A stretch of DNA of 57,395 nucleotides, counting the filler, from Jimgerdemannia flammicorona (taxonomy: Eukaryota): NCBI GenBank assembly GCA_003990765.1. It is 2 parts of 2 records of this genome, joined end to end, with 100 filler letters (N's around TTAATTAATTAA, not from the genome) between each part and the next. Parts side by side here need not be neighbours in the genome. Positions count along the whole stretch, not along the records: positions 1 to 28,653 come from RBNJ01000546.1; positions 28,754 to 57,395 come from RBNJ01000547.1. One strand, given 5' to 3'. Positions 1 to 57,395 of this stretch are shown here, piece after piece; positions within the stretch are counted from its first letter, which is position 1, and every line of letters starts with the position of its first letter. The notes beneath the pieces are model-generated. The model searched no databases. It was not told the DNA's origin and worked only from the letters and a program-made list of their open reading frames with translations. A program made the translations under genes and the position numbers.

Positions 1-24
1 TTAAAAAAAAAAAAAAAAAAAAAA
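1..24 (+). repeat. poly(A) tail of a retroposon inserted into the hAT transposase (body outside the window)
   Basis: tt followed by a run of ~22 A directly abuts transposase coding sequence; the ...TTAAAA ending matches the 1.2-kb retroposons at 31460 and 44390. Confidence 0.55.
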
Positions 25-1105
25 GCCAATAGATTCAATGATGACTGCTGACAAGGAAATATGGGCCGAGGCTCTAGGTGAAAGTGAGTGGGACATACTT
101 AGGAATGTTGTCAGAGTTTTGGAAGTAAGTAGTGGTTGCTTTGGCTCCACACTTGTATTGTCTGCCTCCATACAATGCAACACCTCACCACATATAACTG
201 CCAGTATTTCAATGATTGTACGAAGGATATAGTCAAACAAATGACTCCAACAATAAGCTCTGTGATACCAGTATATATCCTTCTGATTGACTGGCTAGAG
301 GATAAGCTCGAGGACAGGCTGGAGGGTTGCAGTGGTTTACGATTAAGCCTGGATCAGAGAGACACCATGGAGGTTGCTCTAAGCAAGCTCAGAAAGTACT
401 ACTCCCAAACAGATACCACTGTATACTCAATCAGTACAGGTATATCAATGTCGGCATGTGGCCATTGCCCCTTCCAAAATAGAGGAAACCTCACAAAAAC
501 TCACTCTCCTTTTCTTTGAACAGTGCTGGACCCATGCTTAAAGCTACAATACCATAAAGATCAGGGCTGGGAGCAGCACTTCATTGAGAGAACCAAGTAG
601 GCCATAATTGAAGTATACCAGAAAAACTATGTACTGCTGCAAGGTTCTGGCTGAAGTTCAGATGAATATGCCGAGGGATCCCTCCTATCCCACATTTACT
701 TCAGCAGAAAGAGGAAGAGGGAGCTGTCAGTAGAAGAGCTGCCATCAATAGACGAACTTACCATTTACCTCGCCAGTGACTGCATGGTCCTGCTGGAGGG
801 CGCAGAGGTGCTCAACTGGTGGAAGGTGGGTTGTCAGGTGGGTATTGTCAGGTGGGCATTAGGCCAATTTAACCCACCAATCTAACCACTACTCTACCCA
901 CTGGGGTGTGCAGCTGTGTCAAATGGACTTCCCCAATCTGTGTGGTATAGCTCGGGACTACCTGGCGATTCCTGCCTCCAGTGCTCCCATCGAGCGGGTG
1001 TTCTCAGGTAGGGTGGACCTCATTGCCTCAAAGAGGTGTGTACTGAATGCTGAGACAATCCAGGTGTGTATGTGTCTGAAGTCTTGGTGGGGCTCAGGCC
1101 ACTAA
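25..1105 (+). pseudogene. hAT-superfamily transposase, C-terminal part, with 2 introns
   Basis: Removing GT-AG introns 440-523 and 826-913 gives ...KLRKYY...ST|VLDPCLKLQY...WWK|LCQMDFPNLCGIARDYLAIPASSAPIERVFS...LNAETIQVCMCLKSW, the hAT C-terminal dimerisation domain; in-frame stops in the middle exon. Confidence 0.9.
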
Positions 1106-1214
1106 AATTCGACAGGTCCATAGATAAGTTGGTTGACCTTGTGGAATATTTAATACCTTTCAAATTAATACCTTTCAAAATAATAAAAAAGGAAAAAAAA
1201 ACCTGAGGACTTGG

Positions 1215-1800
1215 CCCGGAGTTTGCAGCCCAAGTGGGGCGGGGTTGGCAGCAGCAGCAGAGGGAGCATACAATATTTGTAGCCCTCAGCCAGCAGCAAG
1301 GGGCAGCCCCAAGCTGCCAGTGCCTGGGTCAGTGGGTGGGTTGGTGGGCGGGTTGGTGGGCAGGTCAGTGGGTCAGCGGAGGGAGTGCACAAAATTTGCG
1401 ACCCTCTACCGGCAGCAAGGGGCAGCCCCAAGCCACAAGTGTCCAGGTCAGGGGGGTAGGTGGAGGGAGCATGCAAAATTTGCAGCCCTCTGCCAGCAGC
1501 GAGGGGCAGCCCCAAGCTATCAGCACCTGGGTCAGTGTGTGGGGTTAGTTGGCGGGTTGGCGGGTGTGGGGTCAGCGGAGGGAGCACACAAAATTTGCGG
1601 CCCTCCACCAGTAGCAAGGGGCAGCCCTAAGCAGCAAGTGTCTGAGATAGGCAGGGCAGGTGGAGGGAGCATGCAAAATTTGCGGCCCTCCACCAGTGGC
1701 ATAGGGGTAGCCCAAGCTGCCAAGAAGTCTGGGGCAGAGGGTGCTTCTGGCAGTCAAAGGGTGCTTCTGGCAGTCGGAGGGCATTTCTGGTAGTCGAAGT
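1215..1800 (+). repeat. ~100-125-bp tandem array (5 copies) downstream of the hAT transposase, probably subterminal repeats
   Basis: Core GGAGGGAGCAYRCAAAATTTGCRGCCCTC..CCAGCAGCAAGGGGCAGCCCCAAGC recurs at ~1260, 1378, 1462, 1578 and 1662, followed by 3 copies of GGGTGCTTCTGGCAGTC. Confidence 0.85.
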
Positions 1801-1802
1801 CA

Positions 1803-1834
1803 CCAGTTTGGGTCCCATGGGCACCCCAGCCCTG
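1803..1834 (-). mobile_element. candidate right TIR of the hAT element
   Basis: Reverse complement reads CAGGGCTGGGGTGCCC..., fitting the hAT YARNG terminal consensus, right after the repeat array; the partner TIR is not in the window. Confidence 0.4.
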
Positions 1835-2027
1835 TGCCGCAGTGCTGTACCAGCGGCACTACAGAGCAGACCCAAGGGGCCAGTAGGATTCTGCATAACG
1901 GCTAAGCTAGTGCTACATAAGAGGTGTCCAGCCCAACCCCCCCTACATAAGACTGCCCAACCCACACAAAATAGCTACCTAACCCTCACGAAAGATTGCC
2001 TAACCCTTATGAAAGATTGCTTAACTC

Positions 2028-3460
2028 TCACAAAAACTGCTCCACCTGCTGGTCCCAGATCTTGATGAGCCTATCATCTGTTGTAAGTGTGACGACTATT
2101 ATATCTGAGCTCTCCTCGAAGGCAACGGTACTATGGTGGTCATGTGGTTGAAATAGGATGACCATGTTGGCTGTAAACGGGACCCCAAAACCATAGGTGA
2201 GGTCATACCAGACTCTGTCGCTATCCTCCCAGGTTGGGCCCTTTCTTTCTGGAATATAAAACATTACCAGGGTGACATTGTTGTCTGTGTGTATGGGCAG
2301 AGAAAGGTTGTGCCTGACGTATCCTGATGTGACATGAGTGTATGGTTGGGTGAACCCTTGGCCCAGGACTTCATACTGCCAGGCTGTACTGGTGGATGTC
2401 TGCCCTTAGTCCAGCCCCAGGAGCCCCGGCTTGGAAACCTGCTGAAACGAACAGCAACTAGTCAGTCCTTTTTGCATGTGGGGGGGCAGAAACCCCCCGG
2501 GCTGCAGTACCCTGAAAAAGCAGAGCTCCTTACCTCATATGGCACACTAAATTGTGCCAAAAATATATGTACAGCCATGCCAAGATCACTACCAAGCTGG
2601 CCTGCTATATGCTCTACCAATCTACTCAAAGAACCCCAGATCATAGCCACTATTGCCGCACAGGCCATGTCATGCTTGTGCACAGTTTGCTCTTCGATGG
2701 CACTTCTAAAGTTCTGGTAGGGGTACAGAATCTTATGCATCCCTGGAATTGTATCAAAAAGAGTATGTCAGCGAAGAGTGTGATTTTTCTGAGGAGGGGT
2801 TAAAAAAAAAGGGAGATGAGTGCAGGAGATTTCAGAACTCCGGAACCCACCCTTCACCAGTGTTGCAGTATACCCAATTCCCGTCCAAACCCCCCCTCCT
2901 TGCTTTTTTTGCCCCCTCTTTTCTGCCACCCAGTATTTGACACAATCCTTACAAATCTCATTGATGTGGCAGTGAAGCTCATCACCATAGAGATTTCTTA
3001 CCACCATCACAACCACCTCTCCGTGTTTGTTAATAAAGATATGGTTCTCTTCATCGTTGGTTACTCCTGCTGGCCAATAGACCCCTTGGTTGAGTATAAT
3101 TGGCTCTGATTCGAATGTAGACCCCCAAGCCTTGATGACGATGCTGGTACTGCTTATACTGAACATCTTGCCCTTGAATTTCTCTATTTGATCAGATGCC
3201 AGACATGGTTGAACTCAGGTAACTTTGAACTCTCCTTTCCAATGGAACTGAGCCCTGATCTGAGGGACCGAGATAAGTATGCAGATGGGTTGTGTGCAGA
3301 CAGATTGTATGTGAGTGGGTTGTGTGTGGGCAGGTTGTATGCGAGCAGGTTGTGGGTAGGTTGCATATAGGTGGGTTGTGTGTGGGCAGGTTGCATGCAG
3401 GTGGGTTGTGTGCAGGTGGGTTGCATGCAGATGTGGGTGTTTTTTAGGGGAGACCATGTA
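2028..3460 (-). pseudogene. TET/JBP-like Fe(II)-dependent dioxygenase (spliced; nonsense mutations)
   Basis: Introns 2743-2850 (GTGGGT..ctgac..CAG) and 2439-2533 (GTAAGG..ctgac..CAG) join three ORF-track fragments in frame: ...IFINKHGEVVVMVVRNL...EKRG...VWTGIGY...HNLSLPIHTDNNVTLVMFY...FGVPFTANMVILFQPHDHHSTV... HxD at 2283-2291, distal H(ST) at 2127-2135, 52 residues apart; stops TAA 2406-2408 and TGA 3215-3217. Confidence 0.7.
3285..3435 (-). repeat. 15-bp tandem repeat encoding Q-P-x-[R/H/C]-x pentapeptides in the N-terminal part of the dioxygenase gene
   Basis: QPTCT QPTCM QPAHT QPTYM ... QPARI QPAHT QPTHI; one frameshift inside the array. Confidence 0.7.
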
Positions 3461-3589
3461 AAAATGAAATTAAATAAAACACAGAGATGGGTATTTCAGA
3501 AAAAGAACATGAGTGAGTGAGTGAGTGAGCTGCATGCTGATAAGTTGCACACCAACAAGTTGCACGAGTTGCACAAGATTGCTCATGAA

Positions 3590-4100
3590 GGCTTGCTTCT
3601 GTTCCTTTTGAGACCTCCACCACGCAATGCATTGACTCAATAGCTCAGCCACCAAAAGTATGCCCCACAACATCTATCAGCCTTTCTTCATCTTGACCAG
3701 ATATTGCGAATAAAGTCAGCAGATCTTGCCATAGAGCTGTGGACCCTAAGAAAAGCATGAGGTGAATTGGGTCATGCTGGGGAAGTTTAAATAAACACAA
3801 GTAAACAAGTGGTGGCTGAGTGAGCAACCTACATCTACTATTGGCTGCTCCAAAAAGGCTGCCATATATATATAGCTATGAGGTCTGTAAATTCTGAGGT
3901 CTGAAGGACCACCATGAGTTGTTGCCGGAATTCTCCCTCATCCCCGCCATCACCATCACCATCGCCACTGCCACTGCCATCACCCCTTTGGCTCTCGATG
4001 AGCAGCTTGTGTACTGTCTATATGAGAAAGAATCTAACATTGTCAGCAGAGAGTACATTTCCATCTCAAATACTCCCTCTTTTGACAATCATTGCAGGGT
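3590..4100 (-). pseudogene. possible upstream exons of the dioxygenase gene
   Basis: Minus-strand protein-like stretches (GDGSGSGDGDGDGGDEGEF; STALWQDLLTLFAISGQDEERLIDVVG); exon boundaries not resolved. Confidence 0.3.
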
Positions 4101-4319
4101 GAAAAATGAGTAGACTAGACCAATGTACAAATTAAGGGCTGCTGTTTTGTTTGCTCATGATGCAGCAGGAAAGAACAAAGAAAAAGAATAAAGAAAAAGA
4201 ACAAAGAAAAGAACAAAAGAAGAGAGGGAGCAAAAGGAAAGAGTGATGTCACCAAAGTATAACAGGAAAAAAAAACAAGAGCAAAATGAACAAAAGAAAG
4301 AGTGATATCACCAAAGATT

Positions 4320-4539
4320 TTAATCTGGATGGATCAATCTGGATGGACCAATCCAGATGGACCAATCTGGATGGACCAATCTGGATCAATCCAGATGGAT
4401 CAATCTGGATGGATTAATTCGGATCAATCTGGATCAATCCGGATCAGATCACAAGACCAATCTGAGTTGATTCGAATCTATCACATGATGAATCTGAATC
4501 AAATCTCATCTGGATCAACTCCATCCATTTGGAGTACTA
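4320..4539 (-). mobile_element. terminus of a DNA transposon: GGAT/ATCY subterminal repeats plus candidate TIR TAGTACTCCAAATGGAT
   Basis: Many tandem AATCTGGAT(GGAT)C units ending in ...ATCCATTTGGAGTACTA; this end interrupts the 3' UTR of the adjacent LINE. Confidence 0.55.
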
Positions 4540-7500
4540 ATCTCACCCCCTAACTGATCCCCCTAGGGGCCCCCCCCCCCCCCCTACCCCTTCCTGATGA
4601 AAGACCACTTTGTCCAACACAATCCCCACCCTCTCACCACTCTGCTCACAGATCCTAGCCACCAAACTGCAATGCTGTCCCCCCTGAGGACCCCAACCAA
4701 CCCACCATCCAGTCAGCAGATTCCCCAACAGCTCCTCCCACCTTAACACCTTCTCCTACAGCTCCATCTACCATCCCTCCTCAAATACAAAGAGTCAATG
4801 ACCTGCCAGTCCCACTTACACTACTAATACCCACTCTACTGTGAGCCAACTATCACCCACCCCACCCACTAGCTGAGATTTCAAGTCCTCCCAGTAGCCC
4901 TCCACACCTGCTGGCCTTTGCTCCACACCCAGTCTATTCTCTATTACTACCCAAAAGTCCCCCAATACCTCACACTCTCCCAGCCAGTGTTCTGACATCT
5001 GCACCAGACCCCCAGCTTGCCCTACATTGTAACACTCCTCACAATCACAATGGCCACCATCCACCAGATACCCAGTGCAGAAATTCAACATGATATTTCT
5101 CTGCAATATTTACTACCATACCACCCAGAATTTGGAAGGAAGCCACCTCCACACCTCAGCACTTTACGACCAGATATCTGCCCAGTCCCACTCCTCACCA
5201 ATTCCTGCCACCTGCCAGCCACTTGGCCAAAGATCTTGGCCAAGACCCTGCTGACACTCCACTCTATCCCCAATATCAAATGTAGTAAATGGAGTACCCC
5301 CCAGGAGCAGTCTATCCCATTGCTATATATCAGGCCCCCACATCACCTCCCCCTCATTGCCTCGCCAGTGCAGGCCAATTCAGTGTGCTCCAACTACCAC
5401 TCCTCACTAAAAGCCCTTGAACCGCAGCTGCCAATTTCCATTCAGCCCTAACAAAGAGAGCAGATCTCTGGAGGACCCTCAAGGGGAGGTTCTCATCTCC
5501 CACACCTTCTGCAGCAGAGGCACCCAACTCCTGCCCTGCAGTTCAGCAGCTCTTTTCAACCACCAGACTCGCAAACAGTGTAGCCTCTTAGAGAAATCCA
5601 CAAGACCAAGACCTCCCCTGATCACTGGTATTGCAAGAGTATCCCAACTGACCTGGGACCTCCTCCCTGCCCAAATCCAATCCCTAGCCACCTTCGTTAG
5701 CCTCTTCACCACCCACACTGGAAAGTCAAGGTGATAGGCCACATACCACAGCTTGGGGAACCAATATACATTCAGAATTGATACCTGCCCTGCTGGAGAG
5801 ATATGGCAGCCTTCCCAACCTTGAAGGGCCTCCCCCCAAATGGTCACTCTGCTCTCCCACCACACTCATGGTAAGACAGAACCATATGTATATGGAAAGA
5901 AAGATGCCCAGATACCACACCACCTCACCAGTAGGGACAATTGTTCCAATGACATCCCCATTCCCTAGCACCATTGTCTCACACTTATACCAGTTGAGCT
6001 TCACCCCAGAGTGAGCCTCATACCATTCCACTGTCTCCTTAAGTGCCTCTACATCTGCCATAGACCCAAGTCCAACCACCATGTCATCAGCAAAGGCCCC
6101 CACCTTCCACACTATACTATATATAGAGATCCCTGCCACCTTCCAGCAAATCCTATCCATCAAAGGTTCTAGTGAAAGGGCATAGAGAATAGGGGACAAA
6201 GGGTCCCCCTGAGGAACTCCTCTTCCTAAGGAAAATGCCAGACTATAGTGTCTATTACACATCAGTGCCACCTGACTGCTCTCAAGTAGATTCAACATAG
6301 AGGCCCAAAATCTTGGGGGAACACCAATTCAGTCTATCACCTTGTCCAGCCAAACCTGCCATACTTGGTCATAGGCCTTCTCCTGGTCCAAAAAAACCAA
6401 CCTTCCATCCAGTCCACAGGCCTGGGCCCCTTCAATGATACCATGTACCCATGCAGTCTCATCTCTTATAAGTCTGCCCCCAACAAAGCCCTGCTGCTCC
6501 TCCCCCACCACCTGTTGGGTAACTTTCTGCAGTCTTGCGACAATCACCTTAGTCACCATCTTCCTGTCCATATCCAGAAGTATGATTGGTCTCCAGTTCT
6601 TTTAGTCTTCCCTCTTCCCCTTATCCTTGTACAATAAGGCCACCAGCCTGAGGTCCTGCTCTCCAACCCACTCACTACTCTGAAGAACATAGTCACAGAG
6701 GGCAGTCATCTCATCCAAAACTCTGGGGACCTTTACCATCTTCTTCCAGAAGTCCCATGACAATCCATCATCCCCTGGTGCCATTCCAAGTTTAGTTGCT
6801 ACAAGGACACTCTGGATCTCCTCTCCTTGCACTGGTAAGATCAAGTCACCCAGGCCAGCTACTTGCAGCGGCCTCCACTCCTCTAGTGTATCTGCAATCA
6901 CCACCTCATCAGCACCCCCTTCTCTCTCACTCCACAAACCCTGCCATCTCTCCTTCAAAACTCCTAAGATTTGTTGAGTGCCATGCACCATGTCCCCATC
7001 AGCATCCAGGACCCCATTCCACTGATGTCACACTCTCCTAGCTTTGAGGAGTCTTGATAAGTATCTAGTAGGCCACTCACCCTCCTCAAGCCCCTGCCAC
7101 CATAGCCTAGTAGCCATACCTTGCATATGAGTCTCCTCCTCATCTCTCAACACCTGTTGTAGTTCCACTATCTCCAATTTCACCCTCTCTATCCTCCAGT
7201 CCTCCACCCTATCAGAAGTGAGCAAATCTGCCCAATCCATTTGCAGTCTCCTCAACCTGCTTGAAGTATACCCCATGCGCCTCCTTCTCCATCTCCCAGC
7301 CTCTCTACCAGCCCCTCCCCAATAGACCCTTGCAGCCTCTTTCAGTCTCACCCAATGGACATCCACAGACAAACCCTCATGCCTCCAGATAGAAAACTTT
7401 GCCTGAATGACCTCTACCCATGATTCCCACAACCTCTTCTCAGCCAGCAGGGAGGAGTTAAGGTGCCAATATCTGGGTCCATCTCCACTCCCCCCAAACT

Positions 7501-10333
7501 GCCCCTGCCCCAATAGTCTCCAGTGATCAGACCATAGGCACCACTCCACCTCCAATGCCTTCCAAACATCTGAACCTCAGTACTCTGCTGTCAGAATCCA
7601 GTCAATTCTCGTACCCAAACCATTCACTCAATGTGTGTAGATCCTGGTGTCACCCCACCATATTCTACCCATATCCCCCAAGGAGCTCAACATCTCCACC
7701 TCCTCCCATATATCCAGACCTCCACTTCTCCCCCCTGCACTCCTCCCTCCATCAGTTCTGTCCAGATACTAATCTCGAACCATATTAAAGTCCCCACTGA
7801 GAACATCAACCCCTTCCTCCAAGAGAACACCCTCCTCCAGCAGCTCCCTAATCCACACAGTCCTCTCACCCCTAGCTGTGGGGCAGTAGCAAGAGCCCAC
7901 CTTCACTGATTCCCACCCTGGCCAATGTCAATCTCCCCAGACCAAGCAATCACCCCAGCTCCTGATTCCCTCCAAGTCTCCCCTACTCTTCCTCACCAGA
8001 ATCACCACTTTTCCAAACCAAGCAGTAGCCCCACTCCATTCCCTAGTCCACTCTACCCAGTTGTCCTCATCCTCACACTGAACATCCTGTAGTAAAAAAA
8101 GATCAGCCTCTAATCCCTTGAGCTAAGTAAAAATATTCTTATGCTACCCAGAGCCCCTTAACTCATTCACATTCAAAGAGAAAATGTTGGTTATACTGTT
8201 TATAGGAATTAATGATATATTGTAATTCCATCTTCTATAAGTCCACATTCAGCTCCTCCTGCACCAAGTCCAAATCATGTTCAGCAGCTAGTTCCCTTTC
8301 TCCAGCTTCCCATGCCTCCAACTCTCCCAAAAGTTCTACCATTGCCCCATCTTCTTGCTCCTCAAAGTCCTCATGATACTCCAGACAGGCCTCCTGCCAT
8401 AGCTGCAAACCATGATGCTCTGCCTAACAGTAGGCCACCCGCTCATCAGTGACTACCTCCAGCTCTACCTTCCTCACCTCGTCAACCTCATATTCCTCCT
8501 TCTTCAGGAAGAGTGCAAGAATCTCCACCTTCAGTGCCCCCATCACTCCATTGCCATGTAGAATCTGTGCCCAATACTCCTCAGGCATTACCCACAGGTC
8601 CACTTCTCCCAATGCCTCTGCTGCGATGTTATCCATTACCTTGCTCATCCACAACAAGTTCCCCACCTCCTTCCCTCCTGGAGTCCCTGGCTGCCCTGCA
8701 TCCAACATCGTAGTATCAGCTCCAACACTGGCAGCCTTATCCCACTCCTCCTCAGGGATATCCACTAGCTCATCCTTGCCAACCACCACCACCTGGCCCC
8801 CTTTCATCATATCAGGGACCCCAAAGTGCACTCACTGGGCCCCCTGCATCAGTACATTCTCTGTTGTCCCTCTCTTCCCAGCCAGGCCCCTCCTGATAAG
8901 TGGGGGGGTGGCATCCAACTCCTACTCTCAAACTTTGAAGGTACCATCAGTATACAGGTCCTTGTCCAGTATCTTCTCAGCCCCTGCCTTATTCGCCTCC
9001 ACCTCCTCTCCCCCTTTGCTAGCCCAGACACTGGCCTTGACACCCCCAGACTCCTCAGCTCCAACCAACTTCTTCTTCACCCCTTCTGTCATACTCGCCA
9101 ACAGCTCCCTCTGCCTCTTGCATCCCTGGGCCCACTCTCACTGCTTCCTGTCAGTATGGATACACTTCCCATCCACAACCTCTAGATGTATCGACTCCTC
9201 ATATAGCTTCCAGGCTTTTACCCTCCTCTCCACAGCACTACTCAGCTCCTCCAGCACCTCCAACAAGTCCTCCTCTGCCTCTTCACTCCCTTTCATCCTT
9301 GACACCTTACAGATGAAAGCCCCCCACATCAGCACCGAGGGCCAGTCACTTGCCTTCCCAGTGGCCTCCTTCCCTGCCAGCCAAATCCTGACATCAACAT
9401 CACCCATCCTGAATGTTGTCTCCTCCCACATCTGAAAGCCAATGTCCACCACATCACCATACTCTATTATCACCTCCTCCACCCTCCTCTTAGTCTCCTC
9501 CTTAGTCACCATGGGCACCCCCTTCACCAGAAGCTATACCACCCTGGGGTCCCACCTCAAGCACCTTACTATGGGAACTACCACTTCCCCAACTACTACT
9601 TCAGTCTTCAGTGCCTCATCCAGTAGGCCCACCTCCTCAAAGCCCACCTCAACTCCCTCCAGACCCTTCAAGAACTTCACTGAGGCCACCCCAGCCACCT
9701 GCTTTGAAATAAGCCCCAGGACCATCCTTGCCGTCACTGCCAAGCCCTGAAAGTACAAGATAGCCATGAACTCTGAGATTGACTTCTTGAGCAATGGGGC
9801 CACCGCCAGTCCCATTACACCATCCACCAGGTCCCTCTTCCACATCGAGAACCCCTGCCCCCCCTGGCCATCAGCTGTCACATCTCTTTTTTTTTCCTGA
9901 TTTGCCGTCATGCTACCATCAGCAGTCCCACCACTACCCCCAGCAGCTACTCCACTTACTCCACCCCCTACCAGTGAAGGCCCTGCTCCCCCAGCATCCC
10001 CAGCCTTCTGCTTCCCCTTCCCTCCTGCCTGTCCACTGTGGGCTCCCATCGGCCAACTCCAGTCCTTAGCATGTCCACAAAGCTCCTTCCCTGCTACCCT
10101 CCAGCCCCCCCACCAGTGCCACCTCTACTGCCCAAGCTGTCCCATCCACTTGAGCCACTGAAAGACCCCATCTCCAGCCCATACCCTCTCCTGACATACT
10201 GCCAGTCAAAGGCCCCAGGTCTGCCTGACCTAGTACATGTGTTGGCTTGTTTGCTGGTTGACATTGCCTTAATATCTTTCTCCAATAAACGAGTTGTAAA
10301 AGTGTGTGTAACATGAATTGTAGTAGAGAAAGG
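4540..10333 (-). mobile_element. L1/Tx1-type LINE, copy A (ORF1 + EN-RT ORF2), decayed, with the last ~60 nt and poly(A) missing
   Basis: ORF1 ~10264-8235; ORF2 motifs SLNVN, GDFN, RIDWIL, WSDH (AP endonuclease), FLDQEKAYD, GVPQGDPLSPILY, AFADD (RT), EHWLGEC (Zn finger); collinear with copy B. Confidence 0.93.
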
Positions 10334-10399
10334 ATGTTGTTACTGAAGAAAATATAGGACTACCCCTATATAAATATAAATATGAAATTAATTTACATC

Positions 10400-12470
10400 A
10401 AATCCACTATGGAACTGAAAAATTACAGTATTATCAGAAGTATTTTGAAATAAAAACAAGGTGAGAAAATTGCTCCTTACATTTTTAAAATATCTGACAC
10501 CAAAGCTATTCAAGAATATTTGGATAAAGAAAGAATTATCACATTAATTCTAATAGAAGCATAAATGCCACTTACTAAGATATTTCTAGATGAAGTCAGG
10601 AATTAAATTCTAAAAAGCAAGAATTATCAGAAACTTCCCAAGAACTGAGAAAAAAAATGAAAATATTAAAAGAAAGTTTATAAAATCAGATAAACTATGT
10701 GTAAAATACATTATATAGTTATGATGACTGAATATAAAAAAGTAATTGAGTTTTTGAAAGTAGGCTATAGCTGTGGTTACTCTTCTAAAGTTCCCAAGAA
10801 AGCATTTGCCAAGATATGTAAGGCTTTTCAAGCTCTTTCTAAATCCAAATAAGATATTTTTTAGATGGTGCAGCTCAAGTCCATAGATGGTAGATTCATA
10901 AGTACTAGTTACTATCTCAAGAACAAGATTCAGGTCAATAAGAGAACTCTTTACTACTGAGATTACAATACATCTCTTTGCTAGAAAACCTATTTAAATA
11001 TGTTGAGAATTGATCATACTTATTTTAAAAATATATGAGATTATCTGCTAAAAAATAGTCTTTTATCACAGCTCTATGGTAATACCAAAAGAATGTCTCA
11101 GTGAAAACCTAAAATGGTGATCAATCAGAATGTTACTACTACTGTTAAGAATTTTCTTTTAAATTATACTAAAGTTTATGGGCTGCCTAGTCTAGTGAGA
11201 AATATTAATCACATAACTCAATTAATAATCTTTTTACTAGCAGAAATAAGCTTTAAATCTGTTTATTATGACTTTTTAGCTGGTCTGAAAGATAGTACTC
11301 TGCATATCCTAAAATATGATATCTTCCACAAATTGTAATATCAGCTAACTCTACATATTCAAATTATGAGTCCTCAAACTAATTTATGTAATATCTGTTA
11401 ATATTTGTAGAATGATTTATAATTTAAAGCTTATAAAGAAGAAGAGGCTTAAGACTTATTAAAGAGATATAAAGAGCATCTTGCCAAAGCCAAGCTAGAA
11501 TAAAATTATTATAACAGAAATATCAAATTGGTAGAAGAATAAAGAAAACTCATTAACCAGAATTATTCTATACTGAAAGGTGAGATATCATTCTGCATTA
11601 TTAATATAATTGCCCATTATAGTTATAACTGAGCCAAAAATATTCATGTGTCTCATTCCGATCAACAGATTGACAAAGTATATTACCTTAGTACTCATAA
11701 AGTGCATTTATTTAGAATCTAAGATAAAGTGGTCTATGAGCAAAATAATTATATTCTTGATGAGAATGAACTTCTTGGAAAGAGTCTGAATAGTATACTT
11801 AGCCTAGTCTTTAATGAAATTAAGCAATTGAACTGAGGTAAAGAGTACTTAAAAATCACTTATAATAATGTGAGCAGATAAAACAAGAACAATGCTACTC
11901 TTTAGTTTTATTTATATTTGATAATTTGCAGATATTATGAAAGTATTTAATTGAACTTCATGGTTCTGAGCCATACCAAATTTAAATATGATGATAGTTT
12001 TGGCTTAATTAAAAGACTTTATTACAAAACTATAGTAGACTATATGGATTATATTATCAATATAGTAAAAAGATCTAGCATTACTAGATTAAATAAAGCA
12101 TAGTATTATAATGGTAGGAATGGTTTTCAATACTTTAACATTGTGAGTAGCTTTAAAATATACTTCAAAAAGCTATCTGGTATACAAAAGTTTCAATATT
12201 TTCTTTTCACCAGAGTGAATCTAGATACTATCAAAGTATAAGAAATCACCAATGATCTATTCTAAAAATTCAAACTATTAAAAAGTAGTAAATTCAAAAC
12301 TTCAAAAGTTATAGAAATAATCAAGACCTTGTTATTTACAGTACTAGTACCTCCTCTTATACATAGAATTGAAATACCAGAAATATCTTTATCACAATAT
12401 TTGCCCCTTTGTCTAGGATAAATTCAAAGATATTACTTATCCAAAACCAATTTATACTATTAATGAATAA
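10400..12470 (+). pseudogene. Sola-like DDD transposase, heavily decayed, apparently intronless
   Basis: Read-through translation gives (H)GNTKRM, VKNFLLNY..YGLPS, NLCNIC, YNNVSR*NKN (decayed DNCxGQNKN), LNFMVLSHTKFKYDDSFGLIK (decayed GHTKFxxDxxFG), and ends DITYPKPIYTINE*. Confidence 0.7.
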
Positions 12471-12499
12471 AATATTTACTTCTTTACTTTTGATCAAGA

Positions 12500-13120
12500 T
12501 TACTTTTTAACTTTGATTTGAGTTGTAAATTGGCTATTTTGTTGCTTTAATTAGGCTTTTAACTTGTTAATTTCCTTGACTAATTCTTGAGGAGTTAGCT
12601 TTTTTAATCTTGCTACTTTGACTTCTAACTCCTTTATTTTATCTAATAAGTCTTACTTATGTCTTTTATGCCAGTCTTTGGCAACCCCCAAGACTTTGAG
12701 ATGAGTATCTGCTTCTACTGCTAATTGATCTTTTTCCTCTCATAAAGCATTTATCTGTCTTTCATAAAATGCTAATTGACTTATCTCTTTATTAGATAAA
12801 AGTGGAAGTTCTTTTTCCTCTGTGTTTTCATTATATCTAATACAATAGCAAATATATTTATTACTCTGAAAGTCAAAATTCAGTTTAGTTTTTAATCTTC
12901 TACATCTTTCACATTTGAGTAATTTACTATTTCAAAACTTTTCTTTATAGTTTTCACATGTATAGTCATTTTCAATTATTTCACCAGCTACTTTACTATA
13001 AGTTCTAATTTGACAGACAGATTGATTTTTACTGTTTTTAAATTGAGAGCAAAAATCACAATTACTCTCTCTATTCCACTCTTCCAATTCCAAGATTGCA
13101 TAAATTAACTCTATTACTAT
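12500..13120 (-). pseudogene. Cys-rich, coiled-coil protein resembling Mollicutes-related endobacteria (MRE) hypothetical proteins
   Basis: IYAILELEEWNRESNCDFCSQF...KCERCRRL...ICYCI...FYERQINAL*EEK...LLDKIKELEVKVARLKKLTPQELVKEINKLKA*LKQQNSQFTTQIKVKK*; single frame, no introns. Confidence 0.6.
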
Positions 13121-13122
13121 TA

Positions 13123-14135
13123 CTTAGTCTTAACTTCTATCCAAGTAACCATTTCTTGAGTTTGAGACTTAACTTTTTCTGATAATTGTGAAAATTTATT
13201 TTTTATTTTTGTTTCTAATATCTTAAACTTGCTTGATATTTTAAGTAAAGCTTTTTTGAATAAATATAATTGTCTTTATAAGTCCTCTTTTTCTACCTTT
13301 TGAGTTTTGTTTTTTTCATACTCTTTTGCTAATAATTTTTTTTTGCTCATATAATTCTACTTGAAGTTTCTTAATCTTAGCTTCCTGAATAGCATTTTTC
13401 TCATATTCTTTTTTCAACAATTTTGACTTATCTCTAATTTCCTCTTTTAAAGATGCTTCCTTTTTATTATTCCATTCCTTGCTAATTTCAGTCAAAGAGA
13501 TAAAGTGAGTTTTGGTATCTACTTCTCATTTCTCAATAATTCTCATAATAATTTTATTGAGTTTATCTAATTCTCCATTTTTGATTTTCTCTAATAATTC
13601 TTATGGTTCTCCCTCTGACCAATAAGCTCTTTTATTTTCTATATCCTCTTCTATTAATTCAGAATAATCTAATAAAAGTTTCTTAATAGTTTTCTTAAAA
13701 CTTTCATATTCATTTTTAACTTTTGCAGTTCATTCAGTAATATATATCTTTTACCATATCTTTCAAGAAAATATTATGGAGGTTATATTTATTTCTGAAT
13801 TCTTCTCTTCAACCTTTTTCAAATGGTTCCTTTTTTATCTTATTCTCTTCTAATTATTTTTCAATAATTTTCTTACTTTCCTCTGAATCTAAACTTTATA
13901 AAGTAGAGAAAATATCTTTTTTAGCATCATTTATTTCATTATAGTGTTTAAATCAATCATCATAATATTCAATATAATCATAAAGTAAGTAAATATATCC
14001 TTACTGAGAACTTTCAGCAGGATAGTTCTTATAAAGTTTTGGTCAGTATTCTTTATTATTATCAATTTGAGTGATTTTATCAACTCTTGCTAGGTCAGGA
14101 TTATGAGTAATATATCCATCTGCTAAATATTTAGT
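13123..14135 (-). pseudogene. one or two further K/E-rich intronless ORFs, co-oriented and abutting, MRE-like
   Basis: The downstream one ends ...KNKFSQLSEKVKSQTQEMVTWIEVKTK* immediately before the next ORF; several TGA codons fall in Trp-like contexts. Confidence 0.5.
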
Positions 14136-15197
14136 TTCTTCCTTTATTATGCCCACCTATCCTATATAAGTACAGTGAACCCACCCCCTATCCAACCCCC
14201 CTAGGAGAGTCTCTCTCCCCTATCTCTTTTCAATGAAACACTACTCTATCGAATATAATACCCACCCTCCCACCACTCTGTTCACCTATAGAACCTCTAA
14301 CACCTCCTCCAAAGACACTCTGCTTAATACTATAGCTCCTATTGCTGGTAATGGCACCACTGGCCAGTTACATACAAGAGGCACCTCTATAACATCCCCT
14401 ACTCCAACACCCCCTCCCATATCATCATCATTCCAGAGAGTCTGCCATTGTCCCGAAATCTCCTCCAATATATCTGTCATACTGATAACCTCAATACCAT
14501 CTTCTCGCAAGACCGATAACTAGCTGTGTCAAACATTTCTCACCTTCAAGACACCAGATAAGTACTTTGTCAGTCATTCACCCTCTTCCAGTTGTCTAGC
14601 CCTCAGGCATGCCAGGAGCCCATCCACTACTCTATCCTCAGCCTCCCTCAAAGATGTCTGTAAGTCGACTATCTCTCTAGTGAGTTGACACTTCTTCTCT
14701 TCTGTCAGTAAACCATTCTCCAATAACTTCAGTCACTACCACAGACCTCTTTCAACTCCCCTTTCCTTGTCCTTTTGCTCCTTTCCTGCTACCTCCCCAG
14801 TATCTCTCCAATATGTACCAGCTAAGTGTTTGAATCTGCTCCACCAATCAGCAATAGATAGACCACCAGCCACCAACTGCTCTACTTCCCATCGGGCTAA
14901 GTACAAAAATTGTTCTCACTCCACCAGATGCCGAAGCAGAGCCACATTAAGACACCAATGCCCACCTCCCCCATTAATAGCCTGGAATCTTCCACTCACC
15001 TCAACTCCCCAATGGTCTGATCATGGGCACCACTATACCCCAACTGTATTGAAAACATTACCACAGTATTCAGCTACCAGCACACAATCAATCCATATGC
15101 CAACCATCCCATTGTCTATAGAATGTCACCTAGTAAAGGAGCCTGACTCATCTCCCACCCTCAATCATATACCATCTACCAATCCCATGCCCTTTTC
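14135..15197 (-). mobile_element. 3' part of LINE copy C (EN C-terminus, part of the linker, 3' UTR; RT internally deleted)
   Basis: WIDCVL and P*SDHWG endonuclease motifs; 3' UTR GGGTTCACTGTACTTATATAGG...AATAAAGGAAGA matches copy B. Confidence 0.8.
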
Positions 15198-18100
15198 ACC
15201 TTTCACCAGTAACATTCAGATGACACAAGACTCAGGCAATACTTTTGACAACATTTTTGGGGAAAGGTGACTAGCAACATAGAAAGCAATGAACATACAG
15301 GTGAACATACTAGGTCGGGTGGACCTAGGGCCTTTGATTGGCAGCAGGTGGGGAGGGGTTATGGCCTGGGGATGGGGGCCTTCAGAGGGCCAAAGAGTGG
15401 AGAAGGCTCTGGAGAGAGACCAGTATCTAGTAGTAATGGGGGAAGATCTGATCTCCTGAGCTTCGCAGACAAGGTTAAGGGGAGTGGGTGGCTGGCTGGT
15501 ACTAGGGCTGGTGTTACTGAGGGGAAGGGCAAGGCAAGCCTTGGGAGGGGGGGTGGTGCTCCAGCTGAGAGTATAGGTATAGGGGCTGGAGGTGCTGTGG
15601 CTGAGAGTGTAACTGTTGATGGGAGTATGACAGGAAATCAGGAAAAAAAAGGAGATATGATGGCTGATGGCCAGGTGGGGCAGGGGTTCCCAATGTGGAA
15701 GGGGAATCTGGCAGATGGTGTAATGGGGCTGGTGGTGACCCCATTGCTCAAGAAGTCGATCTCAGAGTTCGTGGTGACCTTGTGCTTCCAGGGCTTAGCA
15801 GTGATGGCAAGGATGGTTCTGGGGCTTGTTTCAAAGCAGGTGGCTGGAGTGGCCTCAGTGAAGTTCTTAAAGGGTCTGGAGGGGGTCGAGGTGGGCTTTG
15901 AGGAGGCAGGCCCACTGGATGAGGCACTGAAGACTGAAGTCATGGTTGGGGAGGTGGTGGTCCCCATGGTGCAGTGCTTGTGATGGAACCCCAGGGTGGT
16001 GCAGCTTCTAGTGAAGGGGGTGCTCATGGTGACTAAGGAGGAGACTAGGAAGAGGGTGGAGGAGATGATGATTGAGTATGGTGATGTGGTGGACATTGGC
16101 TTTCAGGTGTGGGAGGGGACAATGATCAGGACAGGTGACATTGATATCAGGATTCGGCTGGCAGGCAAGGAGGCCATAGAGAAGGCAAGTGACTGGCCTT
16201 CTGTACTGATGTGGGGGATGTTCATCTGTAAGGTATCAAGGGTGAAGGGGAGTGAGGAGGAGGAGGAGGACTTGTTGGAGGCACTGAAGAAGATGAGTGG
16301 AGCTGTGGAGAGAAGGGCAAGAGCCTAGAAGATATATGAGGAGTCGACACATCTGGAGGTTGTGGATGAGAAATGCATCCATACTGACAGAAAGCAGTAG
16401 GAGTGGGCACAGGGGCACAGGAGGCAGAGAGAGCTACTTGTGAGTATGAAAGTAGAGGCAAAGCAGAAGGTAGTGAGAGCTGAAGGGTCTGGGGGTGTCG
16501 AAGCCAGTGTTTGGGTGAGTAAAGGGGTTGGGGAGGTGGAGGCAGGCAAGGAAGGGGCTGAAAAGATACTGAGCAAGAACTCCTATACTGATGGCACTTT
16601 CAAGGTCTGGAAGCCAGAGCTGGATACAACCCCCCCCCCTCTTATCAGGAGGGGCCCAGCTGGAAAGAGACAGACAACAGAGGATGTACCGATGAAGGGG
16701 GCCCAGCAAGTGCACTTTGGGGTCCCTGATGTGAAAAAAGGAAGTCAGGTGGTAGCAGTTGGCGAGGATGAGCTGGAGGATGTCTCTGAGGAGGAGTGGG
16801 ATGAGACTGCCAGTGTAGGGGCTGATACCACAATGTTGAACATAGGACGGCTGGGGACTCTGGGAGGGAAGGAGGTGGGGAACTTGCTGTGGATGAGCAA
16901 GGTGATGGATAACCTCTTGGCTGAGACTTTGGGAGAAGTGGACCTGTGGGTAATGCCTGAGGAGCATTGGGCACAGATTTGCATAGCAAGAGAGTGGTGG
17001 AGGCACTGAAGGGGGAGATTCTTTCGATTTTCCTGGAGGAGGAGGGATATTAGGTCGATGAGGTGAGGAGGGCCAAGCTGGCAGTGGTTGCTGGTGAGCA
17101 GGTGGCATACTGTTAGGCAGAGTGGCATGGTTTGTGGTTCTGGCAGGAGGCCTGTCAGGAATATTATGAGGACTTTGAGGAGCAAGAAGATGGAGCAATG
17201 GTGGAACTTCTGGGAGAGTTGGAGGCACAGGAAGCTGGTGAAAGGGAACTAGCTACTGATCATGACTTGGATTTGTTGCAGGAGGAGCGAGATGTGGAAT
17301 TGTAGAGGGTGGGTTCATGATACAATTTTTTTTTTTCTCTTATAAACAGTACAGCCAACATTTTCTCTTTGAATGTAAATGGGCTAAGGGGATCTGAGCA
17401 GCATAAGAATATTTTTAATTGGCTCAAGAGATTGGAGGCCAATCTCTTTTTACTGCAGGATGTTTGGTGTGAGGATGAGGACAATTGGGTTGATTAGACT
17501 AGGGAATGGGGTAGAGCTACTGCTTGGTTTGGAAAAGTGGTGATTCTGGTGAGAAAGGGTAGAGGAGACTTGGGGGGTATTGGGAGCTGGGGTGATCGCT
17601 TGGTCTGGTGAGATTGACATCAACCAGGGTGGGAGATAGTGAGGGTTGGCTCTTGCTACTACTCTGTGGTTAGGGGGGAGAGGATTGTATGGATTAAGGA
17701 GCTGCTGGAGGAGGGTATTCTCTTGGCAGAAGGGGTTGATGTGCTTGGGGGGGACTTTAATATAGTTTGGGATCAGTATCTGGACCGAACTGATGGTGGG
17801 AGGAGTTCAGGAGGGAGAAGTGGAGGCCTGGATACATGGGAGGAGGTGGAGAGGCTGAGCTCCTTAGGAGATATGGGCAGAACATGATGGGACAACTCCA
17901 GGGTCTACATGCATTGGGTGAATGGCTTAGGTACAAGGATTGACTGGATTCTGACAGCAGAATGCTGGGGGTCAGATGTCTGGAAGGTATTAGAGGTGGA
18001 ATGGCACCCATGGTCTGATCACTGGAGACTGTTGGGACAGGGGCAGTTTGAGGGGAGTGGAGATGGACCCAGACATTGGCACCTTAACTCCTCCCTGCTG

Positions 18101-21095
18101 GCTGAGAAGGGGTTGTGGGATTCATGGGTAGAGGACATTCAGGCAAAAGTTTCTTACTGGAGGTGTGAGGGTTTGTCAGTGGGTGTCCATTGGATGAGAT
18201 TGAAAGAGGCTATAAGGATCTATTGGGGAGGGGCTGGGAGAGAAGCTGAGAGATGGAGGAGGAAGTGCATGAGGTGTGCTTCCAATAGGCTGAGGAGATT
18301 GCAAATGGATTGGGCAGGTTGGCTTACTTCTGATGTGGTGGAGGATTGGAGGTTAGCATGGAATAAATTGGAGATAATGAAACTGCAACAGGTGTTGAGA
18401 GAAGAGGAGGAGGTGCATATGTGAGGTATGGCTGCTAGGCTAAGGTGGCAGGGGCTTGAGGAGAGTGAGCAGCCTACTAGATATTTATCCCATCTGCTCA
18501 AAGCTAGGAGGGTGAGACATCAGTAGGATGGAGTCCTAGATGCCGATGGAGATATGGTATATGGCATGCAATAAATCTTAGAGATTTTGAAAGAGAGATG
18601 GTAGGGTTTGTGGAGTGAGGAAGAAGGGGGTGCTGATGAGACAGCTATTGAAGATACATTAGGGGAATGGAGGCCACTACATATGGCTAGACTGGATTAC
18701 TTGGCCTTGCTGGTGTGAGGTGAGGAGGTCCAGAGTATCCTTGTGGCAACCAAAACTAGAATAGCACCAGGGGAGGATTGACTGCCATGGGACTTCTGGT
18801 AGAATATGGTTAAGATCTCCAGCATTTTGGGTGAGATGACTGCTCTCTGTGATCATGTTCTTCAGAGTGGTGAGTGGGTTAGAGAGCAGGACCTCAGGCT
18901 GGTAGCTTTATTGTACAAAGACAAGTAGAGGAGAGAAGACTGGAAGAACTGGCAACCAATCATGCTTTTGGATATAGACAGAAAGATGGTGACTAAGGTA
19001 GTTGTTGCAAGGCTGCAGAAGGTTGCCCAACAGGTGCTAGGGGAGGAGCAGCAGGGCTTTTTTAGAGGTAGACTTATAAGAGATGGGACTGTATGGGTGC
19101 ATGGTGTCATTGAAGGGGCCTGGGCTTGTGGCCTGGATGGAAGGTTGGTCTTCTTGAACCAGGAGAAGGCCTATGACTGGGTCCGGTGGGTTTGGCTGGG
19201 CAAGGTATTGGATCATATTAGTATTTCTCCAGGATTTTGGGCTTCTATGTTGAGTCTGCTAAAGGGCAGTCAGGTGGTGCTAATGTGTAATGGTCACCAT
19301 GGTCTGGCATTTACCTTGAGAAGAGGGGTTCCTCAGGGAGACCCCCTGTCCCCTATTCTTTATGCCCTCTCATTGGAACTATTGATGGATAGGATTTGCC
19401 AGAAGGTGGTAGGACTCTCTATCTATGGCATAGTGTGGAAGGTGGGAGCCTTTGCAGATGATATGGTGGTTGGCCTTAGGTCTGTGGCAGATGTCGAGGC
19501 ACTTAAGGAGATTGTGGAATAGTATGAGGATCACTTTTGGGCAAAGCTCAACTGGCATAAGTGTGAGACTATGATGCTAGAGAATGGGCTGGTGGGTGGG
19601 GACATCATTGGAACAATTGTCCCTACTGGTGAGGTGATATGGTATCTGGGCATCTTTCTCTCTATATATGGCTCTGTCTTGCCACGAGTGTGGTGGGAGA
19701 GCAGGGTGACTGTTTGGGGGGAGGCCCTTCGAGGTTGGGGAGGCTGCCATATCTCTCTAGTAGGGCAGGTATCAATTCTGAATATATACTGGTTCCCTAA
19801 GCTAAGGTATGTGGCCTATCACCTAGACTTTCCAGCTTGGGTGGTGAAGAGGCTGACAAAGGTAGCTAGAGATAGGATTTGGGTAGGGAGGAGGTCCCAG
19901 ATCAGTTGGGATACTCTAGCGACACTGGTGGTCCAGGGAGGTCTTAGCCTTGTGGATTTCTCTAAGAGGTTACACTGCTTGCAAGTCTGGTGGTTGAAGA
20001 GAGTGGCTGAACTGCAAGGAGGGGGTTGGGTGCCTCTGCTGCAGAAGGTGTGGGAGATGAGAACCTCCCCCCAAGGGTCCTCAGGAGATCTACTCTCTTT
20101 GGTAGGGCTCAATGGAATTCAGAGGCTGTGGTTTAAGGGCTTTTGGTGGGGAGTGGTCGATGGAGCATACAGAATTGGTCTGTACTGGCAAGGCAATGAG
20201 GGAGAGGTAATGTGAGGACCTAGTATGTGGCGATGGGATAGACTGCTACTGGGAGGTGCTCCACTTGCTGCTTTTGATATTGGAGATGGAGTGGAGTGTC
20301 AGCAGGGTCTTGGCCAGGATCTTTAGCTGAGCAGTTGGCAGGCAGTCAGGATTGGTGAGAAGTGAGACTGGGCAGGTATCTGGTCTTGGAGTGCTGAGAT
20401 ATGGCTGTGGCTTCCCCCCAAGTTCTGGGTGGTGTAGTGGCAAATACTGTAGAGGAATATCATGCTGAATTTCTACACCAGGCATCTGGTGGATGGTGGC
20501 TGTTTTGATTGTGAGGAGTGTTACAATGTAGGACAAGCTGGGGGTTTGGTGCAGACACCAGAACATTGGCTGGGAGAGTGTGAGGTTTTGGGGAACTTTT
20601 GAGTTGAAATAGGGAATAGACTGGGTATGGAGCACAGGCCGGTAGGTGAGGGGGATCACTGAGAGGACTTGAGATCTCAGCTAGTGGGGGGGGTAGGTGA
20701 TAGTTGGCTCACTGTTGGGTGGGTGTTAGCAGTTTGGGTGGGATTAGTGGGACATTGGCTATTTGTATTTGAGGAGGGGTGGCAGATGAGACTGCAGAAG
20801 AAGGTTTTAAGGTGGGAGGAGCTGTTGGGGGATCTGATGACTGGATGGTAGATAGGTTGGAGTCCTTCAGGAGGGTAATGGTGAGGTTTGGTGGTGAGGA
20901 TATGCAAACAGAGTGGTGGGAGGGTGGGGATTGTTTTTGATAGAGTGGTGTTTCATTGAGAAGGGGTAGGGGAGAGGGGCCCCCCTAGGGGGATTGGATA
21001 GGGGGAGGGTTCACTGTACTTATATGGGATAGAGGGGTGTAATAAAGGAAGAGTCCAAGTGACTATAAAAAACAAAAAAAAAAAAAAAAAAAAAA
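15198..21095 (+). mobile_element. L1/Tx1-type LINE, copy B, full length with poly(A) and TSD
   Basis: ORF1 ~15267-17305; ORF2 ~17320-21000 with EN and RT motifs (GVPQGDPLSP, FADD); AATAAA then poly(A) 21067-21095; TSD tcccatgcccttttc (15183-15197) / tccaatacccttttc (21096-21110). Confidence 0.95.
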
Positions 21096-23497
21096 TCCAA
21101 TACCCTTTTCTACCTAAAGCCACTGATACAGCCCTGGAGAAACTGCTACACCAGCCCCACCATCAGACTGACCTAGTGCATGGTCTCTAACCATATTAAA
21201 ATCACCCCCCAAAATGTCTAACCCTAGAGCTGCCTAATCCTCCCAAGCCAGCCACTCCTCCACTCATTGCTTTCACTCTCTGCCAACTGCTGGCAGATAC
21301 ATAGAGCCCACCAAGAGTCTATCTCCTTTTCCTCCCTTCAGTCTACCCCACACCAGTCAATCACCAAACCTTTCCACATCCACTAACTCCCCCTTTCCAA
21401 CCCCAACCAGAATACTAACTTGCTTACTCCAACCAGTATCTCTGAACTATTCCTTACTCTACAATTTATATTCCTCCTCACCATAGGCCCAAATATCTTG
21501 AAGAAACACTACATCATACCCCCAGACTTTCAACCATTGAAATAGACACTGCTGCTTCATACTATCTCGCAAACCATTGATGTTGATTGACAGAATTTGT
21601 AGGTTATACTTCATTACAGAAAATTTGGAGTTTAGATATCAGCTGCCACTGCTGCCATCTTCTCAGCTTGGCTCTTAATAATGTCTCGATGCTTCTCACA
21701 GACTGCTCACCAAATCCTCTCGCCATTGTTACTGCCATAGAAGAGGTCTACTTGCTTGGATGCCACCTTATAAATATCTGTCATTTGGTCATCATCCATC
21801 TCATACCCTTCATCCTCCAGAAGGGCTGTGATCATTGCAGTCACCAGCTTCAATCCCTGTAATGCCACCTTGAGAAATTCTTCCCATGCCTCCAGGGAGC
21901 CCTGAAATACATCTACTTCCTTAATGTCATCTGCTGCCAGTTCCTCCAGAACTGCCTGGAACCAGCCATCTGCCACCATCGCCAATGGCCCTGGCGTCAC
22001 AGGCCTAGGAGTCCTGCAGAGCTTCTGAAACAATTCCCTGTCCACAAATATATTCAAAGCAACATCTACCAGCTCATCCTCTTCAGAGACCTTATCTAAT
22101 CTCACCACCTCCCCTGCTTCTGGATATTCCCAGTGCACATTCACTGACCTAGCCATCACTGTGTCTTCCATCTGAGTTTCTGGAACCACCTCAACATTTT
22201 CTTCAAAGCCCACTCCTCACTCTTCCTCACCATCTGCCCACTTCCCTGTCACTGGTGCATGCACAGATTCTCCCACTCCCCCCAGCTGTAAGAAGGACAC
22301 CTCAGCCACCTCTACTCCTTCCATTCAATTCCTGTCAGACACTACCCTTTCAACCTCCTCTGCAGATGCTTGCAACACTGCCTGCAGTTATTCCCAGTTT
22401 GTCTTATACCAATGCTTCCTCTTGCCATCCATCTCAATCCAGATCCAATCTTTTACAAATTTCTCCCATTTTCTTTTCTGCAAAGCCTTCACCTCATCAT
22501 ACTCCTCAAGAGCTATCAGCAGCTCCTCCTCTTCCTGCTCAGAGCCTTTCCTCCTCCAGACCCAATAGTCCTGCTCTCCAACACAAATGACCTCTGGCCA
22601 GTCTCGCCCCAGACCTGTTGCCTCCTTCCCCTCCAGCTACACCATTGTCTCACAATTGCCATTCCTCAACTTTGTGCCCTCCCAAAACATAAATCCAAAA
22701 TCCACCATCTCTCCAAAGCTTTCCAGAGCCTTGGCAATCACCATCTTAGTCTCCTGCCTGCTCAGCATTGGCAATCCTTTTACCACCAATCTCACTGCAT
22801 GTGGGTCCCATCTCAGGCATCTTGCCATCCCCACCTTAACATTCTTGACCATCAGCCCCTTCTCCAAGGCCTTCATCATAGCCTCCTCCTCCACAAATCT
22901 GACCTCCACTGCCTCTGCCAAGGGGATAAATCTCAGTGACTCAGCCCCTGCAACCTCCTCACCCACCAGCCATAGAACTTCCTTGGCTGACAGACCAAGG
23001 CCCAGGAAATTGATGGAGACTGCCCACATCAATACTGATTTATGGAAGAATGGTTGTACTACCAGCTCTCCAGTTTCTGCTGTCAGAGTTGCCTTGTTCT
23101 TGCTGCTGGACATGCCCACTACTACCTCGCCAGGAGCTACTATGCCACCAGCAGTTCTACCCCCAGCCACTGGCCCAGCCCCAGGAAAGCCAGTCCCAGT
23201 CATCACACCCCAAGACTCCTAACCCCTGCTGGGTCCCTGGCCAGTCAGCTGACCAGTCACCTGATGTCCACTCCTGTCAACACTATGCCCCTGCTGCCCC
23301 CCAACTATAGGCCTAGAGGCTGCCTACTTACTCTCCATCACTGTGTGCCAACCATCCAGTCCTGCTGTAGGTCCTTGACCTCTAGCCTGCCCTCCAGCTC
23401 AACCTTGACCAGCAGCTGCTGCAAAACTCTTGGGGAGGCCCAGGCCAGGCCTCCTCCTCTCTAGGCACTCCGAGCTTGATGAGTCTTGGGTCACCAT
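21096..23497 (-). mobile_element. 5' part of LINE copy C (ORF1 and EN N-terminus), a divergent subfamily
   Basis: ORF1 homologous to copies A/B (RCLRWDP..VRLVVKGLP, GEMVDFGF..WEGT); GGDFNMV motif; frame continues across the copy B insertion. Confidence 0.88.
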
Positions 23498-25436
23498 TAT
23501 AATAACTCTCACTTCTGCCCCTCTCTTATCCTTTGGATAATTAGGGAAGTGGACTATTACTTAGGGACTTAGTACACAATGTGTACCAAGAAGCCTTCAG
23601 TTTGAGGAAGCGCTCGCTTAAAGTAGTTGTAGTGGTAGTGCCTTATCTTTCAAAGGTCTTTCTCTTGTACCCTATTTCGAGGGTCTTGTTCTTTGCTGTG
23701 CACAGACTGAATTCGCCTTGGAATTCAGGTTCAATGGGTTTACTTAAGTCTTTGGGGATTTATATACCAGTCTCAGTTCTGGCAGAAGTTAGCTAGGCTT
23801 CTGGAGTTTAGTCAGAAACACTAGAGTCACTTAGGTGTCATTACTAAGACTCAGGGGAATGTGTGTGTGTGGGGGGGACTTGATTCTTGTATCAAGGACT
23901 GAACTAAAACTGCTTTATTTCGGATGGAAACTGGGGGGTATTTATACAAGTTGGTCTGCGATTTCTGACTAAGTATGAGTGACTAATTTGGTAACTATAA
24001 TGAGGTTTGTGATCATGACCTTTGTCAGATGGTTTTTGGTAAAAACAACTTTGTGATCAGGACCTCAATTACTAGGCAATGATCAGCTGCTGTGGTAACT
24101 GTTGCTGCAGTGCCGATTGTTGGGGATAAGCTGGATATTGTTTTCCATGTCATTTCGCATCATTCGCATCATTCGTAATTCATATATCATACTTCATTCA
24201 TATGATGACGTCATCGCTGGGTCACATGATCGTTCATTGTTCATCATTCGTCGCTCATTGCATTCATGCTCTTTCATTCTATTACATTCTTCCCTCCTTA
24301 GAAATCAACATCCTCGTTGATTGAGAAATTGAGAACCAGGGGAGAGAAAGGTGGGGAATCCTCCTCAGGGTCATTACCATCTTCTTCAGGGGCAGGGGGG
24401 TTAGTGGTTGCAGATGGCTCACTGTCCAGGATGGAGAAGTCAATGAGGTCTGCAACTGGTTCTTGCATTGGAATAGGTGCTGGTATAGGGGTTCTCCATC
24501 TGATGCAGTTGGGGCCATCCAAGTAGAGCTCTTGATCTTCATGCCTGGGAATATCCATTTGGATAGGTGGTCCTTTAAAGAGGTCAGAGAGACCTTGGAG
24601 CTATTGGTCAGAGTTGTCATTCAGGAGGGGGCTCCAGTAGGGTTTGCAGTCAGTAGACTTGAGAGTAATCCAGGAGTTGGCTTCTTGGGCGACCTTGACT
24701 TCTAGGGCATCAACCTCAGGGAAAGAGAGGTTCTGGAAGTCCTTCAGTTGTATGTAGTTGAGGTTGGGGATCACGAAGAGTGCATGGCATATAATTTGAT
24801 GGACCTTCTTGGCAAGTCTTTGCTCATGCCTGTCGAGGTGAGTCTAGTCAGAGACTTGGTCTGTGGACAGGTCCTTTGCCCATTGGAGGAGTTGATGGCC
24901 AATCTCGTATTCATACCAGATTTCTAGGTAGCTGGTAGCAAGGTAGGCTCTTTCAATGACTTCACAGTGGTTGAGGACATAGTGTCCTAGGTCCTGGCTG
25001 GAGAGGTTAAGGGCCTCTGAGTGGCAGTTCCTTCCTTGGATGGTGACCTGGATGTGTCCAAAGAGGCAGTCAATCTGGCTTGGGAGGGGCTGGCTACGGC
25101 GGGCAGTTTGGCGGTGGGTGGCAGGCATTCTTGTCTTGTCTTTTCTTTGTGAGGAAAGGGGGATGAGAGTTGCAGGGTATTCTTGTCTTGGGTATTTATA
25201 CTTATTCACCCATCTGATGTGACCTTCCTTTGGTCATACTTTCTGGCAAAATGCATGACCTGTACTGTAAGCAGAGCATGTGCTGGTCACATGAGAAAAT
25301 CCTGATTTTAAAGATCTCGTCACCCATCTGTGGTTACACAGGGTTAACAGGTCTTGGTCCACTTTTTTTTTTGTCTGGTTGGTGCATTTGCGAGGGCTGG
25401 CCATCCTTGTCTAGGGTGAGGGCTCCTATTGTCACA
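23498..25436 (-). mobile_element. long 3' LTR (~1.85-1.95 kb) of the chromovirus, containing an ORF
   Basis: Lies downstream of pol; GTATAAATACC (~23940) then AATAAA (~23915) in the same arrangement as LTR 55295-56821; U3 start is either TGTAAC (25338) or TGTGAC (25436); no clear PPT. Confidence 0.6.
24298..25128 (-). pseudogene. LTR-embedded accessory ORF, family B (276 codons, 2 internal TAG)
   Basis: MPATHRQ...WYEYEIG...AKKVHQIICHALFVIPNLNY...DNSDQ*LQGL...DLIDFS...PLVLNF; first ~190 aa align without gaps to 28818-29651; TATAAATA at ~25197. Confidence 0.8.
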
Positions 25437-25777
25437 GCTGGGGGTTCAAACCTCTCGGAAATAGACTTTCTTGTAATCCAAGGCAATTCCTTAGTAACAA
25501 TATCTATCACGTGGATGGACTTAGACTGGTTTTGACATTGTCGGCTTTCCTAAGTTTCACATGAAGTATCTGTCATCATCCAGCGGAGATGATACAGATG
25601 GTGTAAAATGGAGTTGTTCAAATGCATTTTGCTATACTGTACTAGATTGTTCTTTTGCTTGGGTATCTTCTTGTTGGTTATCCATAGTGTTCCTTTTTTC
25701 ACAATGTTCAGTATTATATGTTTCCAGTTAAAAATATGTGGTATCCTTCTGCTTACTGTGTGCTCTTATGCTTAGAG

Positions 25778-28653
25778 CTATAGTTCCTTCCTTTGCTGGG
25801 GGGTGAGTGTTTCCATGTAGTCCTGAAGGGCTTCATGTGCATTCTTCAGGACTTCTTCTTTTTCCCAGGTGGCATCATGGGTGGGGTAACCCTTCCACTT
25901 GATCAGAAAAAAGCGCTTGACTGTTTTGGGATATTTGCGGACCTTGTGGTCAAGTACTTCCTCAATTTCGAATTTCTCATGATCATTAATCCTAATTAGG
26001 GGTGGTGGTGGAACTATACACTCGGGGAATGGGTTTTCATAGTAGTCCACCAATTGGCTGATATGGAATACTGGGTGTACTCGGATATTGTAGGGAAGTT
26101 GTAACTTGTAGTTGACTTCACTGATTTTTTCCATGATCTTGTATGGTCCAATTCTTCTAGCACGGAGTTTCTTGGCTGGTTGTTGTGCCAGGGTATCTGG
26201 GTGGAGGTGGTCTGTTCTAAGCATGACCTTGTTATCAATATTATAGGAGGCTTCTCTTCGTTTCAAGTTCGCATACTTGGTCTGGTAGTCTTGTGCTTCT
26301 ATGAGAGCATCTCTTATCATTTGCGTAAGGTCAGAAATGGTCTCGGCCAGATCTTGGGCTGCTGGGACTGCTGATTTTGCAGTAATACTTGGGGTCCTTG
26401 GGTGTTGACCATGGTTCAGGAAGAATGGAGTCTTCTTTGTAGAGGTTTGCTGACTGTTGTTGTAGGTAAACTCAGCATAGGCTAGGTACTTGTCCCAATC
26501 ATTTTGCTTGTAACAACAGAAGATGCTAAGCATCTGTTTGAGGGTCCTGTTGGTACACTCAGTTTGACCATCAGTCTGAGGGTGGTAGGTAGTAGAGAAC
26601 TTCAGCTTGGTTCCATGGAGGGAGAAAAATGCCTTCCAGAAGTTGCTTGTGAACTTGGTATCTCAGTCAGATACAATGGTGCTAGGTATGCCATGTAGTC
26701 TGAATACTTAATTGAGAAAGATTTCAACAATCTCTGGTGCTGTAGCAGTGGTCTTGGTGGGTGCAAAATGGGCTTATTTACTTAGGCAGTCTATAAATAC
26801 CACAATGGCATCCCATCCTGCCTTGGTCTTGGGGAGTTGGACAATGAAGTCCATCACAATCTGGTCCCAATTGTGACTTGGGATAGGCAAGGGTTGCAGG
26901 AGTCCTGCTGGTAGCTTGTTACCACTTTTGAACCTTTGGTATATCTCGCATGAGGCCACAAAGTCTTTCATATCCTTAGTCATCTTTGGCCAGTAGAACT
27001 CTCTTGAGAGGAGGTTGTAGGTCTTTTCAAAACCAAAGTGTCCTGCTGCAGGAGTATCATGGAGTTCCTGCATGATTTTGAGTCGCAGAGTATCATTGTT
27101 GGGTACAACCACTCTGTCATGGTCCCTATAGATAAGTCCATCATGGTAGGTGAATCTCTTGGCCATTTGCCTTATGGGTTCTGGAATCTCGGCCTCTGGG
27201 TCTTGGTAGAACTGAAGGAAATTCATCAGTGGGCTGTCTTGCTGGTAGCTATCTTTGATCATCTGGGTAAGGTCTCCGATTACTTCAACCATGAAGACAA
27301 GTTTGTCTTCCATGTATCTGGAGAAACCATCAGCCACACGGTTGGTTTTGCCTGGAATATACTTGATTTCTATATCAAAGTTGGCAATGATTTCCATCCA
27401 ACGGGCTTGTCTGTGGGTCAGCATAGGCTGTGTGTGAATATACTGCAGTATATAGTGATCAGTGTAGGCCACAAATGGCTGTTCTAGGAGGAAATGGTGC
27501 CATTCTTGGAGTGCAGTGACAATAGCCAGGAGTTCCTTCTCATGGGTGGTATACCGGGTCTCAGCTGGCTTGAGCTTCTGTGAAAGGTAGGCCACTGGGT
27601 GGTCTTCTCGGCTGAGTACTGCTCCAATAGCAATGTCAGAGGCATCTATGATCAGAGTGAATGGTCTGATAGGATCAGGTGCAATTAGCACTGGGGCCTC
27701 AGTAAGGAGTCTCTTGAGATGGTCCATAGCCAGGGTGCATTCGGGGGTCCATTCAGCTTTGATGTTCACTCCTTTATGGGCCAGGCTAGTCAATGGGGCT
27801 GTAATAGCAGAGTATCCTTGGATAAACCTTCAGTAATAACAGGCAATATCCAGAAAGCATTGGAGTAGCTTGAGGGTAGTGGAGATAGGGATATCCTTAA
27901 GGGCTGATACTTTTTGGGGATCCATGTTGATACCTTCAGCAGAGATGATGTGTCCTAAGTACTCGATCTGGTCTTAGTAGAACTTACACTTGCTCATTTT
28001 GGCATAGAGCTGGTGTTCTCGCAGAAGAGTCAGTACTTGTCTAAGATGGGTATAGTGTAGCTCTACTGTCTTGCTGTAGATTAGTATATCATCAATATAT
28101 ACAAGGACACAGATGTTGAGGAGTGGTCCAAAGATGTCATTCATCAGATACTGGAATGTTGCTGGTGCATTGGTCAATCCAAAAGGCATGACTCGGAACT
28201 GGTAGTGTCCAAACCATGTTCGGAAAGCTGTCTTCTCAATGTCCTTCTCATCAATGAGAATCTAGTGGTAGCCATTTCACAAATCCAATAGCAAAAAGGT
28301 CTTGGCCTTGAAGATTTGGTGTAGCAACTCATCAATCCTGGGCAAGGCATACCGATTCTTGATAGTAATCTTGTTGAGGGCTCTGTAGTCAATATACATT
28401 TGCAGAGAGCCATCCTTCTTCTTGACAAATAGAATTGGGGCTCTAAATGGAGAGTGGCTGGGTTCAATGTATCCTTGGGCCAGTAGTTTGGTCAATTCAT
28501 CCTTGAGAGTCTTGAGCTTAGGTTGAGCCAGTTGATAGATACTCTTGTATGGGGGTTCAGATCCTGGGATAAGATCAATTCCATGTTGGATTTGGTGCTT
28601 GGGTGGAAGTCCTTGAGGATCTTGGAATATATCTTGGAATTCTTCAAACAGTT
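25778..28653 (-). mobile_element. Ty3/gypsy chromovirus pol (RT, RNase H, integrase, chromodomain), decayed
   Basis: [56 protein letters not shown] motif, chromodomain FEIEEVLDH...FLIKWKGYPTHDATWE. Confidence 0.95.
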
Positions 28654-28753
28654 NNNNNNNNNNNNNNNNNNNNNNNNNNNNNNNNNNNNNNNNNNNNTTA
28701 ATTAATTAANNNNNNNNNNNNNNNNNNNNNNNNNNNNNNNNNNNNNNNNNNNN
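28654..28753. other. assembly gap / contig-joining linker
   Basis: N-run flanking TTAATTAATTAA, which has stops in all six frames. Confidence 0.9.
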
Positions 28754-29891
28754 TGGCATTATCCAGTGTTACATGAGAATACCGGTGCTGGCATTATCCA
28801 GTGTAACAAAGAACTTTTTAGAGCAGAAAGTTCAGGATCATGGGAGCTTCATCATCATCATCACTGAAGGAGATGAGATCCGTGAATTCATCATGTAGGT
28901 TGTGCATCTCACATACTTCGTCATTTTCGCGTGCCTCGATGTTGCACGGGATGACATAATCGATGACGTCATCACGTTCGGGTGTGGCGGGGAAATCGGG
29001 AACAAGGTCTGGAGCTCTCCAATCTATGAGATTCTCTTCCACAAAATAGGGGACGAATGTGGGGTCTTGGGGGGATCTAACCCAGATGCTTGGGCCTTGG
29101 AATACTGAGATCAATCCTTGCAGGAATTGGTCTGGGTTGTCCTGAAGGATAGGGTACCAGAAGTCTTCTACTTCTTCGCTGTTGAGGGTGATGGTAGACT
29201 GGGCTTCTGTGGCTACCCTGGCTTCTAGTGCATTGATGTGGCGGGATGACAGGTCTCTGAAGTCTGAGACTCTAACATACTCCAAGTTGGGGATCGACCA
29301 TGGTGCATGCCTGAAGATCTGATGGATCTTCTTTGCTGTCCTTGCCTCACGTAGGTCTATGGGGGTGGCATCTTGTAGCTCTTGAGGGCTGGCCTGTGGG
29401 AACTCCCGGCAGAGGAGGTTTCCTATTTCATATTCCTGCCACATTTGGAGGCATTCGGTGGCAATGGTGATCCTTGTTTCCATTTCACCGCAGTAGAGGA
29501 TAAAGTGATAAGGGTCTGCAGTACCCAGGTTGATGCTAGGAGTCCTTCTTGATCGGGTCCTCATGGCTCTTCTGATGTCTTGAAACATCCTTTCCTCGAC
29601 CGAGATACCTTGATAATTCCTTGACCTTGAGGTTTGGTGGGCAGCAGGCATTTTGTTTGTGGTAAGTCTTTGAGCTATTTTGGGATTGGGGTTCTTGTTG
29701 GTTGCTACTACTGCGGTTCCTTGATCCTTCTTTTATATTCTTCAGGATGCTTGTGCTGTGGTCACAATGACTCACAGTTGGTCATTGTTGCTCATCTCGC
29801 ATGCCGTATGATCTTCTTGTACTCTGATCTGGTGGCTTGTAAAGAAAGGCTGTCTCCTGTGCTGATGTCATCATTCTGGGGTCACTGTTAC
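28754..29891 (-). mobile_element. partial LTR (U3 side), same family as 55295-56821
   Basis: Starts TGTAACAGTGACCCCAGAATG on the minus strand; nearly identical to 55295-56430; truncated by the gap. Confidence 0.88.
28818..29651 (-). CDS. LTR-embedded accessory ORF, family A, intact 277 aa, function unknown
   Basis: Uninterrupted ATG-TAA ORF with an upstream TATAAAAG; two homologues in the window; basic N-terminus, acidic C-terminus. Confidence 0.8.
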   Translation of the reverse strand: MPAAHQTSRSRNYQGISVEERMFQDIRRAMRTRSRRTPSINLGTADPYHFILYCGEMETRITIATECLQMWQEYEIGNLLCREFPQASPQELQDATPIDLREARTAKKIHQIFRHAPWSIPNLEYVRVSDFRDLSSRHINALEARVATEAQSTITLNSEEVEDFWYPILQDNPDQFLQGLISVFQGPSIWVRSPQDPTFVPYFVEENLIDWRAPDLVPDFPATPERDDVIDYVIPCNIEARENDEVCEMHNLHDEFTDLISFSDDDDEAPMILNFLL

Positions 29892-30291
29892 ACTATTTTT
29901 AATTATTAATTATTTAGTTCTTATATTTTTATAATAATAGAATTAGCTTTTTCTATTTTATAAATAACTTCAAATTAGTATTTTTAAAGTTTTATATATT
30001 ATAGTTATACTTATATTAGTTCAGTTATTTTTTAAAGAATTTTTATAACCTTTATAGTATTTTCAACCTTACTATTAAATATTTAATAGATAATTTATAA
30101 CTTATCTTAAATTGATAACTTAGATAAATAATTTTCTTTCAATATAATAGTATTATTATAATATTTATTTTAAATATAGCTAACAGATATAATATATACT
30201 TATACTAATTTTTTTAGTAATTATTTTTTATTGATTATTTAGAATTTAATTAATTAGCAATATTATTATAAGTAATAATAGATAACTTTTA

Positions 30292-31455
30292 TGCCTCTTT
30301 CTCTGCTATCTTACCAGTTACAATAGTTTGGTAGGTAATCTTTTGAGTCTACTTTCCACAATTATTATCTCCTCTATCTTAGGTTGGTTTGCTATACCTA
30401 TTATAGAGCAGTAGAAGAGAGACAATAGTGATGAATTACCCCTTTATTGATATTGGATCAGTGTCTTCTTCACTTTTTCATAGTTTCTAATACCTTTGAC
30501 TGTATCTGGAATATATTTGTTTTAGTGCAGCACCTTTTTCCTTTTGCCATCACCAATATAGTACTGTTTTGGTATATTATAAGCTATGTAGAGAGTTGGT
30601 CAACCTTGGGCATCAAGTGTCCAGTATAGGTTACCTGCAGGTTCTTAGTATCTATAGTAGGGCCCTCTGGCTTTAACAAGCTTCTCAGCAAGTATAGTTC
30701 TGATATAGATGACTGTTTTTTTTGGATATTATCAGGATGGGAGAGGAGATGGCCATCACAGATAGGAGGAAGGGTGATTATAGTGAACCAGTAGGATACT
30801 AGACTGAGAGTAGTCATTGTGGGGCTAGGGCAGGTACTGCTTTGGTGGGACCTTTTGATTGATACAGAGCAGTTAGGTGGTAGGTAATACTCTTGGCTTC
30901 TTTTGGTGACTTGGCAGGTTGGGCTCTAGTCATTGAGAGAGATTGAGGGGCCCGAGGCTACCTATTTCAGATATCTTAGCTGCACTCAACTGGAACCAGG
31001 AGCTGACATAGCAATGTGATCAAGGCCTGTAGGCTTGAGTAGTAGAGTATTGGAGGTCTCCTCCCACTTCACATATAAGTCCTCTACTCATCTTATCTAG
31101 GAGAACCAGACTCTATCCACTGTGATATACTTTAATAAGAGTTTTTTCTTTACCTGTCATTCTTTTTGGAGTAGTAGAGGCTAGTCTCTATTCAGCTCAG
31201 GCATGGCCTTGTATATATATTGGGGTTTTTGGGCATGTACTTTCATATAGCTAGATTCTCCCTAGTGATAGGAAGAGCATAGTGTGCAGAATGAGGTATA
31301 GACCAATATAGGCTATACTGTACCTGATATGATTGAGCTACTGGACAATAGTTAGTCTAGATTCATGGGGAGACAGTGCTTAGTAGATGGTGGGGGAGGG
31401 TTTTGACCTATATAGTCTAGGTTCTCTTCTAATAAAATCCATGAGATATTGAGTC

Positions 31456-31491
<36 letters not shown>
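30292..31491 (+). mobile_element. 1.2-kb non-autonomous poly(A) retroposon, copy 1
   Basis: AATAAA + poly(A) 31460-31491; 15-bp TSD aatagataactttta (30277-30291) / aatagataactttca (31492-31506); homologous to 44366-45553; no RT motifs seen. Confidence 0.8.
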
Positions 31492-31495
<4 letters not shown>

Positions 31496-33120
31496 GATAA
31501 CTTTCACATTTTTGAATATCTTTGAATTTATATCTAATATTAGAGAATTAAGTTTGTGATATAGTATAAGATATAATATCTCTAAACAATAGTATATAAT
31601 AATAAATAATATTTATAAAAAAATTTATTATAATTTAGTTAAAAATAATATCAAAATAATACTCTAACTATGTAATAATAAAAAAGAATAAGAGCTTTTA
31701 AAAAATATAGATTACATTTTATCATATTAATTATTTATAGAAATAATTCAATAAAGTTAAATTATCAAAAATTGTTTTCCTTTTACTCATCAAAAACAAT
31801 ATTATATAATCATTATCTGCAAAGCTCACACATACACTTAATGAGATAGTTACAAATAGAGCTGAGAGTCAACTAAAGTCAATGTAAAATTAACTAAAAA
31901 TTAACTAATCGGCTTAATTACATACAGTCTAACTGTAATATCATCAAGATGTCTCATATGCATTATAGATATCGATAGTAAATCGTTCGCATTGGTGATC
32001 ACATAACTTAGTGAGCTAGTCGACTGCCCTAGTCACATACTATTTAATTTCACTTAACTAAAAAATTGCTACTGGCGAAGAAAATTGGAATTCGATTTAA
32101 TGACGGCTGAATAACATGGTTAGTGCTGAAAATGTAACCTCCTATGTTCCAACAACTGGCGAAAACATATCCCTTCATTATGAGCGACCGCAATCGAGGT
32201 AGCCAAGATGACAAACGAGGCTTTTCATCTTCCGCTTGGTTCTCACCCTGCCAAAAAACATTATGCAAGAACTATACTGCTCCGTCTGCCACCGATATTG
32301 CGCGCTCGTACATCGAATTCTCCAAAACGTCTTTCGGAGCCTATCTGAAGTCGATTAAACGAGGCAAACACGGATGAAGTTTATCCAACTAACCATATGC
32401 TTGGGATCCGCCGCATGGTTCAAACCGTCATCCGTGGAGAGCACCGAGTGCCTTCGGTAGTTAGAATGCCGTTGCCGCACTGAGCGCCTTCGGTGGTTAG
32501 AACGCATCGTTGCTGCACTAAGCGAGGAAGTTGTTTCCGTTGAGTAACACTTGGTCCTTCTCACCAGCTAAGCTTGCCGAGATACGCGAAGGTTGTGAGT
32601 ATACTTGTGACGGACTTCGCAGCAGACGTCAACGCCAAAAACAACCAAGTAAGAATACTGGACGCAAACGTCAAAAACATCACTGGATGGAGAATGCTCG
32701 TGGCGTATCCGAAACAGCGTCAAACTGACCATGAAGGTTCTGGAAGTTCTGGTTCGGAGGAAAACGATGAATGATAGGGAAAGTCTGTCTGCTTTGGATA
32801 TCGGACGTGTGGGGTTTTGGGCAAAAGGTGTTTGGAAGATTGTGGACTTCCGTTGTTGTGAGTGTCACCAGTAGTGTTATAATCGACGACCCATGCGGTT
32901 GCTTAGAACATTTCGTCTTTAGCGGGGGCGAATAAGCGAATAAACAACTCGCTTGTTCCATAATATTACGCCCAAACCACTAATTAAATTGCCTCGCAAA
33001 GGAGTGTCGTTAAATGTTGGCTTCAGACGTGACCGACAACCCCCTAATTTGGCAAGCTCGTAGAGCGCCGTGGGCGTAATGATGTAACGTGAATGATATG
33101 TTCGAGAAGTGATGCAATTG

Positions 33121-33128
33121 TATAAAAG
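33121..33128 (+). promoter_or_regulatory. TATA box of the CsbD-like gene
   Basis: TATAAAAG ~90 bp upstream of ATG 33212, in a CpG-rich region. Confidence 0.5.
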
Positions 33129-33211
33129 GACATGGTTTAGTCTTAACAATAATCGACTCGAACCAACCTGACCAAACACGCCACTCACTTTTCAATCCAA
33201 CACTGCCATCA

Positions 33212-34084
33212 ATGAACAACGAACACACCGCCGTCTCCACCGGTCCCATTACGGCTCTCACCCACTCCCACGAAGAGCCGCACTCGGAGCGCACCTCAAC
33301 CTCCTTCCTTAACAAAGTCTTCGACTCGGATGCCCCCGAACTGCCGCTCACCGACGATGTTCGTGGCCCCGACAGGCCCCACCCGACCATTCAGACCAAC
33401 TTGCTGTCTCGCCGCTCCGACCGTGAACCATCTACCCCGCGGTCTAACATGGCCAGCTGCGGCTCCACAAGGAGCACAAGCGACTCCAATTACACCCCGC
33501 AGGCACAGCACTTCACCACACCGACCTCTTATCTCTCCCCCGACAAGAGTCACCCTGATACGTCCTTCAACGGAACCGATGACAACATTCTTGCAAACAA
33601 TACCACCACGCACAACCACGAACCCGTCGCGCCTCTAGACAACGCCCCGCACGAGGCAATCCCAAACCCGAACCCGAACCCGACTGTGCACGCGCATGCA
33701 CCGGCTGTAAACCATTCCAACGCACCCCATGCTCACACGAGGCCCGACGACAGCTGGAGCCGCCGAATTGCGCAAGCACTTATCGCGATCGACCACGACA
33801 ACGAGGGCCATGGTGTCGCACAGCCAATGCCAGATTCGCACTTACCTCAGCCGTACTCCAAGGACGGCTACTTTGATCCGCGTGTGGAAGTGGTAGAGAT
33901 GCCGGAGGAGCCTAAGGTTGTGCACGGGCGGATGGATATTTTGAAAGGGCAGATCAAGAAAATCGCAGGGGTCGTGACGGGGGACGAGGAGAAGATTATT
34001 GTCGGGGAGGAGTTAATGGCCAAGGGGAAGAGGGAGGTCGAAGTCGCGAAGGAAGTTGAGGCGATTAAGGATGAGATGGCGTAG
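33212..34084 (+). CDS. 290-aa protein: disordered N-terminus, CsbD-like (stress-response) C-terminal helical motif
   Basis: Intact single-exon ORF, GC3-rich, CpG retained; GRMDILKGQIKKIAGVVTGDEEKIIVGEELMAKGK matches the CsbD-type pattern. Confidence 0.8.
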   Translation: MNNEHTAVSTGPITALTHSHEEPHSERTSTSFLNKVFDSDAPELPLTDDVRGPDRPHPTIQTNLLSRRSDREPSTPRSNMASCGSTRSTSDSNYTPQAQHFTTPTSYLSPDKSHPDTSFNGTDDNILANNTTTHNHEPVAPLDNAPHEAIPNPNPNPTVHAHAPAVNHSNAPHAHTRPDDSWSRRIAQALIAIDHDNEGHGVAQPMPDSHLPQPYSKDGYFDPRVEVVEMPEEPKVVHGRMDILKGQIKKIAGVVTGDEEKIIVGEELMAKGKREVEVAKEVEAIKDEMA

Positions 34085-35317
34085 GTTGGGAGGTGTCAGG
34101 ACACTTCTCGGCGAAATTGTTAGATAAAAGTTTCAAGTGCTCATTGGCGTCTTGGTGCTCCAACAATCAAATAAACACATATCTACCCATGGCTATTACA
34201 TTGAGAAACGAGTAATGTCGAGCGATCGAGTTTCAAGCAAAATTTTTATTTATTAGGGGTATGAGACGAGGTGAGCGATACTGCAAGTACAAAACACGGC
34301 CAACTCCTGTTCCGTCAACTATTTATGACTCTGCAGACCGGGCTTCATGACAATGTCAAACTTTGCAAGTTGCTCACCTCATCAATTTCGTGTCCACTCC
34401 ATAGCCATTACATTATCACATGATCATATAATACGACATATCCATAAGTCGTTGAAGAATCTGACCAAACCCGTGTTTTTATATGTGGCCATATATCCTA
34501 CATCCCATTTATAAAAACACATCTGCTTTTTATGAATTTTAGAACATTGGATTTCCCTCAGATAGGTAATTTGAATTACATTCCGATTCTCCAAATAATT
34601 AAGATAAGTGGCAAATTACAAGGTTGGACAGCTATGTAGATTGGCTTGAGCCTCCAGTTATTTTGTCAAAAAGTAACAAAATGTTCAATAGTTTTTTGTT
34701 CTAAAGGTGCAAGTTCTCTTGTTTGAGTAATGTAAATGATTTCAGTAGTTTTCTAATTAGGTATAGTTCTGCATAATATGGCAAATTCAGTAGACTTCTT
34801 AAATGGTGCAGATTCTGTATAATGTGATAGATTTAGGCAGATTTCTCAGGTAGATGATGATAATTTTCAGGCTTAGTCTGGTAAGTAGATCAAAATATAG
34901 CAAATTTTTCAAGTTCAAAATTGGCAGACTTCTGACAAATAAAGTTATATTGATCAACTGCTTTATTTGTATGAATAAGTTTCTGTAAAGATACATCTGA
35001 CTGACTGGCTTAGATATGTTAAATATGGAAAATTTCTCAGATTCTTCTGACTTAGTCTGATAAGTAGACTAAATCTGCAGACTCCTTTATATTAAAAAGT
35101 AGACCAGAATATAAATAGGCTCACAATTTCTTAGTAGTAACTTATTGATAGATATATCTTTTAAGTATTACAATTCTTGCTAGATTAAGTAACTTTTAAC
35201 AGATATTTCTCCTAAGTATACTAGATAATTGACTTTTGCTTGAATTATTCAGACTAAGGTTTATTCACTCTTATCACTGAGGTATTTTATATAGTTATAG
35301 TTACTAGTCAAGATATG

Positions 35318-36215
35318 TTTTTCTTTAGTATAATTCAGATTACACAACTTCTGACAATACCTTCAATATTATTTTTAGAGAAAAGGTAATAATAACATAG
35401 AAACTGATGAGTATTCTGAGGAGTATGCAGGGCAGAGCAGCATCAGTATATTTGACTGATAGTATGTCAAGAGAAGTTATAGATTAGAAGAGAACCTATT
35501 GGATACTCTTTTTGGTGGACAAGGAGGTAGAAGAGGTAAGACCAGCAGACAGAGGTCTGGGAGAATGAGCTTTACTAATAAGATCAAGATGAGATATCCA
35601 GCAAATAGATTGGAGGGCTAGCTATAGAAGGGCAAGGAGAAGAAGAGGCTGCAGAGTCTGGCAGAGGGGCTCATAGTGACAGTAGTGATAAGGCTAGGAG
35701 AGTAGAGACTAGGAAGAGTAAGACTGCTAATAGAGAGAGAACTGCTAATTTAAAAAAAAAAAATCCAGATATAATGACTAATAGTGTAGCTAGACTAAGG
35801 GAAGGTATGAGGCCTTAAAACCTGACTAATAGTATAACAGATCTGGTAGTAATACTATTACTTAAGAAATTAGTATCTGAATTCATTATCACTTTATACT
35901 TCTGAGGCTTGATAATTATAGCAAAAATGGTTCTAGAGTTTCTGGCTTAGAAGATGAAAGAAACAGTCTCAGTAAAGTTTTTAAAGAGACTGAAAAGAGT
36001 AAAGGTAGGCTTTGAAGAGGAGGAGTTAATGCTGGAAACATTGGAGTAGTAGTGGGAGAAATAGTAATCTTTATAGCTTAGTATCTATACTAGAACTTCA
36101 GAGTAGTATAACTAATAGTGGAGAATATATCTATAATAAAAAAAGAAGTGACCAAGAAACTAATTGTAAATGTTATTAAGAAGTATAGCAATATAGTAGA
36201 TGTTGGCTTCTGATA
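35318..36215 (+). mobile_element. LINE copy D, 5' UTR and ORF1 N-terminal half, strongly decayed
   Basis: 5' end similar to copy B; MSFTNKIK, VSVKFLKRLKRVKVGFEE and YSNIVDVGF match ORF1. Confidence 0.8.
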
Positions 36216-36217
36216 TC

Positions 36218-39200
36218 ATCTTTCTCTAGTAATATTTAGATTATACAAACTTCTAGCAATACTCACAACATTGTTTTTAGAGAATAGATATTAGAGACAT
36301 AGTGACTAATGAGCATTCTGAGGTATATACTAGATAGGGTGACCCTAGTATATTTGACTAGCAGCATGTGGGGAGGAGTCATGACTTAGGGGGAAGTATG
36401 TGAAACTTACTGGCTGGGGGATATAGAAGAGAAGAGGGTGGTGTTAGGAGACAGGAGACTAGGAGAATGAGCTTTACTGACAAGGTGAAGAGAGGATATC
36501 TGTTAATTAGTTTGGAGGGTTGGCTAAGGAAGAGCAGGAGATAGTGAGGGCTACAGGGCCTAGTGATATAGTCCAGAGTGGTAAGAGTAGTAGAGCTAAG
36601 AAAGTAGTGGCTGGAGGGAATAAGACTGCTGATAGCAAGAGGACTACTAATCTGGAAAAAAATTCAGATATGATGAGTAATAGTGGATCTAGACAAGGGG
36701 TGGGCACAAGGCCTGGAGACCTGATAAATAGTATAATAGGCCTGGTAGTAGTACTATTACTCAAGAAATCAAGGTTAGAATTTGTCATTATATTGAGTTT
36801 CTGGAACTTAGCAGTAATAGTGAGAATAATTCTAGGACTTCTGGCCCAGAAGGTAAAGGGTACAGCCTCAGTGAAATTTTTGAAAGGAGTAGAGGTGGGC
36901 TTCAAGAAGAAGGATATACTACTAAAAGCAATAGAGAAGAGAGTGGTGGTAGAGAAGAGTGGCAATCCCTATGATCTAGTACTTATACTGAGATCTCTAA
37001 GTAGTATAGTTGACAGTAGTGGATGTATTATAGTATTGAAGAAGGTGGTCAGAGAGTTGATTGTAGAGACTATCAAGGAGTATAGAGATATTATAGATAT
37101 TGAGTTTTAGGTCTGAGAGGGCATGGAGTTTAGGATAGGAGATATGGATATTAGAGTATAGTTAGTGAATAAGAAGAATATGGGAAAGACAAGGAACTGA
37201 CCAGTGGTCCTCAAATGGGAACCTATGGAGTACAAGATATTAAGAGTGAAAAGGATGCTAGAGGAAGAAGAGAACTTGCTGGAGGTATTAGAGAATCTGG
37301 CTGGGGCTATTGAGAGGAGGAGATTGGTCTGAAAAGAGTTTGAGACTAAGATAGTAGTAGAGATTATAAATGACAAGGTGCAGCTGGATTGAGCAGTCTT
37401 GGAGAGGATATAGGAGAGATATATTTAGAAGAATCTATTGGCAAAGTTGGAAGAAGGGTAAAGAGAGGAATCACTACTAAAGATATTGGGTTGAGAGTGA
37501 GTGCTTGGATAGGAGAGAAGAGAGTAATACTGAAGGAGACTCCAGAGAAGAGTAGAGACTCAGGACAGAGTATGGTCATAGAAGATAAAAAAATAGTCAA
37601 AGAGGAGTACTCTCAGTATAGAGTACTAGCAGAGGCTGGAGGAGATGATAAACTACAGAATGTACTAGAGGAGAATTGAGATGAGTTAGCAAGAATAAAT
37701 ATAGAGGAAGGGCAGGTGGAAGAAAGGAAGAGAGTGGTCCAGAGAGTGGAGAAGACTATTGATGAGGAGAAGTAGCTGTAGAAAACATTGACAAATATTG
37801 TAGCTAAGGAGCTAGGGGAAGAGAACTTTCAAGTACTGAGTGAGAGGCACTGGAGTGAAATCCTGCAAGATGAGAAGGTGCTGCAAAAACTCTGAGATAA
37901 GATAATAATAATATTGCTAGAGACTGAGGCATATCAAGTAGATGATACAAAAGAGGCAGAACTTCTGATAATTATAAATGACTGGGCTATATACCTGTGG
38001 GGTCTAAGAAAGAGGCTAGAAAAGTAACAGGTAGTATATGAGGAGTATCAGACAGATATAGAAGCAGTGGATTAGGCTAATTGTCAGAAAATCTTAGAGG
38101 TATTAAAGGCTCAGTAAGATGAGACAGATGAGCTTAAGGCAGAGAGAGACCTGGATATTACTAGTAATATAGTGAGTAAGAATTGTAGAGTAGACAGCTA
38201 TTCTTCAAATAACATTATTCAATATAAATAGTATAACTAGAATCTTCTTTTTGAATATCAATAGACTATAGAGTGCAGTAAGATATTGAAATATCTTTAG
38301 CTGGTTAAAGAGACTGAATACAGATTTATTCCTATTATAGAATATTAGATGTAATGGGAACTTAGATATTCTGAACTGGATACAGGAATGAGGTGGTATA
38401 GTTATATAGCAAGAGTATATAGGCATTCTAATTAGAAAGAATATAGAAGATATTAGAGATATTGGACATTGTGAGAGCAGAGTAGTGTGGGGAGTTTGGG
38501 AGAGGCTGGGCTAGTGACTCTTGACTATTGGATTATATTACTGTCCAGCAGAAAGAAGGGAGAGAATAGAGTGGATTCAAGGACAGACTATAAGAGCCTA
38601 GAGCATTGATAGAGGTAGAGATTAACTATCTAGATAGAGACTTTAATATAATATATGATAAGAAGATAGATAAAACAGATGGAGAAAGAAAGATAGCTAG
38701 TAGGAGTAGTAGTATAGAAGTCTGAAAGGAAGTCAAATATCTGAGTTCATTGATAGATACTGGGAGACTTAGATAGGGAGATTATAGGGTCTATACTCAC
38801 TGGGTAGTAGAGTTGGGTTTGAGGATCAACTAGATATTGACTGCTGAATGCTGAGAAGTTGATATCTGGAAAACTTTGGAAACTATTTAGTGCCTATAGT
38901 CTAATCACTGGGGTCTGCTAGGAGAGAGGAGCTTTGGGGGAAGTAGGAAGGAATCTGAATATTAGTATCTGAATACCTTATTACTAGGAGAGACCTCCTT
39001 ATGAGATATGTGAGTAAATGATATTAGCTTTAGAATACTTGGCTAGAGAGTAAAGAGGCTACTGATTGGAAATTATTGGAGATGACTGAAGTCAGATATA
39101 TAATAATAGTACTGAAGAGAGATAGGGAGAACATATAGTGCTCAGAGGAGGAAGTAAGTAAGATGGACCTTCCAGAGATTGACAAGGTTATTGGTAACTT

Positions 39201-39435
39201 GAGCAGATCTGCTGAATGATGATAAGAAGAGAGATTGGAGAATCTGATAGATCTAGCTGAAGGTGGAGGAGCTGAAGGATTACTGAGATAAGAGGAAGAC
39301 TTATAGATATAGGACATAGTAGTCTGGCTGAGGTGGCAGAGATTAGAGGAGGAGGAGAGGCCTATAAGGTTTTTATTATATATATCTTCTATAAGTGAGG
39401 AGAGTATGGCAGAGATGGAAGGGGGTATTGGATGA
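36218..39435 (+). mobile_element. LINE copy E, 5' UTR, ORF1 and EN region, strongly decayed
   Basis: SFTDKVK, ASVKFLKGVEVGF, RDFNI and *SNHWG motifs; starts exactly where copy D stops. Confidence 0.82.
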
Positions 39436-40672
39436 GGTAAGAGAGTTGGTTGTTGATATACTGAAGATTTTAGACCAATTGAGATATATGAAAGAGAGAA
39501 ATATCTATGTTCCATATGTATACTCATGTTTGAGATATGGTTCAGATGCTATCAATATGGTCTCATGCTGCTCAAAAATATGACATTTCTGGTATATCTT
39601 TACTGATTACTTCACTACCAAATCTCTTCAAAGCACTTGCAGAAGTATACAATAAAAGAGTAATACTATATTCAAAGAAAATAGAAGAGAAAATTGAAGA
39701 TATTATTCAAGGCAGAGATAAGGCTATACTACCACTACCATAAGAGAGAATACCACAACCTAAAGTCAAAACTGTCCAATCAGCCAAATGCTCAGCTGGT
39801 ATCAATGATGCCAAATGTCTAGCTGAAAATCTGAAGGATAAAAGGCCCAAATACAAAAGAATTGCAAAGTTACAGATAAAAGAAAACAAAGATGTCAATT
39901 AAACATACCAAGTAGATATATGAGTAGTATTTTTCTACCACTCTATTATGATCTCAAGAAACCATCTAAAACAATCATTTTACATTTGATTAATAGTGAT
40001 CACATTATATATGTTAAACTTCATCATAATGTACATTTGAACTACTACTACTTAACTCTATTTGTATAAATACAATTTGTAATTACCATTGAGAATAAAT
40101 CTATGTACTATGATATTGTGAACATATAGGTTGCAAATGCATTCTTACCATATATTAATGTGATTCTGAAATATGACCAAGTAAATTAAATTAACTATTG
40201 AACTCTACAAAATAATTCTGTTAAAAACACTATAACTCTCTACTAATACAAAATAAATAATTTATCTTTCAAAGTTATTGATTATATTTATTATAGTTAT
40301 TATAATATAAATAAAAGATATCTAATATTATAATACAATAAACAACTTTTATTTATTTAATTTTTATGAAATTTACCTTGAAGAGGAAGTTTATACTGAA
40401 TTTTGGTGCCCGATCGTAGTACTTATGCCGGCGCGAAATTCAGTTCCACCTGCCAATTTGAGTACGTTAAATTTAGTAGATGTTACCAGATACAAATCCA
40501 TTTTTATTCAGTTACTATACAACCGAACGTGGTAATGATTTTACGATAAAATATATTTCAATACTGAGTAGACCGACCACTGACAGCATAACTATACATG
40601 ATAAAAAATATGATAATGGCTATTTAATAAAACTGCTATGCTGTATAACTATATAAATATGATAATGGCTAT

Positions 40673-41894
40673 TTAATAATGAGTTGATCGACCACCAACA
40701 TCCATCAAAGCCTGCACATGACACGGCATACTCTCAATAAATTGTTGACAAGTTTTCTGTGGAATAGCATCTCACTCTTCTTGTAAAACATCCCATAAAG
40801 TATTGAGATTATTTGGCAATGGTTGATGATGACGAATAGTACGTCCAAGATAGCTCCAAATATGTTTGATTGGATTCATATCAGGAGACTTGGCAGGCCA
40901 GAATTCTAGCTGCTTGACACCAAGTTCTTCAAGCTCTCAACGAACCACTCTGGCATTATGTGCAGGAGCATTGTCCTGTTGCCAAATATAATTACCTTGG
41001 TGAATTGAACCATAATGCAAAATAATCCATGGAAGGACTTTTTCACACATCATAGTAAGATACACCTGACTAGTAATCCTAGTATCAATTCGGAAGAGTG
41101 GGCTCTTGTAATGCCAGGAAATCCAACCAAAGACCATGATGCCGCCACCATCACCTTGAACTCGATCATGTAGAACACACTCATCAAGATATTTTTCACC
41201 ATGTAGACGAAGAACGCGCCGCTCACGATTAGACTCGAATAAAGTAAATCGTGATTCATCTTAAAAAATAATCTAAATAAATTCAAATAAGATATACATA
41301 AATAAATAAAATAAAACAAAATTTACAAAGGGGATATATATATATATAATACTTACAGTACGCCATTTTGCATCAGACCAATGGTGGTGTTTAGATGCCC
41401 ATAGTAAGCGGCGAGCAATGTTTGAATTCGAAAGTAATGGCTTATGAATAGAAATTCGAGAGTAATAGCCAAGAGCTTTGATTTCACGTTTAATTGTTTT
41501 ATAGTGAAGTAGTGGTAATCCAGCATCTGCTAACAGTTGTGGAAATTCAATTAATGTTTGAAGCTAAAAATAAAACAGAAATGTAATTAGTAATATATAT
41601 ATAATGTAATAAATATTACAATTTTAATCTTACCGATTATTGCGAAAAATCGATTCTAATATTATACGCTGAGGTTCAGTTAGAGCACTGAGTCGTCCGC
41701 CATGACGAGGTCGAGTTGGAGTTCCGAATTCTTGATTAATGTGTAATTAATTGACGGCAGGTACGGTATGAATATCCATAATCTCGAGTAAGTTGCATAG
41801 GATTTCTATGGACTCGCCATGCACCAAGCATCTCGTGAGCAACAAGACGATTGATATAGCGACCAGAATGAGGGGTAGTTTCAGCAGTAGACAT
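40673..41894 (-). pseudogene. Tc1-like transposase with 2 introns (~41564-41634, ~41260-41356)
   Basis: DESRF, GGGIMVFGWIS, WQQDNAPAH, WPAKSPDMNPIKHIW (catalytic E->K), GGRSTHY*; internal TGA stops. Confidence 0.9.
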
Positions 41895-41964
41895 TTTTTG
41901 AATGATGAATAATGTTTCGAAGACAGTCTATTTATTCTGTACAGATTTCACAGGACATGTTAAG

Positions 41965-42168
41965 ACAGGACGTGGTGATTTCGCGACGTGGCAATTTCGT
42001 CATGTGTAAGACGCGCGATTTCGCGGGGACGTGGCAATTTCGTGAAAATGCGAGGATGTGGCAATTTCGTGAAGACGTGAGGACGTGACAATTTCGCGGT
42101 GTGCCATTTTGCGAGGATGTGCAATTTCACGAGGACGCGACAATTTCGTGAAGATGCGCGATTTCGGT
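41965..42168. repeat. CpG-rich tandem repeats in the Tc1 5' region
   Basis: ~9 imperfect units built on (G/A)CAATTTCG(T/C)GA..GACG(T/C)G. Confidence 0.85.
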
Positions 42169-42431
42169 TGCTTAGTACTATGTGGCACAAGTATGCTTGT
42201 GCTCAGAAATGTTGTACCAATATTTATTTAAGAGTATTTTAAACAGTATATTTTTTATTCAAGAGTACTTTATTATTGATGAATTTTGCCTCAAGTAGGC
42301 AGGTGGAACTCGCCGGCATAGTACCCCTGACACCTAAGTCGATAAATCGGGTAGTAGTCATGTGGTACCTGGAATTACGATAAAAGGCCCCGAATCTATT
42401 TCCTGGTCCCCAACCCCAATCACCATCTACA

Positions 42432-43443
42432 ATGCCCGTCAAAGCTGCCTGGGTTACTCTACTCACCCGCACAAACTACACCGCCGGTGTGCAGGTTCTC
42501 GTCCGCTCGCTCCAAAACGTGCAGTCGCAATACCCGCTCGTCGTCCTCTACACCCCTGACACCATTCCTGAGAGTGTCCTCGATCTGCTCCGTCACTCTG
42601 GCTGCATCACCCGGCCCACCCAGTTCTTCGCTCCGGAGGGTAAGATTGAGTATATATTTGACCGCTACGCCGACAACTGGACCAAGTTTAGGGCCTGGGA
42701 ACTCGACGAGTACGACCGCGTCATCCTGGTCGACGCTGACATGCTCGTGAGAAAAAACATGGACGAGCTGATGACGATGACACTCCAGGAGGGGTGGATT
42801 GCTGCCTGCCACGCGTGCACTTGCAACGCCATGAAGATCAAGCGGTATCCGGCCAATTGGTGAGGGCTGAGAATCATGGGCTAGATCTTCACATGGTTTC
42901 CATAAAGCTAATTGTATTGACTTACACCTATTCTTCCAGGATTCCCGAGAACTGTGCTTACGCAGGCTGCGACAAGTCCGCCTCTAATGCTGCCCCTCCG
43001 ATCTCCAGAATGGGTTTTTTCAACGCCGGTTTGGTCATTCTCAAACCGTCAAAGGCCGCCTTCCAAGAGATCGTCGACGCGCTTCCGGCCACAACTGATC
43101 CGAACGCTTTCCTGTTCGCGGAGGAGAACCATTTAAGCCGTCAGTAACCCTGTCAATCTTCGAAAGCATCACTAAATCCATGAAACTCCCAATCTGAACC
43201 ATCTCATCCTCCTGCACAGACGTCTATAAGGGCCGCTGGATCCCCCTCCCCTACATCTACAATGCGACAAAAACTCTATTCGTCGCTCACGGCACCATGT
43301 GGGACCACGATCGTGTCAAGAATATGCACTATAACATCGCCAAGCCCTGGGACACGGATATGGCCGAAGCCAAGAAGAACGGCGACCAGTTCTACGAGTT
43401 GTACACCTGGTGGTGGAGCATGTATGCCGAGTGCAAAAACTGA
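42432..43443 (+). CDS. glycosyltransferase family 8 protein (glycogenin/galactinol-synthase-like), 283 aa, exons 42432-42859, 42940-43139, 43220-43443
   Basis: AWVTLLT..NY..G, WTKFRAW, DxD (VDADML), CTCN, FNAGLV, LPYIYNA, HY..KPW; two 80-nt GT-AG introns give an 852-nt open frame. Confidence 0.95.
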
Positions 43444-44361
43444 GTGGCTTGTCTGGGCGCAGCTGGTCTTTGGGAACTGAGCCTGAGGATTGGGGCATGG
43501 AGTCGGTCCTTCCTGTCTTTGATATCCGAGCAGTGTTTATGTCGGAATGACGCAAAGTTATTTTTATGTATCTCTTACTTAAGGCTGAGTTTTGCACGAG
43601 CCACCCAATGTCCTTGTTACCTCAATACTCGAAGGAACGATGTTGTATATACATAAGAGGTCAGATTGCAGATTCGTCATACCAGAAAAAGTAAAAAGAG
43701 AACTTTTAAAAGATGTTGCTAAGTACTATTGATAGTAATTATGATGAGTGTTCTAATGTTGATATCAACTGTTTATTATCTATATGTCTATATGAAATAT
43801 AGAATATGTTAAATAAATATTAGCTTCTTGATTCAGCATATATATCTAACCTATATTCATTAAATAATACTACATTACTGCTATCTCTCTATATAAAATA
43901 TATTATTATGATATTTATTTAGAATATAAAAGCTTCTATATTATAAGTTACCAGTATTTTATATTGAATATAAAAATCATAAGCCTGATATAATAAAATA
44001 ATTGAGATAAAGATTTAATTAATTATAATATATAATTAAAACTAATCTTAAATTTAATATTATAAATAGTATAATTAGATATTTACTATTAGATATTAGT
44101 TAAATAGATTACTATATTAAAGAAAATTTTACCATTAATAATTTTTTTTAATTAACAATATTATCTAATAGTAAAATAAAATATCTAATAAATTGTAACT
44201 TTGTAATGAATAGATCTTATTAGTAGATAACTTATTTTATTTTTTCAATACTGCTAACTATTGAACTATAGCTAAATTTAATACTAAAGTAAAATTTAAA
44301 GTAGGTTTGAACTTGTTATAACTTTTAATAATATATATTTATAACTAAGAGAGATTCTATA

Positions 44362-44365
<4 letters not shown>

Positions 44366-44393
<28 letters not shown>

Positions 44394-45553
44394 TGGACTC
44401 ATAGTTCTGCAGATTTTTTTTGGAAGGAAACCTAGACTATATAGACCAAAACCCTCCCCCACTACCTACTGAACAATATCCCCCCATTAACCTAGGCTAC
44501 TAAATTGTCTAGCAGTCCTACCACTCTAGCTATATCTGTCAAACACTAGCTACATCAACCCCAATGACATAGACTAGACTTGTCTGCTTACTAAGGCTGG
44601 ATCATTGTTTACATGTGAGAGCACACCTATACATCAGATCTAGCAGCACTGGGACTAAATAAAGAATAGCCCCCTGAACCCTAAAAGAAAGCCTGAGGTA
44701 AAGAAAAAACCCCCCAACCAACCAATAGAGAGCAAAGTAGATTCAAAGTGGGTGAGTAAAGGACTTACATATGGGCTAGGGCCTGAAAAGACCCCACTCT
44801 CACTCCCTGAGCCTGTGGGCCTCGATCACATTACCATGTCAGCTCTCAGTTCCAGTCGGGTACTGCCAAATGAGGAAGGCCCCACTCCCCAAGCCTATGG
44901 GCCTCAATCACATTGCCACATCAGCTCCTGGTTCCAGTTGGGTATAGCCAGGACACTGGCCCCTGCACTACCCCACCCCCCACCAGTCAATCAAAAGGCC
45001 CCACCAAAATATTGTCTGCCCCAGCCCCAATAACTGCCCCCAGCCTGGCACCCCACTGGTTCACCATTATCACCCATCCTCCTATCTGTGATGGCCATCT
45101 CCCCTTCCAACCTGATAATACCTGAAAAACAGTCACCTATGCCAGAACTGTACTTGCCGGGAAGCTCACCAAAGCCAGAGGGCCCCACCACAGGCACCAA
45201 GGATCTGCAGGTAACCTACACTGAGCACTTGATGCCCAAGGTCAGCTGACTCCCTATGTAACCCATGATGCACTGAGGCTGTATCTTGTTGATGATGGCA
45301 AAAGGAAGAAGGCACTGCACCAAAATGGATGTACTCCAGATACAGCTGAAGGCACCAGAAACTGTGAAAAAGTAGAGAAGACACCAATCCAACACTGATA
45401 AAGGGGCAACTCATCACCATTGCTCTCCTCCCACCATACTTATGCAGGCACAGCAAACCAATTCAAGGTAGAGGGGGTAATAATAGGGGAAAGGAGACTC
45501 AGAAGGTTGCCTACCAAACCTTGTGACTGGTAAGGTAGCAGAGAAAGGGGTGT
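44366..45553 (-). mobile_element. 1.2-kb non-autonomous poly(A) retroposon, copy 2
   Basis: poly(T) 44366-44391; same 5' and 3' ends as 30292-31491; short internal duplication (GGCCTCRATCACATTRCCA) at ~44817/44900. Confidence 0.78.
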
Positions 45554-45555
45554 AA

Positions 45556-45835
45556 TAATGTTTTCCTTGCTAGGGTGATACTGAATTTCATAGTCAAAGT
45601 TGGTGAGGACTTTCATCCATCTGGCTTGCTTTCAAGAAAGGGTAGCCTGTGTCTTGATATTGACTAATAACTTGTAGTCAGTCAATATAGTGAAGTGTGC
45701 TCCTTCTAGGTATGGTTGCCATTTGATCAGAGTGTCTACAATGACTAGCATTTCCTTCTCATGGGTTGCATAGTTGATTTCAGCATTATTGAATTTGTAG
45801 GAGTGATAAACAACTGGGTGTCCTTCTTGTATGAG
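45556..45835 (-). mobile_element. RNase H fragment of the host gypsy element (continues at 51872)
   Basis: GHPVVYHSYKFNNAEINYATHEKEMLVIV...WQPYLEG; rejoins DASDLALGAVL across the inserted element. Confidence 0.88.
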
Positions 45836-46239
45836 TGTAATATTTTAGCATAGTTTATTTCTTTTCTTTATCTTTCTTCAATATTCTACAACCTTCCAGT
45901 ACTTTCCAAATGTTTAGAAATCCTTTCTTGGTGCCGAGCATCCTCTAATACTTATTTAGTTAGTCACTAATTGTCTTGGAAACTTGTAGAACTTTATTTG
46001 TCATCATTGTCATCTTTGTCGAGAACTTTCCTCTTGGCATTTTCCTTTGATTTCTCAGATCCTTCCAGATCCTTCTTTTAGATCTTGTATAAATATCTCC
46101 TTTGTTCTTATGAATAAAGCCTCAGAATATTTTCTCTCAGAAATCCTTTGAGAACACTTGAATCCTTAGTATCTCTTTGAGCTACTTAGGACTACCAGAA
46201 TTAGTTGCTTCCTCATTTAGAAACTAGAACCATTATACT

Positions 46240-46250
46240 TGGTAGCAGCA
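46240..46250 (+). promoter_or_regulatory. primer-binding site, probably initiator tRNA-Met
   Basis: TGGTAGCAGC 2 nt after the 5' LTR. Confidence 0.75.
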
Positions 46251-47340
46251 GTGAAGTTACACCTAGCCTTATCAAGACACCTCTCAAGATATCAGTCACA
46301 ACACTATAGAGGACAATGGGTGAAACCCTTCATACAGTACCTATAGTCCAGGCAATGCCTCATACAATCAGTACAATCAACAAGAAGAAGAGGAACAGCA
46401 AAACCCTACTCAGTCAAATGGGACCATCAAGAGTCTTTTGCAGACTGCATTAGCTCAGATTGCTCAACTTCAAGAACGTATAAAAAGAAAGAAAAGCAAG
46501 GCCCTCACTCATACCTTCGCACCCCTACTGACATCAATACATCTAACAGCAGTCACTATCAAGCCTCAGAAGCCTGACACCTTTGATGGGCAAAGAGGAG
46601 GACTGTCTACTGATGCCTGGCTTTTCCAATTGGAGCAATATGGAGAACTGACCAATTTGGAAGAAACAACACTAGTCCAATTTACTGCTACACTCCTTCG
46701 AGAGAATGCTGCAATCTAGTGGCAAAATCATGTCCAGAATACCAGATTCTCTGGCTGAATCAAGACCTGGGGTGAATTCTCTAATGCTATTCAAGGCCAA
46801 TTCAAACTGGTCAATAGCACTAAGGTCATGCGAGACCATCTGGCAAATATCAAACAACTCAAGTCTGTGCAAGCATACAATGCACAATTCCTATCAATCC
46901 TGCTAGAATTACCACATATCACTGAAGACAAGAAGGTTGACAAGTACATCCGAGGCCTGAAAGGTCAAACCCAAGTTCATGTTGAACTAGAAGAACCCAA
47001 GGACCTAGATACAGCAATGAAAATTGCTGATAGGTTTGATGTCATCACCTATGATCATCGCTTTGAACAGAAGAGACTGCCTTTCAACAATAATAACAAC
47101 CACAGAAGGGAGGAACCTAAAGTCAGAACTGTTGGACCTGCCCCCATGGACCTAGACACTATCGACAAGAACAAGAAAGGCAAGCTTATACCTGAGGAAA
47201 AGGAGTGCCTTAAGAAGACTAGAGCCTGCTTCTTTTGCTGTCAGCCTGGTCACATTGCAACCAAATGTCCCAAGAAAACCATGGAACCAAAGAGGATCCT
47301 GGTCTTGTCCAAAGACACTCAAGGTCAACCAGTCGAATAA

Positions 47341-47760
47341 GAAGTTGTACTCAATTTCATACAAGTCAACCCCAAGGCCCAGATCCCTCAAGCACAGTCA
47401 GAAGGAGCCATTGGTTTGGACCTTCAAGCAGTACAACAAGTCACTATTCTGGTACATGAGAGAAGGCTCATCCCAACTGGCCTTTCAGTTGAAATCCCCA
47501 AGGAACATTATGCAAGAATTATACCAAGATCTGGTCTCTGTTTCAAGTACTCATTGGATGTTAGTGCTGGAGTCATAGACCCTGACTTCTAAGGTGAAAT
47601 GCAAGTCCTGCTAGTCAACCACAAGAACTAGCTATATACCGTCAATGAAGGAGATAGAATTGCACAGCTCATTCTGGAGTGAGCCACCCTACCAGTTGTC
47701 AAAGAAGTCACCAAGCTGTCTTCAACCAAGCGAGATCAGAAAGGCTTTGGCAGCACTGAC
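47341..47760 (+). pseudogene. dut: trimeric dUTPase domain between Gag zinc knuckle and protease
   Basis: AIGLDL, IIPRSGL, AGVIDPDF*GE, GDRIAQLI, RDQKGFGSTD (dUTPase motifs I-V). Confidence 0.92.
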
Positions 47761-50700
47761 AAAGTTGCAAACATAGCTGAGAACTGAGCCAATTCAATGC
47801 TCATTTTTAAAGATCCAGTCAAGAGACAAGAACTAGATGTTCTCATAGACAGTGGAGCTGTTGGGAACTTCATCAACAAGAACCTTATCGACAAGCTCAA
47901 GATTCTCACCAAACCAGCTAGCAAGAATGGTGGAGTTGTCACTGCAGATGGCACCATCTTACCAATTGACTCAATTGCCACTAAACTTCCCCTCAAGATC
48001 CAGAAGTATTGGGAACATTTAGATTTCAAGGTAGCACCACTAGGAGACCATGACCTGATCCTAGGCAAACCCTGGCTTATACAGCACAACCCTCAGATTG
48101 ATTGGACCAAGAATGAAGTCACCTTGATTCAAGATGGAGCCAACATTACCATCAAGCCAGACAAGACTCAGACAAGAACCCCAATTGCTATCCTTTCAGC
48201 AATTCAGTTCAAGAAGGCCCTCAAGAAAGCTATCTGTACCTTTGTGGCACTGATCTGACTAAAGAAAGAAGACAAGAAGCTATTAATTAGTGAAAGCATC
48301 AAGTTACTGCTGAATAAGTACAAGGATGTCTTCCCAGACAAACTACCTGGTCTACTACCTTCAAGAGACCATGACCATGAAATCAAGTTGATACCTGATG
48401 CAGCTATACCTAAGAAGAAAATGTACCACATGTCTCTACTCGAGATTGAAGCAGTCAAGAAAGAACTCAATAAACTCATTGAGCGAGAAGCCATTCAATC
48501 AAGCAAGTTACTCTTTGGCTCCCCAGTCCTATTTGTCAAGAAAAAGGATGATACTCTGTGAATGTGCATAGACTATCATGCACTCAACAAGATCACAGTC
48601 AAGAACCATTATCCACTACTGCTCATAGATTAAATCTTTGATGCTCTCAAGAATGCCAAGTACTTCACCAAGATTGATCTCACCTCTGGGTATCACCAAA
48701 TTCAAATCAAGCCAGAAGACATACCCAAGACTGCCTTTATGACACCCTTTGGACTCTATGAGTTTCTAGTCATGACCTTTGGTCTCACCAATGTGCCAGC
48801 AACCTTTCAAGACTTCATACAAACTGTCTTCAAGAATCAGCTCTATATCTTTGTATTTGTATACATTGATGACATTCTGATCTTCAGCAGTACTGAAGAA
48901 GAACACCTCAAGCACATTGAATAAGTCCTCAAGATCCTCCATGAGAACAAGCTCTATGCAAAGCTCAAGAAATGTGAATTTTTCAAGGATTAAGTCAAAT
49001 ACCTTGGACACATTGTATCAGCTAAAGGAATTCAAGTAGACCTAAGGAAAATACAAGCCATTGAACAGTGGTCTGTACCAGCAAACCTCACTGAACTCAG
49101 GTCCTTCCTTGGTCTGGCTGGATACTACCGTCGATTTGTCAAGAACTTCTCTAGTATCGCAGAATCTTTGACAAACCTCCTGCAAAAGGAACCCAACTCT
49201 GACCTCTATGTCCCCTACATCTGGGATGCCTTCTGTCAACAAGCCTTTCAAGAACTCAAGAACTGCCTGACCCATGCACCTGTCCTTAGAAACATGGACC
49301 CAAACTTGAAGTTCATGGTTACTACAGATGCATCTAACTTTGCCATTGGTGCAGTCATTTCTCAAGACAATGGTCAAGGACACCAACCTATTGCCTTTGA
49401 GTCAAGAAAATTGTCCCCAGCAGAACAAAAGCTGGCTACTCATGAAAAGGAACTCCTGGCAATCATACATGCCCTCAAGACCTGGTGATACTATCTAGAA
49501 GGAGTTGAGTTCGACATGATCACTGATCACAGATCCCTTCAGTACATCAACACTCAACTAACCCTTTCTTGCCAACAAGCCAAGTAGAGTCAACTACTTC
49601 AGACTTTTACCCCAAATATCATCTACAAGCCTGGTAAAACTCTAGTTGTACCAGATGCACTCTCAAGGAGACCTGACCTTGCTGCGATTTTACAAGTCAC
49701 TGTGGCATCTGAATTCCTCAACCAGATCAAGAAGGCATATGAACAAGACTCTCTGGTTCTACAAAGGAACACTAAGGAATTCAAGGAAAAGTACACCATC
49801 AAGGACAATCTTGTGTACTATCAAGACAAAGTATATATTCCTGTCAACTCTAAACTACAGTACAAGATTCTTCATGAACACCATGACTCCCCACTAGCTG
49901 GCCACCTTGGAACTGAGAAGACCATCAAGAATATCCAATGAGACTACTACTGGCCAAACATGCTCAAGGAAATCAAGGAGTATGTCCAAAGCTGCGATCT
50001 TTGCCAAAGAAACAAGTCAAGCAACTAAGTACCTACTGGTCTTCTATAACTCTTGCCAATTCTGACCAAGAAGTTCGAACAAGTCACAATGGACTTCATT
50101 GTGCAACTCCCATGAACCAAAACAGGCTATGATGCTATTGTTGTATTTGTGGACCATCTCACTAAGATTACAATTACCAAGCCAACTACAACCAATGCTA
50201 CTACCCCAGAAATTGCAAGAATCTTCTTCAAGACTGTCTTCCACCATTATGGACTTCCCTAAGTAATTATTAGCGACTGCAACCCCAAATTCACAAGTCA
50301 CTTCTGGCAAGCACTCTTCAAGACCCTTAGAACCCAAATTGCTATGTCTACTGCCTTCCATCCTCAAACTGATAGACAGACAGAGCAAATGAACAGAATA
50401 CTTGAACAAATACTCAGAAACTATGTGTCTTATGAGCAAGATGATTGGGACCACTATCTGACCTATGCCAAGTTTGCCTACAATAATGCCAACCAATCAT
50501 CAACTGGTCTTTCCCCATTTCAGCTACTTCATGGTCAAAACCCTGAGACCCCTATAAGTCTAGTCCAATTCCAGCAATCCAGTCACACACAAGTCCCCAC
50601 AGCCCAGAACCTTATCAACAAAATAGATTCTCTTCTCAAGATCGCCACTACAAACCTGCAAAAGGCTCAGCAATATCAAGCTAAGTATGCAGATAAGAAG

Positions 50701-51456
50701 TGGCAAGATATCATATACAATATTGGTGATATGGTTCTACTCAAAGCTGATAATATCAAGGCTCAATCTCAAGTCAACCACCAGTTAGCCAAATTCCAGC
50801 CCAAGTACCTTGGTCCCTTCGAGATCACCAAGCAAGTCTCTACCTGGTCTTACCATCTCAACTTGCCAACAACCATATGTATATACCCAGTATTCCATGT
50901 GTCACAACTCAAGGCCTGGAACCAGTCACCTCCATACCCTGGCTGAATTCGGACACCATCAGCACCAGTCATAGTTGAAGACCACATCAAGTATGAAGTC
51001 AAGAAAATCTTAAACAAATGAGTCTGATACTGTCACACAGAATACCTAGTCAAGTAGATGAGTTATCCTGAATATGATGCTACCTGGGAACCTGCTGCCA
51101 ATCTCAAGAACTTCCAAGACCTCATCCAAGAGTTTGAGCAAAAAGGAACTCATTGACTGCCCATGAGGTTCTCCTCTTGGATAGTAGATGACCTATTGTA
51201 CTGATCAGGCACATTACGCATTGGGGCTCTCTAAGGGATACAGCATCAGAAACAAGAGATACAGGAGAACCCTATAAATTCTACAACCAACAAGGTTTAA
51301 ACCAGTTCTCATCTGATCAAGATGATACTTTGGCCCTCATCTTATACAAGGATGGCTAATCCTTGCCAATGAGTTAGTATATTTAATTTGAAGTTTCTTT
51401 TAGTCTTATTGTTTATTATGTGTAACTTTGAGAATTCAATGAGGACATTGATTCTT

Positions 51457-51469
51457 AAGGAGGGGGAGA
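51457..51469 (+). promoter_or_regulatory. polypurine tract
   Basis: AAGGAGGGGGAGA directly before the 3' LTR. Confidence 0.85.
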
Positions 51470-51871
51470 TGAAACATTTTAGCATAGTTTATTTCTTTTC
51501 TTTGTCTTTCTTCAATATTCTACAACCTTCCAGTACTTTCCAAATGCTTAGAAATCCTTTTTTGGCACCAAGCATCCTCTAATACTTATTTAGCTAGTCA
51601 CTGATTGTCCTGGAAACTTGTAGAACTTTATTTGTCATTATTATCATCTTTGCTGAGAACTTTCCTCTTGGCATTTTCCTTTGATTTCTCAGATCCTTTC
51701 AGATCATTCTTTCAGATCTTGTATAAATATCCCCTTTGTTCTTATGAATAAAGCCTTAGAATATTTTCTCTCAGAAATCCTTTAAGAACACTTGAATCCT
51801 TAGTATCTCTTCGAGCTACTTAGGACTACCAGAATTAGTCACTTCCTCATTTAGAAACTAGAACCATTACA

Positions 51872-54800
51872 ATGAGTACTGCTCCAAGAGCTAGGTCAGA
51901 GGCATCAGTAGTGACTTCATATGGTAGGGTAAAATTTGCTGCTTGATGTATCTTGTTCGGGTCCCCAATTTACCAGATTATTGAAGTCTTTCTCTTATTT
52001 CATGATCCAGAGCTGTTTTCCTTTCTTGTTGTACTTGGTCATTTAGGTGAGGGCAGTGGTGATTTTGGCAAAGTTAGTAACAAATTACCTGTAATAGTTT
52101 GCTAATCCCAGGAATGACTAGAGGTCTTTCAGCTTCTTGGGTCTGGGCTAATCTTTGATTGCAGAGATTTTGCTGGGGTCTACCTTAATTCCATTTGGCA
52201 TGATAATATGTCCAAGGAATTAGATTTCTTTCAGGAGAAATTTACACTTACTGAGTTTTGCAAAGAGTCAGTTTTCTTAGAGTTTCAGTAGTACTAGTTC
52301 AAGGTATTCAAGATGTTCCTCCAGAGTTTTGCTGAAGACTAGGATGTCATCAATGTAGACAATAACAAATTTGTCTAGGTATAGATGCAGGATGTTATTC
52401 ATCAGTATCTAGAAGGTTGTTAGAGTATTGATTAAGCCAAAAGACATAATTAGAAACTTGAAGTGTCTATAGTGAGTTCAGAAGGCTGTCTTGTAAATAT
52501 CTTCTTCTTTCATGGCAATTTGCCAGTAACCATTCCACAGATCAAAAGAGCTTATAAATTGTGGGTTGGTGAGCCTATCAAATATTTCATTGATTCTGGG
52601 TAGTGGGTAACAGTTCTTGATGGTCTGTTCATTGAGGTCACAGTAATCAATGCATATTCACAGGTCTCCTCCTTTCTTAACAATAAAGAGGACTGGTGTA
52701 CCATAGGGTGATATACTGGGTCTGATGAATCCTTGTTCTAGGAGTTCATCAATTTCTTTCTTAAGTGCATTGATTTCTCTTGGTGATATGTGGTAGATTG
52801 ACTTGAAGACTGGCTTGGCATCTGGAATAGTCTTGATGATATGGTCTACTGCTTGTTTAGGAGGTAGGTCTTTCAGAAGCTTCTTTAGAAATATATCTTG
52901 AAATTTCTGGAGTAGTGGTCTGATACAACTGTTGACTTTGGAAAAGTCTTTCTCAGAGTTCTCAAGTTCTCCTTTGGATGGGCAGATGGAGATGGTAAAG
53001 AGAGAGTATTTCTTGGCCAATTTCTTGAGCTATAGCTTGTTTATATAGGTGATCTTTGGTCCAGAGTTACTAGAGCTAAGTGGGTCCTTTTCACCTTGCA
53101 GTTTAAAGTTGTGGCATCCTTTCTTGATGATCAGAGAATGGTTTACCCAATCGATCATAGAGTTCTCTTTTTTTAACCATGGAGTCCCAAGGATGATTTC
53201 ATTGTCTGGAAGTAGTATGATCTGGAGGATAATATGTACTTGGTAGTCACCAATTCGGAAGAGTAGATTGTGGACTTCCTTGCTAATGATATAGGAGGTC
53301 CCATCAGCTGTGGCAACTGCTTGAGTTTGTTGTACTGGAGAGGTGAAGACCTTGAGTCTGCTGGCTGTTTCTTCATTGATGAAGTTGCCTGAGACACCAC
53401 TGTCTATCATAATCTTGACAGGTGCTCAGTTGACAAAAGCTTGAAGTGTAAGCAGTTTGTCTGATCCAATAGTGGTGATTTCAGTTGTAGGAGTTTTTCT
53501 TCTGTTAGTTCTTCTTTGAGCCAGTTCATTGATATAAGAGAAGCAATTATCAATCATTTGGGAAGAGTACATTCTAATACCATGAGAATATCAGCCACTT
53601 GATACATATCTATCTTCAATTTTCTTGTAGAATTATTCTTTTTTGTTCATGATAGGTTGGACTGGGGCCTTGTTTGATGAGCCAAATTCTTTGGATCCTC
53701 AGATGGTGGGCAGTAGTTCAGGGACTTCCTTGACTGTCAGAGTTGACTTAATTTTTTCAAATAGGATCTGGGCAATGCAGAAATCAATGGGAATCTTGAA
53801 GGGTATCCAACTGTAGTTTTGGATGAGGACAATAATTTCACCTGTATAATCCTCATCAATGACTCCTCCTTCTACTGAGAGTCCTTTCAATGCTAGGCTG
53901 CTGTGACAGTATATTCTTTCAACATATCCTTTAGGGATTTGGATACTGATTCCTATGTAGACTTGCTTGACTTCTTGGTTGGAAACTATAGCTTCTTTGG
54001 CTGTATACAGATCATATCTAGCTACTTTTTGACTTCCTTTGGTTGGGGCCTTGGCAGTTTATCTTAACTTGACAAAGTCTAGTATTCTGGTAATCAGGTT
54101 GTTGAGGTAGTGCAAGGTAGTAACAGTTGCTCATGTTGCTGTTCAGGGTTTTCAGTTGGGGCAGGCACTGGTCATATGTCCTGTCTTTTGGCAATAGAAA
54201 TATGCTCTACTTCTTCGAAGTTCATTTCTTTCTCCTTCAGTGAGTTTCTTGAAGGTACTCGGCTAGATGAGTTCATGATTTCTGGATGTCTAAGAGGTGG
54301 ATGTGGAGGGAGCTCAGAATGCTTCATGCTTGGGTTCTTCTTTCTTAGTCTAATTTTTTTTCTTATTATTGAATTGTCTTCAAGACAGAATTGGTCCAGC
54401 TGTTAGGATTTGCTTGACCATAGTCTTGATTCTTGCCAAGCACCATTGTTGGTGATCACAACCAACTGGGTGGCCTTGTTCATGGATTTTTCTAGTAAGC
54501 CATTCAGGTAGGGCATCAAATAAATGGTCTGCTCTTGTATCATTTCATGCTTCATCATTGGCAATATATCCTAGGCCAATAGTGTTCAGGAGTGACTTGA
54601 GTTTTGTATAGAAGGTTTTGAATTCTTCCTTACCATGTATATTAAATTTGAGATTGCAGAGTTTTACTTGAGATTCAGCAATCATAGTTTCACTATAATA
54701 TTGGGCAATCATGAGTTATTTGAGTCCAGGGGCTGTAGGATGGACTCCATATCCTGGGGCATTATTTGCTACATTCTGAGCAACTACTGCAGATCAGGTA

Positions 54801-55294
54801 TCCTATGTAAGGGGTTTTTCAGAAAGGGTTTGTCACTATTCTTCAGCTAGTCTTTGAAAGAATGTAATAACTTGGTGGACATAAGCTGTAGTTATAGCAA
54901 AGAGTTGTTTTAGAGTGTAGTCTTGATTATTTGTCAGAAGGCAGTCAGCAACTCGCTCATTGATCCATTAATTGGCTTTGAAGTTGGTATCAACTACACT
55001 AATGAAGCTTTGGACTTCCTGTGCAGTACCATTGAAGATAGGTAGGCTCAGATTTTTTGTTGGTCAGATCTGTTCAGCTAAGACGTAATAGTTGCTATCT
55101 GGACTATGAGGTCTAGAATCTATTGGTTCACCATGTTGTTTACTAGAGGTGATTGGACTGCTAGTAGTGGTGTTACTAGTACTACTTGGGGTACTGGTGC
55201 AGAGTGTGATAGGGTTCTTTAGGTCTGTATAAGTTGCTGGAGTAATAGTTATAGGTCTGGAGTAAGGGCTCAATAGATAGCTATTTGTTGCTGT
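51872..55294 (-). mobile_element. older Ty3/gypsy element (gag, dUTPase, PR, RT, start of RNase H), interrupted by two younger LTR elements
   Basis: MIDSGVSGNFI, IILGTPWL, SPYGTPVLFIVKK, YIDD, DASD; gag-like PIFNGT motif near 55030. Confidence 0.9.
53675..54080 (-). pseudogene. dut: second dUTPase domain, upstream of the protease
   Basis: ARYDLY, HSSLALKG, GGVIDEDYTGEI, CIAQIL, *GSKEFGSS. Confidence 0.88.
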
Positions 55295-55535
55295 TGTAAC
55301 GGTGACCCCAGAATGATGACATCAGCACAGGAGACAGCCTTTCCTTACAAGCCACCAGATCAGAGTACAAGAAGATCATACGGCATGCGAGATGGGCAAC
55401 AATGACCAACTGTGAGTCATTGTGACCACAGCACAAGCATCCTGAAGAATATAAAAGAAGGATCAAGGAACCGCAGTAGCAGCAACCAATAAGAACCCCA
55501 ATCCCAAAATAGCTCAAAGACTTACCACAAACAAA

Positions 55536-56372
55536 ATGCCTGCTATCCGCCAAACCTCAAGGTCAAGGAATCATCAAGGTATCTCGGTCGAGAAAAGGAT
55601 GTTTCAAGACATCAGAAGAGCCATGAGGACCTGCTCAAGAAGGACTCCTAGTGTCAACCTGGGTACTGCAGACCCTTATCACTTTATCCTCTACTGCCGT
55701 GAAATGGAAACAAGGATCACCATTGCCACCGAATACCTCCAAATATGGCAGGAGTACGAAATAGGAAACCTCCTCTGCTGGGAGTTCCCACAGGCCAGCC
55801 CTCAAGAGCTACAAGATACTACCCCCATAGACCTACGTGAGGCAAGGACAGCAAAGAAGATCCATCAGATCTTCAGGCATGCACCATGGTCAATCCCCAA
55901 CTTGGAGTATATTAGAGTCTCAGACTTCAGAGACCTGTCATCCCGCCGAATCAATGCACTAGAAGCCAGGGTGGCTACAGAAGCCCAGTCCACTATCACC
56001 CTCAACAGCGAAGAAGTAGAAGACTTCTGGCACTCTATCCTTCAGGACAACTCAGACCAGTTCCTGCAAGGGTTGATCTCAGTATTCTAAGGCCCAAGCA
56101 TCCAGGTCAGACCTCCCCAGGACCCCACATTTGTCCCTTACTTTGTGGAAGAGAACCTCATAGACTGGAGAGCTCCAGATCTTGTCCCTGATTTCCCCGC
56201 CGAATGTGATGACGTCATCGGCGATGACGTCATCCCACGCGACATACCCGAAGCACGCGAACCGCGTGACGAAGTACACGAAACGCGCGACCTGCATGAA
56301 GAGTTCGCAGATCTCATCTCCTTCAGTGATGATGATGATGAAGCTCCCATGATCCTGAACTTTCTGCTCTAA
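55536..56372 (+). pseudogene. LTR-embedded accessory ORF, family A, copy 2 (278 codons, one CAA->TAA at 56088)
   Basis: Near-identical protein to 28818-29651. Confidence 0.85.
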
Positions 56373-56382
56373 AAAGTTCTTT

Positions 56383-56510
56383 GTTACACTGGATAATGCC
56401 AGCACCAGTATTCTCATGTAACACTGGATAATGCCAGCACCGGTATTCTGAGGTGACGCAAAATTGTTCCAGCACCGGCATTTTGATGTGATACTAAATA
56501 ATGCCAGCCT
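56383..56510 (+). repeat. ~34-bp enhancer-like tandem repeats in U3
   Basis: ACACTGGATAATGCCAGCACCRGTATTCT x2 plus degenerate copies; also present at 28754-28807. Confidence 0.75.
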
Positions 56511-56941
56511 TGGAACTTAGTAGTTTTAGTTATTGGAATTTATATTTAGCTTTATACCTTAGCAACTATTGAATTATATTTTGTATAAATACCTCTCTTA
56601 TTTCCTCTGTAATAAAGTCAGTTCTATCCAGTTCACTTACATACTTCCTTGCAAGCAATCTAAGAGATAACAAGATAGTTAAAGATAAGAAGTTTGAGGA
56701 CTATAAGACCTTGGGAAGGCACTCCAATAAGAACTTACTTATAACAACTTGAGTTAGTCTAAGAGATACACCTTGAAGAGAATCTGGCGTATTTGAAGGA
56801 CTCAGCGACCACTACGTGACAACTTAGTGCCCATTGGCTGGTGATTCAAGACGAATCTCTTACTTTCAAGCTGAAAAACGAACAACCCCCACAACAACTA
56901 CTCTGACTACAAGAGTCACCCCTGCAAGAATTCAAGACAAG

Positions 56942-57395
56942 ATGGAAATGCGTCCCCCCACATTCTATGGATATACTACTGAAGAGTCAATCCTGACCTT
57001 CATCGAAGACTTTGAACAATTTGCCGCCGTACGAGCCATTGGTGTGGATGCTCAATTGGCCCTTCTATCAGTCAGCCTCAGAGGACCTGCCAGAGACAAG
57101 TTCAATACAGCCACCATTGCTGATGCTGGTGCAGCCAGACTTGCCAATATGAAGGCCTTCCTCAGAACAACATATTATACCGAAGAGATCAAGCAAGCTC
57201 TCAAGGATCAACTCAATACTATCTGCCAGGGACTTAGTGAAGATCCCAACTCATTCTATACCCGAATCTGCCACCAGATTGTCTTGGCTGGCTATGATGA
57301 CCGCCTCAAGGAACAAATAGCGGATTCAACCTTCCTCAAAGGAGTTCACCCTGAAATTGCCCTAGCAATCCGGTCTACCCCAGCTGCACTGACCC
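56942..57395 (+). CDS. retrotransposon Gag, N-terminal part (runs off the window)
   Basis: MEMRPPTFYG...FIEDFE...SLRGPARDKF...LNTICQGLSEDPNSFYTRI...FLKGVHPEI; open to the window end. Confidence 0.85.
   Translation, partial: MEMRPPTFYGYTTEESILTFIEDFEQFAAVRAIGVDAQLALLSVSLRGPARDKFNTATIADAGAARLANMKAFLRTTYYTEEIKQALKDQLNTICQGLSEDPNSFYTRICHQIVLAGYDDRLKEQIADSTFLKGVHPEIALAIRSTPAALT

Follow-up and report, generated by a model that had tools for sequence, protein, structure and literature searches.

A decayed four-exon gene for a putative TET-like dioxygenase beside a hAT transposase remnant in Jimgerdemannia flammicorona

Results

The window, by which we mean the whole stretch of 57,395 nucleotides of Jimgerdemannia flammicorona DNA that was analysed, carries near its start two convergent genes. 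One is a hAT transposase gene on the plus strand, of which the 3' part is present (26-1105), and the other is a gene on the minus strand, here called the TET-like gene, that extends from 3673 down to 2028. On the minus strand of 2028-3460, exons joined across two GT..AG introns (2743-2850 and 2439-2533) form a single frame. The first-pass annotation had proposed that two canonical introns connect short ORFs in this way, and relatives of the product bear it out. Across both junctions, the spliced protein is colinear with P0004, a metagenome protein of 374 aa (E 5e-34, 27% over 263 aa), as well as with P0007 (E 1e-28). A distantly related metagenome locus, L001, has introns at the same two positions and in the same phases.

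The exon at 2851-3259 encodes the N-terminal strands and GGGVWTGIGY, and exon 1 of L001 aligns to window positions 3133-2849 (E 2e-12). It is followed by an intron at 2743-2850 (GTGGGT..CAG, phase 1), a middle exon at 2534-2742 that reads (G)MHKILYPYQNF...SVPYE and aligns to P0004 and P0007, a second intron at 2439-2533 (GTAAGG..CAG, phase 0), and the last exon at 2028-2438, which ends with a stop codon at 2028-2030 and to which P0001 is 78% identical (E 1e-60). The motifs quoted in the annotation, FINKHGEVVVMVVRN, RG...TGIGY, N-x5-HTD and HST, were all located in the minus-strand frames. HTD is encoded at 2283-2291 and the His of HST at 2133-2135, which gives the claimed spacing of 52 residues from His to His.

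The N-terminus had to be redrawn. It had been placed in a His/Thr-rich frame reaching 3460, which we rejected: the exon starts at an acceptor at 3260/3259 (tccctcag/ATC), and the stretch up to 3460 is a 15/30-nt tandem repeat (3277-3430) within an intron at 3260-3574. The donor of this intron is uncertain, with five in-phase GT sites that would end the upstream exon at 3575, 3566, 3557, 3551 or 3509. That upstream exon, a probable first exon at about 3575-3673 with its ATG at 3673-3671 and a predicted ...AWWRSQKEQKQAF... helix, lies outside the reported end at 3460. Residues 7-33 of P0004 (E 0.013) and exon 0 of L001 (E 0.045) both match it by tblastn at the same place, 3646-3566, and this support is weak but concordant.

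The TET-like copy in the window is a pseudogene and is unable to make the protein. It has two in-frame stops, a TGA at 3215-3217 and a TAA at 2406-2408, of which only one had been counted before. At the TAA, homologues carry E or G. An alternative acceptor at 2400 would skip this stop, and it was rejected because the residues that it would skip are homologous to ELPGLDE and RLPGIDGG of relatives. The TGA corresponds to CGA in other copies, because metagenome contigs carry G at position 3217, giving CGA on the coding strand. This G is found in the contigs of all four soil-metagenome runs, at all depth in X2 to X4 and at 24 of 118 in X1.

These four soil-metagenome runs are the only ones listed as sharing sequence words with the window, in small shares of 0.06-0.11, and no RNA run is among those listed. 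From run X1, 1471 contigs lie on positions 1-4700, 80-100% alike and falling into identity classes of 195, 402, 578 and 296. Depth was found in all 30 of 30 bins, and contig depth cannot rank the parts of 1-4700 by copy number. When metagenome contigs were compared with 1-4700, 531 of the 556 kinds of difference among copies were transitions, and the observed/expected ratio of CpG is 0.23, in agreement with the heavy C-to-T decay that had been noted in the repeats. Among the A and T positions of the window that differ from contigs, the 33 with the best support were inferred to derive from the context CG in 14 cases, CA in 11, CC in 6 and CT in 2. The two genes thus lie in a repeat of which a soil organism has many diverged copies, and this organism is most likely a fungus that methylates CpG in its repeats.

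It is extremely improbable that the TET-like gene is a single-copy host gene or a chance frame of short ORFs whose C-terminal DDRLIKIWD stretch is a WD40 remnant. In the PDB search, the last exon did match the designed WD40-like propeller Tako8 (E 7e-9) and, at about E 0.1, WDR5. But the Tako8 score adds up a single 35-residue match over eight repeats, each of which by itself has an E-value of about 77, and the DDRLIKIWD stretch is not conserved in L001, P0004 or P0007. We therefore rejected a WD40 identity of the last exon as a repeat-inflated artefact. A chance frame and a single-copy gene are both excluded because of the homologues, the conserved introns and the 1471 contigs; the frame, motifs and introns of the gene, as read from the sequence, are far beyond chance.

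The family to which the gene belongs is small. A search among 1.84 billion representatives gave six rows at E<=0.001, of which five were relevant; P0005 was discarded as an unrelated repeat protein. A word-index search with exon 1 found no match to longer proteins, further word-index searches gave only P0004 and P0007, and a profile search added no new homologue. Two full-length family loci are present in metagenome contigs. The two metal-binding His are invariant in the aligned sequences (6/6 in alignment A3 and 7/7 in A4), and the Asp of HxD is retained in every family member but P0003, which has Asn. The window gene itself has the HxD...H iron-binding triad of TET/JBP dioxygenases, with 52 residues between. 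Inspection of A4 by eye showed that Arg298 (P0004 numbering), between HxD and GG, is invariant, and that an Arg at -7 of HxD is present in five of seven rows and absent from the window and P0001. Also by eye, A4 shows no conserved counterparts of the two canonical 2-OG arginines at the expected places: the roughly 17 residues that follow the distal His include no conserved basic one, and the G(Y/W) motif is not followed by an Arg.

Sequence models did not recognise the family. Pfam gave no match, at E up to 1 or 10, for the window exons, for P0001-P0004 and P0007, or for the L001 exons. The Tet_JBP (PF12851) and Tet-like (PF20515) profiles thus matched neither the three exons nor their homologues. 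As a yardstick, gp2 of phage Cooper itself scores 26.6 bits against a Pfam cut-off of 34.9. In PDB sequence searches exon 1 had no match, and the family profile had none at E up to 10. When A3 was aligned by hhalign with A5, an alignment of the phage Tet_JBP protein gp2, HxD fell on HRD and His on His with a score of 18.6 (E 0.13-0.14), a similarity that is not significant because 8 of 60 column shuffles scored as high.

Structure and language models were also considered, among others for P0001, the close relative of the last exon. AlphaFold2 models were unusable, with a mean pLDDT of 36.8 for P0004 (6 sequences) and 34.2 for P0001 (7 sequences). The ESM Atlas model of P0001 has a pTM of 0.59 and a pLDDT of 0.69, and of its 10 neighbours among the matches listed, seven are labelled 2OG-Fe(II) oxygenase, Tet_JBP or prolyl-4-hydroxylase, at TM 0.54-0.63 by query. 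Among named clusters, the one that ranks best for P0001 in language-model features is 'Tet-like 2OG-Fe(II) oxygenase', with PF20515 on 72% of its members (score 0.91, 178/256 features), and a Tet_JBP cluster stands at rank 9. For P0004, the best cluster has PF20515 on 15% of its members (0.96, 209/256), and a Tet_JBP cluster stands at rank 11. A literature search found no paper on PF20515, or 2OG-FeII_Oxy_6.

The protein might instead be a different sort of 2OG-Fe(II) oxygenase, for example one akin to prolyl hydroxylases, that has no action on DNA bases and resembles TET only through a common fold. The Atlas neighbours of P0001 include prolyl 4-hydroxylase, HIF prolyl hydroxylase, 2OG-FeII_Oxy_3 and Oxy_5 clusters, whose TM values of 0.54-0.63 are no worse than that of the Tet_JBP-bearing cluster, no TET/JBP model matched, and the canonical 2-OG arginines are not evident. 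We consider such an enzyme unlikely nonetheless. For P0001 and P0004, which are independent members, the language-model neighbours that bear a name are Tet-like (PF20515) and Tet_JBP. By eye, the order and spacing of the motifs are those of the PE- and PU-type rows of Kojima 2025 (PMC12730594), as far as these rows were available, including an N-terminal GIG(Y/W) block outside the common core, and fungal TET/JBP genes are typically present in many copies within repeats. Taken together, the HxD...H motif, the Atlas model neighbours, the PF20515 language-model neighbours and the by-eye likeness to the PE type suggest that the gene encodes, as first proposed, a TET/JBP-like dioxygenase, most likely of the 2OG-Fe(II) kind. 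This support for the dioxygenase fold and for kinship with TET is indirect.

The hAT transposase gene at 26-1105 is a remnant of several exons cut by the window start. It matches Dimer_Tnp_hAT at 863-1105 (E 2.2e-13, 50.2 bits against a cut-off of 21.4), with the dimerisation domain at about 920-1087, and the tail-to-tail arrangement described in the annotation stands. This remnant is also dead, with two in-frame stops, TAG at 598-600 and TGA at 652-654. The TAG is derived from CAG, because position 598, T in the window, is C in 234 of 244 depth units of X1 contigs. Between the two genes lies a tandem repeat with a period of about 199 nt and 2.6 copies (1260-1781), followed by a 21-nt repeat at 1941-2040. 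The copy number of the former varies among copies, because metagenome contigs skip 109-327 nt there.

Upstream of the TET-like gene, at 4322-4446, there are short direct and inverted repeats, GGATCAATCTGGATGGA-like, that resemble the subterminal repeats of a DNA transposon. After them comes a junction, at 4512-4546, to a minus-strand LINE of which the 3' part is present but the last ~50 nt and the poly-A are missing. Positions 4546-4698 match 21005-20855 of the window at 77%, and contigs of X1 and X4 keep to the LINE consensus and depart from the window at 4540. The transposon-like terminus that had been placed at 4539 stands as a junction, where the LINE 3' homology stops (about 4512-4546), and need not be a hAT end. 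A hAT element would be enclosed by short terminal inverted repeats (TIRs) and an 8-bp target-site duplication (TSD), or a 7-bp one in hAT7. No TIR or TSD was found, and on its left the element reaches beyond the window start. Searches of the window by tblastn and blastn gave no second copy of the TET-like gene or its flanks, the matches being to itself, to the LINE end and to poly-A. The window also holds LINE reverse transcriptases and two Ty3/gypsy chromoviruses.

The TET-like gene could belong to another mobile unit, or be a stand-alone amplified gene that merely adjoins the hAT remnant among nested dead transposons, with the hAT end somewhere in 1106-2027. We regard this as possible but less probable than carriage by the same element. 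In its favour, the reverse transcriptases and chromoviruses make the window a transposon graveyard, the LINE abuts at about 4512-4546, and a variable tandem repeat separates the genes. There is no hAT near the relatives L001 and L002 in their contigs, within 750 nt upstream or 1700 nt downstream, and among the contig pieces listed none bridges the two genes across 1100-2030. Against it, neither a second transposase nor another terminus was seen in 1105-4512, and both the hAT part and the TET-like gene are many-copy in run X1 with depth in every bin between them, a depth that cannot rank the parts. Moreover, hAT elements with TET cargo exist (PMC12730594).

Discussion

The coupling of a hAT transposase with a TET/JBP gene had been put forward in the first-pass annotation as undescribed. 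That novelty fails, because hAT elements with TET/JBP genes are described in Kojima 2025 (PMC12730594). That paper reports 11 transposon lineages with TET/JBP genes, hAT included, proposes an anti-silencing role for them, and lists 20 TET+ hAT ('hAT7') families in six Puccinia species. What may be new, to judge from sequence comparison, is a divergent HxD variant of a PE-like type adjoining a hAT gene.

The likeness to the PE type, which is known from Pezizomycetes and some Agaricales (PMC12730594), was judged by eye. Its blocks follow in the same order and spacing: an N-terminal strand pair, ..R.G....G(Y/H/W).., a helical insert, the metal motif, GG.F...(D)YG......N....(W/F).P...HG(T/S)(T/S), and ..GLS.V... 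In ungapped comparisons by eye with the available rows of Table S1, L001 agrees with one Pezizomycete PE row at 14 of 33 residues across GG..DYG...N...P...HGTT, and the window agrees with the PE-type core at 9 of 32. Neither group shows an Arg at the places of the two canonical 2-OG arginines, both are many-copy inside repeats, and both are scarcely or not detected by sequence models; PE-type proteins are reported there as marginally detectable by HHpred (E 1.4 to CMD1). However, HxE is given as the PE hallmark, whereas the window family has HxD (HxN in P0003). Unlike the PE type as presented in that source, the window family also has conserved introns and forms a separate small family. Within the available Table S1, none of six family-specific short motifs occurs at a homologous place. 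A search of the available supplement for GIGY, AGYT, HTDNN, THVD, KGMH, HGST, FYNM and GYTV gave 0 matches, YGFG and FYNL had one match each, in PU rows at other places, and HGTT and HGTS had 2 and 10, in PE rows.

The TET+ hAT7 elements of Puccinia, whose TET/JBP genes are of the PU type, are alike in having a hAT transposase and a TET/JBP-like gene together in a repeat (PMC12730594). By eye, the PU-type rows also share a GG..W.GIG(W/Y) block, which is GGxxWxGIG(Y/W) in the window family. They retain ..TR(L/I)G.S.Q.. after the distal His and R after GIGW, both of which the window family lacks. In those hAT7 elements for which an order is given, the TET gene is upstream of the transposase and in the same direction, whereas in the window it is downstream and convergent.

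NgTET1, human TET2, CcTET and CMD1 share with the window gene the HxD...H facial triad, in which the distal His follows about 50 residues later (52 in the window). A further likeness is an Asp or Asn soon after HxD, which stands at +4 in the window; in these solved TET homologues an Asp or Asn at +5 contacts N4 of 5mC (PMC7854593). The C1 and C5 carboxylates of 2-OG are held by R224 and R289 in NgTET1 and by R1261 and R1896 in TET2 (PMC7854593). In the window family, these two arginines are not evident, and it had no sequence match to any PDB chain.

We propose that 2028-3673 on the minus strand is a pseudogenised four-exon gene of a PE-like family with a 2OG-Fe(II)-dioxygenase fold, which was the cargo of a DNA transposon and encoded an anti-silencing enzyme. 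We give this reading a probability of about 0.55. A DNA transposon, with hAT as the first candidate, would have carried the TET-like gene. Intact copies are predicted to encode an enzyme that oxidises, or otherwise modifies, 5-methylcytosine on the element's own DNA, which would lift methylation-based silencing and slow the decay of 5mC to T. The copy in the window would have been silenced nevertheless and would have decayed through CpG transitions.

A further, tentative thought, less probable than this proposal, is that the family might be a fourth type of transposon-borne TET/JBP-like enzyme, which would unite HxD and conserved introns with a scaffold like that of the PE type and would be without the canonical 2-OG arginines, carried by hAT in a CpG-methylating soil fungus and possibly extending beyond the three fungal lineages with known TET+ transposons. 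Since these arginines are not evident, such an enzyme might work with another co-substrate in place of 2-OG, or its product might differ from 5hmC. CMD1, a TET homologue that cannot use 2-OG (PMC7854593), is a precedent for another co-substrate.

Transposon-borne enzymes that demethylate DNA are a direct counter-measure to methylation-based genome defence, and both this principle and a hAT case are in print (PMC12730594). The locus adds a family that sequence models do not recognise, and sets it apart from the published types by its metal motif and its 2-OG-binding positions. The known chemistry and host range of such enzymes would be wider if intact members proved to be active. The fossil copy in the window illustrates the outcome where genome defence wins, with stop codons that arose through C-to-T transitions, in one case within a CpG.

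Gene model and splicing

The TET/JBP-like gene was read on the minus strand in four exons (window 2028-3673). Both introns claimed by the first-pass annotation, at 2743-2850 (GTGGGT..CAG, phase 1) and 2439-2533 (GTAAGG..CAG, phase 0), are canonical, and the motifs it quoted were all found in minus-strand frames, with HTD encoded in frame at 2283-2291 and the distal His, 52 residues past HTD, at 2133-2135. The three downstream exons, spliced by script, gave a product that is colinear over both junctions with the metagenome relative P0004 (E 5e-34, 27% identity, 263 residues), an uninterrupted ORF of 374 aa on a 1702-nt Logan contig, and also, across both junctions, with a second relative, P0007 (E 1e-28). 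Two soil-metagenome contigs, L001 and L002, encode a relative about 23-36% identical to the window exons, and both introns of L001 occupy codon positions and phases identical to those of the window gene. Because the homologues are colinear and the positions and phases of both introns are identical in L001, the spliced gene is real, far beyond chance. L001 and L002 are 99% identical to each other and both have 34% G+C; L002 carries a stop in its last exon (L002:1673-2110) where L001 reads Glu-Arg.

Exon 1 starts at a good acceptor site at 3260/3259 (minus strand, tccctcag/ATC). The N-terminal frame that had been extended up to 3460 is a translated 15/30-nt tandem repeat without counterpart in the homologues, and we rejected it as coding. 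A probable additional upstream exon on the minus strand lies near 3575-3673, with an ATG at 3673, where the N-termini of P0004 (E 0.013) and L001 (E 0.045) match at one spot. Five in-phase donors are possible for this exon, giving products of 375-397 residues, which comes close to the 374 of P0004. The first-pass annotation was correct and careful in observing this gene, which is real, hidden and spliced, and its interpretation was broadly right in kind.

Protein family and fold

The claim that the gene encodes a TET/JBP enzyme found support in the HxD...H motif, in structural and language-model neighbours and in a by-eye likeness to published rows, but not in direct matches. The Pfam models, Tet_JBP and 2OG-FeII profiles among them, were silent on all exons and homologues at E up to 10, and no match was found in PDB sequence searches with exon 1 and with the family profile. 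The family is very small in sequence databases: a homologue search of 1.84 billion representatives returned six rows at E<=0.001, five of them relevant and one an unrelated repeat protein, and a profile search for further family members gave nothing new. In the aligned family both metal-binding His residues are invariant, and a single member, a decayed one, has lost the Asp. P0003 has HxN instead of HxD, and its 90%-identity cluster holds 28 members from many contigs; P0006 is a truncated relative.

P0001, a relative with 78% identity to the last exon of the window gene, has an ESM Atlas model (pTM 0.59, pLDDT 0.69), and 7 of the 10 neighbour rows listed for it are labelled as 2OG-Fe(II) oxygenase, Tet_JBP or prolyl hydroxylase (TM 0.54-0.63). 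By language-model features, P0001 has as its best named neighbour a 'Tet-like 2OG-Fe(II) oxygenase' cluster in which 72% of members carry PF20515 (score 0.91, 178 features); for P0004 the best neighbour is a cluster in which 15% carry it (score 0.96, 209 features). Tet_JBP clusters stand lower in both lists. By taxon, most Atlas neighbours of P0001 and P0004 are Basidiomycota, and one cluster is Mucoromycota. AlphaFold2 models reached a pLDDT of only 36.8 and 34.2. In a profile-profile test against a phage TET/JBP alignment (phage Cooper gp2 and relatives, gp2 itself scoring only 26.6 bits on Tet_JBP), HxD fell on HRD and His on His with a score of 18.6, which was equalled by 8 of 60 column shuffles. 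A predicted dioxygenase fold is well supported for the family. Its kinship is probably TET/JBP-like, with the PE type, a class of transposon-borne TET/JBP proteins, as the closest, and membership of TET/JBP itself is a candidate assignment. A WD40 identity of the last exon was rejected, as the match to a designed propeller sums one weak 35-residue match over eight repeats and lies where the family shows no conservation.

We compared the family with Table S1 of Kojima by eye on the printed rows, not by computation. The L001 core and a Pezizomycete PE-type row agree at 14 of 33 ungapped positions by eye and have in common the pattern GG.F...DYG.......N...V..P...HGTT, and the window core agrees at 9 of 32. 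The N-terminal GGGVWTGIGY of the window resembles, also by eye, GGKMWGIGW of the rows printed for the PU type, another of these classes. That paper (PMC12730594) defines the PE type by HxE, whereas the window family has HxD.

According to an excerpt of PMC7854593, 2-OG is held by two strictly conserved arginines in TET2 and NgTET1, and CMD1, without a basic residue placed for the C5 carboxylate, uses vitamin C instead. By eye, the window family shows no conserved basic residue either within ~17 residues past the distal His or following the G(Y/W) block. The PE rows as printed appear likewise to lack one at both positions, whereas the printed PU rows keep both. Arg298 (P0004 numbering), between HxD and GG, is invariant in the family and could stand in for the 2-OG arginine role.

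Decay and copy number

The window copy of the gene is dead, a fossil. It has an in-frame TAA at 2406-2408 (minus), where relatives read Glu or Gly, and an in-frame TGA at 3215-3217 (minus). Position 3217 is G in contigs of four soil-metagenome runs, X1-X4 (at all depth in X2-X4 and 24/118 in X1). With that base the coding strand reads CGA, and the stop thus came about by a C-to-T change at CpG. The neighbouring hAT transposase remnant has a TAG at 598-600 (plus), where 234 of the 244 depth units of X1 have CAG, and a TGA read in frame at 652-654 (plus). Relatives of the TET-like gene in other metagenomes are decaying too.

Window 1-4700 was aligned by 1471 short contigs of X1, with depth in 30/30 bins; 195 were at least 99% identical, 402 were 95-99%, 578 were 90-95% and 296 were below 90%. 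The reading as a single-copy host gene, which the first-pass annotation named as a refutation, does not apply. X2-X4, from two further studies, gave 27-59 contigs per run on the same stretch. In X1, transitions made up 531 of the 556 kinds of difference, and sites with A/T in the window and G/C in the contig outnumbered the reverse (320 against 211). The CpG observed/expected ratio was 0.23 for positions 1-4700; over the whole window it was 0.24, with TG and CA, but not TA, in excess. At the 33 best-supported sites with A or T in the window, the inferred original dinucleotide was CG at 14, CA at 11, CC at 6 and CT at 2. This pattern is the signature of methylated-CpG deamination in a repeat family. 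Classical CpA-directed RIP was rejected as the decay mode, since the differences lack its signature. G+C is 25-35% in blocks of the window near 10-14 kb, 30-32 kb and 34-42 kb.

The hAT neighbour

The first-pass annotation had coupled the gene to a hAT transposase. The transposase remnant (plus, ending at 1105) does carry a hAT domain (Dimer_Tnp_hAT, E 2.2e-13), and the two genes are convergent with 920 nt between them. However, no TIR or TSD was found for an element around both, its left end lying outside the window, and none of the contigs listed bridges the two. The window holds no second copy of the gene or its flanks, and the short contigs L001 and L002 carry no hAT. We put the odds that the TET-like gene is cargo of the adjoining hAT at about even.

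The stretch upstream of the gene holds short repeats (4322-4446) that look like subterminal repeats of a DNA transposon. From about 4512-4546 on, the sequence is homologous to the 3' part of a LINE (4546-4698 matches 21005-20855 at 77%), and contigs that follow the LINE consensus depart from the window at 4540. The LINE at this junction is without its last ~50 nt and tail, as expected if something inserted into this LINE. Thus the transposon terminus proposed at 4539 is a true junction, but nothing marks it as a hAT end.

A tandem repeat with a 199-nt unit (1260-1781) lies between the two genes; its copy number varies among metagenome contigs, in which joints pass over 109-122 nt and 327 nt. 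A 24-nt poly-A at window 1-25 directly precedes the hAT coding sequence, and a retroelement that inserted into the transposase gene may have left it there as its tail. Two ORFs downstream of the relative's gene (L001:2320-2945; 93 and 94 aa) match nothing in Pfam and do not resemble the window.

Known and possibly new features

Iyer et al. reportedly associated fungal TET/JBP genes with Kyakuja/Dileera/Zisupton elements in 2014. In the parts drawn on here, Kojima (Biology 2025;14:1741, PMC12730594) places TET/JBP genes within 11 DNA-transposon lineages, among them 20 hAT families ('hAT7', 7-bp TSD) of six Puccinia species, all with PU-type enzymes, and an anti-silencing role is proposed for such transposon-borne genes. 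The same parts give no hAT among the carriers of the PE type. The coupling of hAT and TET/JBP, of which the first-pass annotation knew no description, is therefore already in print, and both the principle of TET/JBP-carrying transposons and the hAT case are already known from that source. What may be new here is a PE-like, HxD-bearing family undetected by models, its conserved introns and, possibly, a hAT carrier for a PE-like protein and a different host group.

Other repeats in the window

A scan of 28 large ORFs brought up no recognisable host gene. One LINE is present in two diverged copies, at 4546-10100 (minus, RVT_1 at 5729-6328) and about 16000-21096 (plus, RVT_1 at 18929-19519); the second ends in poly-A at 21066-21096. 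Their coding strand is very rich in G and poor in C; in 2-kb windows the GC skew ranges from -0.34 to -0.48 and from +0.38 to +0.49, and this strand asymmetry is far above that of neighbouring repeats. Poly-A runs similar to the one at the start of the window occur at 21074-21102, 31458-31498 and 44365-44393. A Ty3/gypsy chromovirus remnant at 25781-29732 (minus) has RNase H, integrase zinc-binding, Tf2-1 SH3 and chromo domains, and a second at 46759-50943 (plus) has the same domains together with gag and protease.

Follow-up and report, generated by a model that had tools for sequence, protein, structure and literature searches.

Background

LTRs are usually read as non-coding control regions and are masked by annotation pipelines. 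Accessory genes in or near U3 are known from MMTV, lentiviruses and foamy viruses, and a U3-borne accessory gene is a kind of gene already known. MMTV Sag is a type II membrane glycoprotein. The foamy virus genes for Tas/Bel1 and Bet are 3' accessory genes that reach into U3 and have an internal promoter in env; Tas is about 300 amino acids long with an acidic activation domain at the C-terminus. Ogre ORF1 is an extra ORF of an LTR retrotransposon.

Further partial parallels are described in retrotransposons. The LTRs of Cassandra TRIM elements carry a 5S rRNA-like, gene-like unit with its own promoter (10.1101/2023.07.14.548913, PMC10886601), the element Cer1 is reported to have the Rev-like accessory protein CERV (PMC10309623) and Boty of Botrytis has an antisense extra ORF, brtn (PMC8365987, citing Zhao et al. 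2011). The crapaud LTRs are variable in U3 and 339-443 bp long, with no LTR ORF described (PMC10787394), Tcn1-like LTRs are 440 bp (PMC2864245), and the phrase 'LTR ORF' in PMC12037069 refers to polyprotein ORFs. Among the freely accessible papers searched, none describes a fungal or plant LTR retrotransposon with a protein-coding ORF in its LTR; the sole 'LTR ORF' turned up was MMTV sag.

Here an ORF from Jimgerdemannia flammicorona (assembly GCA_003990765.1) is described, found in a stretch of 57,395 nucleotides referred to as the window. On the sequence evidence given below it is probably an accessory gene in the U3 of 1.5-1.7 kb LTRs that belong to a group of chromodomain Ty3/gypsy retrotransposons. 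Like this ORF on the reading favoured here, MMTV sag is a complete protein-coding ORF inside the U3 of the LTR and is thus present at both ends of the provirus. However, MMTV is a vertebrate retrovirus, whereas the element here is a chromodomain Ty3/gypsy element with a protein predicted to be soluble, helical and acidic. No Sag-related Pfam family was matched at E <=1 by any of 19 members of the protein family, and the U3 position alone is common to the two genes. Foamy virus Tas is a 3' accessory gene with a promoter apart from the LTR promoter, as proposed for the ORF, and has a similar general build, but the foamy promoter is internal, in env, whereas here a putative TATA box, the ORF and a poly(A) signal would all lie inside the LTR; no homology between the two was detected. 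Cassandra is a non-autonomous plant element with a Pol III gene for a small RNA, in contrast to the Pol II-type protein gene of the present elements, of which family A has pol and family B has gag. Like the ORF here, brtn, CERV and Ogre ORF1 are restricted to particular lineages, accompany gag and pol as accessory ORFs and contain no known domain, but they are internal to their elements, none is described in an LTR, and no sequence likeness to it was found.

Results and discussion

Copies of the ORF and their coding status

A tblastn search of the window with the intact ORF (B1) rendered exactly three strong matches: B1 itself (29651-28821, 100%), a second family-B copy (B2; 55536-56369, 245 of 280 columns identical, E 6e-155) and a copy from family A (25128-24430, 89 of 234 columns identical, E 8e-44). 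Six further matches in the window all had E >1. The copies are as follows.

28818-29651, minus strand: ORF copy B1, intact, open for 277 codons
55536-56372, plus strand: ORF copy B2, 88% identical to B1 in amino acids, broken by a single premature TAA (56088-56090)
24298-25128, minus strand: ORF copy A, 38% identity to B1, with in-frame TAG codons at 24844-24846 and 24601-24603

The first-pass annotation had reported three copies with 28818-29651 intact, and this was borne out by the search. The two families had been judged by eye to be roughly one-third identical, for which the computed value is 38% with 1 gap over 234 columns, and the motifs said to be common to them (W.EYEIG, AKK.HQI..HA..IPNL.Y, DN.DQ.LQGL and the tail DLI.F...P..LNF) are seen in alignments A1 and A2. 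Two of the three copies, A and B2, are broken. All length differences between B2 and B1 are in-frame, and copy A has no frameshift.

Judged by its pattern of substitutions, the ORF does encode a protein on which purifying selection acts, as had been proposed from the shared motifs. The dN/dS ratio is 0.255 between B1 and B2, 0.20 between B1 and the metagenome locus L001 and 0.27 between B1 and A; with an overall range of 0.19-0.27, within as well as between lineages, the comparison with a ratio near 1 came out against neutrality. In the N-terminal domain, pN/pS is 0.27 for B1 and B2 (bootstrap 0.14-0.50) and 0.31 for B1 and L001 (bootstrap 0.25-0.40), and it is 0.27-0.33 across comparisons, with bootstrap upper bounds of at most 0.50. 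The mismatches between B1 and B2 number 26, 13 and 36 at codon positions 1, 2 and 3.

The open frame could conceivably be a by-product of conserved non-coding LTR sequence from which no protein is made. This would agree with the stops in two of the three window copies and with LTR flanks that are more conserved than the ORF. B1 and B2 differ at 6 of 305 flanking positions versus 45 of 660 in the first 660 nt of the ORF (Fisher p = 0.001), which indicates either that the cis sequences are constrained at least as strongly as the protein or that the LTRs are recombinant. Nevertheless, such a by-product is very improbable given the low dN/dS and the fact that an amino-acid identity of 38-55% persists between lineages although synonymous sites are saturated (dS 1.8 to >2.6). 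Frames of 246-342 codons are open in at least four lineages, and the M-P start is kept in all nine aligned sequences that reach the N-terminus. The sole indel listed inside the ORF in public contigs is in-frame (+3 nt). A 3-nt deletion at the stop codon (56371) in public contigs keeps the TAA, and in the non-coding segment 56623-56745 all eight indels listed in these contigs are of 1 nt.

Relatives in other lineages

Sequence comparisons place the ORF gene in several related but divergent Ty3/gypsy lineages. Intact relatives of 323, 342, 271 and 246 amino acids were found in other lineages, and the intact relatives, all from metagenomes, span at least four lineages. Protein searches rendered 6 matches in 5.77 billion proteins and 6 in 1.84 billion representatives. 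All relatives come from short metagenome contigs of JGI/IMG or ENA and none from NCBI or UniRef. A metagenome scan with the sequence P0001 gave one locus, L001, on a contig of 1345 nt, and its layout of TATA box, ORF and LTR core is the same as in the window copies.

Other searches gave little. With alignment A1 there were 595 pattern matches and no relatives in the metagenome scan, one match of 28 residues in viral contigs (L002, E 1e-3), judged to be chance, and none in contigs of prokaryote genomes; B1 had no match in the viral contigs. Longer, fused forms of the ORF were absent among 8000 candidates, which is weak evidence. Among sequencing runs the best DNA share was 0.30, in soil metagenomes, and none of 12.4 million raw reads matched in run X23, which has the same species label as run X4.

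The relatives bear on the possibility that a host gene was captured once by an LTR and has since been a passenger without a role for the element. LTR retrotransposons do capture host sequence, and the protein has no retroelement-like domain, both of which speak for a passenger. It is still an improbable origin because no host-type relative was found in the 5.77 billion proteins or the 1.84 billion representatives, because L001 shows the TATA box and LTR core in the same arrangement around the ORF, and because the frame is kept across lineages with dS of 1.8 to >2.6; with synonymous sites saturated, a passenger would not survive for so long.

Position of the ORF in the LTR

The units that carry the ORF, and the genes next to them, are listed here.

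55295-56821, plus strand: family-B LTR (B2), 5' LTR with gag downstream; the end is alternatively at 56834
28754-29892, minus strand: B1, LTR fragment of family B, truncated by the gap at 28753; its start at 29892 adjoins AT-rich DNA
56382-56508, plus strand: tandem repeat, 35-nt unit in 3.6 copies, directly after the ORF stop
56942-57394, plus strand: gag start of the family-B element, continuing past the window end
23628-25338, minus strand: LTR-like unit of family A, 3' of pol; its two boundaries are approximate and set by likeness to family B
25778-28653, minus strand: family-A pol with reverse transcriptase, RNase H, integrase and chromodomain, 5' end cut by the gap

In family B the sequence signals place the ORF between the 5' end of the LTR and its core promoter and poly(A) signal, that is, in U3. 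The B2 unit starts with TGTAAC at 55295 and ends with GTGACA at 56821, with terminal TG...CA and short inverted ends, and the homology between B1 and B2 begins exactly at 55295 (B2) and 29892 (B1). With 93% of the query covered, the family-B gag is 30% identical to the N-terminal part of P0024, and in a tblastn search of the window it matches only itself. P0024 is a protein of 679 amino acids with an aspartyl protease domain and a weak, below-threshold zinc-knuckle match.

The first-pass annotation had placed the ORF between the TG start and the TATA and poly(A) signals of an LTR followed by a PBS and gag. The ORF position and the gag stand; a PBS could not be confirmed after 56821, where the sequence, ACTTAGTGCCCATTGGCTGGTGATTC, is unlike the PBS of family C, TGGTAGCAGCAG. 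Neither a target-site duplication nor a primer-binding site was found in the window, where the ORF-bearing elements are all incomplete (B2 extends past the window end, the gap truncates B1, and A is without its 5' half), and ARAGORN found no tRNA genes there.

In eight public contigs (three from run X1, two from X2 and three from X4) position 55295 is preceded by other sequence, whose end, CAGGAG(G/A)AAGA, is similar to the polypurine tract aaggagggggaga found in the complete family-C element; these contigs are short and stop before the ORF. The B-type unit is hence seen before leader and gag in the window and, in other sequences, after a polypurine-like tract in the eight contigs from three runs. 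The summed depth in X1 is about 1000-2500 in most bins of the LTR versus 400-930 in the bins from 56832 on (leader and gag), with a minimum within the LTR of 17.5 in the variable tail 56244-56327. This puts the LTR unit at about 2 to 14 times gag, on a poor measure.

The family-A unit starts with TGTAAC at about 25338 and ends in ...CCACTACA (...CTACA at about 23628). The pol stop is at 25778, about 440 nt from the proposed LTR start, and no clean polypurine tract abuts that start. The commonest phylum in Atlas clusters of the family-A RNase H-integrase is Streptophyta or Basidiomycota. A single chimeric element of B1 and the family-A pol was considered and rejected, since positions 28654-28753 consist of N44, the linker TTAATTAATTAA and N44, and B1 therefore does not truly adjoin this pol.

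If the ORF were instead internal to the element and outside the repeated LTR, it would precede gag as an additional first ORF in family B and follow pol as an additional last ORF in family A. Such a position would suit a window in which no ORF-bearing element has both LTRs, a family-A unit separated from the pol stop without a clear polypurine tract, and the missing PBS after 56821. On the other hand it needs opposite positions in two related families. It is also at odds with a TGTAAC start at the very base from which two independent insertions match, with the polypurine-like tract before 55295 in eight contigs of three runs, and with the canonical LTR core (TATA and AATAAA) downstream of the ORF, which is homologous to the core of family C. 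The greater summed depth over the unit than over gag points the same way, poor measure though it is. We consider an internal ORF unlikely and a location in the LTR the better reading.

Promoter, poly(A) and CpG signals

The signals in and around the ORF are the following.

55450-55457, plus strand: putative ORF TATA box TATAAAAG (B2), 86 nt before the ATG, leader ATG-free
29730-29737: equivalent of the ORF TATA box in B1, by sequence
about 25193-25200 (match at 25191-25202): equivalent in A, by sequence
4-11 of L001: equivalent in L001, by sequence
56582-56616, plus strand: family-B core LTR promoter TGTATAAATACC then AATAAA (TATA 56582-56593, AATAAA 56611-56616)
23914-23948, minus strand: family-A core promoter TGTATAAATACC then AATAAA (TGTATAAATACC 23937-23948, AATAAA 23914-23919)
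56195-56344, plus strand: CpG islet with 19 CpG, observed/expected 1.62, within the codons of the acidic tail
56210-56217 and 56225-56232: two TGACGTCA palindromes of the B2 islet
24206-24213, strand not applicable: TGACGTCA palindrome of family A, 3' of the ORF stop and outside the ORF, in the islet 24139-24288

The ORF had been credited with a TATA box of its own, and the candidate for it is TATAAAAG at 55450-55457. A TATA-like word is weak evidence in DNA of 43% GC. The box lies 65-86 nt upstream of the conserved ATG, with an ATG-free leader, in three lineages. The start context is ACAAA..AATGCC and the protein begins MP.

The LTR core is shared more widely. CTTGTATAAATACC with AATAAA, found 3' of the ORF, is the core of the 400-bp LTRs of the ORF-less family-C element in the window, where the TGTATAAATACC core occurs in the LTRs at 46086 and 51720. 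The sequence TGTATAAATA(C/T)C followed by AATAAA is common to A, B, L001 and both family-C LTRs. In family B, the LTR's own AATAAA is the first one past the ORF stop.

CpGs had also been said to survive around the 3' part of the ORFs, and the counts agree: observed/expected is 1.62 (56195-56344), 1.22 (28992-28843) and 1.75 (24288-24139) versus 0.24 for the whole window. All four TGACGTCA sites of the 57-kb window are in ORF-bearing LTRs; 0.22 were expected, and none of 100 shuffles reached four.

The protein

The predicted build starts with an arginine-rich N-terminal segment, followed by a helical core (about 110 residues), a small beta hairpin and a long C-terminal tail that is predicted to be disordered, strongly acidic (net charge -19 to -30) and furnished with conserved hydrophobic motifs (DLI.F, P..LNF.L). 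Counted from the MP start, the first 40 residues have a net charge of +6 to +8 in three of the four tabulated sequences and of +1 in the A-like P0008; three of the four have 9-10 K+R in this segment. Confidence is low in both AF2 models (mean pLDDT 55.4 and 56.7), with pLDDT 71-95 in the core over residues 60-160 and <35 in the tail.

The ORF does not appear to be a gag, env or pol fragment: hhalign of alignment A5 against the gag-protease relative P0024 gave a probability of 0.1%, and none of the 19 family members has a Pfam match at E <0.01 (the best, ATG5_HBR at E 0.012 in three members, is at chance level). B1 itself matched no Pfam family. Profile A2 had no match among PDB sequences at E <=10, and Foldseek of the models gave nothing at E <=0.001 against PDB or BFVD. 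The wide VIA-align comparison had best Z scores of 4.2 (9hyu_M, 69 residues, rmsd 2.3) and 4.1 (3o2q_A), a range that is common for this tool. Helical DNA-binding domains of ParB, SopB, VirB and KorB took 5 of 50 rows with Z 2.9-3.8, as weak and unreliable fold matches. The best ESM Atlas score, 0.88, was to an unannotated cluster and is a lead only.

The likeliest reading of the product, though a tentative one drawn from its composition (basic N-terminus, acidic tail), makes it a transactivator-like regulator in the nucleus, working in trans on the LTR of its own element. Nearly as likely is a product that handles RNA, as a Rev- or CERV-like factor for export, packaging or translation of the genomic RNA, or that counters silencing, and is no transcriptional activator; by itself this second reading is possible but somewhat doubtful. 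The arginine-rich N-terminus, with its 9-10 K+R per 40 residues in three of four sequences, and the conserved hydrophobic motifs DLI.F and P..LNF.L would suit it, and CERV of Cer1, described as a Rev-like accessory protein, offers a precedent (PMC10309623). It is, however, without support from sequence or fold likeness to such proteins (Foldseek against PDB and BFVD; VIA-align Z 4.2 and 4.1), and composition does not separate RNA roles from an acidic activator.

A possible role for LTR-borne genes

The order of signals suggests that each LTR, whether 5', 3' or solo, may be a self-contained unit. Transcription from the upstream TATA box through the ORF to the LTR poly(A) site would give an mRNA of about 1.1 kb, and transcription of the genomic RNA would begin at the core TATA box, some 1.1 kb downstream. 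The 3' part of the ORF may double as an enhancer-like CpG islet of U3 with the TGACGTCA sites.

Under a tentative model that we put forward, each of these LTRs would be an autonomous gene for a protein. Whether 5', 3' or solo, the LTR would use its own promoter to make a trans-acting nuclear factor, the factor would activate the LTR promoter or shield it from silencing, and the coding sequence would double as a U3 enhancer. A conserved protein gene that lies entirely within the LTR would be present twice in each element, and a solo LTR would retain it as a gene. If this is true, solo LTRs are possible sources of a trans-acting element protein besides being promoters, and the family would go on profiting from those that recombination leaves behind. 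Regulation of the 'complex' type, through accessory genes of the U3 area, would then have arisen outside retroviruses too. To our knowledge, such a regulatory strategy has so far been known only from complex retroviruses, and it would here be found in a plain Ty3/gypsy retrotransposon. The ORF family has no annotated member and no model-based fold match, so any function would be new biology.

Other observations in the window

Among the other large ORFs of the window, a GT8 fragment at 42384-42860 was the sole host gene recognised. In the AT-rich blocks the RIP indices show only a mild RIP-like signal. Contigs of run X4 are one 35-nt unit shorter in the tandem repeat at 56382-56508.

Copies of the ORF and coding status

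A tblastn search of the window with the 277-residue intact ORF as query found three copies and no other match worth reporting, which agrees with the three copies reported in the first-pass annotation.

28818-29651, minus strand: ORF copy B1 (family B), intact
55536-56372, plus strand: ORF copy B2 (family B), 245 of 280 columns identical to B1 (tblastn)
24298-25128, minus strand: ORF copy A (family A), 89 of 234 residues identical to B1, with one gap (tblastn)

B2 carries a single premature TAA (56088-56090) with all length differences in-frame, and copy A, free of frameshifts, is interrupted by two in-frame TAG codons. Positions 28654-28753 consist of N44 + TTAATTAATTAA + N44, which marks an assembly gap or a linker between joined contigs. 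B1 is thus truncated by the gap, and its apparent junction with the family-A pol was ruled out as a true one. The sequences on either side may be non-adjacent in the genome.

The ORF is a real gene. Purifying selection had been proposed, and the computed dN/dS values (Nei-Gojobori) bear this out: 0.255 for B1-B2, 0.20 for B1 and L001 (a related ORF on a 1345-nt metagenome contig) and 0.27 for B1-A, with synonymous sites saturated between lineages (dS 1.8 to >2.6). For codons 1-215, pN/pS is 0.27 for B1-B2 (bootstrap 0.14-0.50) and 0.31 for B1-L001 (0.25-0.40); between lineages the constraint on the acidic tail is far looser (0.7-0.85). Mismatches between B1 and B2 number 26, 13 and 36 at codon positions 1, 2 and 3. 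In public contigs aligned to B2 the sole indel within the ORF is of +3 nt and a 3-nt deletion at the stop (56371) keeps the TAA; in non-coding 56623-56745 all eight listed indels are single bases.

Six relatives were found among 5.77 billion proteins, and a profile search of 1.84 billion cluster representatives also gave six. All come from metagenome contigs in JGI/IMG or ENA; neither protein collection gave a relative from NCBI or UniRef, and none of the matches has a name beyond 'hypothetical protein'. Intact frames have 271 (B-like), 323 (L001-like), 342 (A-like) and 246 residues, the last from a fourth, more distant lineage. All nine sequences that reach the N-terminus start with M-P, and the conserved motifs noticed earlier are all present in the alignments of the ORF family. 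Soil and rhizosphere metagenomes contain parts of the ORF-bearing LTR, and in the Atlas the pol of family A has neighbours with the label Streptophyta or Basidiomycota; a fungal host is likely.

Placement within the LTR

Five concordant lines of evidence speak for the earlier placement of the ORF in the U3 of an LTR, and the accessory gene is probably located there. The flanks of B1 and B2 are unrelated and homology begins exactly at 55295 and 29892, with TGTAAC. Among public contigs aligned to 54900-57395, three, two and three from sequencing runs X1, X2 and X4 have other sequence before 55295, ending in ...TTATTCAGGAGGAAGA or ...CAGGAGAAAGA, though these junction contigs are short and end before the ORF. 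The endings form a polypurine tract resembling aaggagggggaga, which adjoins the 3' LTR of family C, a related element in the same window.

45836-51869: family C, complete ORF-less Ty3/gypsy element with 400-bp LTRs, 94% identical

Therefore the family-B unit (55295-56821, plus strand) appears to follow the internal 3' end of the element in other copies; in the window it stands upstream of gag. The frame opening at 56942 is gag, judging from its alignment (E 1e-13) with the N-terminal end of a protein of 679 residues that has an aspartyl protease domain and a weak zinc-knuckle match below threshold. The family-A counterpart of the unit, with boundaries at ~25338 and ~23628 set by likeness only, is found on the 3' side of pol, whose domains are RT, RNase H, integrase and chromodomain. 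Summed contig depth, a poor measure, is greater for the family-B unit than for gag, with a drop in the bin from 56832.

In family B, TGTATAAATACC is found ~210 nt past the ORF stop and AATAAA 18 nt further. A core of this type is common to family A after the ORF (23937-23948), L001 and both family-C LTRs (46086, 51720). By homology this downstream core represents the promoter and poly(A) signal of the LTR itself, which would place the ORF in U3, and the architecture of a gene inside U3 is well supported. The window contains no ORF-bearing element with both LTRs, and neither a target-site duplication for the ORF-bearing elements nor a convincing primer-binding site for their LTR was found in it. 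A 35-nt tandem repeat (3.6 copies, 56382-56508) directly follows the ORF stop; the B1 contig ends within it and X4 contigs are short of one unit.

The ORF in the LTR is a real and unusual feature. Its nearest analogues are retroviral. MMTV sag is likewise an ORF within U3, and the foamy virus genes Tas/Bet, located 3', have an internal promoter. A literature search, subscription journals and supplements aside, found no protein ORF in a fungal or plant retrotransposon LTR. Among LTR retrotransposons Cassandra is closest, the gene inside its LTRs being a 5S-like Pol III gene (10.1101/2023.07.14.548913; PMC10886601). Known extra ORFs such as brtn (PMC8365987) and CERV (PMC10309623) belong to the internal part of their elements, in contrast to the LTR-borne ORF here.

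Signals of the cassette and proposed transcript

The ORF had been credited with a TATA box of its own, and a TATA box is found in all three of B, L001 and A, the distance from it to the ATG being 86 nt in B, 65 nt in L001 and 72 nt in A. The three leaders are free of ATG codons, and all share the conserved start context ACAAA..AATGCCTGC. In family B the AATAAA of the LTR is the first one past the ORF stop. Each LTR may be a transcription unit of ~1.1 kb that begins at the upstream TATA and ends at the poly(A) site of the LTR. Genomic RNA would start from the core TATA. With AATAAA only ~20-30 nt further on, the 5' end of this RNA would have no poly(A) signal, in contrast to RNAs begun at the upstream TATA, all of which would include it. 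The spacing, together with the behaviour of retroviral LTRs, suggests this dependence on start site. A transcript belonging to the ORF itself is held to be less probable than a gene in the LTR.

The CpGs that had been seen to survive around the 3' part of the ORFs form small islets with an observed/expected ratio of 1.2-1.75 versus 0.24 for the whole window. Each islet holds TGACGTCA, a palindrome whose four occurrences in the 57-kb window (24206, 28964, 56210, 56225) are all in ORF-bearing LTRs (expected 0.22; four reached in 0 of 100 shuffles). In family B the sites are inside acidic-tail codons, where GATGACGTCATC encodes D-D-V-I, and in family A the site is past the stop codon, thus the motif stays in place independently of frame, with the core TATA ~280-370 nt downstream of it. 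The motif, presumably an ATF/CREB-type site, is read as a candidate U3 enhancer.

B1-B2 divergence peaks in the islet, where 39 of 81 differences (mismatches and gap columns) fall within 120 nt. Outside it, mismatches amount to 45/660 (6.8%) in the ORF (55536-56194) and 6/305 (2%) in the flanks (55295-55535, 56373-56436; Fisher p = 0.001). The lower divergence of the flanks might reflect either very tight cis constraint or recombinant LTRs.

Protein and possible function

Two structure models and the composition divide the protein into four parts: an arginine-rich N-terminus, a helical core, a short beta hairpin and a disordered acidic tail. Both models are poor overall (mean pLDDT 55.4 and 56.7). 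In the second model the pLDDT of the core, at residues 60-160, is 71-95. The N-terminal 40 residues have a net charge of +6 to +8 in three of four tabulated sequences starting at the conserved MP, and only +1 in the A-like relative P0008. The tail (60-120 residues, net charge -19 to -30) carries the conserved DLI.F and P..LNF. The ORF protein has no Pfam family, a profile search of PDB sequences gave no relative, and Foldseek against PDB and BFVD matched no known fold. The best VIA-align Z scores were 4.2 and 4.1; helical DNA-binding domains of ParB/SopB/VirB/KorB make up 5 of 50 rows, at Z 2.9-3.8, too weak to use. An origin of the ORF as a piece of gag was rejected (hhalign probability 0.1%).

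The favoured reading of the product, at low confidence, is a nuclear regulator that would target the LTR of its own element, much as an acidic activator does. A role in RNA handling or in countering silencing is about as likely, and composition has no power to separate the three.

Other elements of the window

Besides its polypurine tract aaggagggggaga, family C has a PBS-like TGGTAGCAGCAG past the 5' LTR, and its gag, protease, RT, RNase H and integrase are split over several frames. In its LTR the core TATA and AATAAA are homologous to the pair that families A and B have 3' of the ORF. An RT stretch 65% identical to family C is found in a neighbouring fragment.

52167-54058, minus strand: gypsy fragment from another element, its aspartyl protease (53033-53425) adjoined by a dUTPase domain (53702-54058)

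An inverted pair of 5.4 kb (4546-9926 and 15612-21005, 84% identical) contains reverse-transcriptase fragments. The two arms show extreme GC skew of opposite sign (-0.44 to -0.48 versus +0.38 to +0.49), which makes the RT-sense strand rich in G and poor in C. They enclose an AT-rich core with 25-31% GC at 10-14 kb. AT-rich blocks at 10001-14000, 29893-32000 and 34101-42000 (28-35% GC, TpA/ApT 1.0-1.14) mildly resemble repeat-induced point mutation, and 30294-30862 is an inverted match (77%) to 45550-44987. The only non-transposon Pfam match found was the following.

42384-42860, plus strand: glycosyltransferase family 8 fragment (E 1e-10)
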